NCBI RefSeq assembly: GCF_003018255.1 | Contig: NZ_CP027440.1 | DNA: 64,000 bases | Reading direction: 5' to 3' (one strand) | Source of the DNA: Escherichia coli | Lineage (GTDB): Bacteria > Pseudomonadota > Gammaproteobacteria > Enterobacterales > Enterobacteriaceae | Part shown: positions 1 through 64,000 of the stretch, one piece after another | Position numbering within the stretch: position 1 is the first letter of the stretch | Layout: each line of letters opens with the position of its first letter | Notes under the pieces: generated by a model | Databases searched by the model: none | What the model was told of the DNA's origin: nothing | Seen by the model: only the letters and a program-made list of their open reading frames with translations | Translations under genes and position numbers: made by a program

Positions 1-107
1 TGCTCCTGACTTAAGCTGCGCACCGACGGCAATTTCTCCCCGTGACGATACAGCCCTTGCTCAATCCGCTCGGCAAGTAGAGTCGCCAGATGTTGATAAC
101 GCGTCAT
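1..107 (-). CDS. yjiR: GntR/MocR-family transcriptional regulator, N-terminal 35 codons only (gene continues beyond window start)
   Basis: Minus-strand ATG at 105-107 preceded by AAGGA; translation MTRYQHLATLLAERIEQGLYRHGEKLPSVRSLSQE looks like a GntR-type winged-HTH N-terminus; lies next to yjiS as in K-12. Confidence 0.55.
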   Translation of the reverse strand, partial: MTRYQHLATLLAERIEQGLYRHGEKLPSVRSLSQE

Positions 108-283
108 GCTGTATTCCTTATTTGGACCATACAGAGAGAAAAACCGGTACAGATGAGGCTAAAAAACCGGATGCAGATGCTGTTTTAACCTGTCTGTATG
201 TTAAATAAAACTAATATTTGCATCTGTATTGTGAACTGCCAGAAGACGGATGATGAAGCCTCTGAAAGATGAGGAGGCAGCAG

Positions 284-448
284 ATGGAATTTCACGAAAA
301 CAAAGCTAAAGCACCGTTTATTGGACTTGTGCAACTCTGGCAGGCAGTGAGGCGTTGGCGGCGGCAAATGCAGGCCCGGCGGGTGTTACAGCAGATGAGT
401 GATGAGCGGTTGAGGGATATTGGGTTACGCAGGGAGGATGTGGAGTGA
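284..448 (+). CDS. yjiS: DUF1127-family small protein (54 aa)
   Basis: ATG at 284 preceded by GAGGAGG; hand translation MEFHENKAKAPFIGLVQLWQAVRRWRRQMQARRVLQQMSDERLRDIGLRREDVE; below the 60-aa cut-off of the ORF track. Confidence 0.7.
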   Translation: MEFHENKAKAPFIGLVQLWQAVRRWRRQMQARRVLQQMSDERLRDIGLRREDVE

Positions 449-544
449 TGGGGCAGTTCGTCGCGGATAAACAGGATTTCTCTATAACCTCCACAAGGAA
501 GTGGTTATTATTGCGAAATCATCGCTTCACGGAAAGACGTCAGA

Positions 545-2638
545 ATGAAAGCTACAGAAGCCCGCCTACTCGATTTTTTAAAACGTTCGCAGCAGTTTGT
601 TATTCCCATTTATCAACGGACTTATTCATGGACAGAACAACAATGTCGGCAACTTTGGGACGACATCATTCGTGCCGGAAAGCGTGACGATATATCAGCG
701 CATTTTATCGGTTCGGTTGTTTATATAGAGCAGGGATTGTATCAGGTTTCTGGTATTTCTCCGTTGCTGGTCATTGATGGTCAACAGCGGCTGACGACCG
801 CAATGTTGCTGATTGAGGCTTTATCACGCCATCTTGGCGAAGACGAAGTTTTTGATGGCTTTTCAGCAATGAAATTGCGTAATTATTATTTACTCAATCC
901 TTATGAGTCCGGCGAGAAAGGATTTAAATTACTGCTGACCGAGACTGATAAAGACAGTTTGCTGGCGTTAATAAAACAAAGACCAATGCCAGAAAACTAT
1001 TCCCATCGAATAATGGAAAACTTTACTTTCTTTGATGAACAAATTGCCAAACTCGGTGATGACTTGATCCCCTTATGTCGTGGGTTAGCAAAGTTATTAA
1101 TTGTCGATGTGGCGCTTAATCGTGGTCAGGATAATCCGCAACTGATTTTTGAAAGTATGAACTCCACCGGTAAGGCGTTAAGTCAGGCCGATCTGGTGCG
1201 CAATTTTATTCTGATGGGCCTCGAACCAGAGCATCAAACCCGGTTGTATGAAGATCACTGGCGTCCAATGGAAGTCGCTTTTGGTCAGCAAGGTTACAGC
1301 GAATATTTTGACAGCTTTATGCGTCATTATCTGACGGTAAAAACGGGGGAGATCCCTCGGACAGATGAAGTCTATGAGGCATTTAAACTCCATGCCCGCA
1401 GCCAGAGTGTTGCTGAAAAAGGCGTAGATCGGCTGGTTGAAGATATTCACATCTACGCGGAGTATTACTGTGCAATGGCATTGGGAAAAGAAAGTGACAA
1501 ATCGCTTGCTACGGCTTTTCAGGATTTGCGCGAGTTAAAGGTCGATGTGGCATATCCTTTCTTACTGGCGCTTTATCATGACTATAAAAATGGCGATTTG
1601 CCTCACGAAGATTTCCTGAGCATAATTCGTTTAATTGAATCTTATGTTTTCCGCCGTGCAGTATGTGCGATTCCGACGAATTCTCTTAACAAGACGTTTG
1701 CCACTTTTTATAAAGTCATTAATAAAGAAAAATATCTGGAAAGTATTCAGGTACATTTTCTGAATCTGCCTTCATATCGTCGTTTCCCCAACGATGATGA
1801 ATTTAAACGGGAATTAAAAGTTCGCGATCTCTATAACTTCCGTAGTCGCAGCTACTGGTTACGACGACTGGAAAACGATAAACGCAGAGAGCGCGTGGAA
1901 GAGTTTACGATTGAGCATATTATGCCGCAGAACGAAAATCTGTCGGCTAAATGGCGCGAAGAGTTGGGAAGCGACTGGCAGCGTGTGCATAAAGAATTGT
2001 TACATACGTTGGGGAATCTCACTTTAACGCGCTATAACTCCCGCTACAGTGACAGACCTTTCGCGGAAAAACGCGATATTGAAGACGGCTTTAAGCATAG
2101 CCCGCTTTATTTGAATATCGGTCTTGGACAGTGCGAAAAATGGGATGAAGCCGCCATTCACGCCCGAGCCGATCGTCTGGCCGATCTTGCGGTTCAGGTT
2201 TGGCAAGCGCCTGCTCTTCCTGAAGAGGTTTTAGCTGTTTATCGGGCGCAGCCGGAGAACAAAACCAGTTACAGCCTGAGTGATTATCCTTTTCTTGCTG
2301 ATGGTTCGCATAGCCGGGTGTTATTTGATCATCTTCGCGATGAAGTTATGCGCCTGGACGCAGGGATCACGCAGGAAGTATTGAAGCTCTATATTGCGTT
2401 TAAAGCTGAAACGAATTTTGTTGATGTTGTGCCGCAAAAAAGCCGACTGCGATTGTCGCTTAATATGCAGTTTCATGAACTGGTCGATCCGAAAGGTATT
2501 GCCAAAGATGTGACAAATGTTGGGCGATGGGGCAATGGCGATGTGGAAATTGGTTTCAGTGACCTCGCACAACTTCCTTACATTATGGGATTAATTCGTC
2601 AGGCATTTGAAAAACAGATGGAGAACGCGTTGGTATAA
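545..2638 (+). CDS. GmrSD-like DUF262 (ParB/Srx-like NTPase) + DUF1524 (His-Me finger nuclease) protein; candidate modification-dependent type IV restriction endonuclease, 697 aa
   Basis: N-terminal motifs IPIYQRTYSW and DGQQRLTT typical of DUF262; C-terminal EHIMPQN...H...GNLTLT...N resembles a DUF1524 His-Me nuclease motif; sits where K-12 has yjiT-mcrCB. Confidence 0.75.
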   Translation: MKATEARLLDFLKRSQQFVIPIYQRTYSWTEQQCRQLWDDIIRAGKRDDISAHFIGSVVYIEQGLYQVSGISPLLVIDGQQRLTTAMLLIEALSRHLGEDEVFDGFSAMKLRNYYLLNPYESGEKGFKLLLTETDKDSLLALIKQRPMPENYSHRIMENFTFFDEQIAKLGDDLIPLCRGLAKLLIVDVALNRGQDNPQLIFESMNSTGKALSQADLVRNFILMGLEPEHQTRLYEDHWRPMEVAFGQQGYSEYFDSFMRHYLTVKTGEIPRTDEVYEAFKLHARSQSVAEKGVDRLVEDIHIYAEYYCAMALGKESDKSLATAFQDLRELKVDVAYPFLLALYHDYKNGDLPHEDFLSIIRLIESYVFRRAVCAIPTNSLNKTFATFYKVINKEKYLESIQVHFLNLPSYRRFPNDDEFKRELKVRDLYNFRSRSYWLRRLENDKRRERVEEFTIEHIMPQNENLSAKWREELGSDWQRVHKELLHTLGNLTLTRYNSRYSDRPFAEKRDIEDGFKHSPLYLNIGLGQCEKWDEAAIHARADRLADLAVQVWQAPALPEEVLAVYRAQPENKTSYSLSDYPFLADGSHSRVLFDHLRDEVMRLDAGITQEVLKLYIAFKAETNFVDVVPQKSRLRLSLNMQFHELVDPKGIAKDVTNVGRWGNGDVEIGFSDLAQLPYIMGLIRQAFEKQMENALV

Positions 2639-2684
2639 CGTGGCGAATAATACCCGGTAGCACTGGCGCTACCGGGTCAATGTA

Positions 2685-3026
2685 TCAGGCGACTTTCTGT
2701 TTACCCGCAATCACCCCAATAAATTCCCGCACCTGCTTTTGTTTACGCGCCGACAGCTTGCACACCTGGCGCAGCGACTGCATTAGCTCGCTCTCTTCGG
2801 GGGCGGGTGGTTGGGCGGTGAGGACAATACAGCCTTCCATCACTTTGACAGCTATCGCCGTGCCGGTGGCAAAACCGGCGGCTTCCAGCCACTGACCTTT
2901 CAGGGTGATGGCGGGAATACGGCTGTAATCCGGGTAGCGACTCGCATAACTCACGGTTAATTGACGGTTATTTGCCGGGGAGACTTCTGCTTCGAACGGT
3001 TGTGCAATAGAATGCGTGTCAGTCAT
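2685..3026 (-). CDS. symE: SymE SOS-induced toxin (type I toxin-antitoxin, AbrB-fold RNase-like), 113 aa
   Basis: Translation from ATG at 3024-3026 ([52 protein letters not shown]...) matches SymE; AAGGA Shine-Dalgarno; the ORF-track N-terminal extension is probably not translated. Confidence 0.85.
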
Positions 3027-3097
3027 AACTGCTATTCCTTGAAAATAGTGATTGTGATGAGCGGTGCGGGTGTGTTGGCGCACATCCGCACCGCGCT
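3020..3097 (+). ncRNA. symR: SymR-like cis-antisense sRNA covering the symE start codon and 5' UTR (approximate ends)
   Basis: Plus-strand -10 TAGAAT at 3008-3013 with weak -35 TTCTGC; the start would fall a few nt inside symE, as described for SymR; a 14-bp stem-loop at 3062-3095 could be the 3' end. Boundaries are inferred. Confidence 0.4.
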
Positions 3098-3104
3098 AAA
3101 TACC

Positions 3105-3120
3105 TGGATATATCATCAGT
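3105..3120 (-). promoter_or_regulatory. Candidate LexA box in the symE promoter
   Basis: Minus strand reads CTGATGATATATCCAG, i.e. CTG-N10-CAG with an AT-rich core, about 80 nt upstream of the symE ATG; symE is a known SOS gene. Confidence 0.35.
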
Positions 3121-3197
3121 AAATACAGGGAAAGTCCAGCTAAAAATTAATGAAAATAAGATAGAAGTTAGCGTGAAATATAATTTTTGGTGATGTG

Positions 3198-3234
3198 AAT
3201 AAAGCGGCTATTGAGCCGCTTTATTGGTTTTATG
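3198..3234. terminator. Hairpin terminator between hsdS and the symE promoter
   Basis: Perfect 11-bp stem AATAAAGCGGC/GCCGCTTTATT with 6-nt loop, followed by GGTTTTA on the plus strand; 13 nt downstream of the hsdS stop on the minus strand. Confidence 0.5.
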
Positions 3235-3246
3235 AGGGCGAGAAAA

Positions 3247-4983
3247 TTAGTTTATCGCCGCGTTAGTCAGTGCGTCTGCAAGGTGCAGTTGGGTTTGTTG
3301 GGCGGTTTTTATACGAGTTTTAAGCTTATCGCATAGTTCATGAAGTAAACCTACTTGTGAAAATATTCTATATTGTTCAGTTAATGGTGGGCATGGGAAT
3401 GAATACAACATTACACTATTTGCTGATAGGTTGGGTTGTGCTGAGCCATTATCAAAGCGGTAAATCTGTGAGCGCCCAAATGGACTGGTTAAATAATTAT
3501 AAATATACCCTCCCATTTCTGTGATAAATGGTCTAATGATCATTAGTGATGAGGCAATAGCTCCTGTTTCATAGGGGGTTACAAAGGCAGTTTTACCAAA
3601 AGTTGCTCCTCGTAGGCAATAAACCAAATCACCTTTTTGAATTTTCCCACTTCTTAATTCATTAAATTTTCCTTCGGTTATAAAATTCATTTCTGTAACC
3701 GTAAGTGTACCATTTTTTTCTATATGTCCAGTATTGATCCAAGGAATACCTTGAGAAACATACTCATTTTTATTGGGATAATTACTTCCACGATCGCCAT
3801 TTATAAACTCTGATGTTAAACCAAATTTACACCACTCCCACCCTTCCGGCAGTTCAAACGGTTTTTCCTCATTGCTAATTGGCGGTAGTGGTTTTTGTTT
3901 TTTTATTTTCCCTTCTTTCACCAGTTGAGCTTTTTCCTGCGCAATTCGTTTGAGCAGTTCAGAGGCGGGTTCGTCATTCGGATCCTGCGGCACAAGTTTA
4001 CCCATTACGGCCAGTTGAAGAATGGTCTGTTTTAACGCATCCACGCTGGCTTCGGTGGTAAATAGGGTGTCGAAATGCTCGCTAATACGCGCCCAGTTTT
4101 CAGCCAGTTCCTCGGCGTTTTGGCTGTCTGTAAGCGTTCCCAACAGGGTTTCAACCAGTTGCTGATGTGCGTCCAGACTGGTCAGGGATTGCTGTTCCAG
4201 TTGGTCGCAGAGAACTGTAAGTTCTCTGATTTTTCTGACAATTTGTTGTTGTTCATTTATAGGCGGTAAAGCGATTATCTGTTGTTCCATTTTTTCTTTA
4301 GTCATATGGAGCATTGCAATACCGTTACCTTGCGATTTTATTTTATCTGTAATGGATAAAAGAAAATCATGTATAAAATATTTGTTTGAGTACTCTTCTG
4401 CAAATAAATTTAATTTCCATATATGGTAGTGATAAATTACTTTTTCTCCTGTCCAAATGAATGGCCCAAAAGATGCGGACCAAGCGTATATTAAATCACC
4501 ATTATTTATATATTTGTTTTCGTCTAATTGGAGGTCAGAGTAATACCACTCATTTGATGTGAATAGATTACCAACACGCAGCAAAGGAGTGCCTGTTTGA
4601 AGCATTTCATGTTTTTTATATGCTCGACCGTTAATAACCTCCATGAGATCTGCAACCCGCACCCACTCCCATCCCTCCGGCAATTCAAACGGCTTCTCTT
4701 CCTCGCTAATTCCTGGCAGTGGTTTTTGCTTTTTAATTTTACCTTGCTTCACCAGCTCTGCTTTTTCCGCAGCAATACGCTTCAGCAGCTCCGACGCCGG
4801 TTCATCATTCGGATCCTGCGGCACCAGTTTACCGCGCACCGCCAGTTCCAGAATCAGCTCACGCAATTTCTTAATGCCATACAAATCAATTTTACCGGAA
4901 CTGCCGCGCCCGGCGGTGGAACGGGTTTGCAACGCCGAGGTCCAGGTTTCCATATGATCAACGATCAGCTTTTCCACACTCAT
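3247..4983 (-). CDS. hsdS: Type I restriction-modification specificity subunit HsdS (578 aa)
   Basis: Two AT-rich variable domains separated by duplicated conserved segments (KLVPQDPNDEPASELLKRIA...KPFELPEGWEW twice); start overlaps the hsdM stop (TGATG). Confidence 0.85.
   Translation of the reverse strand: MSVEKLIVDHMETWTSALQTRSTAGRGSSGKIDLYGIKKLRELILELAVRGKLVPQDPNDEPASELLKRIAAEKAELVKQGKIKKQKPLPGISEEEKPFELPEGWEWVRVADLMEVINGRAYKKHEMLQTGTPLLRVGNLFTSNEWYYSDLQLDENKYINNGDLIYAWSASFGPFIWTGEKVIYHYHIWKLNLFAEEYSNKYFIHDFLLSITDKIKSQGNGIAMLHMTKEKMEQQIIALPPINEQQQIVRKIRELTVLCDQLEQQSLTSLDAHQQLVETLLGTLTDSQNAEELAENWARISEHFDTLFTTEASVDALKQTILQLAVMGKLVPQDPNDEPASELLKRIAQEKAQLVKEGKIKKQKPLPPISNEEKPFELPEGWEWCKFGLTSEFINGDRGSNYPNKNEYVSQGIPWINTGHIEKNGTLTVTEMNFITEGKFNELRSGKIQKGDLVYCLRGATFGKTAFVTPYETGAIASSLMIIRPFITEMGGYIYNYLTSPFGRSQIYRFDNGSAQPNLSANSVMLYSFPCPPLTEQYRIFSQVGLLHELCDKLKTRIKTAQQTQLHLADALTNAAIN
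3829..4032. repeat. hsdS internal direct repeat, copy B (central conserved region)
   Basis: About 200 bp, roughly 80-85% identical by eye to 4660-4863; encodes the second GKLVPQDPNDEPASELLKRIA...PFELPEGWEW segment. Confidence 0.7.
4660..4863. repeat. hsdS internal direct repeat, copy A (N-terminal conserved region)
   Basis: Direct repeat partner of 3829-4032 within the same gene. Confidence 0.7.
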
Positions 4984-6452
4984 CAGTTAACCTCCTTGCC
5001 AGACAGCGCAGCGCCAAGAATATCGCGCAGTTGATTACGCAGCGTCTGGATCTCCGCCTGCTGTTTTGCATACTGCGCTAACAGTTCGTCCGGGTCATGG
5101 CTGACGGTTTCCGCCTGATGTGGGTTTTTAATATCCAGATTGAAGTTACGCGCAATCACGTCATCAATGCTGACTTTCCACGCTTGCTCATTCTCGATGC
5201 GGCTGGCAAAACCATCGGCCTCGTTACCCCACCAGTCAATCTCCGCCTGAAACTCTTCGAACTTCATCGGCTTGGTTTTACTGTAATTTTTCACGCCCGC
5301 CGGATACGGATGCTCATAGAACCAAATCTCTTTGGTTGGCTGACCTTTGGTAAAAAACAACAGGTTGGTTTTAATGCCGGTATAGGGGTTAAACACACCA
5401 TTCGGTAAACGCACGATGGTATGCAGATTGCACTCTTCGGTAAGCAGCTTTTTGATTTTGGTTTTAACGCCTTCGCCAAATAGCGTGCCATCCGGCAATA
5501 CCACCGCCGCGCGACCGTTTTTCGCCAGTACTTCCACAATCAGTTGCAGAAACAGATCCGCTGTTTCGCGGGTTTGCATCTCTGCCGGAAAGTTCTTCTC
5601 AATACCGTCTTCTTCCGTGCCACCAAACGGCGGGTTGGTAACAATGACATCCAGTTGCTCATCCCAGGAGGAAAGCGGTTTGTTCAGGGTGTTGTCGTGA
5701 CGAATTTGTACAGGCACTTCAATGCCGTGCAGCAGCATATTGGTGGTCGCCAGCAGGTGCGGAAGCTGTTTTTTCTCGACACCGTGGATCTGTTGTTGCA
5801 GCGTCTGATGATCGGCGACGCTCTTCACGTATTTGTTCTTTACATGATCGAACGCGCAGGCAAGAAAACCGCCCGTACCGCAGGCCGGGTCCATAATGGA
5901 TTCGCCGAGTTTCGGATCAACGCGATCCACCATAAAGCGAGTGACGGCGCGTGGCGTATAGAATTCGCCAGCATTGCCCGCAGATTGCAGATCTTTAAGG
6001 ATCTGTTCGTAAATATCACCAAACAGATGGCGTTCGCTGGCGCTGGTAAAGTCAATTTCGTTCAGCTTGTTGATCACCTGGCGCAGTAGCGTACCGTTTT
6101 TCATATAGTTATAGGCATCGCTGAACGCCTGCTTCACCACGTAGCCGCGTGGGTTTTTATCGATAGGCGCAGTGAGGTTTTTCAACGCCGGGAACAGATC
6201 ATCATTAACGAATTCCAGCAGGGAATCACCGGTAATGCCCTGAGCGTTTGCGGCCCAACTGCGCCATAAATAACGCTGTGGGATCGGATATTGATAGTTA
6301 TCCTGCTCCAGTTCCAGCGCCTCTTCCTGGGCATCGAAGATTTTCAAAAACAGCAGCCAGGAGAGCTGACCGAGACGCTGCGCATCGCCATCCACACCGG
6401 CATCTTTGCGCATAATATCTTGTAATGATTTGATTACTGAACTGATAGACAT
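4983..6452 (-). CDS. hsdM: Type I restriction-modification N6-adenine DNA methyltransferase HsdM
   Basis: SAM-binding motif DPACGTGGFL and catalytic NPPFGG present. Start chosen at ATG 6450-6452 (MSISSVIK...); in-frame alternative ATGs at 6464 and 6488 (longest ORF 4983-6488). Confidence 0.85.
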   Translation of the reverse strand: MSISSVIKSLQDIMRKDAGVDGDAQRLGQLSWLLFLKIFDAQEEALELEQDNYQYPIPQRYLWRSWAANAQGITGDSLLEFVNDDLFPALKNLTAPIDKNPRGYVVKQAFSDAYNYMKNGTLLRQVINKLNEIDFTSASERHLFGDIYEQILKDLQSAGNAGEFYTPRAVTRFMVDRVDPKLGESIMDPACGTGGFLACAFDHVKNKYVKSVADHQTLQQQIHGVEKKQLPHLLATTNMLLHGIEVPVQIRHDNTLNKPLSSWDEQLDVIVTNPPFGGTEEDGIEKNFPAEMQTRETADLFLQLIVEVLAKNGRAAVVLPDGTLFGEGVKTKIKKLLTEECNLHTIVRLPNGVFNPYTGIKTNLLFFTKGQPTKEIWFYEHPYPAGVKNYSKTKPMKFEEFQAEIDWWGNEADGFASRIENEQAWKVSIDDVIARNFNLDIKNPHQAETVSHDPDELLAQYAKQQAEIQTLRNQLRDILGAALSGKEVN

Positions 6453-6518
6453 GTTGTATTCCATGAAAAACAAGGCCTTCTGCAACATGATGGTTGCAGA
6501 AGGCGCAAAAGAGAGTTG

Positions 6519-8951
6519 TTAAGCAGAGCGGGGCGGTAATTGGTAGATTTCGTTTTCCAGCTCGCTGAGCGCCTGATTATACCCGTTACGGTCGCCAAAT
6601 CCGGTTTTAATAATCTCCGGTAAGGTGCCCATGCTGTCGAATGGTTTAAGTTTCAGCACCTGAATACTTTCGATCTCCTGTACGCCCGCATCGGCGTATT
6701 TATCCAGCAGATTATCGAGCACGGCTTGCGCTGCTTCAGAGTATTTTGTGAAGTAGTTCCGCTTGCGCACGTTCTCGGCGCGCTCTTTGCGGGTTAACGG
6801 CGGCTGACCATACACTACGTGGCAAAGCATGTCGAACGGGTCGAGATCTTTACCGACTTCTTCTGCCAGTACTTCCCAGATGATCCCCTGTTGTTCCAGC
6901 TCGTGAATGATCGCTTCTTTGCGATCGGCGTCCTGCCACTTGCGGGTAAAGTCATCCAGCGAGGCATATTCTTTGAGCAGTGTTTTGCGGGTGTAATCTT
7001 TAAAAGATTCGGTAACCAGTTTACCGTCGGCATCGTAATACTGAACACGCTGCGCAATAACGCCCACCGCTACACCGTTGACGTGAAACTTGCGGATTTT
7101 CTTCTCGTCTTCTTCCGGAAGTGGGCCGACATCATCGGTATCGGTAACCTGGTATGGTGGCGCAGGCGGTTCATCAACGCCTGTTACCTGTTCGTCGTCA
7201 TGTTCGCTGATTTCTTCGAGTTTCTCTTCAAAATCAGATTCTGGATCGGCGATATCCTCTGATGTGGTATCCATGACTTTTTCGGGAATGCCATCGAAAC
7301 GCTCATCGGCAAACAGTTCGGTGGCTTTTTTAAAGTCGAGGATGGTAAACCAGAGTTTGCCGTAACGTTCGTCGATGCGTGTACCACGACCGATAATTTG
7401 CTTGAATTTGGTCATCGACTGGATGTTCTGGTCCAGTACTACCAGTTTGCAGGTTTTAGCATCCACACCAGTGGTCATCAGCTCTGAAGTGGTCGCGATA
7501 ACCGGGTACGCTTTTTTCGGGTTGATGAAGTTATCCAACTGAGCTTTGCCAATTTCATCATCGCCGGTGATTTTCATGACGTATTTGTCGTTCTTTTTCA
7601 CCTGCTCCGGGTTGAGATTCACCAGGGCGCGGCGCATACGTTCTGCATGATCGATGTCGTTACAGAAGACGATGGTTTTATCCATCGGGTTGGTGCGCTT
7701 GAGGTAGTCGGTAATGGTTCTGGCAACCAGTTCTGTCCGTTCGTCGATTACCATCGTGCGATCGAAATCTTTCTGGTTATAGATACGATCGTCGATCACT
7801 TCGCCGTTTAAGTCAGTTTGCCCTTTGGTTGGGCGCCAGCCTTGCAGATCAACATCAATATCAACACGGACAACTTTATAAGGGGCGAGGAAGCCGTCTT
7901 CGATCCCTTCTTTTAGCGAGTAGACGTAAACCGGATCGCCGAAGTAATCCGTGCTGGAGACTTCATGCGTCTCTTTTGGCGTGGCGGTTAAGCCAATTTG
8001 GGTGGCGGAACTGAAATAATCAAGGATCTCTCGCCAGGCGCTGTCTTCGGATGCGCTGCCGCGATGGCATTCGTCGATCACGATCAGATCGAAGAAATCT
8101 GGTGCGACTTGTTTAAACGCTTTTTGGTCTTCCTCCGGGCCAGTTATAGCCTGATAGAGCGCGAGGTGAATTTCATAAGCGGGATCAATGGTGCGTCCGC
8201 TGACTTTGGTCATTGCCGTACCAAATGGCTGGAAATCATTATTTTTGGTTTGGTCGACCAGAATGTTGCGATCGGCAAGGAACAAAATGCGTTTTTTATT
8301 TTTTGATTTCCACAGGCGCCAGATGATCTGGAATGCGGTATAGGTTTTCCCTGTTCCGGTCGCCATGACCAGCAGAACGCGGTTTTGCCCGTTGGAGACG
8401 GCTTCAATGGTTTTGTTGATTGCCTGAAGCTGGTAATAACGAGGCGATTTGCCGCTGCCATCGTCGTAATAGTCCTGAGTAATCACCGGAAGCTGAGCTT
8501 GTGTGTATCCTTTCCAGAGGCAGAATTTTTGCCAGAGTTCAGCGGGGGAGGGGAAGTCATCCAGCGTTATTTGCTTTTCAAGGCATTCACCTTCAGCTGC
8601 GGTGGCATCGCGGAAGATAAAGCCATCACCGTTGGTGGCAAAAACAAAAGGAACGTCCAGCAGGCGCGCATATTCAATGCCCTGTTGCATCCCTTTGCCA
8701 ATTTCATGTTTGTTGGCTTTTGCTTCAATCACGGCTAAGGGAATGCCTGGTTTGTGATACAGCACGATGTCAGCAGATTTTACCGTTCTGCGTGCCGCAA
8801 CTTTACCACGTACGATGACTTTACCGTTCCGGAGTTTGACCTCCTGTCTGATTTGCGTTGTGTTGTCCCAGCCTGCATTGAGAATGGCTGGCATAACGCA
8901 TTTGGTAATGATGTCTGCTTCCGTCAGGTTACTTAGGTTCAGTTCCGCCAT
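6519..8951 (-). CDS. hsdR: Type I restriction endonuclease subunit HsdR, 810 aa (EcoAI-like / type IB size class)
   Basis: Helicase motifs [11 protein letters not shown] (Walker A) and VIDECHRG (DECH box); 810 aa is far shorter than EcoKI-type HsdR; gene order hsdR-hsdM-hsdS on the minus strand. Confidence 0.9.
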
Positions 8952-9091
8952 GGGGTGTTCTCATCTAAATGCGATGCGTAAATTCTACACAGAAAAATAG
9001 ATGAATTCATCTGTTCAAAGAGTATTATCAGCGTTAAGTCACTGTTTTAAAGGTATTCTTGAGTTTCATCAATAGCTGGATAAGGATTCAT

Positions 9092-10060
9092 ATGGAGAAT
9101 GTTCGGTTCTTGCAAGGAGTGAAACAATATTTTTGTACTAAGGCATTAGATGTCATTCTGCTAATTTATCTACTCCTTGGTTTTATACTTCTCCCTTATA
9201 AATATCTGTGGAAAGATATTATTTTATCTCTGTACTTTGTTGGTATTCTTCTTTATGCATTAGTGGAAGAAAATCGCATTGCAGAATATATGGGGTATTT
9301 TGTTAAGTTCAGTAATAAAAACAGGTTGAATAGTTGTGCTGCCTGGTGTTCACTTATTGCATGGTTTATATTTTTGTTTTTTGTGCTTTCAATTAATATT
9401 TTTCCAGTCAGTGCCTCTGTATATATTTTTAGTGCTTTTTCATTATTTGTTTTTCTGGGGGGTATTTTTATTATATTAGAGTTAGAGTTTAAAGAAAATA
9501 AAAAATTAATGATTATTAGGTCTGTGACTATAGCAGTCATGCCAATTATATATTTATTCACAAGTAGTTATGCTTCCAGTTTATTTTTAAGTTTGAGTAA
9601 TCTAAACATTACGCTAACTCCATGGGTTGAGTATTTCTGGAAAGGGATGGTTTTTATGTTGCTTTTCTTCATGTTAATGCAACTTATTATCTATTTTGCT
9701 TTTTTAACTCTGGGGACTAAATTAAGTGTGTATAGGTTGTTTATACTTGCCGGAGCATTTGTAGTATCTACTTTTTTAGTGGCTTTTGCTTTAAAAAATG
9801 TAGAAGGTATTTCGTACTACGTTTTAAAAAGCACCATAGATTTTGAATGGCGTAATCAGATTAAATGTGGCCAGTTGAATATTTCACGTTCGAATGAAAA
9901 GTATTTTGGGTTTAATACTGATAAATATACTGTATTTTATTCCGGCAGAGATGGTAAATGGGGCTTTGATGAGTTGAAATGTAAGAAAGGTTCTGACAGG
10001 AGAGATGCATATTCTATTGAGAATGTCTCAGAATATAACGTGCCTGGATGGCTGAAATAA
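9092..10060 (+). CDS. Hypothetical polytopic membrane protein (about 7 TM helices plus 80-aa hydrophilic C-terminal domain), very AT-rich gene
   Basis: Long ORF in AT-rich DNA; ATG at 9092 preceded by AAGGA (the ORF track begins at a TTG at 9059); hydrophobic segments throughout; lies where K-12 has mrr; I recognise no family. Confidence 0.55.
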   Translation: MENVRFLQGVKQYFCTKALDVILLIYLLLGFILLPYKYLWKDIILSLYFVGILLYALVEENRIAEYMGYFVKFSNKNRLNSCAAWCSLIAWFIFLFFVLSINIFPVSASVYIFSAFSLFVFLGGIFIILELEFKENKKLMIIRSVTIAVMPIIYLFTSSYASSLFLSLSNLNITLTPWVEYFWKGMVFMLLFFMLMQLIIYFAFLTLGTKLSVYRLFILAGAFVVSTFLVAFALKNVEGISYYVLKSTIDFEWRNQIKCGQLNISRSNEKYFGFNTDKYTVFYSGRDGKWGFDELKCKKGSDRRDAYSIENVSEYNVPGWLK

Positions 10061-10377
10061 GTCATCTTTATAAATTATATAGTAAAGGTTCTGGTCATAA
10101 ACGAGCATAGTTAAACATAAACGGGGCATACTCCACACACTTGATGTGCAGCAAGAAGTTGAACTCATGGCTTTGGTTAATAAATCTGACGAAGATATTG
10201 ATTACAGCGACATTCCTGCGTCTGGTAGCGAAGCATGGGCTGACGCCACACGCGGCAATTTTTTGCCAGATCCAGGTATTCACGCGCAATAAAACTTAGC
10301 GGAGGGGAGCACGTCGTTCTGTTTCCCCCTCACTGCTAAGTGGGGCATTGGGTTGCTTTACACTCAACCTTTTACGA

Positions 10378-11334
10378 TTATTTCCTCAACCCCGCAAACG
10401 CCGCCCGAATCTTATCCTCCGGCAGCTGAATCCCGATAAACACCATTGTGCTATGCGGTGTTTCATCGCCCCACGGGCGGTCCCAGTCGGCGCTGTAGAG
10501 GCGTTGGACGCCCTGGAACAGCAGGCGGCTAGGTTCGCCGTCAATCCACAGCATCCCTTTGTAACGCAGTAGTTTATCCGCCGATTCCAGCAGCAGGTTT
10601 TCCATCACGCGGGAAACTTCGCTGATATCTACCGGGTAATCCAGTTCCACCACAATCGACGAAATATCGTTTTGTTTATCCGCGATAAAGTGGAAACGCG
10701 GTTTGGTGCTGACGACGTTTTCTTCCAGCATAAAACCGTTGGTGTTGAACAACAGGCCCAGGTCGATGTCACCGTGGGTGACGGTGTAGACCGGTGCGCG
10801 GGCGTTGATGCGCGCCAGGCGTTCACGCAGTTTCTCTACTTCGCCTGCGACGTCGGTTTTAGTCAGCAGAATACGGTCAGCGTAGCCCACCTGGGACTGG
10901 GCGATGGTGAACTGGTTCATCTGCTCATCGGCATGTACCGCATCCACCAGCGCAATCACGCCATCCAGCAGGTAACGCTGGCATAAAATCTCATGGGAGA
11001 AAAAGGTCTGAATAATCGGGCCGGGATCGGCCATGCCGGTGCATTCAATGACCAGACGGTCGAACTGAATATTGCCCTTGTCGAGATTGTCCAGCAGGTC
11101 GAGTAGCGCGTCCTCCAGCTCGTTGGAGCGCGAACAGCAGATGCAGCCGTTGGTCAGCGTTTTGATCTGCGTGGCGCGGTCGCCAATCAGTTGATCATCA
11201 ACGGAGACTTCGCCGAATTCGTTTTCAATCACGGCAATTTTGTAGCCGTGCTGTTCATTAAGAATATGGCGCAGCAGGGTGGTTTTGCCCGCGCCTAAAA
11301 AACCGGTGAGTAGGGTAACTGCAATCGGGTTCAT
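10378..11334 (-). CDS. yjiA: CobW/P47K-family GTPase (zinc chaperone-like) YjiA
   Basis: MNPIAVTLLTGFLGAGKTTLLRHIL (P-loop) from ATG at 11332-11334; the ORF-track N-terminal extension is not used. Confidence 0.9.
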   Translation of the reverse strand: MNPIAVTLLTGFLGAGKTTLLRHILNEQHGYKIAVIENEFGEVSVDDQLIGDRATQIKTLTNGCICCSRSNELEDALLDLLDNLDKGNIQFDRLVIECTGMADPGPIIQTFFSHEILCQRYLLDGVIALVDAVHADEQMNQFTIAQSQVGYADRILLTKTDVAGEVEKLRERLARINARAPVYTVTHGDIDLGLLFNTNGFMLEENVVSTKPRFHFIADKQNDISSIVVELDYPVDISEVSRVMENLLLESADKLLRYKGMLWIDGEPSRLLFQGVQRLYSADWDRPWGDETPHSTMVFIGIQLPEDKIRAAFAGLRK

Positions 11335-11344
11335 GCTCTCTCCA

Positions 11345-11548
11345 TTAACAACAGCGCATACCGCCTTTACCATCGCCGCCGTAGCGCGCGTTCTGGCGTT
11401 CGCGGAAGAATTCTTCATAGCTCATGTACGGCTTGTCGGGATGGTTGGTCTTCATATGCTCGACGTAGTTGTCGTAGTCTGGAATGCCAATCAACATCTT
11501 CGCCGCCTGGCCGAGATATTTTTTTGCCTGTCCTAAGTTACCAAACAT
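11345..11548 (-). CDS. yjiX: DUF466 small protein YjiX
   Basis: 67-aa [51 protein letters not shown]..., conserved partner of btsT. Confidence 0.85.
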
Positions 11549-11597
11549 AGTTCACTCTGATAAGAACAAAGCCCCGCCGAAGCGGGGCTAAACACGG

Positions 11598-13748
11598 TTA
11601 GTGGTGCGAAGAGATCTTCACGCCGCCTTCCGGGATTGGAACGTACGGAGTTTCTTTGTCAGTACGTTTGTCGCTGTTACGCACCGCAAGCCAGGTTTTG
11701 AAACCGTAGAAGATGATGCTGTACACCACAATCAGGAACAGAATACTCAGACCCGCGTTAGTGTAGTTGTTCACAACGATGTGGTTCATGTTGGCAATCT
11801 GCTGTGCCGTCAGGTCAGTACCGTTAGCAATCTTCTCTTTGTACTGGCTTGCCATGTAGAAGAAGCCTTCCATCTGCGGGTTGGTGCTGAACAGTTTCAG
11901 GCCCAGCGCCCAGGTGGTGCAGATAAGCAGCCATACAGCCGGAACAACAGTTACCCAGATGTATTGGGTGCGCTTCATCTTAATCAGCACAACGGTGCCC
12001 AGTACCAGTGCTACGGCTGCCAGCATCTGGTTGGAAATACCGAACAGCGGCCACAGGCTCTTAACGCCGCCCAGCGGATCGACCACGCCCTGATACAGCA
12101 GGTAGCCCCACAGACCCACACAGCCCGCAGTACCGATGATACCAGCAACCAGAGAGTCGGTTTTTTTCAGGAACGGGATGAAGTTACCCAGCAGGTCTTG
12201 CAGCATAAAGCGGCCAGAACGGGTACCCGCATCCAGCGCGGTCAGGATGAACAGGGCTTCGAACAGAATACCGAAGTGATACCAGAAGCCCATGTCAGCC
12301 ATCGGCAGCACTTTGTGGAACACGTGCGCGATACCTACCGCCAGCGTCGGCGCACCACCTGCACGGTTCAGGACAGAAGGTTCACCAATGTCTTTCGCGG
12401 TTTGCAGGATCTGCTCTGGCGAAATCACGAAGCCCCAGGAGCTGACGGTCGCCGCCGCGTGTGCGGTAACGTCTTTCAACTGCGCCATGATGATCGGCGC
12501 GTTCTCGCCACCCATTTCATGCAGGTTAGGCATGGTGATGCCAAGGCCAGCAGGCGGGGTGTTCATCGCGAAGTAAAGACCCGGTTCGATGATGGACGCA
12601 GCAACCAGCGCCATAATCGCCACGAAGGACTCCATCAGCATTGCGCCGTAGCCAATGAAACGCGCGTCGGTTTCGTTAGCCAGCAGTTTCGGCGTCGTAC
12701 CGGAAGAGATCAGCGCGTGGAAGCCAGATACCGCACCACAGGCGATGGTGATGAACAGGAACGGGAACAGAGCGCCTTTCCACAGCGGGCCAGTACCGTC
12801 AATGTACTGGGTCATCGCAGGCATTTTCAGTTCCGGGTTCAGCACCACGATACCCAGCGCCAGGCCGACGATAACGCCGATTTTCAGGAAGGTTGCCAGA
12901 TAGTCGCGTGGTGCGAGGATCAGCCACACCGGCAGCAGCGCGGAAACAAACGCATAGCCAATCAGCGCGAAGGTAATGGTGGTGTCTTTAAAGGTCAGTG
13001 CCGGACCCCAGTACGGATCGTGAGCAATCACGCCACCGAAGTAGATAGAGGCAACCAGCAGCACGATACCAATGACAGAGACTTCACCCACACGCCCCGG
13101 ACGAATAAAGCGCATGTAGATACCCATAAACAGCGCAATCGGTACGGTTGAGCAAACGGTGAAGACACCCCACGGACTTTCGGCCAGGGCTTTAACCACA
13201 ATCAGCGCCAGGACGGCGAGGATGATGATCATGATTAAGAAACAGCCAAACAGCGCGATAGTCCCCGGTACTGGCCCCATCTCTTCTTTGATCATCTCAC
13301 CAAGAGATGCGCCATTACGGCGAGAGGAGATAAACAGCACCATAAAGTCCTGAACCGCACCGGCCAGCACGACCCCCGCCAGCAGCCACAGCGTGCCAGG
13401 CAGGTAGCCCATCTGCGCGGCGAGAACCGGACCCACCAGCGGACCTGCACCGGCGATAGCGGCGAAGTGGTGACCAAACAACACGTAACGGTTGGTCGGA
13501 ACGTAGTTCAGACCGTCGTTGTTAATAACCGCAGGCGTCGCGCGCGTGGGGTCGAGTTTCATCACCTTCTGGGCGATGTACAGACTGTAGTAGCGATAAG
13601 CCACCAGATACACCGACACAGAGGCGACCACGATCCACAGGGCGCTGACGTGCTCCCCCCGACGTAATGCAACTACCGCGAGGCAGAATGCACCGATGAT
13701 TCCGAGAATCACCCAGGGTATGTGCTTGAATATCTTTTTAGTATCCAT
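11598..13748 (-). CDS. btsT: CstA-family pyruvate/H+ symporter BtsT (YjiY), 716 aa
   Basis: MDTKKIFKHIPWVILGIIGAF... from ATG at 13746-13748; polytopic CstA-like protein. Confidence 0.9.
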   Translation of the reverse strand: MDTKKIFKHIPWVILGIIGAFCLAVVALRRGEHVSALWIVVASVSVYLVAYRYYSLYIAQKVMKLDPTRATPAVINNDGLNYVPTNRYVLFGHHFAAIAGAGPLVGPVLAAQMGYLPGTLWLLAGVVLAGAVQDFMVLFISSRRNGASLGEMIKEEMGPVPGTIALFGCFLIMIIILAVLALIVVKALAESPWGVFTVCSTVPIALFMGIYMRFIRPGRVGEVSVIGIVLLVASIYFGGVIAHDPYWGPALTFKDTTITFALIGYAFVSALLPVWLILAPRDYLATFLKIGVIVGLALGIVVLNPELKMPAMTQYIDGTGPLWKGALFPFLFITIACGAVSGFHALISSGTTPKLLANETDARFIGYGAMLMESFVAIMALVAASIIEPGLYFAMNTPPAGLGITMPNLHEMGGENAPIIMAQLKDVTAHAAATVSSWGFVISPEQILQTAKDIGEPSVLNRAGGAPTLAVGIAHVFHKVLPMADMGFWYHFGILFEALFILTALDAGTRSGRFMLQDLLGNFIPFLKKTDSLVAGIIGTAGCVGLWGYLLYQGVVDPLGGVKSLWPLFGISNQMLAAVALVLGTVVLIKMKRTQYIWVTVVPAVWLLICTTWALGLKLFSTNPQMEGFFYMASQYKEKIANGTDLTAQQIANMNHIVVNNYTNAGLSILFLIVVYSIIFYGFKTWLAVRNSDKRTDKETPYVPIPEGGVKISSHH

Positions 13749-13976
13749 AGTAAAACCTGGCATGTATTGATTAATAGTTGGCCGAAGCCGTTCTAGGTTT
13801 GCGTTGCGTTTGAGGAGGTAAATTGACCGCTATCCTGCAGTGATGTTGCCAGAGTTACGCGCGCGTAAAGTAAGGTAAATAACTGAGTGGTTATTTTAGG
13901 GACGTAAGCGGTCAGGAATGGCGGTGAGCGGTTGGGCAAGAATTATTCGTCGGGTGGATATGTGATTGAGATCACA

Positions 13977-14011
13977 ATAAAAATGCCCCTTCGATAATTA
14001 ACCGAAGGGGC
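13977..14011 (-). terminator. Rho-independent terminator after the D-serine-dehydratase-like gene
   Basis: 9-bp GC-rich stem GCCCCTTCG/CGAAGGGGC with 9-nt loop immediately after the stop at 14016, followed on the minus strand by a U-run (plus-strand A-run 13977-13983). Confidence 0.5.
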
Positions 14012-14015
14012 GTTC

Positions 14016-15236
14016 TTAGAAGAGAGTGTCTAATTCTGCCAGTACGTTGTAGTCGTCATCAGTCAATAACAACGTTTTCCATTTGTCGAAGGTCAGGCAC
14101 GGATGCGATGTGCCAAACACCAGAATATCCCCCACTTGCACGTCGCTATTAGCTGACAGTTGCAACATGCAGTGCTGATCCATAATACCTGTACTGCGAA
14201 TCGCCTGTGGATCAAATGCCAGTGATTTGCCGTTGCGGTAGTGGGCGACTGGTTGCGGCAGTCCGGCGTCGAAGGCGCAATCACGCTTACCAAAATTTAC
14301 CACCGCACGATCAGCTTCCGGCACCGATTGCACCATGGCGACCAGTTCCAGCGCAGATGTGAGATCGCCTGCCAGATCGCAGGCCACAGGATCACGGGCA
14401 AGCAACTGTTGTTGTGCCGCGTCGTAGATCCCGGTGTCGTGAGTGATGTAGCAGCCAGGGCGAATAACAATGCGGCAGTTATCAGGCTTTTCTGCCGCCA
14501 GCCAGATATTGCACACCACGTCATACCAGACCGTGCCTGCTCCGGTGAGAATAAACTCGCCATCAACCAGACTTGCCATATCACAGGCCAGTTGTGCGGC
14601 ATCCCGCAGCAGAGCTTCTACCTGCGGTTGTGGATCGTCACCGTGTAAAACGCCTTCATATAACTCAAGCCCCCGCAGGCGTAACCCCGGTAATTGGGCT
14701 GCCTGTTTAGCCAGTGTCAGTGCGGCATCCCTTGAGCGGCAACCACAGCGCCCGCCGGGGACACCCAACTCAATCATCACGTTCAGTGTCTGTTGCTGAC
14801 TGGCAAAAAAGGCAGACAAAGCGCGGGCGTTCTCAATGCTGTCGATACAGCAGATAAAATCGACCGTCGGGTAATGTCGTTGCAACTGGGCAATCAACTG
14901 CATATTCGCCTTGCCGACCAGCTGGTTAACCATCAGCACTCGCTGAATACCGCTCGCCATTGCCGCACCAGCCTGCCATGCGCTACCGACACCTATTGCC
15001 CAGGCGCCTGCCGCCTGCTGCGCCTGAAAAATCCACGGCGTCATGGTGGTTTTACCGTGCGGTGCCAGCGAAACGCCGCGCGCGTCAGCATAACGCTGCA
15101 TCCACGTAATGTTGTTCTCCAGGGCCTGCTTTTTAATGATCGCGGCAGGTAAACAGACATCTTCGGCAAGGAGATTTGCGGGCATTTGCATCAGGGCAGA
15201 TTTATGGGGAACCAGAGGTTCTGAGTGGTATTTCAT
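14016..15236 (-). CDS. PLP-dependent D-serine dehydratase-like enzyme (DSD1 / alanine-racemase-fold; D-Ser/D-Thr dehydratase or aldolase family), 406 aa
   Basis: N-terminal alanine-racemase-like domain with HGKT lysine motif (APHGKTTM), matching the HxKT signature of DSD1-type enzymes; accessory gene between btsT and tsr. Confidence 0.75.
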   Translation of the reverse strand: MKYHSEPLVPHKSALMQMPANLLAEDVCLPAAIIKKQALENNITWMQRYADARGVSLAPHGKTTMTPWIFQAQQAAGAWAIGVGSAWQAGAAMASGIQRVLMVNQLVGKANMQLIAQLQRHYPTVDFICCIDSIENARALSAFFASQQQTLNVMIELGVPGGRCGCRSRDAALTLAKQAAQLPGLRLRGLELYEGVLHGDDPQPQVEALLRDAAQLACDMASLVDGEFILTGAGTVWYDVVCNIWLAAEKPDNCRIVIRPGCYITHDTGIYDAAQQQLLARDPVACDLAGDLTSALELVAMVQSVPEADRAVVNFGKRDCAFDAGLPQPVAHYRNGKSLAFDPQAIRSTGIMDQHCMLQLSANSDVQVGDILVFGTSHPCLTFDKWKTLLLTDDDYNVLAELDTLF

Positions 15237-15436
15237 AACATTTACCTTTTAAGTTTTTCACCGTATCGGATGTGAGTATCACTTGTAACTAAATGAAATA
15301 TAAATATTTAGTTTATTTATCTTATTATTTATGAATAAAAGTATCATAAAATCATCTGGGTTTTGCGTAGTTTTCCACTGTTTTTCGTCCTTGTAAATGG
15401 TTAACTTGTCACCATTGCAGAAATGGAGTGACGAAC

Positions 15437-16879
15437 ATGCAGGTTGACTGGTTAATCAAAAATGTGACCGTTATCGACGGTAGCGGCGGCCCTGAATTTC
15501 GCGGTGACGTGGCAATAACAGGTGATCGGATTGTCGATATTGCCCCTGCGCTTAACGTTACGGCGCAGCAGGTCATTGACGGGGAAGGGCGGGTGCTGGC
15601 ACCCGGGTTTATCGACGTTCATACCCATGACGATATCAACGTTATTCGCATCCCGGAATATCTGCCAAAGATCAGCCAGGGGATCACTACGGTGATTGTC
15701 GGTAACTGCGGGATTAGTGCGGCGTCGGCGAAAATGAAAGGTGAAGTTCCTGACCCGATGAATCTGTTGGGGGAAGCAGAGCACTTTATTTATCCTACCG
15801 TTGAAAGCTATGCCCAGGCAGTGGAAGCAGCCAGGCCGTCACTGAACGTTGGCACGCTGATTGGTCATACGGCGCTGCGTAATAACCATATGGACGACCT
15901 GTTTCGCCCGGCGACGGTGGATGAAATTGCCGCTATGCGTGCCGACTTACGTCTGGCGTTGAGTCAGGGGGCGCTGGGGTTAAGTTCCGGGCTGGCCTAT
16001 GCAACGGCATTTCAGGCGACTACCGAAGAAGTCATGGCGCTGGCGGAAGAATTAGCCGGTGAGAAGGGCGTTTATACCACCCATCTGCGTTCTGAATTTG
16101 AACCGATTCTCGATGCCCTGGATGAGGCGTTTCGTATTGGGCGTCATGGCAAAGTGCCTGTCGTGGTTTCCCACCATAAATGTGCCGGGGCGAAAAACTG
16201 GGGGCGGACAAAAGAAACGTTGGCCTTTTTTGACCAAATGCGTCAACACCAGGAAATTGGCTGCGATGTCTACCCTTACTCAGCCAGCTCTTCAACGCTG
16301 GATCTCAAACAAGTCACCGACGAATTCGATATTGTGATCACCTGGTCACAAACACATCCGCAGCAGGCCGGGAAAACACTGGCGCAAATCGCCATCGACT
16401 GGCAGATGAGTATGCTGGAGGCCGCGAAGCTGCTAATGCCTGCCGGGGCTATCTATTACAACATGGACGAGCGCGACGTCCGCCGAGTGTTGAGTTATCC
16501 GGTCAGTATGATTGGCTCTGACGGCCTGCCCAATGATCCCATGCCGCATCCACGTTTATGGGGCGCCTTCCCTCGCGTGCTGGGCCACTATTGCCGTGAT
16601 GAAGGCTTATTCCCACTGACCACGGCTATCCACAAAATGACCGGGCTTTCTGCCAGCCGTTTTCGCCTGCCCCAGCGTGGACTGGTGAAAGTCGGTTATT
16701 TTGCGGACCTGGTGTTGTTCGATCCACAAACCATTCGTGATGTTGCCAGCTTTTCTGATCCCAAACGCCCGGCAGATGGCATTGAGGCGGTGATGGTGAA
16801 CGGCGTTATGAGCTATGGTCCCGATAAACATATTACAGGCCGTGCGGGACGCTTCCTGCGCCGGCAGACCTCACATTAA
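15437..16879 (+). CDS. N-acyl-D-amino-acid deacylase (D-aminoacylase) family amidohydrolase
   Basis: MQVDWLIKNVTVIDGSGGPEFRGDVAITGDRIVDIA...APGFIDVHTHDD (metal-binding HxH); ATG at 15437 with GGAG upstream (the ORF track starts at a GTG at 15428). Confidence 0.8.
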   Translation: MQVDWLIKNVTVIDGSGGPEFRGDVAITGDRIVDIAPALNVTAQQVIDGEGRVLAPGFIDVHTHDDINVIRIPEYLPKISQGITTVIVGNCGISAASAKMKGEVPDPMNLLGEAEHFIYPTVESYAQAVEAARPSLNVGTLIGHTALRNNHMDDLFRPATVDEIAAMRADLRLALSQGALGLSSGLAYATAFQATTEEVMALAEELAGEKGVYTTHLRSEFEPILDALDEAFRIGRHGKVPVVVSHHKCAGAKNWGRTKETLAFFDQMRQHQEIGCDVYPYSASSSTLDLKQVTDEFDIVITWSQTHPQQAGKTLAQIAIDWQMSMLEAAKLLMPAGAIYYNMDERDVRRVLSYPVSMIGSDGLPNDPMPHPRLWGAFPRVLGHYCRDEGLFPLTTAIHKMTGLSASRFRLPQRGLVKVGYFADLVLFDPQTIRDVASFSDPKRPADGIEAVMVNGVMSYGPDKHITGRAGRFLRRQTSH

Positions 16880-16888
16880 GGAGTGAAT

Positions 16889-17278
16889 ATGAGCATTAAA
16901 CGTTACGGTACGGAAGGTGGAACAGGCACTGGCGGGCAGCATTTGCCTTTTGCCAGGGCGGTTGAGGCGGGCGGCTGGCTGTACGTCTCCGGGCAAACAC
17001 CCATGAAAAACGGTGAAGTGGTAGAAGGCGGAATCGTTGAACAGTCACGACTGGCGATCCAAAACTGTGTCGACATCATGACTGAAGCCGGTTATAGCCT
17101 GGCGGATGTGGTTCACGTGAAAGTGATCCTGACCGACGCCCGCTATTTCCAGTCATTTAATAAAGTATTCAGAGAATTTTTTGGCGAGAATCCGCCTGCA
17201 CGTATTTGTTGTGTGGCTGATCTGGTTGTCGATTGTAAAGTCGAAGTCGATGTGACCTGTTATAACGCGACCCGCTAA
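16889..17278 (+). CDS. RidA/YjgF-family reactive enamine/imine deaminase
   Basis: 129-aa YjgF-like protein; strong TAAGGAG Shine-Dalgarno 5 nt before ATG at 16889; begins 10 nt after the aminoacylase stop. Confidence 0.8.
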   Translation: MSIKRYGTEGGTGTGGQHLPFARAVEAGGWLYVSGQTPMKNGEVVEGGIVEQSRLAIQNCVDIMTEAGYSLADVVHVKVILTDARYFQSFNKVFREFFGENPPARICCVADLVVDCKVEVDVTCYNATR

Positions 17279-17380
17279 TAAATTTAAGAATTAAAAAAAC
17301 AGACCGCAATTGAGTGCTGAATACATTCAGCACTCCGGGAACTCTTACATTAATTTCTCTCTACTGGCAGGATGTGAATT

Positions 17381-18850
17381 ATGAACAGTCATATCTTTTT
17401 AGTCGGCTTTATTATTTATGCCATCGCCATGATTTGGCTTGGTTGGTTTGTTTCTCGTAATCAGAAAAGCGGAGAAGATTTTCTGCTGGGCGGGCGTTCG
17501 CTGCCGCTGTTTCTGACGCTGGGGTCAACCGTTGCCACGATGGTTGGCACGGGTTCCAGTATGGGGGCAGTGGGCTTTGGCTACAGCAATGGCTGGGCCG
17601 GAATGCTTTATGGCGTCGGTGGAGCCGTAGGTATATTGCTGGTGGCGTGGCTGTTTGCACCGGTACGTAAATTACGTTTTATGACCATGAGTGAAGAACT
17701 CTCTTATTATACTGGCGGTAGTCATTTAATTAAAAATATTGTCGGCCTGATGATATTTATTGCCTCTATTGGCTGGCTGGGGGCGCATATATTAGGTGGA
17801 AGTATGTATCTTGCCTGGGCGACGGGTATTGATCTTACTGTGGCAAAATTAATTATCGCCTTAGCTTTTGCGATTTATGTTATTATCGGCGGTTATTCGG
17901 CGGTAGTGTGGACAGATACTATTCAGGCCCTAATTCTGTTCTTTGGCTTTATATTAATGGCTATTCTTGCCGTTGTTCACGTTGGCGGCTGGAGTGCGAT
18001 TGAGCAGGCGATGGACCCAAAAGCGATGAGCCTGTTTGCGATTGATAAAATGGGCGTGCTGCCTGCGCTTTCGCTGGCACTGGTTATTGGCGTAGGTGTG
18101 CTGGCAACACCGTCTTATCGCCAGCGTATTTACTCGGGTAAAGATGTTCCCTCTGTACGCCGTTCGTTTGTTATTACTGGGGTGTTATATCTGTTCTTCT
18201 CGATTTTGCCTGCCATTATCGGCATGGCGGCGTTCACCATGAACCCAAATCTGGAAAACAGCAACTACGCCTTCTTGTTCGCGACCAGTTTCTTACCTGC
18301 CATTCTTGGGCTGGTGGTGCTGATTGCCGGGCTTTCAGCCACCATGTCTTCTGCCAGCTCCGATGCCATCGCGGCGGTGGCGATTATGATGCGCGACGTC
18401 TACACCATGATTACCGGCAGAATGCCGCCGGAGGACAAGGCCATTACTTACTCACGCTGGATGTTGACCTTTGTTATTGGCCTGGCGCTGGTCTTTGCTC
18501 TGACCTCTAATGACATCATCAGCTACATTACCAAAATGATTTCGATGCTGATGTCCGGGCTGTTTATCTGCTCGATTCTCGGTCGCTTCTGGCTACGCTT
18601 TAACTGGCAGGGCGCGCTGGCGGTGTTAGTGAGCGGTATGGTGATGTCAATTGTGGTGCTGATGAATGCCGACTGGCTGGCTTACTGGGGTAACCCGTGT
18701 ATTCCGTCAGTGCTGGGCAGCCTGGTCGCTGGCGTACTGGTGACGTTGGTAACGCCAGCAAGTCAGGTCAGCCGGGAAGAAGCTTTGGCGATTATCACCA
18801 ATGAGCGTGAAAACCAGAGTGTCGTGATCACCAAACCTGAAGAAGCATAA
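17381..18850 (+). CDS. Sodium:solute symporter (SSS) family transporter, 489 aa
   Basis: Polytopic protein with SSS-like motifs (FLLGGRSL, GGYSAVVWTDTIQA); preceded by AGGA. Confidence 0.8.
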   Translation: MNSHIFLVGFIIYAIAMIWLGWFVSRNQKSGEDFLLGGRSLPLFLTLGSTVATMVGTGSSMGAVGFGYSNGWAGMLYGVGGAVGILLVAWLFAPVRKLRFMTMSEELSYYTGGSHLIKNIVGLMIFIASIGWLGAHILGGSMYLAWATGIDLTVAKLIIALAFAIYVIIGGYSAVVWTDTIQALILFFGFILMAILAVVHVGGWSAIEQAMDPKAMSLFAIDKMGVLPALSLALVIGVGVLATPSYRQRIYSGKDVPSVRRSFVITGVLYLFFSILPAIIGMAAFTMNPNLENSNYAFLFATSFLPAILGLVVLIAGLSATMSSASSDAIAAVAIMMRDVYTMITGRMPPEDKAITYSRWMLTFVIGLALVFALTSNDIISYITKMISMLMSGLFICSILGRFWLRFNWQGALAVLVSGMVMSIVVLMNADWLAYWGNPCIPSVLGSLVAGVLVTLVTPASQVSREEALAIITNERENQSVVITKPEEA

Positions 18851-18859
18851 CCAACAATG

Positions 18860-19765
18860 CTAATCGCCAAGTGGCTGGCGGTTAGCGCCCCCACGGTGGC
18901 TGTCTAACACCAGTTTTATCCGCCGCAGGCGATCTTTCGCCTGCGCTTTATTTGCCATTGCCAGTTCTGTTGCCAGTACATCGACCATGGCTAACATCGC
19001 GTAGCGGGAAGGGGTGGGCTTAAAGATGTAATCACTTTCCTGAACCAGTAACGGCAATACCAGATCCACCTGTTCCGCCAGCGGTGTTTGTGCTGGTGTA
19101 ATGGCAATAACACGCGCGCCATACTGACGGGCGATTGCCGCACTTTCGATGATTTCCGGTGTATAACCGCCCAGCGACAGTACAATCACCACATCCTGCG
19201 GCATCACTGCCGAGCACATCATTCTCATCATCAGGGCATCATTCTGACTGACCACCGGTAGCCCCAGACGGAATAAACGGTACTGAATCTCCTGTGAACA
19301 GATGGTGGAACCGCCGCCAGTTCCCAATGCAAGAATTTGCCGCGCCTGACTTAACCAGCTTACAGCCTGGCTGATGGCATTCATATCCAGCGAACGACGA
19401 TGCGTTTCCAGCACGCTAATAATCGCTTCGTAGATCCCCTGAACACCGTCAAGATCCGGTACATCGAGAATAAACCGCTGCCCGACAGCCAGTGACTGCG
19501 CCAGTTTGACTTTCAACTCGCGGACATCTTTGCACCCCAGTGCACGGGCAAAACGCGTCACCGACGCCTGACTGGTTTGCGTTAACCGCGCCAGCTCAGC
19601 AATGGGCAGTTCCACCGCGGCGGGGACATCATCAAGAATAAATTGTGCGATACGCTTTTCAGTGGCGGTTAACGCCATAAACCGTTCGGTAATACAGGAG
19701 ATGATATCGATGCTATAAGCCATAGGAGTATCACTGGTTCGAAGAAGATTGATACTTTGTACCAT
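18860..19765 (-). CDS. RpiR/MurR-family transcriptional regulator (N-terminal HTH + SIS sugar-phosphate-binding domain)
   Basis: LTATEKRIAQFILDD HTH region followed by a SIS-like domain; start uncertain (candidate ATGs at 19765, 19723, 19678). Confidence 0.75.
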   Translation of the reverse strand: MVQSINLLRTSDTPMAYSIDIISCITERFMALTATEKRIAQFILDDVPAAVELPIAELARLTQTSQASVTRFARALGCKDVRELKVKLAQSLAVGQRFILDVPDLDGVQGIYEAIISVLETHRRSLDMNAISQAVSWLSQARQILALGTGGGSTICSQEIQYRLFRLGLPVVSQNDALMMRMMCSAVMPQDVVIVLSLGGYTPEIIESAAIARQYGARVIAITPAQTPLAEQVDLVLPLLVQESDYIFKPTPSRYAMLAMVDVLATELAMANKAQAKDRLRRIKLVLDSHRGGANRQPLGD

Positions 19766-19846
19766 AAACTGCCGCTATAGAGTGTGACCCTCACAAAAAA
19801 CGCAAGTTTGCTGCAACAAAAGCAGTGCCGACGCTTTTCCACAGCA

Positions 19847-19873
19847 TAAAGTTTTCCACCACCAGGCCGACAA
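19847..19873 (+). promoter_or_regulatory. Sigma-28 (FliA) class III flagellar/chemotaxis promoter of tsr
   Basis: TAAAGTTT-N11-GCCGACAA matches the FliA consensus TAAAGTTT-N11-GCCGATAA; about 30 nt upstream of the tsr ATG. Confidence 0.55.
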
Positions 19874-19904
19874 CCAGTGTATCTGTCTAGTGGAAAGAGA
19901 AACC

Positions 19905-21569
19905 ATGTTAAAACGTATCAAGATCGTGACCAGCTTACTGCTGGTTTTGGCCGTTTTTGGCCTTTTACAACTGACATCAGGCGGTCTGTTCTTTAATGCC
20001 TTAAAGAATGACAAAGAAAATTTCACTGTTTTACAAACCATTCGCCAGCAGCAATCCACGCTGAATGGCAGCTGGGTTGCGTTGTTGCAGACGCGTAACA
20101 CCCTCAACCGCGCGGGTATCCGCTACATGATGGATCAGAATAATATTGGTAGCGGTTCAACCGTTGCTGAGCTGATGCAGAGTGCCAGTATTTCGCTGAA
20201 ACAGGCGGAAAAAAACTGGGCGGATTACGAAGCGTTGCCGCGTGACCCGCGTCAGAGCACCGCCGCAGCGTCAGAGATCAAACGTAATTACGATATTTAT
20301 CACAATGCGCTGGCGGAGCTGATCCAACTGTTAGGTGCAGGCAAAATCAACGAGTTCTTTGATCAACCGACCCAGGGATATCAGGACGGTTTCGAGAAGC
20401 AGTATGTGGCTTACATGGAGCAAAACGATCGGCTCTATGATATCGCCGTCAGCGATAACAATGCCTCCTACAGCCAGGCGATGTGGATTCTGGTAGGCGT
20501 GATGATCGTCGTACTGGCGGTCATCCTCGCCGTCTGGTTCGGTATTAAAGCCTCGCTGGTCGCGCCAATGAATCGCCTGATTGACAGCATTCGTCATATT
20601 GCAGGCGGCGATCTGGTGAAACCGATTGAGGTGGATGGCTCTAATGAGATGGGGCAACTGGCAGAGAGTTTGCGCCATATGCAGGGAGAGCTGATGCGTA
20701 CCGTCGGTGATGTGCGCAACGGGGCCAATGCCATCTATAGCGGTGCCAGCGAAATCGCCACCGGCAATAACGATCTCTCTTCGCGCACCGAGCAACAGGC
20801 CGCTTCGCTGGAAGAGACGGCAGCCAGCATGGAGCAACTGACCGCAACGGTGAAGCAGAACGCCGAAAATGCGCGTCAGGCCAGCCACCTGGCGTTAAGT
20901 GCTTCCGAAACGGCGCAACGCGGCGGCAAAGTGGTGGATAACGTGGTGCAGACTATGCGCGATATCTCCACCAGTTCGCAGAAAATCGCCGATATTATCA
21001 GCGTAATTGACGGTATTGCCTTCCAGACCAATATTCTGGCTTTGAACGCGGCGGTTGAAGCAGCGCGCGCGGGTGAGCAAGGGCGCGGTTTTGCGGTGGT
21101 TGCGGGAGAAGTGCGTAATCTGGCCCAGCGTAGCGCTCAGGCTGCTCGTGAAATTAAAAGCCTGATTGAAGACTCGGTGGGGAAAGTGGATGTTGGCTCT
21201 ACGCTGGTCGAAAGCGCCGGGGAAACAATGGCGGAGATTGTCAGTGCCGTGACCCGCGTGACGGACATTATGGGCGAAATTGCTTCTGCTTCTGATGAGC
21301 AGAGCCGTGGTATCGATCAGGTTGGCTTAGCGGTTGCTGAGATGGACCGGGTAACCCAACAAAACGCCGCGCTGGTGGAAGAATCTGCCGCTGCCGCCGC
21401 CGCGCTGGAAGAGCAGGCCAGTCGCCTGACCGAAGCAGTGGCAGTGTTCCGGATTCAGCAACAGCAGCAACAGCAGCGTGAAACATCGGCTGTAGTAAAA
21501 ACCGTGACGCCAGCTACGCCGCGTAAAATGGCCGTGGCAGATAGCGGCGAGAATTGGGAAACGTTTTAA
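19905..21569 (+). CDS. tsr: Methyl-accepting chemotaxis protein I, serine chemoreceptor Tsr (551 aa)
   Basis: [27 protein letters not shown]... with HAMP, methylation helices and C-terminal NWETF pentapeptide. Confidence 0.95.
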
Positions 21570-21574
21570 TCGCC

Positions 21575-21612
21575 ATAAAAATGCCCGATAAGCAAAATGT
21601 TATCGGGCATAG
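21575..21612. terminator. Hairpin terminator between convergent tsr and lgoT
   Basis: Perfect 11-bp stem ATGCCCGATAA/TTATCGGGCAT with 8-nt loop; A-run on plus side (U-run for minus-strand lgoT). Confidence 0.55.
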
Positions 21613-21617
21613 GGAGT

Positions 21618-22979
21618 TTAATCTTTACGCGGGTCGTTGATCGGCTGACGAACCAGGAAGATGTACGCCAGTGCCCCCGCTGCGGTGACGCAACCGCAGA
21701 TGATTAGTGCCAGACGGAATGAGTGGGTGGTATCAACAATAAAACCAGTAATGATCGGCGCGAAAGAGGCGCAGATGAAGCTGGCAAAGTTCTGGATACT
21801 GCCCACCGACGCCGTCATGCGAGAAGCAACTGCGACGTGGATCAAGCCCCAGCAGGATGTTCCGGCAAAGTGAATACAAAACAGTGCCATGCCAATCAGC
21901 AGAACCGCTGTCATGGATGTTGTCGCTTGCGGTACGACCAGCGTAAAGGCGGCAGAACAGAACATCCCGGCAATAATGCAGATCTTACGGCTTTTAATCG
22001 GAGCCATTCCCCCTTTGACCAGCCAGTCGGTAACGTAACCGTTGACCAGCATCCCGGCAGCCCCAAACAGGAAAGGGATAGCCGCCATCAACCCTGTGCT
22101 TTTTAAATCCAGGTTATAGGCTGTTTGCAGGTAACCAGGAAGCCAGGCCAGATACAGCCACGCAGTGTAGTTGATGCCACTGAATCCGATCATCATTCCC
22201 CACATTGTGCGGTTACGGAACAGGCTGCGCCATTCGGCAAAACTGAGCGGATCTCGGCGGGCATTGACGCTACCAGCATTGAGGTAAGCTTGTTCAACGG
22301 CAGTCAGTTCTACGTGCTCGCGGTTGCGATAGAGCATATACCAGCCAATGGCGAGAAAAATCCCCAGCACACCAATGGTAATAAACATCCCACGCCAGCC
22401 CATCACCAGCATCATCGCCGCCAGAATCGGTGGGCTTACGGCAACGCCAATAGTAGAAGCTGCGTTGAAGAAGCCCATCGGGCGTCCGCGCTCTTTGATG
22501 TTGAACCAGTCGTTAATGACTTTTACACCGCATGGGTTCATCGGCGCTTCACCAATCCCCATACCGATACGCACCAACACGAACTGCGTAAAGCTGTGCA
22601 CCATGCCAGACATGGCCTGGAACAGTGACCAGAAGAACATCCCCAGTCCCAGCATCAGGCGTGGGCCTTTACGATCCAATAGTGGGCCGCAAGGAAGTTG
22701 CGCAATCCCGTAAGCGAGTGAAAACACGGAGAGCAAAGCGCCGATTTCGGTAGCACTTAATCCCAATTCTTCACGAATCGTTAAATTTGCAACCGACAGC
22801 GAACTGCGGTCGAGATAATTGATTACCGCCGCAAAAAATAATAACAACATGGCGGTGGTTTGAATGCGTTTAATTCGGGTACTGCGTTGAACTAATCCAT
22901 CTGGTGGCACGGGAATATCTGCCGACGAAGATGGAGTAAATGAAGAACGCGGATCGAGGGTGATATTTTCTTTTTCCAC
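21618..22979 (-). CDS. lgoT: MFS transporter, L-galactonate:H+ symporter LgoT (YjiZ)
   Basis: 453-aa MFS protein; GTG start at 22977-22979 preceded by AGGAG. Confidence 0.9.
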   Translation of the reverse strand: MEKENITLDPRSSFTPSSSADIPVPPDGLVQRSTRIKRIQTTAMLLLFFAAVINYLDRSSLSVANLTIREELGLSATEIGALLSVFSLAYGIAQLPCGPLLDRKGPRLMLGLGMFFWSLFQAMSGMVHSFTQFVLVRIGMGIGEAPMNPCGVKVINDWFNIKERGRPMGFFNAASTIGVAVSPPILAAMMLVMGWRGMFITIGVLGIFLAIGWYMLYRNREHVELTAVEQAYLNAGSVNARRDPLSFAEWRSLFRNRTMWGMMIGFSGINYTAWLYLAWLPGYLQTAYNLDLKSTGLMAAIPFLFGAAGMLVNGYVTDWLVKGGMAPIKSRKICIIAGMFCSAAFTLVVPQATTSMTAVLLIGMALFCIHFAGTSCWGLIHVAVASRMTASVGSIQNFASFICASFAPIITGFIVDTTHSFRLALIICGCVTAAGALAYIFLVRQPINDPRKD

Positions 22980-23193
22980 GCCGGACTCCTGTATTTATAA
23001 TTTTAATTGTTTACGTAATTGTGCATTACGCAAGGTTGACATTAACGGCAGGTTAAAGTTTTAGGACTTTACTACCGCTCACAAAAACATTTTTAGTCGA
23101 CTGATTGTGAGCATAGGTAAGCGGGAATTTCCCGGTATTTATCTTTTGATAAAACCGTGCACCCGCTAATAGTTTGCTGTTTTTAATCCGTAC

Positions 23194-24108
23194 TTAATGA
23201 GCATAACGCGTGTTCTCATTAATGGATCGAATCATTGATTGTTTAGCTGAATTCAAATGGTTACGGAGCGCAAGGGTGGCATCAAGGTCACTGCGGCAAA
23301 TCAGAGCACTGAGAATGGTCATATGCTCATCGACGGCAATGATATTGCGCTGTTTAAGATCGCTTTCGTCCCATTGATAGTGAAAATGAAAGATGACTGA
23401 GATGATCTCAAGCGATTGATCAAAAAAGATATTGTCGGCAGCTGAAAGCAGTAAGGAGTGAAAATCTCTGTCAAGTTGCGAGAACATGCGAAAGCTATTG
23501 CCGATGTTGTCACGCAGTAGCCGATGACGTTCGAGCATGGTTTTCGCCTGCAGCCAGCGGGGATCATGATCAGGCAGGTTGAGAAAGTGCTGAAGTGAAT
23601 GTGTTTCGAGCATTTCGCGTAGCTCAAACAGCTGCTCGGCGTAGGATTGATCGAATTGCTTCATGCTCCACTGGCCGCGCTTTTCGCTTTGAATAAGATT
23701 ATAACGGCCGAATTTTAAAAGATATTCTCTTACAACCACCGGGCTGACACCCGCGGCCCGCGCCAGTTGCAGTTCAGAAAAAGTTTCCCCAGGGCGTAAC
23801 TGACGCTGGTTTATCATCGTGAAAAAAGCCTGCTCAAACACTTTGTTTTGTTCACTCATTGAAGCGGTAGTACAGGCGAAACCGTCATCATGGTCAGGTT
23901 TACGCGCAATAACATAGTCGTTTCCAACCTGCGTTAAGACGCCGCATTCGCGTAAGTGGCTGAGAATATGACGCACTGTAGTGCGGCTGATGTTGTACAT
24001 TTCCGCCAGCGCACTTTGCGATGGAAGTGGGGAAGGGATATGACCCCGCGCCATATCATCAATGACCTGGTTAATCACATTGTGGCGTAAATTTTGTGAA
24101 CGACTCAT
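23194..24108 (-). CDS. lgoR: GntR-family regulator of L-galactonate catabolism LgoR (YjjM)
   Basis: 304 aa with N-terminal HTH; ATG preceded by AAGGAGGA. Confidence 0.9.
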   Translation of the reverse strand: MSRSQNLRHNVINQVIDDMARGHIPSPLPSQSALAEMYNISRTTVRHILSHLRECGVLTQVGNDYVIARKPDHDDGFACTTASMSEQNKVFEQAFFTMINQRQLRPGETFSELQLARAAGVSPVVVREYLLKFGRYNLIQSEKRGQWSMKQFDQSYAEQLFELREMLETHSLQHFLNLPDHDPRWLQAKTMLERHRLLRDNIGNSFRMFSQLDRDFHSLLLSAADNIFFDQSLEIISVIFHFHYQWDESDLKQRNIIAVDEHMTILSALICRSDLDATLALRNHLNSAKQSMIRSINENTRYAH

Positions 24109-24246
24109 ATTTTCCTCCTTGTGAGTCCATTAAAACCCGATTTAAAACATTTTTATGCGTGTGTTTTCACAAAACAGATTTTCCGTTCCGCTGCCATTTT
24201 TCATTTTCATTGATATCTAAGGCAACAAAAAATGGAGAGCCGAATC

Positions 24247-25269
24247 ATGTCTACGATGAATGTTTTAATTTGCCAGCAGCCGAAAGAATTAGTCTGGAAA
24301 CAACGCGAGATACCTATTCCGGGTGACAATGAAGCATTAATAAAAATTAAGTCTGTCGGGATTTGCGGTACCGATATACATGCCTGGGGTGGAAATCAAC
24401 CATTTTTTAGTTATCCACGTGTTTTAGGCCATGAAATATGTGGGGAGATTGTTGGGCTGGGTAAAAATATTGCTGATCTTAAAAATGGTCAGCAAGTTGC
24501 TGTGATCCCTTATGTTGCCTGTCAGCAATGCCCTGCATGTAAAAGCGGTCGTACCAATTGCTGTGAAAAAATTTCAGTTATTGGCGTGCATCAGGATGGT
24601 GGTTTTAGTGAGTATTTGAGCGTGCCGGTGGAGAACATTTTGCCCGCAGACGGTATTGACCCGCAGGCGGCAGCATTGATTGAACCTTTCGCTATTAGCG
24701 CTCATGCGGTGCGTCGCGCAGCCATTGCTCCCGGCGAGCAGGTGCTGGTGGTCGGGGCGGGGCCAATCGGTCTGGGCGCGGCGGCAATCGCTAAAGCCGA
24801 TGGCGCACAGGTGGTAGTGGCGGATACCAGTCCGGCGCGCCGTGAACATGTGGCAACGCGTCTGGAATTACCTGTACTGGACCCGTCAGCCGAAGATTTT
24901 GACGCGCAGCTGCGGGCGCAGTTTGGTGGTTCGCTGGCGCAGAAAGTGATCGACGCGACAGGTAATCAACATGCGATGAATAACACCGTAAATCTGATTC
25001 GTCACGGCGGCACGGTGGTATTTGTCGGTCTGTTTAAAGGTGAGTTGCAGTTCTCCGATCCGGAATTCCATAAAAAAGAAACGACGATGATGGGCAGCCG
25101 CAACGCCACGCCGGAAGATTTCGCTAAAGTCGGTCGATTGATGGCGGAAGGGAAAATCACTGCCGACATGATGTTAACCCATCGCTACCCGTTCGCCACG
25201 CTGGCAGAAACCTACGAACGTGATGTGATTAACAATCGTGAGTTGATTAAGGGTGTAATTACTTTCTGA
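24247..25269 (+). CDS. lgoD: L-galactonate-5-dehydrogenase LgoD (YjjN), zinc-type alcohol dehydrogenase
   Basis: MSTMNVLICQQPKELVWKQREIPIPG...GICGTDIHAW; 340 aa from ATG at 24247 (an in-frame ATG at 24232 is also possible). Confidence 0.9.
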   Translation: MSTMNVLICQQPKELVWKQREIPIPGDNEALIKIKSVGICGTDIHAWGGNQPFFSYPRVLGHEICGEIVGLGKNIADLKNGQQVAVIPYVACQQCPACKSGRTNCCEKISVIGVHQDGGFSEYLSVPVENILPADGIDPQAAALIEPFAISAHAVRRAAIAPGEQVLVVGAGPIGLGAAAIAKADGAQVVVADTSPARREHVATRLELPVLDPSAEDFDAQLRAQFGGSLAQKVIDATGNQHAMNNTVNLIRHGGTVVFVGLFKGELQFSDPEFHKKETTMMGSRNATPEDFAKVGRLMAEGKITADMMLTHRYPFATLAETYERDVINNRELIKGVITF

Positions 25270-25296
25270 TAAGGCGAGATTATTAAAGTTGCCATG

Positions 25297-25331
25297 CAGC
25301 GTCCGGGGAAGTGTTGGGCGCTGTTTTTTTT
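25297..25331 (+). terminator. Rho-independent terminator after lgoD
   Basis: Stem CAGCG...CGCTG followed by T8. Confidence 0.6.
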
Positions 25332-25355
25332 GTTTCTTAATAGTGTGTTGTAAGC

Positions 25356-25395
25356 CGGAGAAGGCGTGTAGGCCGCACCTTATGCGACCTACACA
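25356..25395. repeat. REP-like palindromic unit(s)
   Basis: CCGGAGAAGGCGTGTAGGCCGCACCTTATGCGACCTACAC resembles REP palindromic units. Confidence 0.4.
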
Positions 25396-25406
25396 TCAGT
25401 CAGGAA

Positions 25407-27698
25407 TTACCCTTCACGTTCTACCACTTTAATCTCCACCATGCCGATCCCGAGCTTACGCGGCGAGTGTCCGAGGATATTCCCTTCGTTGGTTGAGACA
25501 GGTTCCGGCGGCACAATTACCAGCGTGTCGGCATCGGTTGGGTTATCGAAATGCAGCGTGGTGGTGGTCACTTCATTGCCCAGCACAAGAGTTTGTTCTT
25601 CATTGCCTACGCGTACCGGAATAGGACGGCTGGCGTTATTGCCGTATGCTTTGGCGGTAATCACCAGGTCAAATTTCTTCGGCAGCGGATGCTTGTACTC
25701 GATTTTTACTTCGTCGCCCAGTTGCGCGTTGGACCAGCGGCCCCACGACTCCGGACGGGAAATTCCGCTAAACTGTTTCACCTCTTCTGGCGCACCGGCG
25801 ACGTTAAAGATGAAACTGTCGGCTTTGTAGCGAATATCGTTATCAACAATCTTCAGCGTATCGACATTGCCTTTGTAACGCGCCATGTCGATGACCGTAT
25901 CTTTAAATGCCGTTTTGCCCTTCCATGTTGTTTTGTCAACATGCTGGACAATTTGCTGACCGCCAAGCTGCCCTTGCGAGACACACCAGTCGGTGGAAAG
26001 TGCCAGTTCCGGAGCCCAGAGTTGTGCCATCTTATAGCAACGGTCAACCCAGACGAAATTGTCGCGTGGAGCGAAATCGGCCAGCTGGAAACGCAGCGGT
26101 GCTGAGTATTCGCTTTCCGGCAGCGGTTCCACGCGTTTGTCTGAAACCCGCAACAGCAGCGGCAAACGGAAATGGCTACCCGAGAAGGCAATCATGTTTT
26201 TCTGCTGGTCGATGGTGAACTCTTTCATCTCTTTAGGGAATTTCCACAGGCGGATGATATCTGGCTTCCACGCCAATGTTTTCTCTTTGATATTGAGGAA
26301 GATTTCCGACATCGACTGCCCGGATAAACTGCTACGACCAAGTCCGAGATAGTTATCGCCACCGAGAATGTCCAGCACCGTCGCGCCGTTATCCATCGTG
26401 TTACGCTTCACTGCCAGCGTCTCTTGCTGCGGCTTGTCGCCACGGATGACAAAAAACAGGTTATTGCGATCCTGCTTATTGAGGTATTTCCACGCCGTGT
26501 TGTTCATCGCTAAATGGTCAGAAGAGACGACGATGACGGTATCTTTAAACCACGGTGACGCTTTGATTTTGTTGATAAACGTCGCGATATTCTCCTGACT
26601 GCAACTTACCGCGCTGAATGACTGATTCGGCTTACCGTCAAAATCATATTTTTTGCGGTTACAGGTACGCGAGATAAAACCATCCGGGTGATGGGTATCG
26701 ACTGTCAGGGTAAACAGTGAGAATCGCTGACCTGAGCGGGAAAGCTCTTCAAACTTTTTCCACGCTTCATCGAGAACGGTATCGTCGTAGAATCCCCAGT
26801 CGTTGCGATAGTGCGGGTCGGCCACCACGCTTTTCAGCTCTTCTGAGCCGTATAAGTTGTCGAAGCCGTGCGATTTCAGGAACACATCTTTACCGGCAAA
26901 ACGCAGATTCGCGCCCTGCACGAAATAGTTCTGATAACCCGAGTTTTTCAGGATATCGCCCAGACAGATGTTCTGCGGGAAGAAGCTGGAGACAGAGGCG
27001 GAGGCGTTGCCTTCAAAGGGGGCAAACAGCGGTATGCCACACTGAGAAGCCACCATGCCTGCAATCGTGTAATCCGTTCCCGGCAGCTGCTGCGTGTGGC
27101 TGAAATCCAGGCCTTCATTTTTCAACGCGCCCAGTTCAGGCGTGAGATCCGGGAAAGCTTCGTTATCAAAATAGGTCCGCTCGAGACTTTCGCCGTAGAT
27201 ATAAACCAGGTTGAGTTTCGGGTCAGGGATAGTTTTCGACGGCTCTTTATAATAAGCCGCAAAGTCCGGGTCGCCGTCGCGTGACTGGGATTTCACCAGT
27301 TCCGTTATCTGACGAAATGCCGGGCTGGCATCCACTGAACCCAGCGCCAGTAAGAGTGCCAGCAGGCTGTAACCAAAATGGTGCGGATGATGACGACGAC
27401 GGCGCAGGATCCAGCCCAGCGCACCGAACACTGCCGTCAGCCCCAGCACAATGCCGATACCAGGCAGGATGTATTTGCTGACACCAGCACCGGTCAGGCT
27501 GTTGGTTAAGGTATAGAGAACCGCGTCGTTAATACCATCGCCAGTAAAATAGTCGCTGGCAAACAGGGTGATATTTAAAACGACAAATAGCCCCAGTACC
27601 GTTAATGTGGCTGCAAACCACCAGGTGTTACGTCCCGCTTTCCATGCGTAAATCAGCACAGAGGCGAGAAAAAGGGCGAAAGAGAGTAGTTCTGACAA
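25407..27698 (-). CDS. opgB: Phosphoglycerol transferase I OpgB (MdoB), 763 aa
   Basis: [28 protein letters not shown]... sulfatase-like domain; TTG start at 27696-27698 preceded by GAGGA. Confidence 0.9.
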
Positions 27699-27951
27699 CG
27701 GGCGATCCTCACTAAACCGGGCCGTTTAGCCAACGTTTAAGCTTTTTGAGAAGCACAATGTAATGGCGTCGCCATATTGCTGCAATTCTAGTGTCAAAAA
27801 AATGCGATGTTGTTAGGAATTAGTTTATAAACAGACTTTTTTGATTACGGTCGCTTCCCGTGTAACAGGGGGAAAACCGTCCAGGAGCAGGGAAAAGGGC
27901 AGGAGAGAGCCGCGTCAGCCGGGTAACAGCTAAAACGCGGCATTTCGCGGT

Positions 27952-28449
27952 TCAGGAAATGAAGTTCAGCCCCTGCTTTAACACCAGATCGCAGGCTTTG
28001 GTTTTCACCTTTTCTGCCAGCGGAGTCGTTCCAATATTATCCAGATTGAGTTGCTGACCATCTTTGGTTTTCAGCAAACCCTGAATGCCATCCAGATAGT
28101 TGGTGTCTTCTTTTTGCTCTTCACTGTTCAGGCCCAGTTTTTCCAGTACCTGATTCTTGATGTTTTCGACATCGGTTACCGAAGCCAGCTTTTGCTTCGC
28201 GCAGTATTGCAGAATGCCTGCGGCATTGTTCATGTTATCTGCGCTTAAGGCCTGGTTTCCGCTGCTAAGCAAGTTAGTTAATGACGCGAGCGACCAACCG
28301 CCTTCCTGTGTCGTGCTGTTTTGGTTGCCAAGTTCGCTGGCGGCGCTGGAGAGCGCATCTTTCCAGGACGCAGCATGCACCCCGGTGGAAATTAATGCGC
28401 TGGCGGCAATGGCACAGCACAGAAGATGTTTAATAGTTTTCATCATCAT
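27952..28449 (-). CDS. yjjA: DUF2501 secreted protein YjjA
   Basis: Signal-peptide-like N-terminus MMMKTIKHLLCCAIAASALISTGVHA; conserved position upstream of dnaC. Confidence 0.8.
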   Translation of the reverse strand: MMMKTIKHLLCCAIAASALISTGVHAASWKDALSSAASELGNQNSTTQEGGWSLASLTNLLSSGNQALSADNMNNAAGILQYCAKQKLASVTDVENIKNQVLEKLGLNSEEQKEDTNYLDGIQGLLKTKDGQQLNLDNIGTTPLAEKVKTKACDLVLKQGLNFIS

Positions 28450-28494
28450 TACTCAAGGTGGAATTGTGTCGCAGTATACCGCCAGAAACGGGGA

Positions 28495-29232
28495 TTAATA
28501 CTCTTTACCCGTTACCCGGCTACGGTAGCTATCCCAGTTGAAGATCACCCACAAACTGTTACCCAGGCGCATACGGTCCATCACGCGTTCGCCCAGCAAC
28601 TTGGTCATCTCTTCCATATTACTGTTGGTCAGCATCCCGGTTGGGCGTTTGGAAGAAGAGCGGCGATCGACGATCTGGTTGATGATCACTTTTTCGTATT
28701 TCGATTCGGTCTGCACGCCGATCTCATCGATCACCAGCAGATCAACGTTGCTCAGATCGTTAAGCAGTTGTTCTTCGCTGGTACCGCTATTCCTGAAGGT
28801 ATCTTTCATCGCCGACATAATATCGGCCACGGTGATGATCAATACGGATTTACCGCGTAGCAGCAGCTCGTTGCAGATTGCCGCCGCCAGATGGTTTTTG
28901 CCGGTTCCGGGCTTGCCAGAAAAGATGAAGCTGGCGATGTTGCCGTCAAACTCTTCGACATACTGGCGCGCTTTGCTTAACGCATTCATCTGCCCTTCAC
29001 ACTCAACGCGATAGTTCTCAAAGGAGCAGTTCTGATGCAGTGGACGAATACCGGAGCGGTTAAAGGTGCGCTGCATTTTCATCGCCCGATTTTCACGTTC
29101 GAGAGCGGCGGAGCGGATCGCTCCTTGTTCTTTCTGCCAGGCCAGTAGTTCTTCACCCGTTTTGAACGCAGGTTTGATATGGGCAGGCATCATTTTTTGC
29201 AGGCGTTGCATCAGGTCGCCAACGTTTTTCAT
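28495..29232 (-). CDS. dnaC: DNA replication helicase loader DnaC
   Basis: 245 aa, AAA+ Walker A GKPGTGKNHLAAAI. Confidence 0.95.
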   Translation of the reverse strand: MKNVGDLMQRLQKMMPAHIKPAFKTGEELLAWQKEQGAIRSAALERENRAMKMQRTFNRSGIRPLHQNCSFENYRVECEGQMNALSKARQYVEEFDGNIASFIFSGKPGTGKNHLAAAICNELLLRGKSVLIITVADIMSAMKDTFRNSGTSEEQLLNDLSNVDLLVIDEIGVQTESKYEKVIINQIVDRRSSSKRPTGMLTNSNMEEMTKLLGERVMDRMRLGNSLWVIFNWDSYRSRVTGKEY

Positions 29233-29234
29233 CG

Positions 29235-29774
29235 TTACCCTCTGAATCCTGGTGGAATTTGGCTGTCAGGTTCGCTGACCGTATTCACATCTCGTTTCGG
29301 CAGTCCGCCGTTGCTGGCACGGCCGATTTGCAGGCTGCGCGCCAGTTTTTGTTGCCACTGTACATGGTGAAAGACTTTACCTTCCGCCTGCCAGTAGGCA
29401 ATGAATGAGGCCAGTTCTTCGGTGGTCACCGGCTCTCTTAGCGCCACGCCCCATAGCGCCGCCAGGCGGATAAAGTCGGCATCGGGTTGCCAGTCCGGAT
29501 ACATGGCGAATTTCCCCATGGGTACAGCAACGGGAGCGGCTTGCGGTTCCTGATAGAGTTGATCGTCCAGAGCGACATCGCTTCCCGGACGCGCCAGCTT
29601 TTCTTCCAGCGCCAGCAGTTCAGCCAGGCGTGCAGGCGTGACGGCATAAAACGCCGGGGCGTTGTTGTCAAATACGGCAACCACACCGCCTTCAGCTTTT
29701 GCCAGAACGGTTTGGTGATCGTGTACCAGGGCGTCAATACCAACGACGTCCGGGGTCAAAACTCTGGAAGACAT
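29235..29774 (-). CDS. dnaT: Primosomal protein DnaT
   Basis: [32 protein letters not shown]... 179 aa from ATG at 29772-29774. Confidence 0.9.
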
Positions 29775-29881
29775 ACTGTTTCTCAAATATGGAACGATGA
29801 ACGAGAAGGGAGATAACTTTTATAGTAACACACGGAGGAGAGGAGGCTGTCTCTCATCCGCGTGCTTTAAGTGAGGCAATT

Positions 29882-30355
29882 TTATACGCGAGGGCGCTTG
29901 CGGTACAACCATAATCCAGGAATGGAAAGACCGATGGATAACGCACCAACAATTGATGAAGCTGTAAGAAAGTTGGTTAACAGGGTAATCATCAACGGTT
30001 CGCTGTAACCTAGCTGGCTGATTTTTACCGCCGAAATCATTGCGGTATAAGCCGATATGCCAGGGAACATAGGAATAACAGCCGCCACGGTAAACACTTT
30101 CGGATGCGCCAGATACCAGCGCGACCATTGAATACCAATGGTGCCGACCAGCATAGAAGCCATAAAAGTTGACCACTCAATATTCAGCCCGCTGGTCATT
30201 AAGATCATTCGGGAACCATGACCTATCGAGCCAAGCAGCGCACACCAGCGTAACGCCCGCACGGGAACGTTGAACACCATCGCAAAGCCGACCGCAGGAA
30301 TGGCGGCGAGGATCATATCCTGCGCCAACGCTAACAGAAATTCGATCACACCCAT
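29882..30355 (-). CDS. yjjB: ThrE-family (DUF3815) inner membrane protein YjjB
   Basis: [24 protein letters not shown]... 157 aa; overlaps the yjjP stop by 10 nt. Confidence 0.8.
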
Positions 30356-31116
30356 CCGCGTAGCCCCCAAATCGTCAGTGCCATCACCACGCCGACGCAG
30401 GTAGCCAGTGTCAGCAGACTGGCGATCGCCCAGCGTGCCAGTCCGGTATTGATGTGGCCTTTAAACATATCGGCGACGGCATTAATCAACGGAAAACCCG
30501 GCACCAGCAGCAGAACGCTGGCGGCCATCGCGATAGTGGGTGTATTGCTGAAAGTGGGAAGTTGCAAAAGCAAACCGGAAATGGTGGTGGCGGCGAAAGC
30601 GGTGAGGCAAAAGTTGATCTGTGGATGAAGATGACGTTGTGCCAGCAGCTGGCGGATATACATCGCGACCGTACTGGCAAAGAAGGTGATGACGGCACCA
30701 TCCCAGCCACCTTTATTGAGTTTACAGAAACAGGCGCAAGAAAGGCCGACCATTAAGGCTACCAGCCATCTCGGGTAACGTAATGGCTGAATTTGGCTAA
30801 ATCGTTTCTCTACACCTTTGTAATCCAGCAGATGATGCTCCGCCAGAATCACAATGTGCTGGACTTCAGTCACCACATGCATATTAATGCCGCGATCGTG
30901 ATTTTTTCGTGTCGATGTCAGGCATTGCCCATCTTTAATGGTTGTCAGCACTATGGCGTTCGAAGAGATAGAACTTTCGACGCTGTCCATTCCCAACGCC
31001 CGACCCAGTCGTGAGGAAAGCTCATCAACCAACGCGCTTTCCGCACCATGTTGCAAAAGAAATAATCCACACTGGATACAAAGCCGTGTTACGGCTCGCT
31101 GTTGCTCAGTTTGCAT
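30346..31116 (-). CDS. yjjP: ThrE-family (DUF1212) inner membrane protein YjjP
   Basis: [30 protein letters not shown]... 256 aa. Confidence 0.8.
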
Positions 31117-31734
31117 AACTCGCCCTTTGTCATAGACGTGCTGCGTATTGTTCAGATAATGAGAATCCATTTGTATCATGAAGCACGGTTGTTTTGCGGC
31201 AGGTTAAGATCAAAATTGCGCTGATTAATCCTGGTTATCGGGAGAAGCTCGGTGTTAAAAAGCGAATTATCTCTCGTCGCAAACAAATTATCGCATGAAT
31301 ATTATCACTATAATGAATTTATTGTTTAGCCCTTACGAATCAGGATAAAAGATAACTGGGCGCGTTTTTTAATTTTTACAAGTTAAAACTATCAGATTTT
31401 ATTGAATAAATATTGATTGTGTGATTTTGCATTCTGCTGGAAGGGATATCAGTTAATTATAAATTAAATGAATGAGAATTCTGTTTTTCATTAAGTATTT
31501 CTAACAACTTAATGTAGATATTTTAAATGTCTCCAGGCTATTTCACCAGGTTATCATTTGATGCTAACCTTCTGACACATGCAGTGGAGTTGTTGTGCAG
31601 CAGGAGTATGCTGATATGAAAGTGAATGCTAAGGATAATTTATTCGCTTAATCTATTAATTTGCTGGAAACATTTAAGGAATGAATATCCTGAATAAACC
31701 ATCATGATTTTTAGACAGTGGATGTGGAGGAAAT

Positions 31735-32460
31735 ATGTTGCCAGGATGCTGCAAAAATGGAATTGTTATCAGTAAAATACCTGTTATGCAAGCAGGGTTA
31801 AAAGAGGTCATGAGGACTCACTTCCCTGAATATGAAATAATATCCAGCGCCTCTGCGGAGGACCTTACCTTATTACAATTACGTCGTTCCGGATTAGTCA
31901 TTGCTGATTTAGCCGGTGAAAGTGAAGATCCACGTTCTGTTTGTGAACATTATTATTCTTTAATCTCACAATATCGGGAAATTCACTGGGTTTTCATGGT
32001 GTCACGCTCCTGGTATTCCCAGGCAGTAGAACTGCTTATGTGCCCTACGGCGACGTTATTGTCTGATGTTGAACCCATTGAGAATCTGGTCAAGACCGTA
32101 CGTTCCGGCAATACGCACGCAGAGCGTATCAGCGCCATGCTGACCTCTCCGGCAATGACTGAAACTCATGATTTTAGCTATCGCTCCGTCATTCTCACTC
32201 TTTCAGAGCGCAAGGTACTGCGGCTATTAGGTAAAGGATGGGGCATCAACCAGATAGCTTCATTGCTTAAGAAAAGTAATAAAACTATCAGCGCCCAAAA
32301 AAACAGTGCGATGCGTCGACTGGCAATTCACAGCAACGCTGAAATGTATGCATGGATAAATAGCGCGCAGGGTGCAAGAGAACTTAACTTGCCTTCTGTT
32401 TATGGAGATGCCGCAGAATGGAACACAGCCGAATTAAGAAGAGAAATGTCGCACTCATAG
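31735..32460 (+). CDS. yjjQ: LuxR/FixJ-type transcriptional regulator YjjQ
   Basis: 241 aa with C-terminal LuxR HTH; GGAGG Shine-Dalgarno; preceded by a roughly 620-bp AT-rich intergenic region. Confidence 0.85.
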
Positions 32461-33095
32461 AAAAATGCGTCATGAGCAGTATCGGTATTGAGAGTTTATT
32501 CAGAAAGTTTGCGGGTAACCCTTATAAGCTCCATACCTATACCAGTCAGGAGTCATTTCAGGATGCCATGTCGCGGATCTCGTTTGCGGCGGTCATTTTT
32601 TCTTTTTCTGCCATGAGAAGTGAGCGCAGAGAGGGATTATCTTGCCTGACTGAACTGGCGATTAAGTTTCCGCGTACCCGGCGTTTAGTTATTGCGGATG
32701 ATGATATTGAAGCTCGGCTGATTGGTTCATTGTCGCCATCACCGTTGGACGGTGTATTAAGTAAAGCGTCAACGCTGGAGATTTTTCATCAGGAACTCTT
32801 TTTGTCATTAAATGGTGTACGTCAGGCGACCGACCGACTGAACAATCAGTGGTACATTAATCAAAGCCGAACGCTAAGCCCGACGGAGAGAGAAATATTG
32901 CGCTTTATGTCGCGTGGCTACTCAATGACACAAATTGCCGAGCAGCTTAAACGCAATATCAAAACGATCCGTGCACATAAATTTAATGTGATGTCGAAAC
33001 TGGGCGTCAGTTCTGATGCAGGGTTGTTGGAGGCCGCAGATATTCTGTTATGTATGCGGCATTGCGAAGCAAGTAATGTGTTGCATCCCTATTAA
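32418..33095 (+). CDS. bglJ: LuxR/FixJ-type transcriptional activator BglJ
   Basis: [31 protein letters not shown]... 225 aa; overlaps yjjQ by 43 nt. Confidence 0.9.
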
Positions 33096-33131
33096 TCCAC
33101 ATGATGCCGGGTTTACTTCCCCGGCAGTGCT

Positions 33132-33920
33132 TCATTTCAGCGTACAATCGCCACATTGCTGCACATCCGGTAAGCGATAACGCTGGCAGCAAGTGCGGCG
33201 CACCAGCAGGCCGTCGCGCAGTACCACGGTACGCCAGAGTGGATTATCTTCACCGTTCGTGAGCATTTTCTCAAAAAAGAGGGCATGGCGCAGCGATTCA
33301 ACCGTCGCCTCGCCAAGCAGCTGTTTCATCTCAGTCAGATACCAGTTGATCAAATAACCGGTATTGCTCCAGATAAGTTTGCCGTTGATCTCTCCCGTCG
33401 CTTCTAATGCCTGCACTACCGGAACAAGCGCCTGGCTGATTAACGTTTCCATTCGCTGCTGCGGCGAATGTAGTGTTGCGTTTTTATCTTCACACACATC
33501 GACCCAGAAACAGGCGGCGCGTCCGGTTTCGTGAAACTCAACGTGGAAATGTTCCGGCGACACATCTAATGCTTTTTCCTGCGTCAGCAGCGCCAACATT
33601 AATGGTGGCACCATCAGGCCGATATACCATTGTGCCCATAGTGAGATCAGCGGTTTGTTCTCGCGGATCATCAAGGGTTGGTTGCGGTAGATATGATCGG
33701 AATAGACCGCCAGTTGAGAACTTAGCGTATTCGGTGATGACCATTGCGCCAGCGTCATGGCACGGAGCGGTGCGGGTTCATCCAGACGGATAAACTCCAG
33801 CAAATGTTCACGATGTTCGGCGATCGTCGCCCGTACGGCTTGTGCAAGCCCAGCATCCTGCGGCTGGAGATGCGTTCGCCAGATAACATCTTCATAGAGC
33901 GGTGCGGAACGATAGGCCAT
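33132..33920 (-). CDS. fhuF: Ferric-siderophore reductase FhuF (2Fe-2S, C-terminal CC-x10-C-x2-C)
   Basis: 262 aa ending ...RRTCCQRYRLPDVQQCGDCTLK. Confidence 0.9.
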   Translation of the reverse strand: MAYRSAPLYEDVIWRTHLQPQDAGLAQAVRATIAEHREHLLEFIRLDEPAPLRAMTLAQWSSPNTLSSQLAVYSDHIYRNQPLMIRENKPLISLWAQWYIGLMVPPLMLALLTQEKALDVSPEHFHVEFHETGRAACFWVDVCEDKNATLHSPQQRMETLISQALVPVVQALEATGEINGKLIWSNTGYLINWYLTEMKQLLGEATVESLRHALFFEKMLTNGEDNPLWRTVVLRDGLLVRRTCCQRYRLPDVQQCGDCTLK

Positions 33921-33924
33921 AATC

Positions 33925-33958
33925 GTGATAGTAATCTAAATGATAATGATTGCTAATC
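33925..33958. promoter_or_regulatory. Candidate Fur box in the fhuF promoter
   Basis: GTGATAGTAATCTAAATGATAATGATTGCTAATC contains GATAAT-type hexamer repeats immediately upstream of fhuF. Confidence 0.45.
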
Positions 33959-34060
33959 CTAGCGATAGGTTTACCCGATAGCAAGGGATTTCTCTGGCTT
34001 GCAAATGATAAAGATTATCATATGATATTGGTTATCATTATCAATGAAAGAGATGAAACC

Positions 34061-34297
34061 ATGTTGCAACGTACGCTGGGCAGTGGCTGGGGAGTGTTGC
34101 TGCCGGGATTGCTGATTGCAGGGCTGATGTATGCGGATTTATCGCCGGATCAATGGCGGATTATCATTCTGATGGGATTAGTATTGACGCCGGCGATGCT
34201 GTATCACAAACAGTTGCGGCATTACGTTTTGCTGCCATCGTGCCTGGCGCTTATTGCTGGCATCATGCTGATGATAATGAATTTGAAGCAGGGATGA
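34061..34297 (+). CDS. yjjZ: Small inner-membrane protein YjjZ (78 aa)
   Basis: MLQRTLGSGWGVLLPGLLIAGLMYADLSPDQWRIIILMGL... from ATG at 34061; the ORF-track upstream extension is not used. Confidence 0.7.
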   Translation: MLQRTLGSGWGVLLPGLLIAGLMYADLSPDQWRIIILMGLVLTPAMLYHKQLRHYVLLPSCLALIAGIMLMIMNLKQG

Positions 34298-34335
34298 TAA
34301 AACAGGGAAGAAACAAGAAAGGAAGTAAAGATAAT

Positions 34336-34422
34336 TGGTGCGAGGGGGGGGACTTGAACCCCCACGTCCGTAAGGACACTAACACCTGAAGCTAGCGCGT
34401 CTACCAATTCCGCCACCTTCGC
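34336..34422 (-). tRNA. leuV: tRNA-Leu (anticodon CAG), third gene of the leuQPV operon
   Basis: Reverse complement reads GCGAAGGTGGCGGAATTGGTAGACGCGCTAGCTTCAGGTGTTAGTGTCCTTACGGACGTGGGGGTTCAAGTCCCCCCCCTCGCACCA (87 nt, encoded CCA). Confidence 0.95.
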
Positions 34423-34456
34423 ACAGTCATCTTACTTTTTTTGATATTGCCTCGTT

Positions 34457-34543
34457 TGGTGCGAGGGGGGGGACTTGAACCCCCACGTCCGTAAGAACAC
34501 TAACACCTGAAGCTAGCGCGTCTACCAATTCCGCCACCTTCGC
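34457..34543 (-). tRNA. leuP: tRNA-Leu (anticodon CAG), middle copy; variable-arm C-to-T variant relative to the flanking copies
   Basis: Same 87-nt sequence except plus-strand A at 34496 (tRNA sense GTGTTCTTAC instead of GTGTCCTTAC). Confidence 0.95.
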
Positions 34544-34571
34544 CCAGTGCGAGCAATATCAACGTGGTTTT

Positions 34572-34658
34572 TGGTGCGAGGGGGGGGACTTGAACCCCCA
34601 CGTCCGTAAGGACACTAACACCTGAAGCTAGCGCGTCTACCAATTCCGCCACCTTCGC
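34572..34658 (-). tRNA. leuQ: tRNA-Leu (anticodon CAG), promoter-proximal copy
   Basis: Identical 87-nt tRNA-Leu sequence. Confidence 0.95.
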
Positions 34659-34692
34659 ATACCGTCAATTCTTAAAAAGAATTGCTACCACG

Positions 34693-34727
34693 GAGGCGCA
34701 TTCTAGTGGTTTTCAGCTTTTCGTCAA
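34693..34727 (-). promoter_or_regulatory. Sigma-70 promoter of the leuQPV tRNA operon with GC-rich discriminator
   Basis: Minus strand: -35 TTGACG (34722-34727), 16-nt spacer, -10 TAGAAT (34700-34705), then GCGCCTCC discriminator; AT-rich UP-like sequence upstream. Confidence 0.5.
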
Positions 34728-34802
34728 TAGTTAATTATCGACAGAGGTGTAATTGCTGGAAAAATGTCCATCAGCGGATTGTGGATAATTCGTTTGTCGG
34801 TC

Positions 34803-34842
34803 AGATAAGGCGTGTACGCCGCATCCGACACGGTATGCGGCG
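34803..34842. repeat. REP element
   Basis: GATAAGGCGTGTACGCCGCATCCGACACGGTATGCGGCG palindromic unit between rsmC and leuQ. Confidence 0.5.
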
Positions 34843-34857
34843 ATATATATCAGATAC

Positions 34858-35889
34858 TCAACCTTTCTTCGCCTGGCGGGTCATAATGGCGCGATACACC
34901 TTGAAGCGCCCGGTTTGCGCGATCACTTCGTGGAAGCCAAATGTCTCATCCAGCACGTCCGGATAAGGCAGGAAGGCGTTCGCTACAATTCGCAGCTCGC
35001 CGCCGCTATTAAGATGACGCACCGCGCCGCGAATCAGCGTTTGCGCGGCATCCAGGCTGGTTTGCATCCCATCGTGGAACGGCGGGTTGGAGATGATCAT
35101 ATCAAAACGACCTTTCACCTCGGAAAAGACGTTACTGGCAAAGACTTCACCTTCAACACCGTTGGCCGCAAGTGTTGCGCGGCTGGCTTCTACCGCTGGT
35201 GCAGAGACATCGCACAGAGTGAGACGAATTTTCGGCGAATGGCGCGCAAAGGCAACCGAAAGTACGCCCGCGCCACAGCCGACATCCAGCACTTTACCTT
35301 TCGTGTGCGGGGTTAACGTCGAGAGCAGCAACTGGCTACCGACATCCAGACCGTCGCGGCTAAACACGCCAGGCAGCGTTTTGACCGTCAGGCCATCGAC
35401 GCTGTATTCGCCCCAGAATTTATCGGCATCAAATACTGGCTGTTTTTCCAGACGACCAAAATAGAGGCCACAGCGACGAGCGCTGTCCATTTTATTCAAC
35501 GGCGCATAATCTGACAGCATCTGCTCGGCGCTGCGCACGCCGCTGCGGTTCTCGCCAACGACAAAAATATCCGTGCCCACTGGCAGCAGAGAAAGTAAAT
35601 TCATCAACTGGAACTGGGCTTCCGGTTTGTTCTTCGGCCAGTAGTAAATCAGCGTATCGCAATCTGCGACATCATCCGCCGTGGCGACCAGACTAAAACG
35701 GGCGTTATCCCCCATCTGGCGGCTTAACACCTGCCAGTGGTGGAATTGCTGGGTATGAGCACGGCTGGCCGCGGTATCTAAACGCGCGGGCAGGTCATCC
35801 TGTAAGTCTCCGGCAAAAAGAATACGGCTTTGTTCGAAATCATCACTGTGACGCAGCAAGACTTCACTTGCCGGGGTAAATGCAGACAT
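34858..35889 (-). CDS. rsmC: 16S rRNA (guanine1207-N2)-methyltransferase RsmC
   Basis: 343 aa, SAM-MTase motifs [11 protein letters not shown] and NPPFH. Confidence 0.9.
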
Positions 35890-35991
35890 GGAATGCTCCT
35901 CAATTAATACTGGCGGCGATTATAGCCATATGTTGGCGCGGTATCGACGAATTTGCTATATTTGCGCCCCTGACAACAGGAGCGATTCGCT

Positions 35992-36405
35992 ATGACATCC
36001 CGACGAGACTGGCAGTTACAGCAACTGGGCATTACCCAGTGGTCGCTGCGTCGCCCTGGCGCGTTGCAGGGGGAGATTGCCATTGCGATCCCGGCACACG
36101 TCCGTCTGGTGATGGTGGCAAACGATCTTCCCGCCCTGACCGATCCTATAGTGAGCGATGTTCTGCGCGCGTTAACCGTCAGCCCCGATCAAGTGCTGCA
36201 ACTGACGCCAGAAAAAATCGCGATGCTGCCGCAAGGCAGTCGCTGCAACAGCTGGCGGTTGGGTACTGACGAACCGCTATCACTGGAAGGCGCTCAGGTG
36301 GCATCACCGGCGCTCACCGAATTACGGGCAAACCCAACGGCACGCGCCGCGTTATGGCAACAAATTTGCACATATGAACACGATTTCTTCCCTCGAAACG
36401 ACTGA
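35992..36405 (+). CDS. holD: DNA polymerase III psi subunit HolD
   Basis: MTSRRDWQLQQLGITQWSLRRPGALQGEIAIAIPAHVRLVMVANDLPAL... 137 aa. Confidence 0.9.
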   Translation: MTSRRDWQLQQLGITQWSLRRPGALQGEIAIAIPAHVRLVMVANDLPALTDPIVSDVLRALTVSPDQVLQLTPEKIAMLPQGSRCNSWRLGTDEPLSLEGAQVASPALTELRANPTARAALWQQICTYEHDFFPRND

Positions 36406-36820
36406 TTTACCAGCGGCTTACCACATTGAACAACGCGCCCACGCCTTTCCGTGGAGTGAAAAAACCTTTGCCAGCAACCAGGGCGAGCGTTATCTCAACT
36501 TTCAGTTAACGCAAAACGGCAAAATGGCGGCGTTTGCGATTACGCAAGTGGTGCTGGATGAAGCTACATTGTTCAATATTGCGGTCGATCCTGACTATCA
36601 GCGTCAGGGATTGGGAAGGGCGCTGCTGGAACATCTGATCGACGAACTGGAAAAACGCGGCGTGGCGACGCTATGGCTGGAAGTCCGTGCTTCAAACGCT
36701 GCCGCCATTGCCCTGTACGAAAGTTTAGGCTTTAACGAGGCGACAATTCGCCGCAATTACTACCCCACCACGGACGGTCGCGAAGACGCCATCATCATGG
36801 CGTTGCCAATCAGTATGTAA
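36374..36820 (+). CDS. rimI: Ribosomal protein S18 alanine N-acetyltransferase RimI
   Basis: 148-aa GNAT protein ([14 protein letters not shown]); overlaps holD by 32 nt. Confidence 0.9.
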
Positions 36821-36834
36821 GACAAGGTGGAATA

Positions 36835-37512
36835 ATGAAGTGGGACTGGATTTTCTTTGATGCCGATGAAACGCTGTTTACCTTTGACTCATTCACCGGC
36901 TTGCAGCGGATGTTTCTTGATTACAGCGTCACCTTTACCGCTGAAGATTTTCAGGACTATCAGGCCGTTAACAAGCCACTGTGGGTGGATTATCAAAACG
37001 GCGCGATCACTTCATTACAGCTTCAGCACGGGCGGTTTGAGAGCTGGGCCGAACGGCTGAACGTCGAGCCGGGTAAACTCAACGAAGCCTTTATTAATGC
37101 GATGGCGGAAATCTGTACGCCACTGCCGGGCGCGGTTTCTCTGCTTAACGCCATTCGTGGCAACGCTAAAATTGGCATCATCACCAACGGCTTTAGCGCC
37201 TTGCAGCAAGTGCGTCTGGAACGCACGGGCCTGCGTGATTATTTCGATTTGCTGGTGATTTCCGAAGAAGTTGGCGTTGCCAAACCGAATAAGAAAATTT
37301 TCGATTATGCGCTGGAACAGGCAGGCAATCCTGACCGTTCACGTGTGCTGATGGTTGGCGACACAGCTGAGTCCGATATTCTCGGTGGCATCAACGCCGG
37401 GCTTGCGACCTGCTGGCTGAATGCGCACAATCGCGAGCAACCAGAAGGCATCGCGCCCACCTGGACCGTTTCTTCGTTGCACGAACTGGAGCAGCTCCTG
37501 TGTAAACACTGA
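36835..37512 (+). CDS. yjjG: HAD-superfamily pyrimidine 5'-nucleotidase YjjG
   Basis: [15 protein letters not shown] (HAD motif I DxDxT); 225 aa. Confidence 0.9.
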
Positions 37513-37602
37513 TTGCCTCCCCCCCGTTGATGGGTAAAATAGCCGCAATTTTTCGTTTTCAACAAGCGCGGCGCGATGCCGCTTACTCAAGAAGAAAGAA
37601 TT

Positions 37603-39192
37603 ATGACGTTGTCTCCTTATTTGCAAGAGGTGGCGAAGCGCCGCACTTTTGCCATTATTTCTCACCCGGACGCCGGTAAGACTACCATCACCGAGAAGGT
37701 GCTGCTGTTCGGACAGGCCATTCAGACCGCCGGTACAGTAAAAGGCCGTGGTTCCAACCAGCACGCTAAGTCGGACTGGATGGAGATGGAAAAGCAGCGT
37801 GGGATCTCCATTACTACGTCTGTGATGCAGTTTCCGTATCACGATTGCCTGGTTAACCTGCTCGACACCCCGGGGCACGAAGACTTCTCGGAAGATACCT
37901 ATCGTACCCTGACGGCGGTGGACTGCTGCCTGATGGTTATCGACGCCGCAAAAGGTGTTGAAGATCGTACCCGTAAGCTGATGGAAGTTACCCGTCTGCG
38001 CGACACGCCGATCCTCACCTTTATGAACAAACTTGACCGTGATATCCGCGACCCGATGGAGCTGCTCGATGAAGTTGAGAACGAGCTGAAAATCGGCTGC
38101 GCACCGATCACCTGGCCGATTGGCTGCGGCAAGCTGTTTAAAGGCGTTTACCACCTTTATAAAGATGAAACCTATCTCTATCAGAGCGGTAAAGGCCACA
38201 CGATTCAGGAAGTCCGCATTGTTAAAGGGCTGAATAACCCGGATCTCGACGCTGCGGTTGGTGAAGATCTGGCACAGCAGCTACGTGACGAACTGGAGCT
38301 GGTGAAAGGCGCGTCTAACGAGTTCGACAAAGAGCTGTTCCTTGCGGGCGAAATCACTCCGGTATTCTTCGGTACTGCGCTGGGTAACTTCGGCGTTGAT
38401 CATATGCTGGATGGCCTGGTGGAGTGGGCTCCTGCGCCGATGCCGCGTCAGACTGATACCCGTACCGTAGAGGCGAGCGAAGACAAATTTACCGGCTTCG
38501 TATTTAAAATTCAGGCCAACATGGACCCGAAACACCGCGACCGCGTGGCGTTTATGCGTGTGGTGTCCGGTAAATATGAAAAAGGCATGAAGCTGCGCCA
38601 GGTGCGTACTGCGAAAGATGTGGTGATCTCCGACGCGCTGACCTTTATGGCGGGTGACCGTTCGCACGTTGAAGAAGCGTATCCTGGCGATATCCTTGGT
38701 CTGCACAACCACGGCACCATTCAGATCGGCGACACCTTTACCCAGGGTGAGATGATGAAGTTCACCGGTATTCCGAACTTCGCGCCAGAACTGTTCCGTC
38801 GTATCCGCCTGAAAGATCCGCTGAAGCAAAAACAGCTGCTTAAAGGGCTGGTACAGCTTTCCGAAGAGGGCGCGGTGCAGGTGTTCCGTCCGATCTCCAA
38901 CAACGATCTGATCGTTGGTGCGGTTGGTGTGCTGCAGTTTGATGTGGTGGTAGCGCGTCTGAAGAGCGAATACAACGTTGAAGCAGTGTATGAGTCAGTC
39001 AACGTTGCCACTGCCCGCTGGGTAGAATGTGCGGACGCGAAGAAATTCGAAGAGTTCAAGCGTAAGAACGAAAGCCAACTGGCGCTTGATGGCGGCGATA
39101 ACCTCGCTTACATCGCTACCAGCATGGTCAACCTGCGCCTGGCGCAGGAACGTTATCCAGACGTTCAGTTCCACCAGACCCGCGAGCATTAA
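37603..39192 (+). CDS. prfC: Peptide chain release factor 3 (RF3)
   Basis: [41 protein letters not shown]... translational GTPase; ATG at 37603. Confidence 0.95.
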
Positions 39193-39202
39193 TTCTTGCC
39201 TC

Positions 39203-39236
39203 CAGGGCGCGGTAGCCGCTGCGCCCTGTCAATTTC
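39203..39236 (+). terminator. Hairpin terminator after prfC
   Basis: 8-bp GC stem CAGGGCGC/GCGCCCTG with 10-nt loop, followed by a weak T-tract. Confidence 0.45.
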
Positions 39237-39584
39237 CCTTCCTTATTAGCCGCTTACGGAATGTTCTTAAAACATTCACTTTTGCTTATGTTTTCGCTGA
39301 TATCCCGAGCGGTTTCAAAATTGTGATCTATATTTAACAAAGTAATGACATTTCTGACGGCGTTAAATACCGTTCAATGCGTAGATATCAGTATCTAAAG
39401 CCGTCGATTGTCATTCTACCGATATTAATAACTGATTCAGAGGCTGTAATGGTCGTTATTCATCACCCATCGCTTTTGTGATGGCGGCCATTGACTTCTG
39501 TAGAGGGTGAAGTCTCTCCCTATTCAGCAATGCAACCTCGTGTTGCCAGGCTCAAATTACGAGCAAACATACAGGAATAAATCG

Positions 39585-40191
39585 ATGACTATGACAAGAC
39601 TGAAGATTTCGAAAACTCTGCTGGCTGTAATGTTGACCTCTGCCGTCGCGACCGGCTCTGCCTACGCGGAAAACAACGCACAGACTACCAATGAAAGCGC
39701 AGGGCAAAAAGTCGATAGCTCTATGAATAAAGTCGGTAATTTCATGGATGACAGCGCCATCACCGCGAAAGTGAAGGCGGCGCTGGTGGATCATGACAAC
39801 ATCAAGAGCACCGATATCTCTGTCAAAACCGATCAAAAAGTCGTGACCCTGAGCGGTTTCGTTGAAAGCCAGGCTCAGGCCGAAGAGGCAGTGAAAGTGG
39901 CGAAAGGCGTTGAAGGGGTGACCTCTGTCAGCGACAAACTGCACGTTCGCGACGCTAAAGAAGGCTCGGTGAAGGGCTACGCGGGTGACACCGCCACCAC
40001 CAGTGAAATCAAAGCCAAACATGCTGGCGGACGATATCGTCCCTTCCCGTCATGTGAAAGTTGAAACCACCGACGGCGTGGTTCAGCTCTCCGGTACCGT
40101 CGATTCCCAGGCACAGAGCGACCGTGCTGAAAGTATCGCCAAAGCGGTAGATGGTGTGAAAAGCGTTAAAAATGATCTGAAAACTAAGTAA
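39585..40191 (+). pseudogene. osmY: osmY (periplasmic BON-domain osmotic-stress protein) disrupted by a +1 frameshift near 40020-40021
   Basis: Frame 1 (39585-40064) gives signal peptide and first BON domain, then terminates early (...[20 protein letters not shown]); the second BON domain (...[52 protein letters not shown]) continues in the +1 frame to 40191; one extra A in AAAC-A-TGCTGGCGGAC. Confidence 0.7.
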
Positions 40192-40317
40192 TTCGTCGTA
40201 ATTCGTCCTCCCGAACTTTGTCGGGAGGCGCGATGTGCACCACACTAAAAATATCGCATTGAGTGATTTTCACGCTCATATCAAGCGGTGACATTAACTA
40301 TGGTAAAGGAGACGCTT

Positions 40318-40479
40318 ATGTTTCGTTGGGGCATCATATTTCTGGTTATCGCGTTAATCGCCGCCGCACTTGGGTTTGGTGGTCTGGCCGGTACCGCTGC
40401 AGGCGCAGCTAAAATTGTCTTTGTCGTCGGGATTATTCTGTTCCTGGTGAGTTTGTTCATGGGCCGAAAACGACCCTAG
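40318..40479 (+). CDS. ytjA: Small membrane protein YtjA (DUF1328), 53 aa
   Basis: [53 protein letters not shown]. Confidence 0.75.
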
Positions 40480-40600
40480 ATTTCAGACCATTAAGAAAAT
40501 TTTATCCAAAGCCAGTCCAGCGGACTGGCTTTTGCGGTTTTAGCGAATAATAAATTGCGTTACTTTGTCATTCTTTCACAACAAAAACAGGAAGGCAGAG

Positions 40601-41674
40601 GTGGGGCAGCGAATACCTGTAACGCTTGGTAATATTGCGCCGTTGTCGCTAAGGCCGTTCCAGCCTGGACGAATAGCTCTGGTGTGCGAAGGCGGCGGAC
40701 AGCGTGGAATTTTCACGGCTGGCGTGCTGGATGAGTTTATGCGCGCGCAGTTTAATCCTTTCGATCTTTATCTCGGCACATCTGCCGGGGCGCAGAACCT
40801 CTCGGCGTATATCTGCAATCAGCCCGGTTACGCGCGCAAAGTCATCATGCGCTATACCACAAAACGCGAATTTTTCGATCCATTGCGCTTTGTCCGTGGA
40901 GGAAATCTTATCGATCTCGACTGGCTGGTGGAGGCCACTGCAAGCCAGATGCCGTTGCAAATGGATACCGCCGCGCGGTTGTTTGACAGCGGCAAATCGT
41001 TTTATATGTGCGCCTGTCGTCAGGATGACTATGCGCCGAATTACTTTTTACCAACCAAACAAAACTGGCTGGATGTGATTCGCGCCTCCAGTGCGATACC
41101 TGGCTTTTATCGTAGCGGAGTGTCGCTGGAAGGCATTAACTACCTGGATGGCGGGATCAGTGATGCGATTCCGGTTAAAGAGGCGGCAAGGCAGGGAGCA
41201 AAAACCTTGGTCGTCATCCGCACCGTGCCGTCGCAAATGTACTACACGCCGCAGTGGTTCAAACGCATGGAACGCTGGCTGGGTGACAGTAGCCTGCAGC
41301 CGCTGGTCAATCTGGTGCAGCATCATGAAACCAGCTATCGTGACATTCAGCAATTTATTGAGAAACCACCGGGCCAGCTGCGGATATTCGAAATTTATCC
41401 GCCGAAGCCGTTGCATAGTATCGCGCTTGGCAGTCGGATTCCGGCGCTGCGTGAAGACTATAAACTTGGGCGTTTATGCGGTCGTTATTTTCTGGCAACG
41501 GTCGGTAAGTTATTGACTGAAAAAGCGCCGCTTACCCGCCATCTGGTGCCGGTGGTGACGCCGGAATCGATTGTCATTCCGCCTGCGCCAGTCGCCAACG
41601 ATACGCTGGTTGCCGAAGTGATCGACGCTCCGCAGGCGAACGACCCGACATTTAACAATGAGGATCTGGCTTGA
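40601..41674 (+). CDS. yjjU: Patatin-like phospholipase YjjU
   Basis: GxGxxG (CEGGGQRG) and GTSAG serine-hydrolase motif; GTG start at 40601. Confidence 0.85.
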   Translation: MGQRIPVTLGNIAPLSLRPFQPGRIALVCEGGGQRGIFTAGVLDEFMRAQFNPFDLYLGTSAGAQNLSAYICNQPGYARKVIMRYTTKREFFDPLRFVRGGNLIDLDWLVEATASQMPLQMDTAARLFDSGKSFYMCACRQDDYAPNYFLPTKQNWLDVIRASSAIPGFYRSGVSLEGINYLDGGISDAIPVKEAARQGAKTLVVIRTVPSQMYYTPQWFKRMERWLGDSSLQPLVNLVQHHETSYRDIQQFIEKPPGQLRIFEIYPPKPLHSIALGSRIPALREDYKLGRLCGRYFLATVGKLLTEKAPLTRHLVPVVTPESIVIPPAPVANDTLVAEVIDAPQANDPTFNNEDLA

Positions 41675-42450
41675 TTTGCCGTTTTATCGACACCCACTGC
41701 CATTTTGATTTCCCGCCTTTTAGTGGTGATGAAGAGGCCAGCCTGCAACGCGCGGCACAAGCGGGCGTAGGCAAGATCATTGTTCCGGCGACAGAGGCGG
41801 AAAATTTTGCCCGCGTGCAGGCGTTAGCGGAAAAATATCAACCGCTGTATGCCGCATTGGGCTTGCATCCTGGTATGTTGAAAAAACATAGCGATGTGTC
41901 TCTTGATCAGCTACAGCAGGCGCTGGAAAGGCGTCCGGCGAAGGTGGTGGCGGTGGGGGAGATCGGTCTGGATCTCTTCGGCGACGATCCGCAATTTGAG
42001 AGGCAGCAGTGGTTACTCGACGAACAACTGAAACTGGCGAAACGCTACGATCTGCCGGTGATCCTGCATTCACGGCGCACACACGACAAACTGGCGATGC
42101 ATCTTAAACGCCACGATTTGCCACGCACTGGCGTGGTTCACGGTTTTTCCGGCAGCCTGCAACAGGCCGAAAGGTTTGTACTGCTGGGCTACAAAATCGG
42201 CGTAGGCGGTACTATCACCTATCCACGCGCCAGTAAAACCCGCGATGTCATCGCAAAATTACCGCTGGCATCGTTGTTGCTGGAAACCGACGCGCCGGAT
42301 ATGCCGCTCAACGGCTTTCAGGGGCAGCCTAACCGCCCGGAACAGGCTGCGCGGGTGTTTGACGTACTTTGCGAGTTACGCCCGGAACCAGAAGATGAGA
42401 TTGCCGAAGTGTTGCTAAATAATACGTATACGTTGTTTAACGTGCCGTAG
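41671..42450 (+). CDS. yjjV: TatD-family metal-dependent hydrolase/DNase YjjV
   Basis: (M)ICRFIDTHCHFDFPPF... TatD motifs; TTG start overlapping the yjjU stop. Confidence 0.85.
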   Translation: MICRFIDTHCHFDFPPFSGDEEASLQRAAQAGVGKIIVPATEAENFARVQALAEKYQPLYAALGLHPGMLKKHSDVSLDQLQQALERRPAKVVAVGEIGLDLFGDDPQFERQQWLLDEQLKLAKRYDLPVILHSRRTHDKLAMHLKRHDLPRTGVVHGFSGSLQQAERFVLLGYKIGVGGTITYPRASKTRDVIAKLPLASLLLETDAPDMPLNGFQGQPNRPEQAARVFDVLCELRPEPEDEIAEVLLNNTYTLFNVP

Positions 42451-42667
42451 GCCGGATAAGGCGTTCACGCCGCATCCGGCAGTTGGCGCACAATGCCTGA
42501 TGCGACGCTTGACGCGTCTTATCATGCCTACAAGTCTGTGCCGAACCGTAGGCCGGATAAGGCGTTCACGCCGCATCCGGCAGCTGGCGCACAATGCCTG
42601 ATGCGACGCTTGACGCATCTTATCATGCCTACAGGTCTGTGCCGATCCGTAGGCCGTATCCGGCATG
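42447..42667. repeat. BIME-type tandem array: two ~100-bp units (each carrying two REP palindromes) plus a partial third unit
   Basis: Units 42447-42547 and 42548-42645 are near-identical (GTAGGCCGGATAAGGCGTTCACGCCGCATCCGGCAG...TGCCTGATGCGACGCTTGACGC...) followed by GTAGGCCGTATCCGGCATG. Confidence 0.65.
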
Positions 42668-43531
42668 TCACAAATATAGCGCCGGAAATATTAACCGGCT
42701 CACCCCGCGCTCCCATAACGCATCAGCCAGTTGTTCCACATCCTCCGGCGTGGCGCTCGGCCAGCTTTGCGCCTCGCCATACACGCCGTGGGCATGAAAC
42801 GCGTTCAGGCGTACCGGAACATCGCCAAGTCCCTTGATTAACGCCGCCAGTTCTTCGATGTGTTGCAAATAATCCACCTGGCCAGGGATTACCAGCAAAC
42901 GCAGTTCCGCCAGCTTACCGCGCTCTGCCAGCAAACAGATGCTGCGCTTGATCTGCTGATTATCGCGTCCGGTTAATTGCTGATGACATTCGCTCCCCCA
43001 CGCTTTGAGATCGAGCATTGCGCCGTCGCACACCGGAAGCAATTTTTCCCAGCCGGTTTCGCTCAACATGCCATTACTGTCCACCAGACAGGTGAGGTGG
43101 CGCAGTTGCGGATCGTTTTTGATAGCAGTAAACAGCGCCACCACAAACGGTAGCTGGGTCGTGGCTTCGCCGCCGCTTACCGTTATCCCTTCGATAAACA
43201 GCACTGCTTTGCGGATATGGCTAAGCACCTCATCCACGCTCATGGACTGCGCCATTGGCGTGGCATGTTGCGGACACATCTTCAGGCAGGTATCACATTG
43301 CTCGCAGACCACAGCGTTCCACACCACTTTGCCGTCGACAATCTGCAACGCCTGATGCGGACACTGCGGCACGCACTCTCCGCAATCATTACAGCGCCCC
43401 ATCGTCCACGGATTGTGACAGTTTTTGCAGCGCAGATTGCAGCCCTGCAAAAACAGAGCCAGACGACTGCCTGGCCCGTCAACGCAGGAGAAGGGGATAA
43501 TCTTACTGACTAAAGCGCATCTGCTGTTCAT
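42668..43531 (-). CDS. yjjW: Glycyl-radical-enzyme activating enzyme (radical SAM) YjjW
   Basis: CxxxCxxC cluster motif ([12 protein letters not shown]) plus additional Cys-rich ferredoxin-like motifs; 287 aa. Confidence 0.85.
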
Positions 43532-45053
43532 GGCTTATCACGCGCGGCTGGCGTTCCAGAATACGAGTGTTGCGTGCGGCTTCTTCTCCCAGCCAGGTGG
43601 TGTTGGTGCGTGAACCTTCGGCGCGATATTTTTCTAAATCCGACAAACGCACCATATAACCGGTAACGCGAACCAGATCGTTACCGCTGACATTGGCGGT
43701 AAATTCACGCATTCCGGCTTTAAAGGCACCGAGGCAAAGCTGTACCAGCGCCTGCGGATTACGTTTGATGGTTTCGTCGAGCGTCAGAATGTCGCTGATG
43801 CCGGAATAATAATAAGCATGATGCGGGGCGACAGTTTGCAGATGGGTAATCGGATCTGGCTCATCACCATACGGCAAGCGTGCGCCAGGCGTGGTGCCGA
43901 TATCGGAACTGATCCCCGACTGTGCGTGTAGCATGGCGCGTTTTTGCCAGCCATATTTCACGGGGGTATTGGCGACAAACTCCGCCAGTTGTGCGCTGAT
44001 GCGATAACCCACTTCATTTGCGGCGGCTTCTTTACCGTAGCGCGCGGCAATCCCTTCTTTCTCACACAGCAAGTTAACTGCTTCCGCCAATCCGTACATG
44101 CCAAACATTGGCACAAAACGTTCAGGGTTAATCAGCCCTTCTTTCACCAGGAAGCTATTCTCAAAGAAGTGTGATTGTTGATAGAGGAATTCACACCGCG
44201 CATCGATGATGGCGATCTGCTGCTGGCAGTAGTGCGGTAGAGTGCGTGTAAAGAAGTCATCCAGCGATTCACTGCGCTCGGCAATGGCTTTCAGGTTAAG
44301 GCGTACCAGCGTGCTGCCACCACCCGCCAGCGGCAGTGAGTTGTAACAGCTCACAATCCCGTAGCCCCCTTTTGTGAAAATTTTATCATGCACCGGACCG
44401 TTGGCGATGTGCGGTTTGCTACATTCACAGAGGTTCTTCGCCACTTCCAGCAGTAGGTCATCAGGGGTGATTTCAGGATCGTAGATAAAGGTCAGGTTCG
44501 GTGAAACCTGCTTCAACTCTGCGTCTGCACGTAAGATCGCGCGGGTAATGGGCGAATCAGACGGGCCGATATTGGCGTGCATAAAGGCGTCTGGCAGGGT
44601 TCTGTCGAGGTAACGCCAGAAACGTTTTATTCGAATATCGATCTCGTCTTGTGTTAGAATTCTAACATACGGTTGCAACAACGCATCCAGTTGCCCCAGG
44701 TAGACCGGCATCGATGTGACCGATGGTACGTGGTGGTAAAGAATGGTCAGCAGAGAGAGTGCATCATCAAGATCTTTCGCGCCTTCCAGCTCCAGCCATT
44801 CGGAACCGTTCGCCAGAAAACGGGCGTAATCGGGTAAGACATAGCGCGGTTTGTACGGCGCATGACCTTCAAACATATCGCAGATTACACCTTCATCCAG
44901 CGCGCGGCGGGCTTCGGCAGGAAGCTGTGGGTAAGGCAGATTGTTTTCTGCTTCCAGTGCCAGAAAATGGCGCTTCTGCTCCGGGCTAAGTACCGGGCTG
45001 GTGACAATTTGCTGGCAACGTTGTTGCAGTGCATTTTCATGAGAAGTGGGCAT
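43503..45053 (-). CDS. yjjI: Glycyl radical enzyme-like protein YjjI (DUF3029)
   Basis: 516 aa with C-terminal glycyl-radical-like motif (VRVTGYMV); overlaps yjjW by 29 nt. Confidence 0.85.
44373..44388. promoter_or_regulatory. Candidate DeoR operator O_E (degenerate)
   Basis: TGTGAAAATTTTATCA, a degenerate palindrome 279 bp upstream of O1, matching the reported O_E-O1 spacing. Confidence 0.4.
44652..44667. promoter_or_regulatory. DeoR operator O1 (deoP1), embedded in the yjjI coding sequence
   Basis: Perfect palindrome TGTTAGAATTCTAACA; 599 bp upstream of O2, matching the reported deoP1-deoP2 spacing. Confidence 0.6.
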
Positions 45054-45250
45054 CTTCTTTTCCTTTTATGCCGAAGGTGATGCGCCATTGTAAGAAGTTT
45101 CGTGATGTTCACTTTGATCCTGATGCGTTTGCCACCACTGACGCATTCATTTGAAAGTGAATTATTTGAACCAGATCGCATTACAGTGATGCAAACTTGT
45201 AAGTAGATTTCCTTAATTGTGATGTATATCGAAGTGTGTTGCGGAGTAGA

Positions 45251-45266
45251 TGTTAGAATACTAACA
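45251..45266. promoter_or_regulatory. DeoR operator O2 (deoP2; CRP/CytR-dependent promoter region lies in 45150-45240)
   Basis: TGTTAGAATACTAACA 45 nt upstream of the deoC ATG; upstream TGTGA-like CRP half-sites at about 45158 and 45218. Confidence 0.6.
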
Positions 45267-45310
45267 AACTCGCAAGGTGAATTTTATTGGCGACAAGCCA
45301 GGAGAATGAA

Positions 45311-46090
45311 ATGACTGATCTGAAAGCAAGCAGCCTGCGTGCACTGAAATTGATGGACCTGACCACCCTGAATGACGACGACACCGACGAGAAAGTAATT
45401 GCTCTGTGTCATCAGGCCAAAACTCCGGTCGGCAATACCGCCGCTATCTGTATCTATCCTCGCTTTATCCCAATTGCTCGCAAAACGCTGAAAGAGCAGG
45501 GTACCCCGGAAATCCGTATCGCTACGGTAACCAACTTCCCACACGGTAACGACGACATCGAAATCGCGCTGGCAGAAACCCGTGCGGCAATCGCCTACGG
45601 TGCTGATGAAGTTGACGTTGTGTTCCCGTACCGCGCGCTGATGGCGGGTAACGAGCAGGTTGGTTTTGACCTGGTGAAAGCCTGTAAAGAGGCTTGCGCG
45701 GCAGCGAATGTACTGCTGAAAGTGATCATCGAAACCGGCGAACTAAAAGACGAAGCGCTGATCCGTAAAGCGTCTGAAATCTCCATCAAAGCGGGTGCGG
45801 ACTTCATCAAAACCTCTACCGGTAAAGTGGCTGTGAACGCGACGCCGGAAAGCGCGCGCATCATGATGGAAGTGATCCGTGATATGGGCGTAGAAAAAAC
45901 CGTTGGTTTCAAACCGGCGGGCGGCGTGCGTACTGCGGAAGATGCGCAGAAATATCTCGCCATCGCCGATGAACTGTTCGGTGCTGACTGGGCTGATGCG
46001 CGTCACTACCGCTTTGGTGCTTCCAGCCTGCTGGCAAGCCTGCTGAAAGCTCTGGGCCACGGCGACGGTAAGAGCGCCAGCAGCTACTAA
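45311..46090 (+). CDS. deoC: Deoxyribose-phosphate aldolase
   Basis: [33 protein letters not shown]... 259 aa; AGGAG Shine-Dalgarno. Confidence 0.95.
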
Positions 46091-46167
46091 GGCTTGATTT
46101 GCCGGATGATGCAGCGATGCTCATCCGGTTCCCCGATTACCTCGTCTCTTTTCCACGGGAGGTTACC

Positions 46168-47490
46168 TTGTTTCTCGCACAAGAAATTATTCGTAAAAAA
46201 CGTGATGGTCATGCGCTGAGCGATGAAGAAATTCGTTTCTTTATCAACGGTATTCGCGACAACACTATCTCCGAAGGGCAGATTGCCGCCCTCGCGATGA
46301 CCATTTTCTTCCACGATATGACAATGCCTGAGCGTGTCTCGCTGACCATGGCTATGCGAGATTCAGGAACCGTTCTCGACTGGAAAAGCCTGCATCTGAA
46401 TGGCCCGATTGTTGATAAACACTCGACCGGCGGCGTCGGCGATGTCACTTCGCTGATGTTGGGGCCGATGGTCGCAGCCTGCGGCGGCTATATTCCGATG
46501 ATCTCCGGTCGCGGCCTCGGTCATACTGGCGGTACGCTCGACAAACTGGAATCCATCCCTGGCTTCGACATTTTCCCGGATGACAACCGTTTCCGCGAAA
46601 TTATTAAAGACGTCGGCGTGGCGATTATCGGCCAGACCAGCTCACTGGCTCCGGCGGATAAACGTTTCTACGCGACCCGTGATATTACCGCAACCGTGGA
46701 CTCCATCCCGCTGATCACTGCCTCTATTCTGGCGAAGAAACTGGCGGAAGGTCTGGACGCGCTGGTGATGGACGTGAAAGTAGGTAGCGGCGCGTTTATG
46801 CCGACCTACGAACTCTCTGAAGCCCTTGCCGAAGCGATTGTTGGCGTGGCTAACGGCGCTGGCGTGCGCACCACCGCGCTGCTCACCGATATGAATCAGG
46901 TACTGGCCTCCAGTGCAGGTAACGCGGTTGAAGTTCGTGAAGCGGTGCAGTTCCTGACGGGTGAATATCGTAACCCGCGTCTGTTTGATGTCACGATGGC
47001 ACTGTGCGTGGAGATGCTGATCTCCGGCAAACTGGCGAAAAATGACGCCGAAGCGCGCGCGAAATTGCAGGCGGTGCTGGACAACGGTAAAGCGGCAGAA
47101 GTCTTTGGTCGTATGGTCGCGGCACAAAAAGGCCCGACCGACTTCGTTGAGAACTACGCGAAGTATCTGCCGACAGCGATGCTGACGAAAGCAGTCTATG
47201 CTGATACCGAAGGGTTTGTCAGTGAAATGGATACCCGCGCACTGGGGATGGCAGTGGTTGCAATGGGCGGCGGACGCCGTCAGGCATCTGACACCATCGA
47301 TTACAGCGTCGGCTTTACTGATATGGCGCGTCTGGGCGACCAGGTAGACGGTCAGCGTCCGCTGGCAGTTATCCACGCGAAAGACGAAAACAGCTGGCAG
47401 GAAGCGGCGAAAGCGGTGAAAGCGGCAATTAAACTTGCCGATAAAGCACCGGAAAGCACACCAACTGTCTATCGCCGTATCAGCGAATAA
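46168..47490 (+). CDS. deoA: Thymidine phosphorylase
   Basis: (M)[31 protein letters not shown]... 440 aa; TTG start at 46168 preceded by GGGAGG. Confidence 0.9.
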
Positions 47491-47520
47491 CGGTATACTG
47501 ATCTGATCATTTAAATTTGA

Positions 47521-48765
<1,245 letters not shown>

Positions 48766-48821
48766 TGGATTTGGGCGGAGCAGTGACTCCGCCTTTAATA
48801 TGTCACAAAAAGGATAAAACG

Positions 48822-49541
48822 ATGGCTACTCCACACATTAATGCAGAAATGGGCGATTTTGCTGACGTAGTTTTGATGCCAGGCGACCCGCTGCGTGCGA
48901 AGTATATTGCTGAAACTTTCCTTGAAGATGCCCGTGAAGTGAACAACGTTCGCGGTATGCTGGGCTTCACCGGTACTTATAAAGGCCGCAAAATTTCCGT
49001 AATGGGTCACGGTATGGGTATCCCGTCCTGCTCCATCTACACCAAAGAACTGATCACCGATTTCGGCGTGAAGAAAATTATCCGCGTAGGTTCCTGTGGT
49101 GCTGTTCTGCCGCACGTAAAACTGCGTGACGTCGTTATCGGTATGGGTGCCTGCACCGATTCCAAAGTTAACCGCATCCGTTTTAAAGACCATGACTTTG
49201 CCGCTATCGCTGACTTCGACATGGTGCGTAACGCGGTAGACGCGGCAAAAGCACTGGGCGTTGATGCTCGCGTTGGTAACCTGTTCTCCGCTGACCTGTT
49301 CTACTCTCCGGACGGCGAAATGTTCGACGTGATGGAAAAATACGGCATCCTCGGCGTGGAAATGGAAGCGGCTGGTATCTACGGCGTCGCTGCAGAATTT
49401 GGCGCGAAAGCCCTGACCATCTGCACCGTGTCTGACCACATCCGCACTCACGAGCAGACCACTGCCGCTGAGCGTCAGACCACCTTCAACGACATGATCA
49501 AAATCGCGCTGGAATCCGTTCTGCTGGGCGATAAAGAGTAA
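48822..49541 (+). CDS. deoD: Purine nucleoside phosphorylase DeoD-type
   Basis: [33 protein letters not shown]... 239 aa from ATG at 48822. Confidence 0.95.
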
Positions 49542-49573
49542 TTGTGTTTTGCTGAAAGGCGATTGTCGTGTGA

Positions 49574-49603
49574 AGCCGGAGTGGGAGACTGCTCCGGCTT
49601 TTT
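49574..49603 (+). terminator. Rho-independent terminator of the deo operon
   Basis: 8-bp stem AGCCGGAG/CTCCGGCT with 10-nt loop, followed by TTTTT. Confidence 0.7.
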
Positions 49604-49701
49604 AGTATTTATTCATCAATAGCAACTGATTTATAGATTTACTATTATTTTTCATATGGATAGAAAATAAAATCCATTCAAGTATCTATTCACGAATCTA
49701 T

Positions 49702-49965
49702 TCATTTATGTTCAGCCGTCATCCAGGAAGGGCATATCAGCAACTCTGGTGGACAACCATAAATTCCTGCCATTTTGCTTTTGATGTTTGAACTAAGCCG
49801 TTCCGTCTTTTCGATCTGTTTTAGAGAATTAATGGAGATACCTAACATTTTACTTACTTCAGCAAGTGATAGTTTATGCCTGATACGCACGGCGGTTAGC
49901 CAGGATATACCCTGGCTGAACATTAAATTGATAATCTCCCGTTCCTGGTTTTCCAGATCGATCAT
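49702..49965 (-). CDS. Small XRE-type helix-turn-helix protein (87 aa), hypothetical
   Basis: ATG at 49963-49965 preceded by GGAAGGA; HTH-like segment KLSLAEVSKMLGISINSLKQIEKTER; AT-rich DNA; lies where K-12 has yjjJ. Confidence 0.5.
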   Translation of the reverse strand: MIDLENQEREIINLMFSQGISWLTAVRIRHKLSLAEVSKMLGISINSLKQIEKTERLSSNIKSKMAGIYGCPPELLICPSWMTAEHK

Positions 49966-49996
49966 ATTTCCTTCCCTGGATATTTTAATCAGCGAG

Positions 49997-51013
49997 TTAC
50001 CTTACCGCCCCTGCCATCCACGCTGACAACTCCCGTAGCTCTTTTTCCTGTTCCGGGAAGTCAACCAGCAGCGCTTCGCACTCCTGTTGCAGCATATCCG
50101 CGCGGTACAGACAGCCTTGCAGTCGCCCGGCGAGGGCTTCCAGCGGCGCGGGGTTGAGACTGTCGGTAAACACCTGGGCGCGGGTGATATGGCCTTTTTC
50201 AACGTCGAAATGCAGTTCCACGCCGCCCCAGGTAAAGCGTTCATCCAGCAGATGCGAGAATGCCGGAGCCTGACCGAAGTTCCATTCCCAGCTACTCTGG
50301 CGGGCAAAGGTTTCGGCGAAGTTTGGCAAGTCTGGCGTTTTGTCCGGGGAGATGATTTCCGCTTCCACGCGCTCGCCATAATGGGCGAAAAAGGCCTCGG
50401 TTATGGCCTCGCAAACCTGCTCATGGGTGATCCCCGGTAGCAATTCGGTCAGATTGGTCACGCGGGAACGCACTGAGGTAATGCCTTTCGCCGCCAGTTT
50501 CTTTTTATCCGGATTGAGATAGTTTGCCAGGCGGCTAAGGTCGGAATTGAGCAGCAAAGTGCCGTGGTGGAAGCCACGATCTTTGGTTTCGCGATAGGCC
50601 GAGCCTGAGACTTTGCGATCGCCTTCGGCGGTTTTCACCACCAGATCGTTACGCCCGGAAGCTTCGGCGCTGACGCCGAGCGCGTTCAGCGCATTGAGCA
50701 CAATCGACGTGGAGATGGTTTTATCGTACTCCGGCTTGCCAGCCATAAAGGTAAAACAGGTATTGCCGAGATCGTGGAACACTGCGCCGCCACCGCTACT
50801 GCGCCGCGCCAGGCGGACGTTATCTTCTTCCATCCGCCGGGTATTACACTCTTTCCACGGGTTCTGCGCGCGACCAATCACTACCGTGTCGGCATTGCGC
50901 CAGAGAAACAGAACGCGCTGCGTAGCCGGCATCTGGCGAAAAATACACTCCTCTACCGCCAGGTTAAACCACGGGTCGTAAGAGTCAGAGATGAGCAGGC
51001 GTAATGTGGACAT
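49997..51013 (-). CDS. lplA: Lipoate-protein ligase A
   Basis: [57 protein letters not shown]... 338 aa. Confidence 0.95.
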
Positions 51014-51040
51014 AACGATTTCCTTTCTTGTAGTAATGGG

Positions 51041-51685
51041 TCACTCTTTTTTCTCGCTTTCTTCCTCTTCCGGCACCGGTTTACTGGCGGTTAACAGGAA
51101 GGGCGATTGCTGCCAGCGGGTGCGTTTACCCTGTAGCAGCGTGCGGGTCAGCACTACGCCGATTGCCAGTGAGAGCAGCAACATCAGGCGTAAAATGTTA
51201 GTGGTGTTATCCACCTGTTGGGCTTCGGTGGCGAGCGTATGGGTGTCGAGCGTAAGGCGCAGATAGCCGAGCGGTCCGTTTTTCCCGGCAATAGGTTCGA
51301 CAATCTGCTGGTTAAAATAGCCGCCCGCTTTTTTGCCGTCGAGCGCCAACCGGTCGCGCACTTCGACGCTTTCGCCAGAACGGGCGATAAGATCGCCTTG
51401 TTCGTCATACACGCCCGCGTCGAGGATACGGCCTTCATCCGTTAACTGATCAAGGATCGCCTGAATGCGTTTTTCATCCGGTGAGTCGGTACGCATCAGC
51501 GGTGCAACGTTCAGCGTCACCTGACGCGCCAGGGTGCGGGCCAGTTCTTCCAGCTGTGGATTACGCTGTCGCTGGTGGTTTTGACTAAACCATGACGCTC
51601 CCTGCATCAGCGCCACTAACAAGGCAAGACAGAACAGGACAATCACTGCCCGATGCAGCCGGAATTTCAGTTTTGTGCGAGCCAT
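51041..51685 (-). CDS. ytjB: Inner membrane protein YtjB (Smp)
   Basis: 214 aa with N-terminal TM helix; conserved position between lplA and serB. Confidence 0.85.
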   Translation of the reverse strand: MARTKLKFRLHRAVIVLFCLALLVALMQGASWFSQNHQRQRNPQLEELARTLARQVTLNVAPLMRTDSPDEKRIQAILDQLTDEGRILDAGVYDEQGDLIARSGESVEVRDRLALDGKKAGGYFNQQIVEPIAGKNGPLGYLRLTLDTHTLATEAQQVDNTTNILRLMLLLSLAIGVVLTRTLLQGKRTRWQQSPFLLTASKPVPEEEESEKKE

Positions 51686-51790
51686 CTTCCACCCTTTGAA
51701 AATTTGAGACTTAATGTTGCCAGAAGCAATGGATACAAGGTAGCCTCATGCGTTATTTTCCCTGCTTCGAACGATTTTACAGGAGCCTTA

Positions 51791-52759
51791 ATGCCTAACA
51801 TTACCTGGTGCGACCTGCCTGAAGATGTCTCTTTATGGCCGGGTCTGCCTCTTTCATTAAGTGGTGATGAAGTGATGCCACTGGATTACCACGCAGGTCG
51901 TAGCGGCTGGCTGCTGTATGGTCGTGGACTGGATAAACAACGTCTGACCCAATACCAGAGCAAACTGGGCGCGGCGATGGTGATTGTTGCCGCCTGGTGC
52001 GTGGAAGATTATCAGGTGATTCGTCTGGCAGGTTCACTCACCGCGCGGGCTACGCGCCTGGCCCACGAAGCGCAGCTGGATGTCGCGCCGCTGGGGAAAA
52101 TCCCGCACCTGCGCACGCCGGGTTTGCTGGTGATGGACATGGATTCCACCGCCATCCAGATTGAATGTATTGATGAAATTGCCAAACTGGCCGGAACGGG
52201 CGAGAGGGTGGCGGAGGTAACCGAACGGGCGATGCGCGGCGAACTCGATTTTACCGCCAGCCTGCGCAGCCGCGTGGCGACGCTGAAAGGCGCTGACGCC
52301 AATATTCTGCAACAGGTGCGTGAAAATCTGCCGCTGATGCCAGGCTTAACGCAGCTGGTACTCAAGCTGGAAACGCTGGGCTGGAAAGTGGCGATTGCCT
52401 CCGGCGGCTTTACTTTCTTTGCTGAATACCTGCGCGACAAGCTGCGCCTGACAGCAGTGGTAGCCAATGAACTGGAGATCATGGACGGTAAATTTACCGG
52501 CAATGTGATCGGCGACATCGTTGACGCGCAATATAAAGCGAAAACCCTGACCCGCCTCGCGCAGGAGTATGAAATCCCGCTGGCGCAGACCGTGGCGATT
52601 GGCGATGGAGCCAATGACCTGCCGATGATCAAAGCGGCAGGGCTGGGGATTGCCTACCATGCCAAGCCAAAAGTGAATGAAAAGACGGAAGTCACCATCC
52701 GTCACGCTGACCTGATGGGGGTATTCTGCATCCTCTCTGGCAGCCTGAATCAGAAGTAA
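51791..52759 (+). CDS. serB: Phosphoserine phosphatase
   Basis: MPNITWCDLPEDVSLWPGLPLSLSGDEVMPLDYHAGRSGWLLYGRGLDKQ...; HAD motif DMDST; AGGAG Shine-Dalgarno. Confidence 0.95.
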   Translation: MPNITWCDLPEDVSLWPGLPLSLSGDEVMPLDYHAGRSGWLLYGRGLDKQRLTQYQSKLGAAMVIVAAWCVEDYQVIRLAGSLTARATRLAHEAQLDVAPLGKIPHLRTPGLLVMDMDSTAIQIECIDEIAKLAGTGERVAEVTERAMRGELDFTASLRSRVATLKGADANILQQVRENLPLMPGLTQLVLKLETLGWKVAIASGGFTFFAEYLRDKLRLTAVVANELEIMDGKFTGNVIGDIVDAQYKAKTLTRLAQEYEIPLAQTVAIGDGANDLPMIKAAGLGIAYHAKPKVNEKTEVTIRHADLMGVFCILSGSLNQK

Positions 52760-52807
52760 TTGCCTGCCCGTCATCCTGCGGGCGGCACAGCATTAACGAG
52801 GTACACC

Positions 52808-54190
52808 GTGGCAAAAGCTCCAAAACGCGCCTTTGTTTGTAATGAATGCGGGGCCGATTATCCGCGCTGGCAGGGGCAGTGCAGCGCCTGTCATGCCTGG
52901 AACACCATCACCGAGGTGCGTCTTGCTGCGTCGCCAACGGTGGCGCGTAACGAGCGTCTCAGTGGCTATGCCGGTAGCGCCGGAGTGGCAAAAGTCCAGA
53001 AACTTTCCGACATCAGCCTTGAGGAGCTGCCGCGTTTTTCCACCGGATTTAAAGAGTTCGACCGCGTATTAGGCGGCGGGGTGGTGCCGGGAAGCGCCAT
53101 TCTGATTGGCGGTAACCCAGGTGCGGGGAAATCCACGCTGTTGCTGCAAACGCTGTGCAAACTGGCGCAGCAGATGAAAACGCTGTATGTCACTGGCGAA
53201 GAGTCGCTGCAACAGGTGGCAATGCGCGCTCATCGCCTTGGCCTGCCGACTGACAATCTTAATATGCTGTCGGAAACCAGCATCGAGCAGATCTGCCTGA
53301 TTGCCGAAGAAGAGCAACCGAAGCTGATGGTAATTGACTCCATCCAGGTGATGCATATGGCGGATGTTCAGTCATCGCCTGGCAGCGTGGCGCAGGTGCG
53401 TGAAACGGCGGCTTATCTGACGCGCTTCGCCAAAACGCGCGGCGTGGCGATTGTCATGGTTGGGCACGTAACCAAAGATGGCTCGCTGGCTGGCCCTAAA
53501 GTGCTGGAACACTGTATCGACTGTTCGGTGCTTCTGGATGGCGATGCCGACTCTCGTTTTCGCACCTTACGCAGCCATAAAAACCGCTTCGGCGCGGTGA
53601 ATGAGCTGGGCGTCTTCGCGATGACCGAACAGGGGCTGCGTGAAGTTAGCAACCCTTCCGCCATCTTTTTAAGCCGCGGTGATGAAGTGACCTCCGGTAG
53701 CTCAGTGATGGTAGTGTGGGAAGGAACGCGTCCACTGTTGGTGGAGATCCAGGCGCTGGTCGATCACTCGATGATGGCGAACCCACGCCGCGTCGCAGTA
53801 GGGCTGGAGCAAAACCGTCTGGCAATCCTGCTGGCGGTGCTGCACCGTCACGGTGGGTTGCAAATGGCCGATCAGGATGTATTTGTTAACGTGGTCGGCG
53901 GCGTGAAGGTAACGGAAACCAGCGCCGACTTAGCGTTACTGCTGGCGATGGTTTCCAGCCTGCGCGACAGACCGCTGCCGCAGGATCTGGTGGTGTTTGG
54001 TGAAGTCGGGCTGGCAGGGGAGATCCGCCCGGTGCCCAGCGGCCAGGAACGAATTTCTGAAGCGGCGAAACACGGTTTTCGCCGGGCGATTGTTCCGGCG
54101 GCTAACGTGCCGAAAAAAGCGCCGGAAGGGATGCAGATTTTTGGCGTTAAAAAACTCTCCGACGCGCTTAGCGTGTTCGACGACTTATAA
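52808..54190 (+). CDS. radA: DNA repair protein RadA (Sms)
   Basis: (M)AKAPKRAFVCNECGADYPRWQGQCSACHAWNTI (zinc finger), Walker A GNPGAGKST, Lon-like C-terminus; GTG start at 52808. Confidence 0.95.
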   Translation: MAKAPKRAFVCNECGADYPRWQGQCSACHAWNTITEVRLAASPTVARNERLSGYAGSAGVAKVQKLSDISLEELPRFSTGFKEFDRVLGGGVVPGSAILIGGNPGAGKSTLLLQTLCKLAQQMKTLYVTGEESLQQVAMRAHRLGLPTDNLNMLSETSIEQICLIAEEEQPKLMVIDSIQVMHMADVQSSPGSVAQVRETAAYLTRFAKTRGVAIVMVGHVTKDGSLAGPKVLEHCIDCSVLLDGDADSRFRTLRSHKNRFGAVNELGVFAMTEQGLREVSNPSAIFLSRGDEVTSGSSVMVVWEGTRPLLVEIQALVDHSMMANPRRVAVGLEQNRLAILLAVLHRHGGLQMADQDVFVNVVGGVKVTETSADLALLLAMVSSLRDRPLPQDLVVFGEVGLAGEIRPVPSGQERISEAAKHGFRRAIVPAANVPKKAPEGMQIFGVKKLSDALSVFDDL

Positions 54191-54210
54191 TGAGAGATAC
54201 GGAGGGAGAT

Positions 54211-55443
54211 ATGTCGTCATTTGATTACCTGAAAACTGCCATCAAGCAACAGGGCTGCACGCTACAGCAGGTCGCTGATGCCAGCGGTATGACCAAAGGG
54301 TATTTAAGCCAGTTACTGAATGCCAAAATTAAAAGCCCCAGCGCGCAAAAGCTGGAGGCGTTGCACCGTTTTTTGGGGCTTGAATTTCCCCGACAGAAGA
54401 AAACCATTGGTGTCGTATTCGGTAAGTTCTACCCGCTGCATACCGGACATATCTACCTTATCCAGCGCGCCTGTAGCCAGGTTGACGAGCTGCATATCAT
54501 TATGGGCTTTGACGATACCCGCGACCGCGCGTTGTTCGAAGACAGCGCCATGTCGCAGCAGCCCACGGTGCCGGATCGTCTGCGCTGGTTATTGCAAACC
54601 TTTAAATATCAGAAAAATATCCGTATTCATGCTTTCAATGAAGAGGGCATGGAGCCATATCCGCACGGCTGGGATGTATGGAGCAACGGCATCAAAAAGT
54701 TTATGGCTGAAAAGGGGATCCAGCCGGACCTGATCTACACCTCGGAAGAAGCCGATGCGCCACAGTATATGGAACATCTGGGGATCGAAACGGTGCTGGT
54801 CGATCCGAAACGCACCTTTATGAGTATCAGCGGTGCGCAGATCCGCGAAAACCCGTTCCGCTACTGGGAATATATCCCCACTGAAGTGAAGCCGTTTTTT
54901 GTGCGTACCGTGGCGATCCTTGGCGGCGAGTCGAGCGGTAAATCCACCCTGGTAAACAAACTTGCCAATATCTTCAATACCACCAGTGCGTGGGAATATG
55001 GTCGCGATTATGTCTTTTCACACCTCGGCGGTGATGAGATCGCATTGCAGTATTCCGACTACGATAAAATCGCGCTGGGACACGCACAATACATTGATTT
55101 TGCAGTGAAATATGCCAATAAAGTGGCGTTTATCGACACTGATTTTGTCACTACCCAGGCGTTCTGCAAAAAGTACGAAGGGCGGGAGCATCCGTTCGTG
55201 CAGGCGCTGATCGATGAATACCGTTTTGATCTGGTTATCTTGCTGGAGAACAACACCCCTTGGGTGGCGGATGGTTTACGCAGCCTCGGCAGTTCGGTGG
55301 ATCGCAAAGAGTTCCAGAACTTGCTGGTGGAGATGCTGGAAGAGAACAATATCGAATTTGTGCGGGTTGAAGAAGACGATTATGACAGCCGTTTCCTGCG
55401 CTGCGTGGAGCTGGTGCGGGAGATGATGGGGGAGCAAAGATAA
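54211..55443 (+). CDS. nadR: Trifunctional NAD biosynthesis/regulator protein NadR
   Basis: MSSFDYLKTAIKQQGCTLQQVADASGMTKGYLSQLLN (HTH), NMN adenylyltransferase domain (GKFYPLHTGH) and kinase P-loop (GGESSGKST). Confidence 0.95.
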   Translation: MSSFDYLKTAIKQQGCTLQQVADASGMTKGYLSQLLNAKIKSPSAQKLEALHRFLGLEFPRQKKTIGVVFGKFYPLHTGHIYLIQRACSQVDELHIIMGFDDTRDRALFEDSAMSQQPTVPDRLRWLLQTFKYQKNIRIHAFNEEGMEPYPHGWDVWSNGIKKFMAEKGIQPDLIYTSEEADAPQYMEHLGIETVLVDPKRTFMSISGAQIRENPFRYWEYIPTEVKPFFVRTVAILGGESSGKSTLVNKLANIFNTTSAWEYGRDYVFSHLGGDEIALQYSDYDKIALGHAQYIDFAVKYANKVAFIDTDFVTTQAFCKKYEGREHPFVQALIDEYRFDLVILLENNTPWVADGLRSLGSSVDRKEFQNLLVEMLEENNIEFVRVEEDDYDSRFLRCVELVREMMGEQR

Positions 55444-55485
55444 TCATCTTTATAAGATGTTGAGTGGGATTACTGATTCAAAAGT

Positions 55486-55518
55486 GTACTTAGTACTCCA
55501 TTTTGGTGTACAATGTAC
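55486..55518. promoter_or_regulatory. Two palindromic operator-like sites overlapping the putative toxin-antitoxin promoter
   Basis: GTACTTAGTAC (55486-55496) and GTACAATGTAC (55508-55518), perfect 5-1-5 inverted repeats 22 bp apart centre to centre; TACAAT (55509-55514) is a candidate -10. Confidence 0.4.
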
Positions 55519-55534
55519 CTTCCAGGGAGGGGTA

Positions 55535-55867
55535 ATGGGTAAGGCGATAATATTTATAGAGACGCCAATGTTTACGCGTCAGATCAAGCAGATTGCAACC
55601 GATGATGAATTAAAGGAATTACAAAAAGAACTCATCGGAACTCCCGATAAAGGTGATCTCATTCAGCAGACTGGTGGATTGCGTAAAGTCCGAATGGCTG
55701 CGGGTTCACAGGGAAAAAGTGGCAGTGTCAGAATAATTTACTTTCTGGCGACGGAAGAGATTATTTATTTGATTATGGCCTATCCGAAAAATGCCAAAGA
55801 TAGTCTGACAGATACGGAAAAAGCTCAACTAAAGAAGTTGACGAAACTGCTCAAAGGCGAGATATAA
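55535..55867 (+). CDS. RelE/ParE-superfamily toxin (HigB-/Gp49-like 'addiction module killer'), 110 aa
   Basis: ATG at 55535 preceded by GGGAGGGG; MGKAIIFIETPMFTRQIKQI...GGLRKVRMAAGSQGKSGSVRIIYFLATEEIIYLIMAYPKNAKDSL resembles RelE/HigB-type toxins; toxin-first gene order. Confidence 0.6.
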   Translation: MGKAIIFIETPMFTRQIKQIATDDELKELQKELIGTPDKGDLIQQTGGLRKVRMAAGSQGKSGSVRIIYFLATEEIIYLIMAYPKNAKDSLTDTEKAQLKKLTKLLKGEI

Positions 55868-55868
55868 A

Positions 55869-56153
55869 ATGAGTTTTTTTGATGAGTTGAAAACCTCTCT
55901 GGAAGAGGCTGTCGAGATTAAACAAGGTTTAAAAGAACCTGCACGGGTGACCCGCTACGAAATTGCGGATGTTAAAGCTATTCGTGAGCAACTCAACGTT
56001 TCGCAAAGTGAGATGGCAAAAGCTCTGGGAACCAGTGTGGATACCATTAAAAGCTGGGAATCGAAGCGAAGAAATCCTACGGGATTGGCTGCAAAAGTAC
56101 TTGCCACAATTAAAGAAAATCCTGACTTTTTCCGGGAACTTGCCTCCCATTAA
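55869..56153 (+). CDS. XRE-family HTH antitoxin (HigA-like), 94 aa
   Basis: ATG 1 nt after the toxin stop; HTH segment QSEMAKALGTSVDTIKSWESKRRNP. Confidence 0.6.
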   Translation: MSFFDELKTSLEEAVEIKQGLKEPARVTRYEIADVKAIREQLNVSQSEMAKALGTSVDTIKSWESKRRNPTGLAAKVLATIKENPDFFRELASH

Positions 56154-56166
56154 TCATTTAACTAAT

Positions 56167-56196
56167 ACCGGATGCGATGCTGGCGCGCCGCATCCG
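56167..56196. repeat. REP element
   Basis: CCGGATGCGATGCTGGCGCGCCGCATCCGG palindrome between the antitoxin gene and the ettA 3' end. Confidence 0.5.
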
Positions 56197-56208
56197 GCAT
56201 TTTACGCA

Positions 56209-57876
56209 TTACTTCGCAATACGCTTGTACTTGATACGCTTCGGCTCCAGCGCGTCTGCGCCCAGCGTGCGTTTCTTGTACTCTTCGTACTCGGTAAAGT
56301 TACCTTCGAAGAACTCAACTTTACCCTCATCCTGGTAATCCAGGATGTGCGTGGCGATACGGTCGAGGAACCAACGGTCGTGCGAGATAACCATCGCGCA
56401 GCCCGGGAACTCCAGCAGGGCGTTTTCCAGCGCGCGCAGGGTTTCGATATCCAGGTCGTTGGTTGGTTCGTCGAGCAGCAGCATGTTGCCGCCAACTTGC
56501 AGCAACTTCGCCAGATGCAGACGACCGCGCTCACCGCCGGAGAGTTCGCCAACGCGTTTACCCTGATCAACCCCTTTAAAGTTAAAGCGGCCAACGTAGG
56601 CGCGGCTTGGCATCTCGGTGTTGCCGATTTTCATGATATCCAGCCCGCCGGAAACTTCTTCCCAAACGGTTTTGCTGTTATCCATTGAGTCACGGAACTG
56701 ATCAACCGATGCCAGTTTCACCGTTTCACCCAAAGTGATGGTGCCGCTGTCCGGCTGTTCCTGACCAGAGATCATACGGAACAGCGTCGATTTACCCGCA
56801 CCGTTCGGACCGATGATCCCGACGATCGCCCCTTTCGGGATCGAGAAACTCAGGGAGTCAATCAGCAGACGATCGCCATAGGATTTACGCAGATTGCTGA
56901 CTTCCAGCACTTTGTCGCCCAGACGCGGTCCAGGTGGAATAAACAGTTCGTTGGTTTCGTTACGTTTCTGATATTCGGTGCTGTTCAGTTCTTCAAAGCG
57001 CGCCAGACGTGCTTTACCTTTCGACTGACGGCCTTTAGTACCTTGACGTACCCACTCCAGCTCTTTCTCAATCGACTTACGACGCGCAGCTTCTTGTGAA
57101 GCTTCCTGCGCCAGACGCTGATCTTTCTGCTCCAGCCAGGAGGAGTAGTTACCTTCCCACGGAATACCTTCACCGCGGTCCAGTTCGAGGATCCAGCCCG
57201 CAACGTTATCGAGGAAGTAACGGTCGTGGGTAATCGCCACAACGGTGCCTTCGAAGTCGTGCAGGAAGCGTTCCAGCCAGGCCACGGATTCGGCATCCAG
57301 GTGGTTGGTCGGTTCGTCGAGCAGCAGCATGTCTGGTTTTTCCAGCAGCAGGCGGCACAACGCCACGCGACGACGCTCACCACCGGAGAGGTTAGCGATT
57401 TTCGCGTCCCAATCCGGCAGACGCAGCGCATCCGCCGCACGCTCCAGCTGAACGTTCAGGTTGTGACCGTCGTGAGCCTGAATGATCTCTTCCAGACGGC
57501 CCTGTTCAGCGGCCAGTTTGTCAAAATCGGCATCCGGATCGGCGTACAGTGCATACACTTCATCCAGGCGTTTCAGGGCGTTAACCACTTCAGAAACCGC
57601 TTCTTCAATGGACTCACGCACGGTGTGTTCCGGGTTCAACTGCGGTTCCTGCGGCAGATAACCAATCTTGATATCCGGTTGCGGACGCGCTTCGCCTTCG
57701 ATGTCTTTATCAATGCCCGCCATAATGCGCAGCAGGGTGGACTTACCCGCGCCGTTCAGACCCAGGACACCAATTTTTGCCCCAGGGAAGAAACTCAGAG
57801 AGATGTTTTTCAAAATATGACGTTTCGGCGGAACAACTTTGCCGACACGATGCATGGTATAAACGAATTGAGCCAC
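56209..57876 (-). CDS. ettA: Energy-dependent translational throttle protein EttA (YjjK), ABC-F ATPase
   Basis: 555 aa with two ABC cassettes (GLNGAGKST, GPNGAGKST); GTG start preceded by GAGG. Confidence 0.95.
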   Translation of the reverse strand: MAQFVYTMHRVGKVVPPKRHILKNISLSFFPGAKIGVLGLNGAGKSTLLRIMAGIDKDIEGEARPQPDIKIGYLPQEPQLNPEHTVRESIEEAVSEVVNALKRLDEVYALYADPDADFDKLAAEQGRLEEIIQAHDGHNLNVQLERAADALRLPDWDAKIANLSGGERRRVALCRLLLEKPDMLLLDEPTNHLDAESVAWLERFLHDFEGTVVAITHDRYFLDNVAGWILELDRGEGIPWEGNYSSWLEQKDQRLAQEASQEAARRKSIEKELEWVRQGTKGRQSKGKARLARFEELNSTEYQKRNETNELFIPPGPRLGDKVLEVSNLRKSYGDRLLIDSLSFSIPKGAIVGIIGPNGAGKSTLFRMISGQEQPDSGTITLGETVKLASVDQFRDSMDNSKTVWEEVSGGLDIMKIGNTEMPSRAYVGRFNFKGVDQGKRVGELSGGERGRLHLAKLLQVGGNMLLLDEPTNDLDIETLRALENALLEFPGCAMVISHDRWFLDRIATHILDYQDEGKVEFFEGNFTEYEEYKKRTLGADALEPKRIKYKRIAK

Positions 57877-57965
57877 GTTGGACTTCGCCTCTATGTTTAT
57901 CGTGATGATGAGTTTTCAAAGGCGAAGTGTAGCCTGTTTCCTTATCTAATCCCAGCCGGTCGATC

Positions 57966-58075
57966 ACCCTCGCAGTATACTCGTCATACTTCAAGTTGCA
58001 TGTGCTGCGCTTACGCTCGCTCACCCCAGTCACTTACTTCTGTAAGCTCCTGGGGACTCACTCACTTATCGCCTT
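57966..58075 (-). repeat. ERIC (IRU) element
   Basis: Reverse complement contains GTGAGTCCCCAGGAGCTTACAGAAGTAAGTGACTGGGGTGAGCGAGCG, matching the ERIC core inverted repeats. Confidence 0.55.
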
Positions 58076-58211
58076 CCTGCAACTCGAATTATTTAGAGTA
58101 TAAAAGTAAAAAAGTGTCCGTAACGTGGCGTAAACGGCAATGACTGGTTAGCATAAATCTATTACGCGGCATGACGCTGCATTGATGTATTTACACTTAG
58201 AGGATGCGCTT

Positions 58212-60149
58212 GTGGAAAAAGCCAAACAAGTTACCTGGCGGCTGTTGGCTGCCGGTGTCTGTCTGCTGACGGTCAGCAGCGTGGCGCGAGCCGACTCACT
58301 GGATGAGCAGCGTAGCCGCTACGCCCAAATCAAGCAGGCCTGGGATAATCGACAAATGGATGTGGTCGAACAAATGATGCCTGGACTGAAAGATTATCCG
58401 CTTTATCCCTACCTGGAATACCGTCAGATCACCGATGACCTGATGAATCAACCGGCGGTGACGGTCACTAACTTTGTTCGCGCTAACCCCACGCTTCCTC
58501 CCGCTCGCACGCTGCAATCTCGTTTCGTCAATGAACTGGCGCGGCGTGAAGACTGGCGTGGCTTGTTAGCCTTTAGCCCGGAAAAGCCCGGAACTACCGA
58601 AGCGCAATGTAATTACTACTATGCGAAATGGAACACCGGGCAGAGTGAAGAAGCCTGGCAAGGGGCGAAAGAGCTGTGGCTAACCGGCAAGAGCCAGCCT
58701 AACGCCTGTGACAAGTTATTTAGCGTCTGGCGTGCGTCAGGTAAACAAGATCCGCTGGCGTATTTAGAGCGTATCCGTCTGGCGATGAAAGCGGGTAACA
58801 CTGGACTCGTAACAGTGCTGGCAGGGCAGATGCCTGCCGATTACCAGACTATCGCCTCGGCAATCATTTCACTGGCGAACAACCCTAATACGGTACTGAC
58901 CTTCGCGCGTACAACCGGAGCGACCGATTTTACCCGTCAAATGGCGGCGGTGGCGTTTGCCAGTGTGGCGCGGCAGGATGCTGAAAATGCACGGCTGATG
59001 ATCCCGTCGCTTGCCCAGGCGCAGCAGCTTAATGAAGATCAGATTCAGGAGCTGCGCGATATCGTCGCCTGGCGTTTGATGGGCAATGATGTCACCGATG
59101 AGCAGGCGAAATGGCGCGATGACGCCATTATGCGTTCGCAATCTACTTCGCTTATTGAACGGCGCGTGCGAATGGCGCTTGGCACCGGCGATCGTCGCGG
59201 CCTGAATACCTGGCTGGCGCGTTTGCCGATGGAGGCGAAAGAGAAAGATGAATGGCGTTACTGGCAGGCGGATTTACTGCTGGAACGCGGACGTGAAGCT
59301 GAAGCAAAAGAGATTTTGCATCAACTCATGCAACAGCGTGGTTTCTACCCGATGGTTGCAGCACAACGCATCGGTGAAGAGTATGAGCTGAAGATTGATA
59401 AAGCGCCGCAGAATGTTGACAGCGCCCTGACTCAGGGGCCGGAGATGGCGCGCGTGCGCGAGTTGATGTACTGGAATCTCGATAATACCGCGCGTAGCGA
59501 GTGGGCCAATCTGGTGAAGAGCAAGTCAAAAACAGAGCAGGCGCAACTGGCTCGGTATGCTTTCAATAACCAATGGTGGGAACTTAGCGTTCAGGCAACG
59601 ATCGCCGGGAAGCTTTGGGATCATCTGGAAGAGAGATTCCCGCTGGCCTACAACGATCTTTTCAAACGTTACACCAGTGGGAAGGAGATCCCGCAAAGCT
59701 ATGCGATGGCGATTGCCCGTCAGGAGAGCGCCTGGAATCCGAAAGTGAAATCACCGGTAGGGGCCAGCGGCCTGATGCAGATTATGCCGGGCACGGCGAC
59801 CCATACGGTGAAGATGTTCTCTATTCCTGGTTATAGCAGCCCTGGGCAATTGCTGGATCCGGAAACGAACATCAACATTGGCACCAGTTACCTGCAATAT
59901 GTTTATCAGCAGTTTGGCAATAACCGTATTTTCTCCTCAGCAGCTTATAACGCCGGACCTGGACGGGTGCGAACCTGGCTTGGCAACAGCGCCGGGCGTA
60001 TCGACGCTGTGGCATTTGTCGAGAGTATTCCGTTCTCCGAGACGCGCGGTTATGTGAAGAACGTGCTGGCTTATGACGCTTACTACCGCTATTTCATGGG
60101 GGATAAACCGACGTTGATGAGCGCCACGGAATGGGGACGTCGTTACTGA
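58212..60149 (+). CDS. slt: Soluble lytic murein transglycosylase Slt70
   Basis: (M)EKAKQVTWRLLAAGVCLLTVSSVARA signal peptide, superhelical domain, C-terminal lysozyme-like ES-GLMQ motif; GTG start at 58212. Confidence 0.9.
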   Translation: MEKAKQVTWRLLAAGVCLLTVSSVARADSLDEQRSRYAQIKQAWDNRQMDVVEQMMPGLKDYPLYPYLEYRQITDDLMNQPAVTVTNFVRANPTLPPARTLQSRFVNELARREDWRGLLAFSPEKPGTTEAQCNYYYAKWNTGQSEEAWQGAKELWLTGKSQPNACDKLFSVWRASGKQDPLAYLERIRLAMKAGNTGLVTVLAGQMPADYQTIASAIISLANNPNTVLTFARTTGATDFTRQMAAVAFASVARQDAENARLMIPSLAQAQQLNEDQIQELRDIVAWRLMGNDVTDEQAKWRDDAIMRSQSTSLIERRVRMALGTGDRRGLNTWLARLPMEAKEKDEWRYWQADLLLERGREAEAKEILHQLMQQRGFYPMVAAQRIGEEYELKIDKAPQNVDSALTQGPEMARVRELMYWNLDNTARSEWANLVKSKSKTEQAQLARYAFNNQWWELSVQATIAGKLWDHLEERFPLAYNDLFKRYTSGKEIPQSYAMAIARQESAWNPKVKSPVGASGLMQIMPGTATHTVKMFSIPGYSSPGQLLDPETNINIGTSYLQYVYQQFGNNRIFSSAAYNAGPGRVRTWLGNSAGRIDAVAFVESIPFSETRGYVKNVLAYDAYYRYFMGDKPTLMSATEWGRRY

Positions 60150-60173
60150 TCCGCACGTTTATGATATGCTATC

Positions 60174-60191
60174 GTACTCTTTAGCGAGTAC
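60174..60191. promoter_or_regulatory. TrpR operator in the trpR promoter (autoregulation)
   Basis: Palindrome GTACTCTTTAGCGAGTAC about 50 nt upstream of the trpR ATG. Confidence 0.6.
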
Positions 60192-60223
60192 AACCGGGGG
60201 AGGCATTTTGCTTCCCCCGCTAA

Positions 60224-60565
<342 letters not shown>

Positions 60566-60570
60566 TTTTG

Positions 60571-61177
<607 letters not shown>

Positions 61178-61216
61178 TCAGAAAATTAACGTTACAGCAG
61201 TATACGGAAAAAAAGC

Positions 61217-61864
61217 ATGTTACAGGTATACCTAGTCCGCCACGGTGAAACGCAGTGGAACGCCGAGCGACGTATTCAGGGCCAGTCTGACAGCCCGCTG
61301 ACAGCCAAAGGTGAGCAACAGGCGATGCAGGTGGCAACCCGTGCCAAAGAGCTTGGCATTACGCATATCATCAGTAGCGATTTAGGACGGACCCGGCGCA
61401 CGGCGGAAATCATCGCCCAGGCCTGCGGCTGTGACATCATCTTTGATTCTCGCCTGCGTGAATTAAATATGGGTGTACTGGAAACAAGAAATATCGATTC
61501 ACTCACCGAAGAAGAAGAGAACTGGCGTCGGCAACTGGTCAATGGCACCGTTGACGGGCGTATTCCTGAAGGCGAGTCAATGCAGGAGCTCAGCGATCGC
61601 GTTAATGCGGCACTGGAATCTTGCCGGGACTTACCGCAGGGAAGCCGACCGCTACTGGTGAGCCATGGTATTGCACTGGGATGCCTGGTGAGTACGATTC
61701 TCGGATTACCAGCATGGGCAGAGCGCCGCTTACGTCTGCGTAACTGTTCTATTTCGCGCGTGGATTATCAGGAAAGCTTGTGGCTGGCGTCTGGCTGGGT
61801 GGTTGAAACCGCAGGGGACATCTCGCATCTGGACGCCCCTGCATTAGATGAGCTGCAGCGTTAA
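61217..61864 (+). CDS. gpmB: Probable phosphoglycerate mutase GpmB (YtjC), histidine phosphatase family
   Basis: MLQVYLVRHGETQWNAERRIQGQSDSPLT (RHGE catalytic motif); 215 aa. Confidence 0.9.
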   Translation: MLQVYLVRHGETQWNAERRIQGQSDSPLTAKGEQQAMQVATRAKELGITHIISSDLGRTRRTAEIIAQACGCDIIFDSRLRELNMGVLETRNIDSLTEEEENWRRQLVNGTVDGRIPEGESMQELSDRVNAALESCRDLPQGSRPLLVSHGIALGCLVSTILGLPAWAERRLRLRNCSISRVDYQESLWLASGWVVETAGDISHLDAPALDELQR

Positions 61865-62730
61865 CGACGGATCGGAATCAGCAGTTCACAGCGCAGATTA
61901 ATTGGGCGATCTCCCGCTTTGGCATCTTCTGCCGGGTAGTATCGCTCAATATCCTGACCTTTACGGCGCGTCAAGTTAAGCATTGGCATGCACGTTCCGT
62001 ATACCGTCAGGATAAACTCCTGCACGCCGGTTCCCAGACCTTCATAGGTAAACATCACATATTCGCCGCCCTGCAACATCACCGGATGCCCAGTCAGTAC
62101 ATAGCCATCTGCCTGATCCTGAGCTAACGCGGTGGTGTAGAACACCTCTTGTTCGTCGTCTTTATCCTGGCTCGGACGTGTTTCGTTCAAACCGTAAAGC
62201 ACTGGTGGAATGGTTGGCGAGTTGCCGAGAAAATCGTGCCAGAACTGGTAGCGCATTTCATGGCGGAAATCAGAGATTTGCTCCAGCGAACAGGAGTAGC
62301 TCTGGGTAACACCAATCAGCGGCGTATCTTCCAGGGTGACAAATTTGTGCTCTGGCATAGTGAATTCACCCAGACGCAGCGGCGGGCGAATACCAAAGGC
62401 GCTCCATTCAGGAGAACGGCGGTAAAGTGCAGGAGTCTGGGCAAACTGCTTCTTGAAAGCGCGGGTAAATGTCTGTTGAGAGTCGAAGCGGTATTGCAGC
62501 GCGATGTCCAGAATCGGACGCGCAGTCAGGCGTAGTGCGACCGCCGATTTCGACAAACGACGAGCACGAATATACGCGCCAATAGCATGGCCAGTGACAT
62601 CTTTAAACATTCTCTGTAAGTGCCACTTGGAATAACCTGCTTTCGCCGCTACATTGTCGAGCGACAGGGGCTGATCCAGATGACCTTCCAGCCAGATTAA
62701 AAGGTCGCGAATAATGCCGGCCTGATCCAT
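61861..62730 (-). CDS. rob: AraC/XylS-family right-origin-binding protein Rob
   Basis: MDQAGIIRDLLIWLEGHLDQPLSLDNVAAKAGYSKWHLQRMFKDVTGHAIGAYIRARRL... 289 aa; overlaps the gpmB stop. Confidence 0.95.
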   Translation of the reverse strand: MDQAGIIRDLLIWLEGHLDQPLSLDNVAAKAGYSKWHLQRMFKDVTGHAIGAYIRARRLSKSAVALRLTARPILDIALQYRFDSQQTFTRAFKKQFAQTPALYRRSPEWSAFGIRPPLRLGEFTMPEHKFVTLEDTPLIGVTQSYSCSLEQISDFRHEMRYQFWHDFLGNSPTIPPVLYGLNETRPSQDKDDEQEVFYTTALAQDQADGYVLTGHPVMLQGGEYVMFTYEGLGTGVQEFILTVYGTCMPMLNLTRRKGQDIERYYPAEDAKAGDRPINLRCELLIPIRR

Positions 62731-62940
62731 AAAATATCCTCATCCTTTCAACAACGAGCACCTGACATCAGGTAATTGGATAATAGCATTTTTTGCTGTT
62801 TTAGCATTCAGTGTTTTTTTCTTAGTAGAGTATGTTTTAGGGCTTGACGGAAATAAAAGTATTGAGATTTTGTTCTTAATCAATATGTTATTTACCGTGA
62901 CGAACTAATTGCTCGTGTAATAGATAAAAATGGTAACAAT

Positions 62941-63414
62941 ATGAAATACAAGCATTTGATCCTGTCTTTAAGCCTGATAATGCTGGGGCCATTGGCTCAT
63001 GCAGAAGAGATTGGTTCGGTCGACACCGTATTTAAAATGATCGGCCCGGATCACAAAATTGTTGTGGAAGCCTTTGACGATCCCGATGTGAAAAATGTCA
63101 CCTGTTATGTGAGTCGGGCGAAAACCGGTGGTATTAAAGGGGGATTGGGCCTGGCAGAAGATACCTCCGATGCGGCCATTTCTTGTCAACAAGTCGGGCC
63201 GATTGAACTGTCGGATCGTATTAAAAACGGCAAAGCTCAGGGCGAGGTAGTATTCAAAAAACGCACGTCCCTGGTCTTTAAGTCGTTACAGGTCGTGCGC
63301 TTTTATGACGCTAAACGCAACGCGCTCGCTTATCTGGCTTACTCCGACAAAGTTGTAGAAGGTTCGCCGAAAAACGCGATTAGCGCGGTTCCTGTCATGC
63401 CGTGGCGGCAATAA
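62941..63414 (+). CDS. creA: Periplasmic protein CreA
   Basis: [50 protein letters not shown]... 157 aa with signal peptide. Confidence 0.9.
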
Positions 63415-63426
63415 CAGAGGCGATTT

Positions 63427-64000
63427 ATGCAACGGGAAACGGTCTGGTTAGTCGAAGACGAGCAAGGGATAGCCGATACGCTGGTCTACATGTTGCAACA
63501 GGAAGGTTTTGACGTCGAGGTCTTTGAGCGAGGCTTGCCAGTGCTGGATAAAGCTCGCCAGCAGGTTCCCGATGTCATGATTCTCGATGTTGGTTTGCCT
63601 GATATCAGCGGCTTTGAATTGTGCCGCCAGTTACTGGCGCTCCATCCGGCGTTACCTGTACTGTTCCTGACGGCCCGAAGTGAAGAGGTCGATCGCCTGC
63701 TTGGGCTGGAAATTGGCGCTGACGACTACGTGGCTAAACCGTTTTCACCTCGCGAAGTGTGCGCCAGAGTGCGCACCTTACTGCGTCGGGTGAAGAAGTT
63801 CTCGACGCCGTCTCCCGTTATCCGTATTGGTCATTTTGAATTGAATGAACCTGCGGCGCAGATCAGCTGGTTTGACACGCCATTAACGCTGACGCGGTAT
63901 GAGTTTTTATTGCTGAAGACGTTACTCAAGTCGCCGGGCCGCGTCTGGTCCCGCCAGCAACTGATGGATAGCGTGTGGGAAGATGCGCAGGACACCTACG
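63427..64000 (+). CDS. creB: Two-component response regulator CreB (partial; 3' end beyond window)
   Basis: ATG at 63427; hand translation MQRETVWLVEDEQGIADTLVYMLQQEGFDVEVFERGLPVLDKARQQVPDVMILDVGLPDISGFELCRQL... (receiver domain); no stop before the window end. Confidence 0.9.
   Translation, partial: MQRETVWLVEDEQGIADTLVYMLQQEGFDVEVFERGLPVLDKARQQVPDVMILDVGLPDISGFELCRQLLALHPALPVLFLTARSEEVDRLLGLEIGADDYVAKPFSPREVCARVRTLLRRVKKFSTPSPVIRIGHFELNEPAAQISWFDTPLTLTRYEFLLLKTLLKSPGRVWSRQQLMDSVWEDAQDTY

Follow-up and report, generated by a model that had tools for sequence, protein, structure and literature searches.

A brnA antitoxin gene fragment, probably a non-functional remnant, at the yjiA edge of the Escherichia coli immigration control region

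The results of this analysis indicated that positions 10101-10264 of a 64-kb stretch of Escherichia coli DNA (the whole stretch analysed, hereafter the window) are a non-functional pseudogene remnant of brnA, which encodes the antitoxin of the type II toxin-antitoxin pair BrnT/BrnA, located where the immigration control region meets yjiA; the probability that we assign to this reading is about 0.86. The remnant is an ordinary one, already present in databases under inconsistent names. Its evolutionary unit is the 63-codon frame at 10101-10292 (a 192-nt CDS in RefSeq), not the 41-codon ORF that forms the tail of this frame. The features of the locus are as follows.

9059-10060, plus strand: AT-rich (25-35% GC) membrane ORF, with a length of 333 aa when read from TTG and 322 aa when read from ATG 9092, the start used by RefSeq.
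10061-10100, no strand: spacer of 40 bp, common to all remnant alleles (alignments).
10101-10264, plus strand: brnA' remnant, codons 1-54/55 of 100 (tblastn, blastn and alignments to intact loci).
10101-10103, plus strand: former start codon, ACG in the window and ATG in all other alleles examined.
10167-10292, plus strand: 41-codon ORF with its stop, starting at the internal Met23 of the BrnA frame.
10259-10264, plus strand: T6 run at the 3' homology breakpoint (window sequence).
10265-10377, no strand: single-copy replacement tail of ca. 113 bp, which gives the last nine codons and the stop of the ORF.
10288-10341, minus strand: terminator-like element, a hairpin (10294-10341) and then UUUUAUU (10288-10294).
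10378-11334, minus strand: yjiA (GTPase), the conserved anchor gene (ORF listing and RefSeq homologues).

The ORF reported in the first-pass annotation, from ATG 10167 to TAA 10292, does exist: the start codon (10167-10169) and the stop codon (10290-10292) are both present in the same frame on the plus strand, between the membrane ORF (9059/9092-10060, plus strand) and yjiA (minus strand). Its product had been given as 42 aa; it is 41 aa, 42 codons being reached only when the stop is counted, and the peptide written down at the time (...GNFFLPDPG) carried one F too many, the true reading being ...RGNFLPDPGIHAQ (AAT TTT TTG CCA). The complete 41-aa product is MALVNKSDEDIDYSDIPASGSEAWADATRGNFLPDPGIHAQ. 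The sequence 5' of ATG 10167, gcagcaagaagttgaactcATG, is without a GGAG-like core, in agreement with the earlier remark that no convincing Shine-Dalgarno sequence was present. The frame is open upstream as far as TAA 10098-10100, and a start at GTG 10146 would give 48 aa. Since the ORF listing around the locus holds 60 ORFs of at least 30 aa within 6 kb, a 41-codon ORF is by itself no more than what chance provides; what makes it non-random is its homology to BrnA. Ordinary intergenic DNA carrying a chance ORF without gene ancestry, the case named at the outset as the one that would speak against a gene remnant, would fit the abundance of short ORFs of such size and the failure of Pfam, NCBIfam, PADLOC and Rfam to return any match. 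It is contradicted, however, by the strong statistical significance of the match to brnA, in protein as well as DNA searches, and by the exact synteny with intact brnTA described below, and we regard it as extremely improbable.

In tblastn with an intact BrnA as the query, BrnA residues 2-54 matched window positions 10104-10262 (E = 1.3e-21), and in blastn positions 10103-10263 showed 75-77% identity to intact E. coli brnA. The Smith-Waterman score of the brnA part (10101-10263) against intact loci was 131, as compared to 15.6 ± 2.1 for shuffled sequences. When the 63-aa product was restored and used in a database search, it matched 100-aa proteins named 'BrnA antitoxin family' that carry PF14384 (60-85% identity over residues 1-54) and come from E. 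coli, Pseudocitrobacter and Klebsiella. By sequence homology, the segment belongs to the BrnA antitoxin family (PF14384). The kind of search that had been proposed as a check, run here with the 63-aa product, thus found full-length BrnA relatives, and the proposal of a truncated remnant of an antitoxin-like gene was borne out, the fragment being homologous to BrnA and an intact brnT-brnA pair standing at the same site in other E. coli. The DIDYSDIP motif had correctly been recognised as antitoxin-like, but in the parent protein it does not form the N-terminus and belongs to the presumed toxin-binding segment in the middle (residues 14-57).

The 41-, 48- and 63-aa products gave no Pfam match even at E ≤ 10, and NCBIfam and PADLOC scans of the same three products gave no match either. 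The failure in Pfam is explained by PF14384 spanning residues 37-93 of intact BrnA, and the family identity was reached only through full-length relatives of the 63-aa product. The fragment does not match the PF14384 model and has no conserved C-terminal block (RIDADV...GYQTRLNAILREAM).

In the intact loci, brnT (95 aa, PF04365) and brnA (100 aa, PF14384) overlap by 14 nt and lie between a gene for an Mrr-like nuclease and yjiA; the pair is convergent with yjiA, and the brnA stop is 33 bp from the yjiA stop. This arrangement was confirmed in E. coli (L004 and L005), in ST131 (L012), in strain Ecol_AZ155 (L013) and in Pseudocitrobacter (L007 and L008). By blastn, an intact-type match (60-80% identity to 10103-10263) was found in ca. 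2112 of 5426 complete genomes, of which a handful were checked for synteny of the intact operon, and the remnant was found in ca. 510. A second brnA-like place occurred in just two of the 2622 genomes with any brnA-like match, so that no further brnA/brnT copy can be seen at the DNA level in the genomes that carry the remnant. On plasmids, brnA-like matches were nearly absent, with two places in the genome collection. K-12 has neither intact brnTA nor the remnant, and its mrr ends 45 bp from yjiA.

Compared with BrnT/BrnA of the E. coli immigration control region (e.g. WP_001295743.1 / WP_000063148.1 of ST131), the window fragment occupies the same chromosomal site and is likewise convergent with yjiA, and its codons 1-54 are homologous (73-81% nucleotide and ca. 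70% amino-acid identity). Unlike these pairs, it lacks brnT, the C-terminal 46 residues with the conserved PF14384 block and the Shine-Dalgarno sequence, its start codon is mutated and selection on it is relaxed. No BrnT-like sequence was found in the 64-kb window by tblastn; where an overlapping brnT (PF04365) would stand upstream, the window has the unrelated membrane ORF. The founding members of the families, BrnT/BrnA of Brucella abortus (PDB 3U97 is BrnT), belong to the same Pfam families as the intact relatives (PF04365 and PF14384), but the likeness is only distant (E = 3.4e-4 between BrnT of the E. coli region and 3U97), and the window holds an antitoxin fragment without a toxin.

Over positions 10046-10377, the sole difference between the window and the metagenome contig L027 is T>C at 10102; the contig encodes the same protein with an ATG start. 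The 63-codon frame is open with ATG in most remnant-bearing genomes and in 14 of 14 metagenome contigs. In the window, both the start codon (now ACG) and the ribosome-binding site of an intact brnA are missing: the Shine-Dalgarno sequence GAGAGGAG is gone, and ggttctggtcataa stands in its place. Since T>C at 10102 destroyed the start codon, the 41-aa ORF is a leftover open stretch that follows an internal, non-conserved Met. Position 23 is polymorphic: where the window has Met, other remnant alleles have Lys, and most intact BrnA proteins have Lys or Gln.

These observations bear on the suggestion that the ORF from ATG 10167 is a micro-protein gene of its own with a function unrelated to BrnA. 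Gene finders have called the exact 41-aa product on 68 contigs, where it is deposited as 'hypothetical protein [Escherichia coli]'. However, its start Met is replaced in the relatives, so that the ATG 10167 start is not conserved; it has neither a Shine-Dalgarno sequence nor a promoter, no sigma-70-like promoter having been found in 9900-10500 by a promoter scan; its last nine codons and stop were supplied by unrelated non-coding DNA, which shares positions with the U-tract of the putative yjiA terminator; and it became the longest ATG-initiated reading only after the ATG>ACG mutation. The micro-protein alternative raised in the first-pass annotation is not favoured by these points or by a dN/dS of ca. 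0.7, and we consider it scarcely credible.

The whole segment is present in ca. 450 (443-448) of 5426 complete E. coli genomes at 94-96% identity (megablast). The RefSeq label for the 63-aa CDS is either 'antitoxin' (WP_000063145.1) or 'hypothetical protein' (WP_001513538.1), and near-identical 63-aa alleles at three loci (L001, L002 and L010) bear different names. GenBank also holds partial versions of 41, 42, 45, 48, 55, 57 and 61 aa, none of which is flagged as a pseudogene. Descent from brnA explains the two labels on the 63-aa ORF as well as the 41-aa deposits, and all these 63- and 41-aa entries should be flagged as brnA pseudogene fragments.

Both breakpoints of the homology were located by alignment to the intact loci. 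On the left, the 40-bp spacer (10061-10100) showed no significant similarity to the brnT 3' end when Smith-Waterman scores were compared with those of shuffled sequences. The spacer was rejected as a remainder of the brnT 3' end on this ground, and a 9-nt match, ATCGTAAAG, seen in one alignment may be due to chance. On the right, homology is gone after CGCGGCAATTTTTT. At the protein level, after ...RG(K/N)F the remnant reads LPDPGIHAQ and then stops, while intact BrnA continues FRPLKTQASVRIDADVMEWLKRPGKGYQTRLNAILREAM.... Judging from protein sequences, the length of the T6 run at this breakpoint appears to vary among strains, and such changes within the run or close to it may account for the frameshifted tails of the database proteins P0010 and P0012.

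By Smith-Waterman comparison, the tail that follows is unrelated to the brnA 3' half, nor is it related to the intact-locus spacer or to the mrr-yjiA spacer of K-12. A diverged brnA 3' half was rejected as its source, with scores of 14-16 against a shuffle mean of ca. 15. The tail is present once each in 511 of 5426 genomes and is confined to remnant-type genomes; a repeated element (REP, MITE) was rejected since the tail is single-copy in these 511 genomes.

The tail contains a minus-strand hairpin with an interrupted stem of 15 pairs, and the 96-nt stretch containing it folds at -27.8 kcal/mol (z = -2.47). The TAA of the ORF falls within the U-tract of the hairpin. Judged from its folding, the hairpin could plausibly terminate the convergent btsT-yjiX-yjiA transcript. 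A simple terminator scan gave no site here because the loop is longer than the 3-8 nt allowed by the scan. An Rfam scan of 9800-10600 at E ≤ 1 gave no match, and a known small RNA or riboswitch at the locus was rejected on that result. The 33-bp spacer of the intact locus contains a GC hairpin unlike that of the tail. The 45-bp K-12 mrr-yjiA spacer (L011, 865-909) holds a REP-like palindrome, GCCGGATGCGGCTGCGCCTTATCCGGCC, which is unrelated both to the window hairpin and to the GC hairpin of the intact brnTA loci. Three different hairpin-forming sequences are thus found 3' of one yjiA stop codon.

The immigration control region is anchored on yjiA (PMC12707154, PMC2481252), and brnAT is listed among its toxin-antitoxin systems (PMC12707154). 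In the window, the order is hsdR (EcoAI family, 6519-8951), the membrane ORF, the remnant and yjiA at 10378, so that the segment adjoins yjiA on the hsd / type IV restriction side. The DNA is variable up to the anchor and conserved beyond it. Among 1986 genomes matching the query in megablast, most match only from 10377/10378 onward; yjiA-btsT matches 5425 of 5426 genomes and is 99.6% identical to several E. coli genomes. The proposed alignment with the K-12 mrr-yjiA junction and with other strains was run and placed the segment on the variable side. Four junction types (window, K-12, intact brnTA and IS1 deletion) can be aligned exactly from the yjiA stop, 10377|10378, where homology common to all E. 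coli begins. The segment had been thought to mark the right-hand boundary of the restriction island, which is essentially right, and this edge is now fixed to the base, at the yjiA stop codon. The segment itself holds two older junctions, at ca. 10100 and ca. 10264.

The yjiA entry of the ORF listing extends to ATG 11418 (346 aa, 10378-11418, minus strand), while RefSeq homologues start MNPIAVTL (318 aa, window position 11334). The extension up to 11418 is probably untranslated.

Selection on the fragment is relaxed. The pairwise dN/dS of remnant alleles was 0.4-1.65 (Nei-Gojobori) and the pooled value was 0.70, which is not the purifying selection seen in functional members of the family: for intact brnA the values were 0.03-0.12; when one near-identical pair that is three substitutions apart is left out, they were 0.03-0.09 for the whole gene and 0.07-0.17 for codons 2-54. 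For yjiA of the same genomes the value was 0.04, and the membrane ORF had a pooled value of 0.35. Six distinct remnant alleles show 16 nonsynonymous and 6 synonymous events, numbers consistent with omega = 1 and incompatible with omega = 0.1 (P = 9e-6); mild constraint (omega ca. 0.35) is weakly disfavoured (P = 0.085 for 6 alleles and 22 substitution events). Among eight haplotypes, 12.7% of the alignment columns of the brnA part are variable, a density matched by the non-coding spacer (12.5%), and the tail has 8.8%. Residues that are invariant in eight intact BrnA sequences are changed: D43S and K53N/I occur in all remnant alleles and G52S occurs in L015; two further changes at such positions, M3I and A20V, are seen in the window's lineage. 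D32, which is always acidic in intact BrnA, is H or Y in some remnant alleles. The DIDYSDIP core and W46 are unchanged in all of them. From these allele comparisons, the remnant appears to evolve nearly neutrally. In other lineages, independent IS1-associated deletions with end points at ca. 10169 and ca. 10215 have removed its left part together with the whole hsd cluster.

We propose the following course of events for the brnA remnant in the lineage of the EcoAI-family (type IB) hsd cassette. Its homology and synteny, the two breakpoints, the loss of the start codon and the relaxation of selection are established by the comparisons above, and the order of events is the part that we infer. 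The ancestral state would have been a brnT-brnA pair at the yjiA edge, as in many E. coli and in Pseudocitrobacter. On the left side, brnT and the ribosome-binding site of brnA would have been replaced by the AT-rich membrane ORF and the 40-bp spacer. On the right side, the 3' 46 codons of brnA (the PF14384 C-terminal block, the predicted DNA-binding half) and the original terminator would have been replaced by ca. 113 bp of unrelated DNA, which would have brought its own putative hairpin terminator for yjiA. The truncated 63-codon frame would then have drifted neutrally, presumably without being expressed, and T>C at 10102 would have destroyed the start codon as the last step in the lineage of the window.

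A different role for the same fragment is suggested by a deposited structure. PDB 7VD7 contains a BrnT-like toxin of 94 aa as chain A, which matches BrnT from intact E. coli loci at E = 1.5e-52, together with chain B, an antitoxin of 44 residues that corresponds to BrnA residues 14-57. The window frame aligns to residues 2-42 of chain B (41 of 44 residues, E = 1.4e-10); it carries D43S and K53N, at positions invariant in intact BrnA, and ends without R56 and P57. A literature search on 7VD7 gave no relevant paper, and a toxin-binding role of chain B is presumed solely because it was deposited together with the toxin. Since the remnant keeps this presumed toxin-binding segment, a stand-alone neutralising peptide is structurally possible. 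Read-through transcription from the membrane ORF into the remnant is possible as well, and by this route a 63-aa product (41 or 48 aa in the window) might be made that binds and neutralises BrnT as an anti-addiction factor without a DNA-binding or autoregulatory domain. The intact DIDYSDIP core and W46 in all alleles, the open frame in most carriers and the RefSeq name 'antitoxin' agree with such a function. However, dN/dS is ca. 0.7 and the variability equals that of flanking non-coding DNA; positions invariant in intact BrnA are changed (D43S, K53N/I and G52S), and some alleles have H or Y in place of D32; a lineage represented by at least 68 contigs has lost its start codon; the Shine-Dalgarno sequence is lost and no promoter was found; the IS1 deletions are tolerated; and carriers have no resident brnT at the DNA level, with brnA-like matches on plasmids nearly absent. 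A functional short antitoxin is therefore unlikely in our judgement.

Orphan or degenerate chromosomal antitoxins have been proposed as 'anti-addiction' modules, an example being the chromosomal ccd of Erwinia chrysanthemi against the ccd of the F plasmid. The remnant resembles them in that its ORF stems from an antitoxin gene and the cognate toxin is absent from the genome that carries it. The antitoxins in cases such as Erwinia chrysanthemi ccd are, however, conserved and expressed, whereas the window ORF is under neutral drift and no longer has its start codon. That the 63-aa frame, present in ca. 8% of complete E. coli genomes, might serve as a stand-alone toxin-binding decoy against brnTA modules that enter the restriction island by recombination is a speculation that we hold to be very unlikely; if it were true, the window would represent a lineage that has just lost the decoy. 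As a brnA pseudogene remnant, the fragment is of little importance beyond annotation, and a wider interest, as a minimal natural antitoxin, would arise only if it still neutralised BrnT.

The origin of the remnant was considered from its divergence. In nucleotide sequence, the brnA part shares 73-81% identity with the intact alleles of E. coli and of Pseudocitrobacter, which are 85% identical to each other. Since the remnant differs from the resident alleles no less than the E. coli and Pseudocitrobacter alleles differ from each other, the parent allele was probably not one of today's E. coli alleles. Wherever an examined locus still carries the EcoAI-family hsd cassette, the remnant is found with it and with the membrane ORF. 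We infer that the parent brnA allele was probably imported together with the type IB (EcoAI-family) hsd cassette and the membrane ORF. This cassette bears the scar of an earlier brnTA arrangement, which is a small piece of evidence for cassette-by-cassette replacement.

The membrane ORF fills the slot that brnT and the Mrr-like nuclease take in intact loci, and none of the examined remnant loci that retain the hsd cluster lacks it. Pfam and PADLOC gave no match for it. Its dN/dS of 0.35 points to a genuine gene that evolves fast, the product of which is a predicted membrane protein.

One contig, the ENA scaffold MUNK22-1_SAMEA7428242_METAG-scaffold_214898 (L014, 856 bp), joins the membrane-ORF 3' end to a complete brnA of 100 aa, beyond which REP-like sequence takes the place of yjiA; no other contig with both the membrane-ORF end and a full-length brnA was found. 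Its identity to the remnant is 99% up to codon 40 and 55-60% afterwards. The sequence specific to this scaffold is absent from JGI metagenomes, and the same left junction elsewhere, in 14 metagenome contigs and one genome-collection contig, is always followed by a truncated brnA. The scaffold was considered as an intermediate arrangement and set aside, as the identity breaks at codon 40, there is no second example and the other contigs are all truncated; it may be a chimeric assembly or a rare recombinant.

Some further observations concern mobile elements and database entries at this locus. IS1 abuts the remnant in strains EC2202095, XYEH3314, 3502, 361 and 23AR0998 (L003 and L020-L023); these strains lack most of the restriction island, with no hsd and no membrane ORF, and the right part of the remnant with the tail remains beside yjiA. 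In one short-read assembly (Logan ERR7570119 contig, L018, 640-2089), an IS110-family transposase gene follows the remnant in the usual place of yjiA. A 10.5-kb contig named 'MAG: Bacillota bacterium isolate OH_SDB_141' (JAEWTL010000091.1, L024) matches the E. coli hsdR / membrane ORF / brnA' / yjiA locus, with ca. 700 bp aligned and the same ORF layout, and its presence in a Bacillota MAG is probably due to mis-binning or contamination.

Follow-up and report, generated by a model that had tools for sequence, protein, structure and literature searches.

The five-gene accessory island between btsT and tsr in the 64,000-nt stretch of Escherichia coli DNA analysed here (the window) is probably a compact form of the ong (oxidised N-acetylglucosamine) catabolic cluster, confined to the cytoplasm. 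In Pseudoalteromonas this cluster converts N-acetyl-D-glucosaminic acid (GlcNAc1A) to 2-keto-3-deoxygluconate (Jiang et al. 2022, PMC9537276). All five island proteins match its products at orthologue level and near full length, with amino acid identities of 45% (OngC), 54% (OngB), 84% (OngD), 58% (OngIT) and 44% (OngR); the reference is Pseudoalteromonas sp. ZZD1, whose OngB shares 92% identity with the PpOngB of the crystal structure. The first-pass annotation knew of no characterised E. coli pathway of this composition, but the description of the ong cluster includes E. coli strains: Supplementary Data 3 of Jiang et al. gives 13 with ongC, ongR, ongB, ongD and ongIT, and also E. fergusonii ECD227 and Escherichia sp. 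MOD1-EC4550 with the same five genes (PMC9537276). Because the five-gene set is already recorded there, the island is a known ong cluster and largely explained, with its function in E. coli predicted by analogy.

A five-gene accessory block between btsT and tsr had been proposed at 13764-19904, and the block is confirmed, with five intact ORFs at 14016-19723; the span is the exact intergenic interval because btsT ends at 13748 and the tsr ATG lies at 19905. As stated in the first-pass annotation, the flanking genes are neighbours in K-12 (MG1655 b4354 and b4355, 377 bp apart), which lacks the block. Alignments place the edges of the island-specific DNA at ~13976-13985 on the left and 19844 on the right, with the right breakpoint relative to K-12 at 19845. 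The proposed accessory status is borne out by the distribution across complete E. coli genomes, 193 of 5,426 of which carry the whole block and 194 the deaminase gene (ongC homologue), and all copies are chromosomal. The GC content is 51.7% versus 51.0% for the window; no mobility genes are present in the island, and the two junctions have no direct 8-mer in common. RefSeq product names come from the annotation of a 99.5%-identical island copy, and the features are as follows.

13985-14011, minus strand: intrinsic terminator immediately 3' of ongC; 11-bp stem, 7 G-C pairs, T-run
14016-15236, minus strand: ongC homologue, 406 aa, RefSeq 'amino acid deaminase'
15237-15436, unstranded: divergent ongC/ongB control region, AT-rich, with Enterobacterales-conserved blocks
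15274-15282, in the ongC/ongB control region: conserved block GAGTATCAC
15332-15346, in the ongC/ongB control region: conserved block TGAATAAAAGTATCA
15361-15385, in the ongC/ongB control region: conserved block TTTTGCGTAGTTTTCCACTGTTTTT
15390-15407, in the ongC/ongB control region: conserved block CTTGTAAATGGTTAACTT
15437-16879, plus strand: ongB homologue, 480 aa
16889-17278, plus strand: ongD homologue, 129 aa, RidA-family enamine/imine deaminase (NCBIfam TIGR00004)
17312-17335, plus strand: hairpin GAGTGCTGAAT-AC-ATTCAGCACTC, perfect 11-bp stem, T-run absent
17381-18850, plus strand: ongIT homologue, 489 aa, sodium:solute symporter (SSS family)
18860-19723, minus strand: ongR homologue, 287 aa, MurR/RpiR family (HTH + SIS)
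19724-19844, unstranded: ongR upstream region, ending at the right island boundary

The ongB homologue is predicted to be a metal-dependent N-acetyl-aminoaldonate (GlcNAc1A-type) deacetylase, and is of neither the dihydroorotase nor the allantoinase type that the first-pass annotation had named as fatal to its pathway. It aligns with PpOngB (PDB 9KB1; E = 4e-167, 54% identity) and with the Klebsiella pneumoniae enzyme 'KleDacyl' (PDB 9G5M; E = 1e-281, 84% identity). In PpOngB numbering, 14 of 15 substrate-contact residues are kept, including Ser292, Gln298, Glu226, Ala193 and Ala256, as are the Cys/His/His metal site and catalytic Asp; position 348 has Asn instead of Gly or Cys. Numbered on the 480-aa protein, Cys91, His216 and His246 are the metal ligands, Asp362 is the catalytic residue, and the specificity residues are Ser284-286, Gln292, Glu220, Ala187, Ala250 and Asn342. 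Ser292 and Gln298 distinguish sugar-acid deacetylases, whereas true D-aminoacylases have Thr292 and Leu or Arg at 298 (PMC12017989). OngB deacetylates GlcNAc1A specifically (PMC9537276; PMC12017989). The ATG at 15437 is taken as the start, as it has a GGAG ribosome-binding site; the ORF list had placed a GTG start at 15428.

The ongC homologue carries Ala_racemase_N and D-ser_dehydrat domains (Pfam) and aligns with PDB 3gwq (E = 1e-106) across both the PHGKT motif, which contains the candidate PLP lysine Lys62, and the conserved His-x-Cys motif (SHPC, His378/Cys380). It was first read as a D-serine-dehydratase-like PLP enzyme; the fold type III assignment stands, but the protein belongs to the OngC clade (45% identity to Pseudoalteromonas OngC over 386 aa) and not with the classical D-serine dehydratases. 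It is predicted to be a fold-type III PLP-dependent 2-amino-2-deoxy-aldonate (D-glucosaminate-type) deaminase/dehydratase, and OngC itself converts GlcN1A to KDG and NH3 (PMC9537276). The ongD homologue begins 9 nt after the ongB stop codon and has a catalytic-type Arg105 within a PPAR motif, the PAR of which aligns with PDB RidA homologues; OngD is essential in vivo in P. prydzensis (PMC9537276). The ongIT homologue matches the NCBIfam sss superfamily, scores under the PutP and PanF cut-offs, and is 68–69% identical to Vibrio homologues; by analogy with OngIT, which is required for growth on GlcNAc1A (PMC9537276), it is predicted to import an N-acetyl-aminoaldonate. The ongR homologue (51–55% identity to Vibrio homologues; best NCBIfam match HexR-like, 198 bits, under cut-off) is a predicted repressor, as GlcNAc1A relieves repression by OngR (PMC9537276).

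With activities, transporter role and repression carried over from these homologues, OngIT would bring in an N-acetyl-2-amino-2-deoxy-hexonate, the reference substrate being GlcNAc1A, which arises from chitin or GlcNAc by oxidation at C1. OngB, a Zn/Co amidohydrolase, would deacetylate it to D-glucosaminate and acetate, OngC would remove the C3 hydroxyl to give an enamine/imine, and OngD would accelerate its hydrolysis to 2-keto-3-deoxy-hexonate and ammonia, while OngR would keep the cluster repressed until substrate arrives. Core-genome KdgK/Eda, or DgoK/DgoA for a galacto product, would then yield pyruvate and glyceraldehyde-3-phosphate. The island has no kdgK, aldolase, ongA, TonB-dependent receptor or LPMO; thus any link to chitin is indirect and completion of the pathway depends on genes outside the window. 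Without an LPMO, outer-membrane receptor or periplasmic hexosaminidase, E. coli would scavenge free monomer that other organisms make or that arises through chemical or host oxidation.

Related loci also point to a sugar acid. Among the Vibrio loci, L062 encodes homologues of the five proteins and, after them, KdgK and Eda; L071 adds a GH20-like hexosaminidase and a lactonase to this gene set; and L081 has the five, but neither a kinase nor an aldolase was found there. In 8 of 14 enterobacterial loci, a keto-deoxy-sugar-acid kinase and aldolase (DGOK family, Pfam PF05035, 302 bits; KDPGal-aldolase family, NF006600, above cut-off) are inserted between symporter and regulator. Such enzymes fit a sugar-acid rather than an amino-acid product.

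The first-pass annotation, partly supported as a whole, identified the five genes correctly as a PLP enzyme, D-aminoacylase-like amidohydrolase, RidA, SSS symporter and RpiR/MurR regulator. Its order of uptake, de-N-acylation, PLP-dependent alpha,beta-elimination to an enamine/imine and RidA action agrees with the ong pathway. It was also right that the RpiR/SIS regulator suggests a sugar-like N-acyl D-amino acid, N-acetyl-D-glucosaminate being formally an N-acetyl-D-amino acid. The substrates that it favoured, N-acetyl-D-serine, N-acetyl-D-threonine, D-Ser and D-Thr, are not the best supported, as the amidohydrolase has the GlcNAc1A-deacetylase residue signature. A general salvage of such compounds, with deacylation, PLP dehydration to pyruvate or 2-oxobutyrate and RidA quenching of 2-aminoacrylate, is very unlikely. 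KleDacyl stereospecifically hydrolyses N-acetyl-D-Met, N-acetyl-D-Phe, N-acetyl-D-Trp and N-acetyl-aminobutyrate in vitro, and P. prydzensis OngC has side activities as a deaminase of D-Ser and D-Thr (PMC9537276). However, KleDacyl is a poor D-acylase: its Km on N-acetyl-D-amino acids is 19–32 mM, and its kcat/Km of 1.5–2.8 per min per mM is ~30-fold below that of PpOngB on GlcNAc1A (1.6 per s per mM; PMC12017989). Moreover, the D-aminoacylase residues Thr292, Leu/Arg 298, Phe191, Met254 and Met346 are all replaced in the island protein (Ser, Gln, Ala, Ala, Asn), and the characterised OngB enzymes barely act, if at all, on N-acetyl-D-serine and leave other N-acetyl-D-amino acids untouched (PMC9537276; PMC12017989), three having been reported as inactive on this class (PMC12017989). 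D-Met, D-Phe and D-Trp would not be substrates for beta-hydroxyl elimination, and the SIS-domain regulator, like the kinases and aldolases of relatives, fits a sugar acid.

Within the ong reading, the enterobacterial branch, island included, may possibly be specialised for N-acetyl-D-galactosaminic acid or take both C4 epimers, a tentative alternative raised by the DgoK/DgoA-type pair in the closest enterobacterial clusters and by OngB Asn348. The product would then be 2-keto-3-deoxy-D-galactonate, processed by DgoK/DgoA and not KdgK/Eda, and the branch would be unconnected with chitin. The inserted Leclercia kinase and aldolase are 51% and 70% identical to K-12 DgoK and DgoA, yet both genes are absent from the E. 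coli island, and the Paraburkholderia DgoK/DgoA, behind their own IclR-type regulator and adjoining an aldose dehydrogenase and ABC transporter, may be part of a neighbouring galactose module. Asn occupies position 348 in every enterobacterial and Burkholderiales OngB, and Gly or Cys in Pseudomonas, Andreprevotia, Pseudoalteromonas and Vibrio, the group containing every KdgK-linked locus (L043, L078, L062 and L071); phylogeny confounds this correlation, which draws on no more than two or three independent clades. A bound glycerol in the KleDacyl crystal is touched by Asn342 and Glu220, Glu220 being the counterpart of the PpOngB C4-OH ligand Glu226, but the other sugar-contact residues, including Glu226, are all identical to those of GlcNAc1A-specific PpOngB. 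GH20 hexosaminidases are absent within 10 kb of the enterobacterial and Paraburkholderia loci, and Supplementary Data 3 has no ongA, and no lpmo for E. coli and most other enterics (PMC9537276); the searched literature, however, documents neither a natural source nor catabolism of N-acetylgalactosaminate. Also very unlikely is a decaying remnant that lost its kinase, aldolase and periplasmic parts and leaves E. coli with an incomplete pathway. Where relatives have two extra genes, the convergent ongIT and ongR stop codons are 9 nt apart, and three enterobacterial loci (L012, L013 and L021) lack the transporter too. Nevertheless, each of the three E. coli copies inspected has all five ORFs intact at full length, the deaminase gene is 97.5–99.5% identical and annotated as a CDS in the 40 genomes listed out of 194 island-positive, and the regulatory blocks are conserved. 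Because K-12 has dgoK and dgoA, as well as kdgK and eda, island copies would be redundant.

Regulation of the putative ong island may involve several of the noncoding features. Aligning 13 enterobacterial intergenic regions gave the control-region blocks, which are candidates for promoter elements and OngR operators; AGTATCA enrichment supports this assignment, and a generic sigma-70 scan of the region performed no better than on shuffled sequence. The ongR upstream region, a candidate autoregulatory operator, contains the inverted repeat AGTATCA (19727-19733)...TGATACT (19750-19756) and the element TGATACTTTGTACCA; in most other Enterobacterales this element reads TGGTAC-TTT-GTACCA. The terminator, detected by a terminator scan and an inverted-repeat search, would protect the btsT promoter region against read-through, and its stem sequence is common to E. 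coli genomes with an hpa cluster at the same site, with a different loop. The 102-nt ongD–ongIT spacer contains the 17312-17335 hairpin (RNA fold -21.8 kcal/mol, z = -2.6), which may act in attenuation or RNA stability or mark an operon boundary; other Enterobacterales also have a GC hairpin at this position, with another sequence.

The five extra genes that the first-pass annotation placed between btsT and tsr are confirmed as five intact open reading frames in the window, and the two flanking genes (b4354 and b4355) are indeed neighbours in K-12 MG1655, where they lie 377 bp apart. Gene names were read from the RefSeq annotation of a 99.5%-identical copy of the block in strain JNE23-011. These product names do not carry the assignment published in 2022, under which the five genes are homologues of the ong cluster for oxidative chitin utilisation in Pseudoalteromonas prydzensis ACAM 620 (Jiang et al. 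2022, Nat Commun 13:5899; PMC9537276).

Genes of the island and its flanks (RefSeq names from the JNE23-011 copy)
11598-13748, minus strand: btsT, left flank of the island
14016-15236, minus strand: ongC homologue, 406 aa; RefSeq name amino acid deaminase
15437-16879, plus strand: ongB homologue (deacetylase), 480 aa as annotated
16889-17278, plus strand: ongD homologue, 129 aa; RefSeq name RidA family protein
17381-18850, plus strand: ongIT homologue, 489 aa; RefSeq name sodium:solute symporter family protein
18860-19723, minus strand: ongR homologue, 287 aa; RefSeq name MurR/RpiR family transcriptional regulator
19905: ATG of tsr, right flank of the island

The lead to this pathway came from a sequence search of the PDB; an NCBIfam scan of the five proteins returned sub-threshold or generic families only and did not identify the pathway. 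The amidohydrolase best matches PDB 9G5M/9GV8, an 'amidohydrolase family protein' of K. pneumoniae (84% identity), followed by 9KB1/9KB3, 'PpOngB / carbohydrate de-N-acetylated protein' (54% identity), and both pairs outscore the Alcaligenes D-aminoacylase 1M7J and the Bordetella N-acyl-D-glutamate deacylase 3GIP. In the ong pathway, of which PpOngB is the first enzyme, LPMO-oxidised chitin gives rise to 2-acetamido-2-deoxy-D-gluconic acid (GlcNAc1A), which is taken up by the SSS transporter OngIT and deacetylated to D-glucosaminate by OngB; OngC, a fold-type III PLP enzyme, then converts D-glucosaminate to 2-keto-3-deoxy-gluconate (KDG) and ammonia, and KDG is phosphorylated by KdgK (PMC9537276). 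In vivo, the RidA protein OngD is indispensable, and the MurR/RpiR repressor OngR controls the ongCRBD operon, ongIT forming a separate operon in P. prydzensis; the cluster also encodes a kinase, a hexosaminidase and an outer-membrane receptor (PMC9537276).

The island and the P. prydzensis cluster share the same five cytoplasmic or inner-membrane functions, identity at the level expected of orthologues and an OngB active-site signature that departs from that of P. prydzensis at residue 348, which is Asn in place of Gly. The 100%-identical OngB of P. prydzensis lies on a 2.7-kb contig, and Pseudoalteromonas sp. ZZD1 served as proxy, its OngB showing 92% identity to the crystallised P. prydzensis protein (PpOngB). 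Over nearly their full length, the E. coli proteins are 45% (OngC), 54% (OngB), 84% (OngD), 58% (OngIT) and 44% (OngR) identical to their Pseudoalteromonas counterparts, and the Pfam and NCBIfam families of the OngC, OngD, OngIT and OngR neighbours agree with the ong assignment. Unlike the P. prydzensis cluster, the E. coli island lacks OngOT-1 (a TonB-dependent receptor), KdgK, OngA (a GH20 hexosaminidase) and an AA10 LPMO; OngOT-1, OngA and the LPMO are the components that tie the pathway to chitin. No GH20 or TonB-dependent receptor homologue is present in the island and its flanks, and no kinase gene lies between ongIT and ongR, whose stop codons are 9 nt apart; a core kdgK would lie beyond the window. 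Gene order differs as well: ongC is divergent from ongB-ongD-ongIT in E. coli, with ongR convergent at the end, whereas the Pseudoalteromonas order is ongC-R-B-D followed by ongIT-(kdgK)-ongA.

The pathway is already known, and its presence in E. coli has already been catalogued in supplementary form. Jiang et al. (Supplementary Data 3) score 13 E. coli strains as 'ong cluster +' (E308, CVM N36401PS and FWSEC0057, for example), together with E. fergusonii ECD227 and Escherichia sp. MOD1-EC4550, and K. pneumoniae strains are also entered as ong-positive (PMC9537276). Those Escherichia entries carry locus tags for ongC, ongR, ongB, ongD and ongIT and dashes for lpmo, ongOT-1, kdgK and ongA (PMC9537276), which is exactly the five-gene form found in the window. 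The first-pass annotation knew of no characterised E. coli pathway with this composition. Its reaction logic of uptake, deacylation, PLP-dependent elimination and RidA is largely right, and its gene list is that of the ong cluster. The substrates that it named, N-acetyl-D-serine, N-acetyl-D-threonine, D-Ser and D-Thr, are probably wrong, the deacetylase being devoid of the pocket residues of D-aminoacylases. A literature search returned no experiments on an ong cluster of E. coli or other enterobacteria, including growth on or induction by GlcNAc1A, and nothing beyond the ong papers.

The case against a D-amino acid substrate is made at the active site of the deacetylase. PpOngB and the D-aminoacylases have in common the groups that anchor the acetamido and carboxylate moieties, as well as the Cys/His/His plus Asp machinery (PMC12017989), and the window protein retains Cys97, His222, His252 and Asp368 (PpOngB numbering), which form the subtype V Cys/His/His metal site and the catalytic Asp. 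A 2025 structure paper assigns the sugar hydroxyl ligands of PpOngB to Ser290, Ser291, Ser292, Gln298 and Glu226, with Ala193, Ala256 and Gly348 lining the pocket, whereas in D-aminoacylases position 292 is Thr, position 298 is Leu or Arg, and the pocket is lined by Phe191, Met254 and Met346 (PMC12017989). At the positions of the D-aminoacylase set (Thr, Leu/Arg, Phe, Met, Met) the window protein carries Ser, Gln, Ala, Ala and Asn, all polar or small. It matches PpOngB at 14 of 15 positions, the sole change being Gly348 to Asn, so that the sugar-binding signature (Ser290/291/292, Gln298, Glu226, Ala193, Ala256, Gly348) is identical at seven of eight residues; among the best 80 of 485 relatives, every Enterobacterales sequence has Asn at this position. 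Neither PpOngB nor either of two homologues with 76% and 57% identity to it hydrolyses any N-acetyl-D-amino acid; all three act on GlcNAc1A only (PMC12017989).

The closest solved structure has been published as a D-acylase. This K. pneumoniae enzyme, KleDacyl (PDB 9G5M/9GV8), was assayed on a substrate panel that did not include GlcNAc1A, and its activity on N-acyl-D-amino acids is weak, with Km of 19-32 mM and kcat/Km of 1.5-2.8 per min per mM, the best figures being those for N-acetyl-D-Met (Km 32 mM, kcat/Km 2.8 per min per mM; PMC12149444). By comparison, PpOngB acts on GlcNAc1A at 1.6 per s per mM (PMC12017989), so that the best kcat/Km of KleDacyl is ~30-fold lower. KleDacyl (WP_002887553.1) and the E. 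coli deacetylase are 84% identical overall and do not differ at the specificity residues. Because its kinetics are weak, GlcNAc1A lay outside the panel and K. pneumoniae is ong-positive in the supplement of Jiang et al., we infer that the D-acylase activity reflects promiscuity of an OngB orthologue. KleDacyl is probably the deacetylase of the Klebsiella ong cluster, mis-assigned in publication.

The deaminase has the Pfam domains Ala_racemase_N and D-ser_dehydrat, which are those of fold-type III and rule out a classical DsdA-type (fold-type II) D-serine dehydratase. Lys62 (in PHGKT) and His378/Cys380 (in SHPC) are kept in PDB 3gwq and in Pseudoalteromonas OngC, and we take the C-terminal His-x-Cys of the fold-type III family to be a metal site. 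D-serine dehydratase, D-threo-3-hydroxyaspartate dehydratase and D-threonine aldolase of fold-type III (3WQC, 4V15, 3GWQ) have the same architecture, PHGKT lysine and SHPC motif, but the window protein shows only remote similarity to the characterised enzymes among them (E = 1e-18 to 1e-28). It groups with the OngC clade, for which D-glucosaminate is the physiological substrate (PMC9537276).

In the RidA protein, Arg105 lies in a PPAR motif that lines up with PAR in structures of the RidA family, where it corresponds to the conserved active-site arginine (Arg105 in Salmonella RidA); the protein scores 82 bits against TIGR00004, below the 106-bit cut-off. OngD is also the most conserved of the five proteins, at 84% identity between E. 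coli (16889-17278) and the Pseudoalteromonas locus L084 (11463-11846) against only 44-58% for the other four, and at 84-96% within the Enterobacterales. One possibility is a constraint on OngD beyond generic imine hydrolysis.

By analogy with the characterised homologues on which the enzyme steps are modelled, the symporter would take up a free N-acetyl-aminoaldonate, OngB would remove the acetyl group, and OngC would eliminate the C3 hydroxyl in a PLP-dependent reaction. RidA-assisted hydrolysis of the resulting enamine or imine would give a 2-keto-3-deoxy-hexonate and ammonia, a core-genome kinase and aldolase encoded elsewhere than in the island may finish the route, and OngR would repress the genes until substrate is present. 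Our inferences concern the activity of the genes in E. coli, the compound to which OngR responds and the enzymes that complete the route. Since E. coli has no LPMO, receptor or hexosaminidase, it would scavenge monomer released by others; if the substrate is GlcNAc1A, strains with the island would cross-feed on the oxidised chitin products of LPMO-bearing microbes or fungi. The correct label turns five vaguely named genes into a testable nutrient niche in ~3.6% of sequenced E. coli.

Salmonella degrades D-glucosaminate by the dga pathway, which comprises the PTS DgaABCD together with DgaE and DgaF. This route likewise leads from a glucosaminate-type aminoaldonate through a keto-deoxy sugar acid phosphate to pyruvate and glyceraldehyde-3-phosphate, but it phosphorylates during PTS uptake and its dehydratase is unrelated. 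The island, by comparison, has no PTS component, and deacetylation and deamination would come before phosphorylation. The 'D-glucosaminate degradation' listed for ST95 is a MetaCyc prediction, PWY-7310, which would refer to the dga route.

Relatives of the island were surveyed with one genome per bacterial species, and the loci studied are the best 80 of 485 confirmed relatives. Clusters in Leclercia, Klebsiella, Cedecea, Rahnella and Buttiauxella have the same gene order as that of E. coli and 73-96% protein identity to it, and the Leclercia cluster, too, lies directly upstream of tsr. In this set, 8 of 14 enterobacterial loci contain two genes tightly packed between ongIT and ongR, both of which E. 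coli lacks; they are seen in Leclercia, Cedecea, Rahnella, Buttiauxella and others (L004 13476-14973; L005, L007-L011, L015). The pair encodes a DGOK-family kinase (Pfam PF05035) and a KDPGal-aldolase-family protein, which in Leclercia are 51% and 70% identical to DgoK and DgoA of E. coli K-12. The enteric kinase and aldolase are thus of the DgoK/DgoA type, whereas those of Vibrio and Pseudoalteromonas are KdgK and Eda: among the same best 80 relatives, the Vibrio loci L062 and L071 read C, R, B, D, IT, then KdgK and Eda, with a GH20-like hexosaminidase and a lactonase as further genes in L071. Jiang et al. tabulate the enteric kinase as 'kdgK' in few strains and as absent in most, and also use kdgK/kdgA labels (PMC9537276). 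Three loci (L012, L013 and L021, from Enterobacter sp. Ag1, Cedecea neteri and Enterobacteriaceae RIT693) retain ongC, ongB, ongD and ongR but have no symporter, kinase or aldolase. Pseudomonas loci are organised unlike the enteric and marine clusters. In L029 (7636-11431) the OngR and OngB homologues come after a GntP-family transporter, and in most Pseudomonas loci among the best 80 relatives (L016-L080) OngC, OngD and an SSS transporter were not found within 10 kb.

This gene content raises the question of which epimer the enteric enzymes serve. KDG and 2-keto-3-deoxy-galactonate (KDGal) differ only at C4, and the linkage to DgoK/DgoA therefore suggests a galacto-configured substrate, N-acetyl-D-galactosaminate. 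It is possible, if doubtful, that the enteric ong branch, the island included, handles N-acetyl-D-galactosaminic acid or both epimers rather than products of chitin oxidation, by way of D-galactosaminate and KDGal to DgoK/DgoA (the De Ley-Doudoroff route, with core dgo genes serving in E. coli), that residue 348 of OngB acts as the epimer switch, and that KleDacyl is in consequence a sugar-acid deacetylase. An alignment of 81 loci shows Asn at position 348 in every Enterobacterales and Burkholderiales sequence; Pseudomonas, Andreprevotia and Pseudoalteromonas have Gly there and Vibrio has Cys, a pattern that parallels the division between DgoK/DgoA and KdgK linkage, although few independent clades underlie this correlation. 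In the KleDacyl crystal a bound glycerol is contacted by Asn342, the equivalent of position 348, and by Glu220, which occupies the position of Glu226, the residue that binds the C4-OH in PpOngB (PMC12149444, PMC12017989).

Several observations weigh the other way. Neither a kinase nor an aldolase is encoded in the E. coli island, and the literature search returned no natural source of N-acetylgalactosaminate and no galactosaminate catabolism. The DgoK/DgoA genes of Paraburkholderia, considered as independent support for a galacto substrate, were downgraded, since they stand behind their own IclR/KdgR-like regulator alongside an SDR aldose dehydrogenase and an AraG-like ABC ATPase, and are probably part of an adjacent module for galactose oxidation. 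A galacto-configured substrate, if confirmed, would mean a new amino-sugar-acid pathway and the re-assignment of a crystallised 'D-acylase'. The residual interest is modest and lies in the E. coli phenotype, the DgoK/DgoA plus Asn348 variant and the likely mis-assignment of KleDacyl.

Non-coding elements of the island were sought by alignment across the Enterobacterales, a terminator scan and folding.

Regulatory and non-coding elements of the island
14011-13985, minus strand: strong terminator after ongC (terminator scan)
15237-15436: divergent ongC/ongB control region, with blocks conserved over 13 enterobacterial loci
15332-15346: conserved block TGAATAAAAGTATCA upstream of ongB (enterobacterial alignment)
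15361-15385: conserved block TTTTGCGTAGTTTTCCACTGTTTTT (enterobacterial alignment)
15390-15407: conserved block CTTGTAAATGGTTAACTT (enterobacterial alignment)
15275-15281, 15340-15346, 19727-19733 and 19750-19756: AGTATCA heptamers
17312-17335: perfect hairpin with an 11-bp stem and no T-run, in the ongD-ongIT spacer (fold z = -2.6)

The 64-kb window has five copies of AGTATCA, and four of them lie within the two control regions of the island. Upstream of ongR lies a palindrome that reads TGGTAC-TTT-GTACCA in most enterics and TGATAC-TTT-GTACCA in E. coli. From these sequence patterns, we propose the heptamers, the palindrome and the TGAATAAAAGTATCA block as candidate OngR operator elements. 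No promoter is claimed, because a generic sigma-70 scan gave no more sites than shuffled sequence. The hairpin between ongD and ongIT recurs at the same position in other Enterobacterales with a different sequence, so that the structure is conserved and the sequence is not.

Alignment against a K-12-like genome delimits the island-specific DNA to ~13976-13985 through 19844. Among 5,426 complete E. coli genomes, 193-194 have the block, in every case on the chromosome. Its GC content is 51.7%, against 51.0% for the window; no integrase or transposase is annotated and no tRNA target is present at the island, and the junctions have no common 8-mer or flanking direct repeats. A classical mobile island is rejected on these grounds (no direct repeats, integrase or tRNA, and an ordinary base composition), and the btsT-tsr site looks like a hotspot at which cargo is exchanged by recombination. 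The interval is empty in K-12, holds an hpa (4-hydroxyphenylacetate) cluster in other E. coli strains, and holds the ong island alone in the window; in strain 99-3165 the ong island is preceded by a hydroxyproline-catabolism cluster. In Leclercia, hpa genes are followed by the ong cluster, which includes dgoK/dgoA, and then by tsr. Neither an integrase nor flanking repeats were seen across these states (loci L002, L003, L004, L085 and L087).

An avian or poultry source is recorded for 15 of 40 island-positive genomes in an evenly spaced sample, several APEC among them, and among the 24 island-negative genomes of a comparable whole-collection sample none is listed from chicken or poultry and two are from wild birds; with clonality and sampling bias uncorrected, this association is suggestive only. 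The btsT-ongC junction of the window is present in only 159 of the 193-194 island-positive genomes. In the btsT-proximal spacer (13916-14011), the window and the hpa-type locus (L003) share ~60 bp more than the window shares with the K-12-like locus (L002). The common part takes in the stem, but not the loop, of the terminator behind whichever gene faces inward (ongC or hpaC), which hints at one ancestral junction behind the two spacers.

Follow-up and report, generated by a model that had tools for sequence, protein, structure and literature searches.

A C-terminal tether that carries a pentapeptide is a textbook feature of the high-abundance chemoreceptors Tsr and Tar, and polymorphic tandem repeats in coding sequence are familiar as well. 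In Tsr, the C-terminal arm bears the pentapeptide NWETF, at which the adaptation enzymes CheR and CheB dock (PMC7390727, PMC8609364). The conserved part of the kinase-control domain ends with residue 517, after which the K-12 protein has a non-conserved C-terminus of 34 residues (PMC4692393, from the Parkinson laboratory). A study of tethered CheR counted the Tsr tether from I517 (PMC10561060). The glutamine tract analysed here lies in this same protein segment, from residue 517 to NWETF, of the Tsr and Tar tethers described by the Hazelbauer, Parkinson and Krell laboratories (PMC8609364, PMC4692393, PMC7390727, PMC10561060). However, the published Tsr linker is that of the K-12 allele, with four glutamines (Q4) and 30 residues counted from I517, while about 76% of complete Escherichia coli genomes encode a linker that is three residues longer and some encode one that is longer by six or nine. 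In the literature we found no description of a within-species length polymorphism of Tsr or of a repeat series in tsr, no mention of K-12 as carrier of a short minority allele and no listing of the tract as an MLVA locus.

Several kinds of described repeat loci resemble the tract, among them the coding VNTRs, or minisatellite-like repeats, of the MLVA type. Like these, the tract consists of perfect head-to-tail copies, its copy number is polymorphic among strains, strains differ by whole units and change has been recurrent, the latter as read from a single-locus tree in a recombining species. Yet with one to four copies of a short unit, the tsr repeat is probably far more stable than the loci used for typing. 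The phase-variable contingency loci of Neisseria, Haemophilus and Campylobacter share with it the repeat-mediated recurrent change within an environment-facing gene. In tsr, however, a unit length divisible by three keeps the reading frame intact, and the copies are few; the in-frame unit and the low copy number rule out a contingency locus, and an on/off switch is lacking. Eukaryotic polyglutamine (CAG) tracts are also encoded by CAG and CAA, polymorphic in length and interrupted by CAA. In contrast to them, the tsr tract is tiny (4–13 glutamines), changes by 9-bp blocks instead of CAG triplets, contains no hairpin-forming run of pure CAG and gives no sign of runaway expansion. As a triplet-slippage tract it was ruled out, with no Q6 or Q8 allele found in about 5,340 complete genomes and no 3-bp steps in 120 metagenome contigs.

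The tsr tract is a real and ordinary small coding repeat polymorphism. The reading that we favour, and consider likely, is that of an in-frame 9-bp repeat (n = 1–4) which has been changed recurrently by whole units and is probably nearly neutral in its effect.

The tsr gene and its glutamine tract

The tract was studied within a window of 64,000 nucleotides of E. coli DNA, the whole stretch that was analysed. The open reading frame that holds it has its real start at MLKRIK (Table 1). The NCBIfam equivalog model for Tsr (PRK15041) scored the 554-residue product at 1224 bits against a cut-off of 947 and covered residues 1–554 of 554, which places the protein within Tsr, and the models for Tar, Tcp and Tap all remained below their own cut-offs on the same product. 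Alignment with K-12 Tsr (PDB 6s1k, 551 residues) ran from end to end with a handful of substitutions and a sole gap of three glutamines, located in the glutamine tract. The ligand-binding domain matched PDB entries 3atp and 2d4u. The Tsr domain set was present, with PF02203 (TarH sensor), PF00672 (HAMP) and PF00015 (MCP signalling) taken from precomputed Pfam entries for proteins 99–100% identical to the window protein, and with the C-terminal NWETF read in the sequence. Furthermore, the 321 bases around the tract are 100% identical to those of E. coli strain 2017.09.02CC, in which the open reading frame (1665 nt) is annotated as tsr and has a gene for a MurR/RpiR-family regulator and lgoT as neighbours. 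Judged by these sequence comparisons, the gene is tsr, as the preliminary description had named it, and its product is clearly Tsr.

Table 1. Positions in the window of tsr, its glutamine tract and adjacent features.
Feature	Position	Strand	Basis
tsr CDS (serine chemoreceptor, 554 aa + stop)	19905–21569	+	ORF, NCBIfam PRK15041, K-12 alignment
I517 codon, last conserved residue of kinase-control domain, tether anchor point	21453–21455	+	from CDS start; PMC10561060
C-terminal linker/tether, residues 518–549 (32 aa in window allele)	21456–21551	+	non-conserved among orthologues; AlphaFold2
Glutamine tract Q518–Q524, (CAGCAACAG)2 + CAG	21456–21476	+	sequence, Tandem Repeats Finder, shuffles
9-bp unit, copy 1 (CAGCAACAG)	21456–21464	+	Tandem Repeats Finder; alleles differ by whole copies
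9-bp unit, copy 2 (CAGCAACAG), missing from K-12-type Q4 alleles	21465–21473	+	comparison with Q4, Q10 and Q13 alleles
Partial third copy (CAG), closes array	21474–21476	+	Tandem Repeats Finder and allele comparison
NWETF pentapeptide	21552–21566	+	sequence; function PMC7390727, PMC8609364
Terminator-like hairpin, 11-bp stem, between convergent tsr and lgoT	21581–21610	.	consensus match only

The preliminary description had reported a (CAG/CAA)7 run that encodes seven glutamines, and this was borne out: the 21 bases of the tract (CAGCAACAGCAGCAACAGCAG) read CAG CAA CAG CAG CAA CAG CAG and translate to QQQQQQQ, in the protein context given there. Its end coordinate, 21479, was set one codon too far and included CGT (Arg525, 21477–21479), which directly follows the tract; the length is thus 21 bases rather than 24. 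Tandem Repeats Finder described it with a period of 9 (CAGCAACAG, 2.4 copies, 100% matches, score 44) and also with a period of 3, at 78% matches and a score of 30; the 9-bp head-to-tail repeat is the better description. The tract exceeds chance expectation, since the window contains a single (CAR)7 match, whereas 100 dinucleotide-preserving shuffles yielded none. When all six frames were searched in stop-free stretches of at least 150 codons, Q7 was the longest single-amino-acid run in the window, and the only other run of five or more residues, A6, also lies in tsr.

On the opposite strand, neither Rfam (positions 19000–23000) nor the listing of open reading frames gave a sign of a second feature at the tract, and Rfam returned no family at all within 19000–23000 of the window. 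A minus-strand open reading frame of 72 residues (21268–21486) lies antisense inside tsr. The hairpin downstream of the gene was called on the minus strand, with a T run after the stem.

In the protein, the linker opens with the tract, which begins immediately after F515-R516-I517 and precedes NWETF by 25 residues. F515 is invariant in 53 aligned homologues, and the sequence beyond FRI is not conserved. That the tract belongs to the C-terminal tether ahead of NWETF, as had been proposed, was confirmed: it begins at residue 518 and thus falls into the non-conserved segment from 517 to NWETF (PMC4692393, PMC10561060). As expected of a pentapeptide tether, this segment lies between the last conserved signalling residue and xWxxF, and it is non-conserved in sequence and variable in length.

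It is conceivable, although somewhat less likely than not, that the glutamines prolong the last helix of the methylation bundle. Each unit would then displace the tether's anchor by about 0.45 nm and would not contribute three floppy residues. Support for such an extension comes from an AlphaFold2 model covering residues 260–554 (53-sequence alignment, mean pLDDT 85), in which the last helix runs through the whole tract to residue 530, and from the crystal structure of the Tsr cytoplasmic domain (1QU7), whose deposited chain reaches residue 520 and takes in the first two to three glutamines of the K-12 tract. However, the model represents a monomer, whereas Tsr is a dimer, and confidence over the tract is only moderate: pLDDT falls from about 78 to 67 over residues 518–530, and residues 531–549 remain below 50 and have no secondary structure. 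There is also no partner helix against which the tract could pack, and 8c5v, a model based on cryo-ET, stops at residue 516. According to the passages on Tar in PMC7390727 and PMC8609364, the equivalent Tar segment is unstructured by direct spectroscopy, but Tar has no glutamine tract.

Tract alleles and their history in Escherichia coli

All alleles that we read directly have the form (CAGCAACAG)n+CAG, with n = 1, 2, 3 or 4, and encode Q4, Q7, Q10 and Q13, respectively. A single unit was found in E110019, and K-12 has the same length (551 residues). Two units are present in the window and in strain 3PT (554 residues, but 543 in 3PT owing to a deletion), three in HS, A37 and LF82 (557 residues), and four in RM14723, A13 and Z1323HEC0355 (560 residues). 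In every allele read, the frame is intact through the tract and the C-terminus up to NWETF. The annotation of E110019 lists tsr as a pseudogene; its internal stop lies outside the tract region. The comparison of tract length among E. coli tsr alleles thus returned Q4, Q7, Q10 and Q13, in line with the variability that had been suspected, and invariance is refuted.

To estimate allele frequencies, 5,426 complete E. coli genomes were searched by BLAST. Each synthetic query held one allele between fixed flanks (60 nt on the left and 27 nt on the right for Q13, Q1, Q8 and Q6). With the Q7 query, 4058 of the 5339 matching genomes reached at least 95% identity and therefore carry Q7, because a 9-nt gap caps identity at 91.9%. 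The Q13 query matched three genomes gap-free; another 64 showed a single 9-nt gap, corresponding to Q10. Against the Q1 query, at least 1137 complete genomes showed one 9-nt gap, corresponding to Q4, and none matched gap-free. Likewise, Q6 and Q8 had no gap-free match among about 5,340 genomes, and their best matches were Q7 alleles with a 3-nt gap. Neither length occurs on any of the common haplotypes. The genomes that failed to span the query numbered 1205 for Q8 and 68 for Q6, which points to about 1200 genomes with Q4 and about 65 with Q10 or Q13.

Overall, we estimate that the approximately 5,340 tsr-bearing complete genomes comprise about 4,060 with Q7 (76%), about 1,200 with Q4 (22%, including K-12), about 65–80 with Q10 (roughly 1.2–1.5%) and three with Q13, counts that stem from bands of BLAST identity and coverage rather than from genome-by-genome reading and that leave about 10–15 genomes unplaced. 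The RefSeq complete genomes are a biased sample, and Q4 is inflated in it by K-12 derivatives. Common SNPs near the tract are located at −19 and +18.

As an independent sample, metagenome contigs were scanned with any insert of 3–33 nt allowed between exact flanks. The 120 contigs carried inserts of 12 nt (Q4, 30 contigs), 21 nt (Q7, 86 contigs) and 30 nt (Q10, 4 contigs), and no other insert length in the allowed range occurred among them. For Q2, Q3, Q5, Q9, Q11 and Q12, the search is that of these 120 contigs. The window carries the commonest allele (Q7, n = 2), and K-12 has n = 1. Between strains, tract length differs only by whole 9-bp units, not by single codons.

Salmonella enterica Tsr reads FRI-HQQQQ-RARE at this site. 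Its codons, CAC CAG CAA CAG CAG, represent the core of one E. coli unit plus CAG; this 3′ end was obtained via contigs encoding two fragments that were matched by the Salmonella Tsr sensor domain (PDB 8vl8). In other relatives the linker starts with QHDQQ (Citrobacter werkmanii), QQEQQ (Enterobacter cloacae) or LQAQQ (Superficieibacter). The ancestor likely possessed a short Q-rich linker start, and the first 9-bp duplication would have followed later, in the Escherichia lineage.

Parsimony required at least 11 changes of tract length on a neighbour-joining tree of 101 sequences, for which 693 nt of tsr flanks were aligned with MAFFT. When length labels were shuffled on this tree, 26.6 changes were needed on average and 22 at minimum. 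The 11 changes versus about 27 for shuffled labels therefore suggest that length is inherited within lineages, yet has repeatedly changed. The tree is that of a single locus in a recombining species, and recombination, not fresh slippage, may account for some of the apparent recurrences. One Q4 contig shares its flanks exactly with eight Q7 contigs; it originates from a low-coverage metagenome assembly, in which an assembly error is possible.

Individual alleles point in the same direction. With the tract removed, the Q10 allele of HS differs from those of A37 and LF82 at 25–35 of about 1644 aligned positions, but from a Q4 and a Q7 allele at only 19–20, and Q10 therefore appears to have arisen at least twice. 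The Q13 alleles show 0–14 differences from the A37-type Q10 allele and have the C-terminal tail in common with it; Q13 is thus a single added step on the A37-type background. Its three isolates, obtained from a dog, a sheep in Mexico and a human in South Korea, encode one protein accession, which argues for stability of the allele over epidemiological time.

Tract lengths were further read from match spans. Q4 was assigned in this way to K-12, Q7 to ATCC 8739 and Q10 to HS, all of which belong to phylogroup A. Among strains of phylogroup B2, ATCC 11775 and NU14 have Q4, ST131 and E2348/69 have Q7 and LF82 has Q10. The presence of Q4, Q7 and Q10 in both groups fits recurrent change, or recombination. 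Together, the flanking sequences indicate that the copy number has changed repeatedly and independently in E. coli.

Tether length and adaptation

Experiments on Tar with chains of 22, 29, 34 and 46 residues showed that the peak of tethered CheR moves by 0.128 ± 0.048 nm for every residue (PMC10561060); methylation sites lie 1.05 nm apart. The earlier claim that tether length affects the recruitment of CheR and CheB thus holds for the action of CheR in Tar; it was shown for that receptor, not for Tsr. If the Tar values are carried over, one unit of three residues would move the CheR peak by about 0.4 nm and the step from Q4 to Q13 by about 1.15 nm. Each unit gained or lost would lengthen or shorten the arm by three residues, and would be expected to alter, by a small amount, how far tethered CheR and CheB extend.

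Between FRI and NWETF, the linker measures 29 residues in Q4, 32 in Q7, 35 in Q10 and 38 in Q13. The 27 pentapeptide receptors among the matches listed, none of them from Escherichia or Salmonella, have linkers of 27–41 residues (23 enterobacterial receptors) or 61–70 residues (4 betaproteobacterial receptors), with unrelated sequences. Pectobacterium receptors have linkers of 29–39 residues (bioRxiv 10.1101/2024.03.07.583918). All four E. coli linker lengths sit inside the 27–41 range of the enterobacterial homologues. Because the predicted change in reach is small and falls within the lengths tolerated in related receptors, the natural Tsr alleles are probably close to neutral. A small quantitative effect of allele length appears possible, a large one unlikely.

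Alternatively, the number of units might be under selection as an adaptive tuning knob, with the reach of CheR and CheB over the methylation helices depending on tether length. The speed or precision of adaptation to serine and other Tsr signals would then differ usefully between lineages with Q4, Q7, Q10 and Q13. Methylation kinetics in Tar do change measurably with tether length (PMC10561060), length changes in tsr have been repeated, and the majority of E. coli carries the expanded Q7 and not the one-unit state seen in Salmonella. In addition, Q13 persists as one identical protein in the canine, ovine and human isolates. Nevertheless, we regard tuning as unlikely. With only one to four copies the mutation rate should be low, unlike that of true contingency loci, and the predicted step of about 0.4 nm amounts to roughly one third of the methylation-site spacing. 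Every allele stays within the range of related receptors, lineage structure is strong (11 changes versus about 27 expected at random), and an informal look at the rows listed revealed no association with host or source. Were the number of units tuned after all, Tsr tethers of 30, 33, 36 and 39 residues would differ measurably in adaptation speed and precision, and the K-12 reference receptor behind quantitative models would be an atypical minority allele with a short tether.

Quantitative chemotaxis work relies on K-12 Tsr (30 residues from I517), a minority allele found in about 22% of complete genomes, and most E. coli have a Tsr tether of 33 residues, nearly the 34 of Tar. It has been argued that the Tsr linker is shorter than that of Tar because the methylation sites of Tsr are nearer to the anchor (PMC10561060). 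The K-12 allele underlies this argument, which would not apply to the common Q7 allele. The natural series of Q4, Q7, Q10 and Q13 offers ready-made in-frame tether lengths for the tethered-enzyme model in Tsr.

Mode of length change

Once an allele has at least two units, the 12-mer CAGCAACAGCAG occurs again 9 bases further on and so provides a perfect direct repeat of at least 12 bases. From the allele pattern we infer that replication slippage (slipped-strand mispairing) or unequal exchange over this short homology adds or removes one 9-bp unit at a time. In the one-unit allele (Q4), only a CAG microhomology of 3 nt would be left, and expansion of Q4 should therefore be rarer than contraction to it.

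Trinucleotide (CAG) slippage, by which single glutamine codons would be gained or lost, had been suggested in the preliminary description. The tract is indeed built solely of CAG and CAA codons, and the period-3 description by Tandem Repeats Finder exists (score 30, 78% matches). However, the unit that changes is the 9-bp CAGCAACAG, no Q1, Q6 or Q8 allele was found, and we consider slippage by single codons highly improbable. Q7 is carried by about 4,060 of the approximately 5,340 genomes, yet neither Q6 nor Q8 turned up in any of them, and the 120 metagenome contigs hold 12-, 21- and 30-nt inserts only. The longest pure CAG run comprises two codons, and the lack of 3-bp alleles may be explained by the CAA interruptions that hold it to this length. 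Nor is there hairpin potential in the DNA of the tract: the folding of either strand was no more favourable than that of shuffled sequence (z = +1.4 and +0.7), and hairpin instability of the eukaryotic CAG type is therefore not indicated.

An origin of the length differences in sequencing or assembly errors can practically be dismissed. Short repeats are prone to mis-assembly, and two odd metagenome variants lie within about 50–70 nt of a contig end, but the discrete alleles recur in metagenomes and, by the thousand, in independent complete genomes, and a sequencing read is much longer than the tract (12–39 nt). In addition, Q4 of K-12 is confirmed by the protein sequence behind solved structures, and three unrelated assemblies carry an identical Q13. 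The contigs of the two odd variants end 51–67 nt upstream of the tract. A Gln-to-His variant (CAT) was observed on Q4, Q7 and Q10 backgrounds.

Interrupted and shortened tsr genes

In E. coli 3PT, whose allele of the serine chemoreceptor gene tsr has seven glutamines (Q7) in the C-terminal tract of the receptor, 33 bp flanked by the direct repeat GCCGCGCTGG were lost with the frame kept, giving a product of 543 aa. Owing to this deletion, 3PT Tsr is without 11 residues of the C-terminal methylation helix, in the stretch that carries the methylation site E493. The loss of eleven residues from one helix of the bundle would probably cripple the receptor.

In E. coli E110019 (four glutamines, Q4), tsr carries the annotation of a pseudogene with an internal stop. 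The retrieved Salmonella enterica genomes (L202-L205, including serovar Typhi) carry the gene in two open reading frames, encoding an N-terminal part of 199 or 215 aa and a C-terminal part of 361 or 386 aa. With an internal stop in the one and split frames in the others, the serine receptor looks inactivated in E110019 and in these Salmonella lineages.

Sequence features noted (positions in the window; TRF, Tandem Repeats Finder)
Feature	Position	Strand	Details
Five-gene block between btsT and tsr	within ~12,300-19,765		amino acid deaminase, N-acyl-D-amino-acid deacylase, RidA, sodium:solute symporter, MurR/RpiR regulator
10-bp direct repeat GCCGCGCTGG	21366-21375 and 21399-21408		within tsr
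Gln-to-His variant site	21471-21473		tract codon 6 of 7; CAG-to-CAT in related alleles
Three tandem tRNA-Leu(CAG) genes	34336-34658	minus	TRF: 121-bp repeat, 2.7 copies
101-bp tandem repeat	42445-42656		TRF: 2.1 copies, 96% identity

Alleles and placement of tsr

The 3' allele of the window is rare. Only 10 of the 5,382 genomes matched it with at least 99% identity over 321 bases (21300-21620), and over the same interval most Q7 alleles were 96-97.5% identical to the window. Histidine variants of the glutamine tract were also observed: in metagenome contigs the penultimate codon was changed from CAG to CAT on Q7 (n=11), Q4 (n=1) and Q10 (n=1) backgrounds. The corresponding QQQQQHQ is present in several protein clusters as well, and QQQQQQH is the representative of a cluster of 210 sequences.

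Among strains, the flanks of tsr differ both upstream (~12,300-19,765) and downstream (21618-22979). The gene directly upstream is hpaR, the regulator of the homoprotocatechuate operon, in HS and 3PT; in E110019 and A37 it is btsT. Downstream, the neighbour was either lgoT or a TRAP transporter across the strains compared. In the search of E. coli genomes, 3 of the ~5,340 tsr matches lay on plasmid-labelled records, and one genome held tsr in two places.

Other repeats in the window

Two further repeats lie outside tsr. The tRNA-Leu(CAG) trio is one that we take to be a leuQPV-type cluster. The 101-bp unit includes GCCGGATAAGGCG... and CGCATCCGGC..., which are similar to intergenic repeats of the REP/BIME type.

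Follow-up and report, generated by a model that had tools for sequence, protein, structure and literature searches.

Conserved GTG and TTG start codons in eight genes of the yjiR–creB region of Escherichia coli

Results

Eight genes of the yjiR–creB region begin with GTG or TTG

The window analysed here is a 64,000-nucleotide stretch of contig NZ_CP027440.1 (assembly GCF_003018255.1), which covers yjiR to creB on the chromosome of an E. coli strain other than K-12. Identity with K-12 itself was ruled out, as only eight or nine of approximately 5,450 matching records are at least 99% identical to the window. Eight genes in the window start with a codon other than ATG: lgoT, yjjU, radA, ettA, and slt with GTG, and opgB, yjjV, and deoA with TTG (Table 1). 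The original prediction had proposed non-ATG initiation at exactly these codons, as the starts needed to reproduce known N-termini, with minus-strand starts given as the lowest plus-strand position of the codon, and had suggested comparison with curated K-12 starts as a check. That comparison bears the proposal out: all eight starts coincide in position and codon with the curated starts of K-12 MG1655 (NC_000913.3), the RefSeq/PGAP starts of two near-identical strains, SCU-171 and DETEC-S792, match all eight, and cross-species alignments described below agree with them. The span given for the group, 25,407 to 60,149, holds seven of the starts, while lgoT falls outside it.

Table 1. Non-ATG start codons in the window, with Shine-Dalgarno (SD) motifs, duplex energies, and in-frame context (offsets in nt relative to the annotated start)
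Gene	Start	Position	Strand	SD motif and position	SD energy (kcal/mol)	Coinciding start	In-frame context
lgoT	GTG	22977..22979	-	AGGAG 22986-22990	-6.9	K-12 b4356 and PGAP	stop at -18; GTG is the first start after it
opgB	TTG	27696..27698	-	GAGGA 27706-27710	-6.4	K-12 b4359	stop at -30; TTG is the first start after it; no in-frame ATG within 120 nt
yjjU	GTG	40601..40603	+	AGGAAGG 40589-40595	-6.5	K-12 b4377	longest-ORF TTG at -36, SD energy +0.4
yjjV	TTG, overlapping the yjjU TGA stop (TTGA)	41671..41674	+	GAGGA 41660-41664, inside yjjU		K-12 b4378	stop at -12; TTG is the first start after it
deoA	TTG	46168..46170	+	GGGAGGT 46157-46163	-11.0	K-12 b4382	
radA	GTG	52808..52810	+	GAGGT 52798-52802	-7.2	K-12 b4389	stop at -6 in many species
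ettA	GTG	57874..57876	-	AGAGG 57888-57892, 11-nt spacer	-5.8	K-12 b4391	stop at -42; GTG is the first start after it
slt	GTG	58212..58214	+	AGAGGA 58199-58204	-5.8	K-12 b4392	upstream TTG (-30) and ATG (-27), SD energy -1.7; stops at -12 to -18 in several species

Every strain-specific gene in the window begins with ATG, as do the other 37 K-12 orthologues that were mapped, so the list of eight is complete. The encoded proteins have the same lengths as in K-12 (LgoT 453, OpgB 763, YjjU 357, YjjV 259, DeoA 440, RadA 460, EttA 555, and Slt 645 aa), and the eight genes are roughly 98-99% identical between the two strains. Strain-specific insertions and deletions occur elsewhere in the window, and none of them touch the eight starts, except for a REP indel upstream of the deoA SD. 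An Rfam scan of the window placed no RNA element at any of the eight start regions. Elsewhere in the window, Rfam matches comprise symR, two copies of the REP-derived naRNA4, and three tRNA-Leu genes. The eight non-ATG starts are real, correctly interpreted, and already recorded in the K-12 annotation, and they are ordinary.

Shine-Dalgarno pairing favors the annotated starts

The original prediction had also held that each start carries a plausible SD, and all eight do have one, at duplex energies between -5.8 and -11.0 kcal/mol. When the in-frame candidates of each ORF are ranked, from the upstream stop to +120 nt, the annotated start always pairs best with the anti-SD, and the deoA SD is second in the window only to that of lgoR (-11.4 kcal/mol). 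Spacers are 5-7 nt in seven of the genes; the 11-nt spacer of ettA is suboptimal, and its length is conserved across species. SD energies average -7.0 kcal/mol in the eight genes and -5.1 kcal/mol in 36 ATG genes, a set from which the hipH remnant was excluded (one-sided Mann-Whitney P=0.044). Compensation of weak start codons by strong SDs has been described previously (PMC5622118; Belinky, Rogozin and Koonin 2017), and the lower SD energies of the eight genes fit this pattern. In this respect the genes resemble general GUG/UUG usage (PMC5622118; bioRxiv 10.1101/063800, Hecht et al.), being likewise GUG/UUG-initiated with SDs that are stronger than average.

We consider it very improbable that the annotation misplaces some of the non-ATG starts and that initiation truly occurs at a nearby in-frame ATG or other candidate. 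Such candidates do exist, namely an ATG at +21 in ettA, the two slt codons listed in Table 1, an ATG at -51 and a TTG at -69 in deoA, and TTG codons at -36 in yjjU and -48 in radA, and the K-12 starts have been revised repeatedly, with protein versions of.2 to.4 for slt, opgB, and yjjV. However, SD energies at the alternatives range from +0.4 to -3.6 kcal/mol, well short of those at the annotated starts, and the weakly paired upstream candidates of yjjU, deoA, radA, and slt are lost in other species or cut off there by in-frame stops 6-27 nt upstream. The spacer upstream of deoA is REP-containing DNA in which a 49-nt indel between strains shifts the frame. In alignments of up to 75 species, coding conservation begins exactly at the annotated codons, immediately upstream there are in-frame stops or diverged non-coding sequence, and the residues that directly follow the start are conserved (MFLAQEII, MAKAPKRA, MAQFVYTM). 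The supplements of the TetRP start-site re-mapping paper gave no match for the six genes compared by name, those of Giess et al. 2017 gave none either, and among the rows listed from TRAINSPOTTER N-terminomics Table S1 neither the gene names nor the UniProt accessions or N-terminal peptides were matched. These negatives carry little weight, as such tables may be incomplete or may list revised starts only. Structures in the PDB have the expected extents, with DeoA chains of 440 aa that begin LFLAQ, a YjjV chain of 259 aa that begins MICRF (1ZZM), and an EttA chain of 555 aa (4FIN); we rejected these as proof of native N-termini, as PDB sequences go back to the DNA sequence or to the construct used for expression.

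Misplacement of starts by the longest-ORF rule is a wider feature of the window. The original prediction had named eleven genes whose longest-ORF starts are misleading (yjiA, btsT, tsr, dnaT, yjjB, yjjP, prfC, deoC, deoD, serB, and nadR), and every entry is correct, with offsets of -84, -15, -15, -12, -15, -63, -27, -24, -57, -138, and -21 nt. The list is nonetheless incomplete, as more than ten further genes are affected, among them lgoD, yjjA, yjjZ, osmY, ytjA, and yjjX as well as four of the non-ATG genes (yjjU, deoA, radA, and slt). Across the K-12 orthologues of the window, the rule misplaces 21 of 45 starts. The window also confirms that gene callers need to admit GTG and TTG starts and to rank them by SD strength, a practice that is standard and built into reference annotations.

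Non-ATG starts are conserved across Enterobacterales

We scored the orthologous start codon at loci around deoD in 80 Enterobacterales species. The ettA start is GTG in 27 of 27 species and the slt start in 18 of 19, with the nineteenth having a GTG one codon upstream. Other genes vary mostly between the two near-cognate codons: yjjU has 45 GTG, 12 TTG, and 1 ATG among 58 species, radA has 39 GTG, 8 TTG, and 5 ATG among 52, and deoA has 48 TTG, 22 GTG, and 5 ATG among 75. Control neighbors are uniformly ATG (deoC in 73 species, deoB in 78, deoD in 80, and lplA in 36). By parsimony on a tree of deoB and deoD, a non-ATG codon sits at the root for all six tree-covered genes, and for these genes the alignments indicate that the non-ATG state is ancestral and conserved in Enterobacterales.

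The 80 loci around deoD contain neither lgoT nor opgB, and only distant MFS paralogues are found there. These two genes were instead compared by a degenerate DNA pattern against metagenome contigs, which carry no taxonomic labels. Among 93 contigs with opgB, 86 have a non-ATG start (TTG in 68, GTG in 18), and ATG is found almost solely in homologues of less than 60% identity. For lgoT, GTG is present in 20 of 20 contigs, which represent 5 distinct contexts at 90% identity or more and hence a shallow comparison.

The yjjU-yjjV junction has a distinct architecture that recurs across species. Since N-terminal yjjV indels upset direct projection, yjjV starts were placed by anchoring on the yjjU stop codon. 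An NTGA overlap between the two genes is found in 53 of 60 species, as GTGA in 37, ATGA in 15, and TTGA in 1.

Proximity of the eight genes

The original prediction described these starts as a cluster, a claim that is not well supported. Non-ATG starts make up 8 of 45 genes in the window versus 9 of 140 in three control K-12 regions (Fisher one-sided P=0.028), and TTG alone shows 3 of 45 versus 2 of 140 (P=0.094). The nominal P=0.028 would not survive correction, because there are about 100 such windows per genome. Binomial P values vary with the base rate and with the genes counted, between 0.03 and 0.88: 0.032 for the predicted span at a 10% base rate, and 0.25-0.88 when all of the approximately 60 window genes are counted.

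These nominal excesses are what would speak for a regional phenomenon, in which non-ATG starts would be enriched through biased mutation, a common expression regime, or a block gained by horizontal transfer. We think this highly unlikely. The span was picked after the genes had been seen, and with about 100 equal windows per genome a few at P of about 0.03 are expected. The eight genes are divided between the two strands and among at least six transcription units, and their functions are unrelated. Moreover, the non-ATG starts are kept where the neighborhood around deoD is only partly recovered (ettA in 27 and slt in 19 of the 80 loci), while the adjoining deoC, deoB, deoD, lplA, and serB are invariably ATG, and the non-ATG state therefore tracks the gene rather than the region. 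We read the proximity of the eight genes as essentially coincidental; we judge the local excess to be compatible with chance, which is not to say that chance explains it.

Discussion

We are highly confident in reading these eight codons as ordinary, correctly annotated GUG and UUG starts of conserved housekeeping and accessory genes, starts that are gene-specific and inherited rather than regional, with yjjV probably being translationally coupled to yjjU. Initiator fMet-tRNA would read each GUG or UUG in the 30S P site, aided by a good SD, and the protein would still begin with methionine. Previous work has found that GUG and UUG initiate at 10-100% of the AUG level with methionine at the N-terminus (bioRxiv 10.1101/063800), and elsewhere an 8- to 12-fold reduction has been reported (PMC11445065); for the window genes, we infer initiation that is several-fold weaker than from AUG. 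On this view, weak starts would belong to the individual genes and go back to the ancestor shared by all Enterobacterales. An IF3-autoregulated start of the infC type, which uses AUU, was considered and rejected, as all eight codons are GTG or TTG, the canonical near-cognate class.

Conserved non-ATG starts have precedent in the enterobacterial sugar regulators lacI, cra, and mlc (Cherrak et al. 2024, PMC11445065). As in the window genes, the non-ATG start in these regulators is gene-specific and conserved across genera of Enterobacteriaceae. The comparison differs in gene function, as lacI, cra, and mlc encode transcription regulators whereas the window genes encode enzymes, transporters, a repair protein, and a translation factor. 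It also differs in the type of evidence, as the fitness effect of GTG versus ATG has been shown experimentally for lacI (PMC11445065), while the window genes are known from sequence comparison.

Short stop/start overlaps of 4 nt, of the ATGA type, are associated with translational coupling in operons. The yjjU-yjjV junction shares with them the 4-nt overlap and an SD inside the upstream gene. It departs from the textbook ATG in its start codon, as Escherichia has TTG at yjjV and most genera have GTG. The conserved NTGA overlap suggests coupling of yjjU and yjjV, in which case yjjV would probably be translated by termination-reinitiation, and the identity of its start codon would matter less.

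Two accounts may be given of why these codons persist. One, which we regard as evenly balanced between true and false, is that near-cognate starts are actively kept by selection against AUG across Enterobacterales, opposing the genome-wide drift towards AUG and giving each gene a fixed low initiation set-point. The other, which is plausible but which we doubt, is that these starts are neutral relics for which ATG, GTG, or TTG would be equally serviceable, with persistence reflecting inheritance and weak selection. According to published work, start codons are under weak selection and initiation rates can vary neutrally over a sizeable range (PMC5622118), and several features of our data sit comfortably with neutrality: the deoA start is fairly labile, with 10 of its 13 changes being toggles between TTG and GTG, and ATG variants of deoA, radA, yjjU, and yjjV are found in several healthy lineages. 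Against this, the first base of the start codon, summed over five genes, changed 21 times where about 40 changes are expected from four-fold degenerate sites (P of about 9e-4), an estimate that, like the others here, rests on a two-gene neighbor-joining tree (deoB and deoD), parsimony, and a background taken from other taxa. The direction of change is also skewed. Switches from GTG went to ATG 3 times and to TTG 6 times, where the published background expects 85% to ATG (P=0.0008), and switches from TTG to ATG likewise fall below background (P=0.035). At deoA, opgB, and yjjU, the start alternates between TTG and GTG and seldom becomes ATG. Finally, ettA and slt are GTG without exception across lineages in which synonymous sites average 4.5-6.4 changes, although for ettA alone this invariance is matched by the 10% of four-fold sites that also show zero changes.

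The genome-wide trend is for non-AUG starts to become AUG (PMC5622118), and the window genes differ in that this switch is rarer than background. Purifying selection on a subset of GUG starts in slow-evolving genes has been offered as a possible explanation (PMC5622118), and the rarity of the AUG switch here fits such a subset. If selection of this kind does operate, the low set-point of ettA would be reinforced by its conserved, over-long SD spacer.

Overall, this work makes a modest addition to the known annotation, namely the conservation of these weak starts in many related bacterial genera. The eight genes are reasonable candidates for start-codon swaps aimed at expression tuning, and their starts open no new question. 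In these genes, the weak start is best seen as an ancient, gene-specific trait rather than as annotation noise.

Start codons of the eight genes

The window corresponds to the yjiR-creB segment of the E. coli chromosome, whose K-12 counterpart lies at ~4.58-4.637 Mb. It is not K-12 itself, as 99% identity is reached by only eight or nine of ~5,450 matching records. Its highest identities are 99.8% to DETEC-S792, over the right half, and 99.2% to SCU-171 and its relatives, over the left half. We compared the RefSeq annotations of K-12 MG1655, SCU-171 and DETEC-S792 (the latter two by PGAP) and placed 45 K-12 coding-sequence starts on the window via local alignment. All eight GTG and TTG starts of the original prediction were recovered in this K-12 alignment run, each exactly on the curated K-12 start, and the PGAP starts and protein lengths of SCU-171 and DETEC-S792 are identical for all eight genes. 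In that prediction the minus-strand positions are 2 lower because the lowest coordinate of the codon was quoted, and the proposed span, 25407-60149, takes in seven of the genes and leaves lgoT outside. Of the 45 mapped K-12 orthologues the remaining 37 start with ATG, as does every strain-specific gene, so the list of non-ATG genes was complete. On the K-12 chromosome the eight starts are at 4594722 (lgoT, minus strand), 4599441 (opgB, minus strand), 4612411 (yjjU), 4613481 (yjjV), 4618229 (deoA), 4625912 (radA), 4630522 (ettA, minus strand) and 4630733 (slt).

Non-ATG starts in the window and their agreement with K-12
Gene	Start codon	Position	Strand	Remarks
lgoT	GTG	22979	-	curated K-12 start, same codon
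opgB	TTG	27698	-	curated K-12 start, same codon
yjjU	GTG	40601	+	curated K-12 start, same codon
yjjV	TTG	41671	+	curated K-12 start, same codon
deoA	TTG	46168	+	curated K-12 start, same codon
radA	GTG	52808	+	curated K-12 start, same codon; coding range 52808-54190, stop codon included
ettA	GTG	57876	-	curated K-12 start, same codon
slt	GTG	58212	+	curated K-12 start, same codon

Both RefSeq and the curated annotation of K-12 already list these starts, and the interpretation placed on them is supported. PDB extents match the annotated starts exactly for DeoA (440 aa), EttA (555 aa) and YjjV (259 aa), and the first residue of the DeoA PDB sequence is 'L', the TTG read literally. Such extents are consistent with the annotated starts and are not independent evidence for them.

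Translation initiation signals

Candidate starts for each gene were all in-frame ATG, GTG and TTG codons lying between the upstream stop and +120 nt, and for each candidate we calculated how strongly the sequence before it pairs with the 3' end of the 16S rRNA. A plausible Shine-Dalgarno (SD) had been proposed for each gene, and the annotated start indeed has the strongest pairing in 8/8 genes (-5.8 to -11.0 kcal/mol). The annotated codon is the first possible start past the in-frame stop in lgoT, opgB, yjjV and ettA, while the longest-ORF starts of yjjU, deoA, radA and slt lie 36, 69, 48 and 30 nt upstream and pair weakly (+0.4 to -3.6 kcal/mol). Other in-frame candidates include codons at +21 in ettA and -27 in slt. 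Mean SD energy is -7.0 kcal/mol for the eight genes versus -5.1 kcal/mol for 36 ATG genes, the hipH remnant excluded (one-sided P=0.044), and stronger SDs at non-ATG starts match the compensation pattern reported previously (PMC5622118).

Longest-ORF starts are misleading well beyond these four genes. In all 11 genes named in the original prediction the longest ORF begins earlier than the annotated coding sequence: yjiA (-84 nt), btsT (-15), tsr (-15), dnaT (-12), yjjB (-15), yjjP (-63), prfC (-27), deoC (-24), deoD (-57), serB (-138) and nadR (-21). That list was correct in what it named and incomplete, since the longest ORFs of lgoD, yjjA, yjjZ, osmY, ytjA and yjjX mislead too, as do those of 4/8 non-ATG genes and several strain-specific genes; 21/45 K-12 orthologues are affected in all. 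At the radA-nadR junction (54188-54213), the ATG that opens the longest nadR ORF has its first base at 54190, where the radA coding range ends, and the curated ATG is at 54211. DETEC-S792 prfC is annotated one codon shorter (528 versus 529 aa), and in that strain a lambda-like prophage (positions 1-17386 of its record L001; window ~37600) lies directly upstream of prfC, where the window has none.

IF3 is the gatekeeper of initiation. GUG and UUG are read by the initiator tRNA to give an N-terminal Met. Their initiation rate in reporters is 10-100% of that of AUG (bioRxiv 10.1101/063800), and another figure is 8-12-fold below AUG (PMC11445065). The window shows no sign of a mechanism beyond standard GUG/UUG initiation, and a search with Rfam found no RNA family in the start regions. 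The exception in geometry is ettA, whose SD, AGAGG, lies 10-11 nt from the GTG (57877-57892, minus strand) versus 5-9 nt in the usual case. In 27/27 species, from Escherichia to Yersinia and Erwinia, the GTG and the long spacer are conserved together, which suggests that initiation of this translation factor is deliberately weak or regulated, and conservedly so.

Conservation across Enterobacterales

A species-representative genome collection was scanned with DeoD and 10-kb flanks, yielding 80 Enterobacterales loci, from Escherichia to Xenorhabdus, that can cover six of the eight starts, and tblastn alignments were projected to residue 1. The orthologous start is predominantly GTG in yjjU (45 GTG, 12 TTG, 1 ATG) and radA (39 GTG, 8 TTG, 5 ATG), TTG or GTG in deoA (48 TTG, 22 GTG, 5 ATG), and GTG in all 27 ettA and 18 of 19 slt sequences, the 19th species having a GTG one codon upstream. 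Control genes are 100% ATG: deoC (73), deoB (78), deoD (80) and lplA (36). Three Yersinia species have an ATG immediately before the yjjU GTG, and initiation may occur there instead.

Coding conservation begins at the start codon in the alignments, with MFLAQEII in deoA, MAKAPKRA in radA and MAQFVYTM in ettA; 5' of the start codons conservation is limited to the SD, and in many species an in-frame stop lies 6-27 nt before the start. In the deoC-deoA spacer (46091-46167) a 49-nt indel, which cannot be coding, separates the window from K-12: the spacer measures 77 nt in the window and DETEC-S792 and 126 nt in K-12 and SCU-171. By eye, in the alignment, it is REP-type repeat DNA, with two REP-like palindromic units in K-12 (a BIME-like pair) and one in the window, and the deoA SD and TTG are unaffected by the indel.

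Neither lgoT nor opgB was found in the 80 deoD-centred loci, and as a substitute a metagenome collection was searched with a degenerate DNA pattern encoding a 10-residue catalytic peptide of OpgB. Among 93 contigs with an OpgB N-terminus, 68 have TTG and 18 GTG; at >=60% identity there are ~32 distinct TTG contexts (in two of them, on contigs L115 and L107, the TTG is taken one codon 3' of where the projection puts the start), 11 GTG and one ATG, with ATG otherwise confined to homologues below 60% identity. For lgoT the start is GTG in 20/20 contigs, a shallow sample of 5 distinct contexts at >=90% identity. Read from these alignments, which cover 80 named Enterobacterales species for six genes and unlabelled metagenome contigs for opgB and lgoT, the non-ATG state is a conserved, gene-specific trait of all eight genes in E. 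coli relatives.

Selection on the start codon

Start-codon states were reconstructed by parsimony on a neighbour-joining tree of deoB and deoD (78 taxa), and the root state is non-ATG in 6/6 genes. Changes number 0 in ettA, 0 in slt, 3 in radA, 5 in yjjU, 6 in yjjV and 13 in deoA (10 of them GTG-TTG swaps); the ATG control genes have none. For comparison, a four-fold degenerate site in these genes changes 4.5-21.8 times on average. With the putatively coupled yjjV set aside, the five genes yjjU, deoA, radA, ettA and slt show 21 changes at the first base of the start codon, versus ~40 expected under neutrality of two out of three possible substitutions (P about 9e-4). Published switches from GUG run 202 to AUG versus 37 to UUG, and those from UUG 43 to AUG versus 35 to GUG (PMC5622118). 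Against this spectrum ATG is under-represented here, both from GTG (3 to ATG versus 6 to TTG, P=0.0008) and from TTG (3 to ATG versus 9 to GTG, P=0.035). These tests are approximate, resting on parsimony, a two-gene tree and a background from other taxa, and are suggestive of purifying selection on the weak start codon. The pattern matches a GUG subset suggested to be under purifying selection in slow-evolving genes (PMC5622118) and the conserved non-ATG starts of sugar regulators (PMC11445065). At nadR, the codon in the curated position across the deoD loci is ATG in 30, GTG in 9, TTG in 5 and a non-start in 5, with ~8 independent ATG-to-GTG/TTG changes, unlike the invariant ATG of neighbouring control genes.

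Local frequency of non-ATG starts

The eight genes had been described as a cluster, and published base rates vary. Quoted ATG/GTG/TTG shares are 83/14/3% in E. coli and, over 34 well-annotated genomes, 81.8/13.8/4.35% (bioRxiv 10.1101/063800), with AUG at ~89-90% elsewhere (PMC5622118) and ATG at 91% of proteomically detected annotated starts (PMC13245402); the 2006 K-12 record annotates only 81 UUG starts (PMC4909307). Three arbitrary 50-kb K-12 regions, held to the annotation standard used for the window, gave 131 ATG, 7 GTG and 2 TTG among 140 genes (6.4% non-ATG). Set against these 9/140, the 8/45 of the window exceeds the control nominally by 2-3-fold (Fisher one-sided P=0.028; TTG only, 3/45 versus 2/140, P=0.094). 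Binomial P ranges from 0.03 to 0.88 with the base rate and the gene set (the proposed span, K-12 orthologues or all ~60 genes). The enrichment is not robust, because the genes were already known when the span was picked and there are ~100 windows of this size per genome; at most, the cluster amounts to a local excess in the nominal sense. The eight genes occupy both strands and at least six transcription units, and their functions are unrelated.

Strain-specific loci

A restriction-defence region (545-8951) unlike that of K-12 carries an EcoAI/FtnUII-type type I system (hsdRMS), symE/SymR at 2685-3097 (Rfam symR, 91.7 bits), and from 545 a DUF262/GmrSD-type ORF of 697 aa that is intact in the window; in SCU-171 it is split between a pseudogene and a gene of 387 aa. 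At 10101-10292 the ATG of a 63-aa hypothetical gene of SCU-171 is ACG, and in the window there would be either no gene or an unexpressed one. Between btsT and tsr (14016-19723), a ~6-kb block absent from K-12 encodes an amino acid deaminase, an N-acyl-D-amino-acid deacylase, RidA, a sodium:solute symporter and an RpiR-family regulator, all five with ATG starts. Of hipH (yjjJ; a 1.3-kb toxin kinase gene in K-12), only the 5' end region is left between deoD and lplA (49542-49996, the K-12 start falling at 49708), and an 87-aa helix-turn-helix ORF annotated by RefSeq in the closest strain lies on the opposite strand (49702-49965). Between nadR and ettA (55535-56153), a toxin gene of the RelE/ParE family and a gene of the NadS family form a toxin-antitoxin-like pair absent from K-12, which has only a 308-nt spacer at this site.

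The yjjU-yjjV overlap

Anchored on the yjjU stop, a 4-nt overlap of the yjjU stop and yjjV start is present in 53/60 species, as GTGA in 37, ATGA in 15 and TTGA in one (E. albertii); the window likewise has TTGA. Directly downstream of yjjV, Rfam naRNA4 (a REP-derived, nucleoid-associated ncRNA) has two tandem matches (42450-42629; 76.6 and 70.9 bits). As the conserved feature is the overlap, mostly GTGA, the yjjV TTG is an Escherichia-lineage variant of an ancestral GTG. The arrangement is typical of termination-reinitiation coupling, and we infer that yjjV would be translated through such coupling to yjjU. Beyond the known annotation, what this analysis adds is that the non-ATG state is conserved and gene-specific, and that the yjjV TTG sits within a conserved stop/start overlap.

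Follow-up and report, generated by a model that had tools for sequence, protein, structure and literature searches.

Gene organization at the yjjP-yjjQ locus

The region under study is the spacer between the divergent yjjP-yjjB and yjjQ-bglJ units, which occupies positions 31117-31734 (618 bp) of the 64,000-nucleotide stretch of E. coli chromosome that was analysed as a whole, hereafter the window. Its limits are exact, as the spacer is bounded by the yjjP start codon (reverse complement of 31114-31116) and by the yjjQ ATG at 31735, and they agree with the RefSeq annotation of both the closest genome and K-12. On the minus strand yjjP (30346-31116, 256 aa), a putative succinate exporter in the K-12 annotation, is the first gene of its unit and overlaps yjjB (29882-30355, minus strand) by 10 bp, while on the plus strand yjjQ (31735-32460, GC 44.8%) and bglJ (32418-33095, GC 45.1%) overlap by 43 bp, both encoding LuxR/FixJ-type regulators and both falling under the 51% GC average of the window. 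The closest genome and K-12 MG1655 are annotated alike, with dnaC-dnaT-yjjB-yjjP on the minus strand followed by yjjQ-bglJ (plus strand), fhuF, yjjZ and leuVPQ, so that the gene identities, the divergent layout and the overlapping yjjQ-bglJ operon proposed in the first-pass annotation of this DNA were read correctly. Translation of yjjQ is preceded by a Shine-Dalgarno GGAGG at 31726-31730 on the plus strand, the first four bases of which are invariant in 25 of 25 aligned sequences. At the far end of the operon, 36 bp lie between bglJ and the convergent, Fur-regulated fhuF (33132-33920), and a serum transcriptome reports bglJ as up-regulated along with the Fur regulon; this serum signal could stem from fhuF, through antisense or read-through transcription, and not from an active yjjQ promoter.

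An older yjjP start, the ATG at 31179 giving a 277-aa product, was rejected on two grounds: a +1 indel in the cryptic-clade Escherichia sp. E1V33 breaks the frame, and in all genera the alignment of homologues begins at residue 1 of the 256-aa protein. Counted from the older start the spacer is 31180-31734, or 555 bp, and 555 bp is reportedly the length of the region named in the abstract of a 2008 study by Stratmann, Madhusudan and Schnetz (J Bacteriol 190:926), the title of which includes the divergent yjjP gene; the two lengths coincide because yjjP was then annotated from ATG 31179.

The corresponding spacer of K-12 MG1655 (4602859-4603476) is also 618 bp long and aligns with that of the window without gaps at 96.1% identity. 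Of the 24 substitutions, 22 fall within 31255-31500, which gives a divergence of about 9% there vs about 0.5% in the flanks. The K-12 region likewise has the same flanking genes, and the promoter hexamers, the MarA box and the conserved blocks described below are identical in the two. The spacer allele of the window is an uncommon one, with 21 complete E. coli genomes at least 99% identical to it and most at 95-99%; the flanking 2.9 kb is at least 99% identical in 262 genomes. One genome, H12, has an IS1 in place of yjjQ, and about 19 records with split spacer matches may carry IS insertions.

Base composition and DNA shape of the spacer

The spacer had been described from its letters as roughly 620 bp long, markedly AT-rich and rich in homopolymeric A/T tracts. 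The first two properties are borne out in full, as GC content is 0.337 (33.7%) vs 0.510 for the whole window, and among all 63,383 windows of 618 bp just 892 are as AT-rich, every one of them in the yjj region or in the hsdR-yjiA region at about 8800-9750. The composition is most extreme in a core at 31237-31530, with 28.2% GC overall and 22% in its lowest 100-bp stretch, and less so at the edges, where the leftmost 120 bp on the yjjP side have 41.7% GC and the rightmost 204 bp on the yjjQ side 36.8%. Within Escherichia no other part of the spacer is less conserved than this core, which is the presumptive nucleation domain for H-NS. Homopolymeric A/T tracts are indeed present, with 12 runs of at least four (19.4 per kb vs 10.5 per kb in the window, about 1.85-fold), but they do not exceed what the composition alone would give: dinucleotide shuffles of the spacer contain 12.2 +/- 2.6 such runs, from which it follows that the runs are a consequence of composition.

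Curvature, which the first-pass annotation had proposed to examine and which is a frequent though not an obligatory property of H-NS-silenced regions, is not unusual. In a dinucleotide wedge model, the outcome of which is a soft one, the spacer ranks at the 47th percentile among windows of its length, with shuffled versions just as curved; the sole local peak of the spacer above the 99th percentile of the window is at 31210. Similarly, a scan of the spacer for the 10-mer TCGATAAATT, reportedly the high-affinity H-NS nucleation motif of Lang et al. 2007, gave no match at one mismatch or fewer. Four matches with two mismatches were found, at about 4.7-fold the window average, a density that is expected for AT-rich DNA.

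An even more AT-rich stretch, the extreme of the window, lies at 8800-9750, where GC content drops to 29% over 618 bp, below that of the yjj spacer. It is located between an EcoAI-family hsdR and yjiA and holds two hypothetical genes. At least 80% of a 2.5-kb hsdR-yjiA query is carried by only 400 of the 5,382 matching genomes, which identifies the stretch as a variable segment beside a type I restriction gene, and it is likely to be a further H-NS target.

Conservation across the Enterobacteriaceae

AT-rich DNA of this kind may be read as the mark of foreign origin, with H-NS acting as a xenogeneic silencer of a recently acquired yjjQ-bglJ island. The reduced GC content of yjjQ and bglJ would agree with such an origin, as would the statement in PMC2646131 that H-NS targets are often horizontally acquired. 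The distribution of the locus largely refutes it. A 2.9-kb query around the spacer, annotated with yjjB, yjjP, yjjQ, bglJ and fhuF, matches 5,424 of 5,426 complete E. coli genomes, and the divergent yjjP and yjjQ-bglJ synteny itself is found in 5,423 of the 5,426. It extends to more than 20 genera of Enterobacteriaceae, including Klebsiella, Kluyvera and Raoultella. Because the synteny is family-wide, the locus is ancestral rather than a recent foreign island, and we regard recent acquisition as a highly improbable source of the AT-richness. By comparison of these sequences, the arrangement of yjjP opposite yjjQ-bglJ with an AT-rich upstream region is ancestral to the Enterobacteriaceae.

We scanned for yjjQ homologues with one genome per species and kept 80 loci. 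In most of them a divergent yjjP lies 390-710 bp upstream of yjjQ; the intervening DNA has 32-44% GC, the loci as a whole 47-55%. This layout occurs in Escherichia, most Citrobacter, Salmonella diarizonae, Enterobacter, Lelliottia, Leclercia, Phytobacter, Trabulsiella, Superficieibacter and Silvania. A second layout, with a gap of about 2.6 kb between yjjP and yjjQ, is seen in Klebsiella, Kluyvera, Raoultella, the C. amalonaticus group and Intestinirhabdus (loci L026, L029, L034, L040, L065, L081 and others). In one K. pneumoniae locus (L070, 653-2735), reading of the ORF translations identified the intervening genes as pobA, encoding 4-hydroxybenzoate 3-monooxygenase, and the AraC-type regulator gene pobR. 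Loci with the larger gap retain both an AT-rich region upstream of yjjQ (320 bp, 31-40% GC) and the dyad described below.

What has been retained in the spacer is largely its composition. Across 25 species of Enterobacteriaceae the 320 bp upstream of yjjQ range from 27.5 to 40% GC although the sequence is mostly unalignable, a combination that fits selection on composition. Within Escherichia, mean pairwise identity among seven lineages is 0.54-0.74 in the centre of the spacer vs 0.80-0.95 at its edges. AT-richness that is conserved while the core sequence drifts would fit a reader of composition and shape such as H-NS, with sequence-specific elements added at the edges. We infer that what the core has to supply is base composition and not sequence.

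H-NS silencing and LeuO relief

The first-pass annotation took the spacer for an H-NS-silenced, LeuO-activated region, and this matches the literature on the K-12 allele, which is 96% identical to that of the window and free of indels. In K-12 the yjjQ-bglJ operon is repressed by H-NS and activated by LeuO, with H-NS repression dominating so that the locus is kept OFF, and the BglJ produced when LeuO activates the native operon is too scarce to be of consequence in the laboratory (PMC5025477). In another study bglJ was deleted from hns stpA strains because the H-NS-repressed operon would otherwise be expressed (PMC3950696). Comparison with published H-NS data is likewise supportive, the table of a genomic SELEX with RpoD holoenzyme listing the spacer as 'yjjP < HNS > yjjQ', that is, as bound by both H-NS and RNA polymerase (PMC3946193). 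Shared control of yjjP-yjjB, also anticipated in the first-pass annotation, agrees with the K-12 literature, in which H-NS represses both divergent units. Repression of both units by H-NS and activation by LeuO are thus shown by published experiment in K-12. H-NS and LeuO control of this locus is already known, indeed textbook, and its confirmation here adds little.

Where within the spacer these proteins act is a separate matter. LeuO has, according to Fragel et al. 2019, a 19-bp core palindrome (7-5-7) at cas and leuO, and from the K-12 sites we re-derived it as ATATTCA-N5-TGAATAT (ATATTCACAGTATGAATAT at cas and ATATTGATTTGGTGAATAT at leuO). Allowing up to three mismatches, this palindrome has five matches in the 64-kb window vs 2.4 expected, and two of the five lie in the AT-rich spacer. 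One, ACATTTAAGGAATGAATAT at 31670-31688 on the plus strand, has two mismatches and is the best match in the whole window; the other, ATATTGATTGTGTGATTTT at 31410-31428 on the plus strand, has three and is identical to the leuO site at 15 of 19 positions. A half-site of the core, TGAATAT, is present on the minus strand at 31296-31302, overlapping an extended -10 of yjjP that is specific to Escherichia. LeuO is tentatively predicted, from these resemblances, to contact the spacer at 31296-31302, 31410-31428 and 31670-31688, although matches with two or three mismatches count for less in DNA this AT-rich.

The predicted positions may be set beside the abstract of the 2008 Stratmann study, which reportedly has H-NS both in the centre of the region and distal to the promoters, and sites for LeuO in the centre, distal to the promoters of yjjQ, as well as overlapping that of yjjP. 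Taking this abstract together with composition, conservation and the sites of IS insertion, H-NS probably nucleates on the 28%-GC centre of the spacer and from there silences the promoters at its edges.

Other regions of the circuit offer a comparison. The promoter regions of the bgl operon and of leuO are also AT-rich and silenced by H-NS, with relief by LeuO and BglJ-RcsB, belong to the same circuit and have LeuO as an antagonist; unlike the yjj spacer, bgl has H-NS sites on both its upstream and its downstream side and BglJ-RcsB as its activator, whereas autoregulation of yjjQ-bglJ by BglJ-RcsB has not been reported. The cas (CRISPR-Cascade) promoter region is also an H-NS-repressed, LeuO-activated AT-rich spacer, and it is the source of the LeuO core palindrome ATATTCA-N5-TGAATAT, of which the copies in the yjj spacer are degenerate, with two to three mismatches.

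yjjP-side promoters and insertion sequences

Upstream of yjjP, a conserved promoter-like element is TGATACAAA at 31170-31178 on the minus strand, an extended -10-like sequence with the consensus TGnTAnAA across genera. It is the predicted proximal yjjP promoter, and the transcription start that it would direct, at about 31163, lies inside the old 277-aa ORF. An Escherichia-invariant block follows at 31202-31227 (minus strand), with TTGATC (GATCAA on the plus strand, 31210-31215) invariant in 26 of 26 aligned sequences, namely the window and 25 loci of other species. TTGATC stands about 35 nt upstream of the proximal extended -10 and contains a Dam GATC site. That these two conserved elements lie partly within the former 277-aa ORF favours the shorter, 256-aa start of yjjP. 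The block is a candidate upstream activator or repressor site for yjjP, and the highest predicted local curvature of the spacer falls in it. On hand inspection of the alignment TTGATC fitted neither a -35 hexamer nor an FNR or CRP site, and these assignments were rejected.

Further from yjjP, a second Escherichia-invariant block, ATGAATATTATCA at 31295-31307 (minus strand), reads on the minus strand as the extended -10 TGATAATAT, corresponds to a predicted yjjP promoter at 31300-31308 with a start near 31291, and contains the LeuO half-site TGAATAT. In view of the 2008 abstract, this block is a candidate for the distal yjjP promoter that is reportedly overlapped by a LeuO site. A third yjjP-directed promoter, ATGAAA-17-TTTAAT, was predicted from the RpoD SELEX (PMC3946193) and is located in the window at 31463-31491 on the minus strand. 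Conservation of this promoter does not reach beyond E. coli proper.

Experimental evolution in the mouse gut bears directly on this part of the spacer, IS insertions in the yjjP promoter region having arisen there repeatedly and been beneficial. The supplementary tables of that work place them at -111/-500, -185/-430 and -256/-363 relative to yjjP/yjjQ. As the spacers are colinear these positions can be transferred to the window, where the IS1, IS2 and IS5 insertions, 111, 185 and 256 bp upstream of yjjP, correspond to about 31227, 31301 and 31372. On this mapping the conserved proximal promoter block of yjjP (31163-31227) lies on one side of all three sites and the AT-rich core on the other. 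In the clone with IS1 at -111 of yjjP, yjjP mRNA, reported for aerobic growth, was raised 2-fold and not abolished, which suggests that a working yjjP promoter is contained within 111 bp of the ATG. Together, the insertion sites and the raised mRNA suggest that separating the yjjP promoter from the core relieves silencing; alternatively, the additional yjjP expression may come from an outward-facing promoter of the IS itself.

These insertions also weigh on the simplest account of the spacer, namely that it is a neutrally drifting gap flanked by ordinary constitutive promoters, its AT-richness having no regulatory role. The fast-evolving core, about 9% divergent from K-12 vs about 0.5% in the flanks, is what such drift would produce, and neither the A/T tracts nor the curvature exceed compositional expectation. 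Against this, AT-richness is kept in every genus examined despite the turnover of sequence, published experiments show H-NS repression, and IS insertions that part yjjP from the core were selected, one of them raising yjjP expression. Neutral drift is in our judgement extremely improbable, and the H-NS-silenced, LeuO-relieved control region remains the preferred reading.

Sequence-specific elements on the yjjQ side

On the yjjQ side we predict a sigma-70 promoter, CTGATA-17-GATAAT, at 31611-31639 on the plus strand, with transcription probably starting at about 31646. The same hexamers were predicted in PMC3946193, and they are conserved within Escherichia, with an invariant -10. Upstream of them, gcatcaaatgataac at 31550-31564 on the minus strand is an exact match to a published MarA box: in enterotoxigenic E. 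coli (ETEC) H10407, MarA ChIP-seq gave a strong peak (+++) at yjjP<>yjjQ with the box gcatcaaatgataac (PMC5684230). Binding of MarA at 31550-31564 is thus published for ETEC, and the box is largely conserved within Escherichia.

A further conserved element on this side is a dyad, T(T/A)AG-N5-CTAA, present here as TAAGTATTTCTAA at 31492-31504. It is 13 bp long, family-wide, and located about 240 bp upstream of yjjQ. The exact pattern was found in 40 of 79 loci, each time 198-261 bp ahead of the yjjQ ATG, compared with 1.15 loci when the upstream regions are shuffled. In most genera a hexamer, T(T/C)TAA(T/A), follows exactly 17 nt past the dyad (31522-31527 in the window, plus strand). By its sequence this hexamer is possibly the -10 of an upstream yjjQ promoter, with a weak -35 (TTCTAA) inside the dyad and a start near 31534. 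The dyad could accordingly be the site of a dimeric protein or, equally, form part of a weak -35/-10 pair of such a promoter.

Several known regulators were considered for the dyad and rejected. A SlyA/RovA site, either as the 12-bp TTAGCAAGCTAA or as TTA-N6-TAA, is at odds with a dyad that is 13 bp long and reads TTA-N7-TAA in all 40 loci, and the spacing of RcsA-RcsB and BglJ-RcsB sites is mismatched as well. The consensus sequences of Lrp, OxyR and GadE do not appear to fit the dyad either. Among the SlyA overexpression entries shown, yjjQ is absent. That the dyad and its 17-nt partner, kept while the AT-rich surroundings turned over, constitute the site of an undescribed or unassigned regulator is a proposal that we make tentatively, considering it a minority prospect.

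These elements raise the possibility that sequence-specific regulators, MarA/SoxS/Rob at 31550-31564 and a putative dimeric protein at the dyad, are the real switch of the locus, with H-NS as a background. Such a switch complements H-NS silencing and does not exclude it. It would be in keeping with the strong MarA peak in ETEC and the exact box in the window, with the recurrence of the dyad (40 of 79 loci vs 1.15 expected) over a fixed 198-261 bp range, and with the lack of any known laboratory condition under which LeuO lifts H-NS repression (PMC5025477). On the other hand, the evidence for MarA concerns binding and not expression of yjjQ or yjjP, the spacing of the dyad misfits both SlyA and the RcsA-RcsB box, and the dyad may simply be a promoter part (weak -35, 17-nt spacer and -10). 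We therefore hold a specific factor to be a doubtful candidate for the principal switch. The description of the spacer as a nucleoid-protein binding platform is in turn supported, but not in the sense of a purely non-specific one, since conserved sequence-specific elements and a published MarA site are present.

Control at the level of RNA found no counterpart in the searches made. No family was matched in an Rfam scan of the spacer and its flanks at E <= 1, the leaders presumed for yjjQ and yjjP showed no signal of structure on folding (z-scores +1.36, +0.46 and +0.09), and a terminator scan found none.

A model for the yjjP-yjjQ control region

We propose a model for the spacer that most reasonably fits the published experiments and the features described above, and we hold it with high confidence as an explanation of the whole: an H-NS-silenced, LeuO-relieved control region shared by both divergent operons. 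The 618 bp would serve as a common regulatory region for yjjP-yjjB, encoding a membrane exporter, and for yjjQ-bglJ, encoding two LuxR/FixJ-type regulators. The 28%-GC centre would recruit H-NS, leading to a repressive nucleoprotein complex that keeps the promoters at both edges of the spacer nearly off under laboratory conditions. The LysR-type regulator LeuO would bind the spacer at several places, including over a yjjP promoter, and by restructuring or displacing the H-NS complex would derepress yjjQ-bglJ. Specific factors, MarA and the putative dyad-binding protein, may then act on top of H-NS. Relative to the established picture the new points are modest ones: the H-NS target is ancestral and not imported, its core conserves composition but not sequence, and a handful of short elements is strongly constrained.

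The locus feeds a known circuit, in which BglJ-RcsB acts as activator of leuO, bgl and some ten further loci and YjjQ as repressor of flhDC. Furthermore, yjjPB is listed as exporting succinate, and adaptive IS insertions have repeatedly struck the DNA upstream of it in the mouse gut. The strongly constrained short elements could guide the search for a natural inducing signal. Finally, a regulator acting at the dyad, if there is one, could provide the physiological signal, long missing, by which the 'cryptic' yjjQ-bglJ/LeuO/bgl circuit is unlocked.
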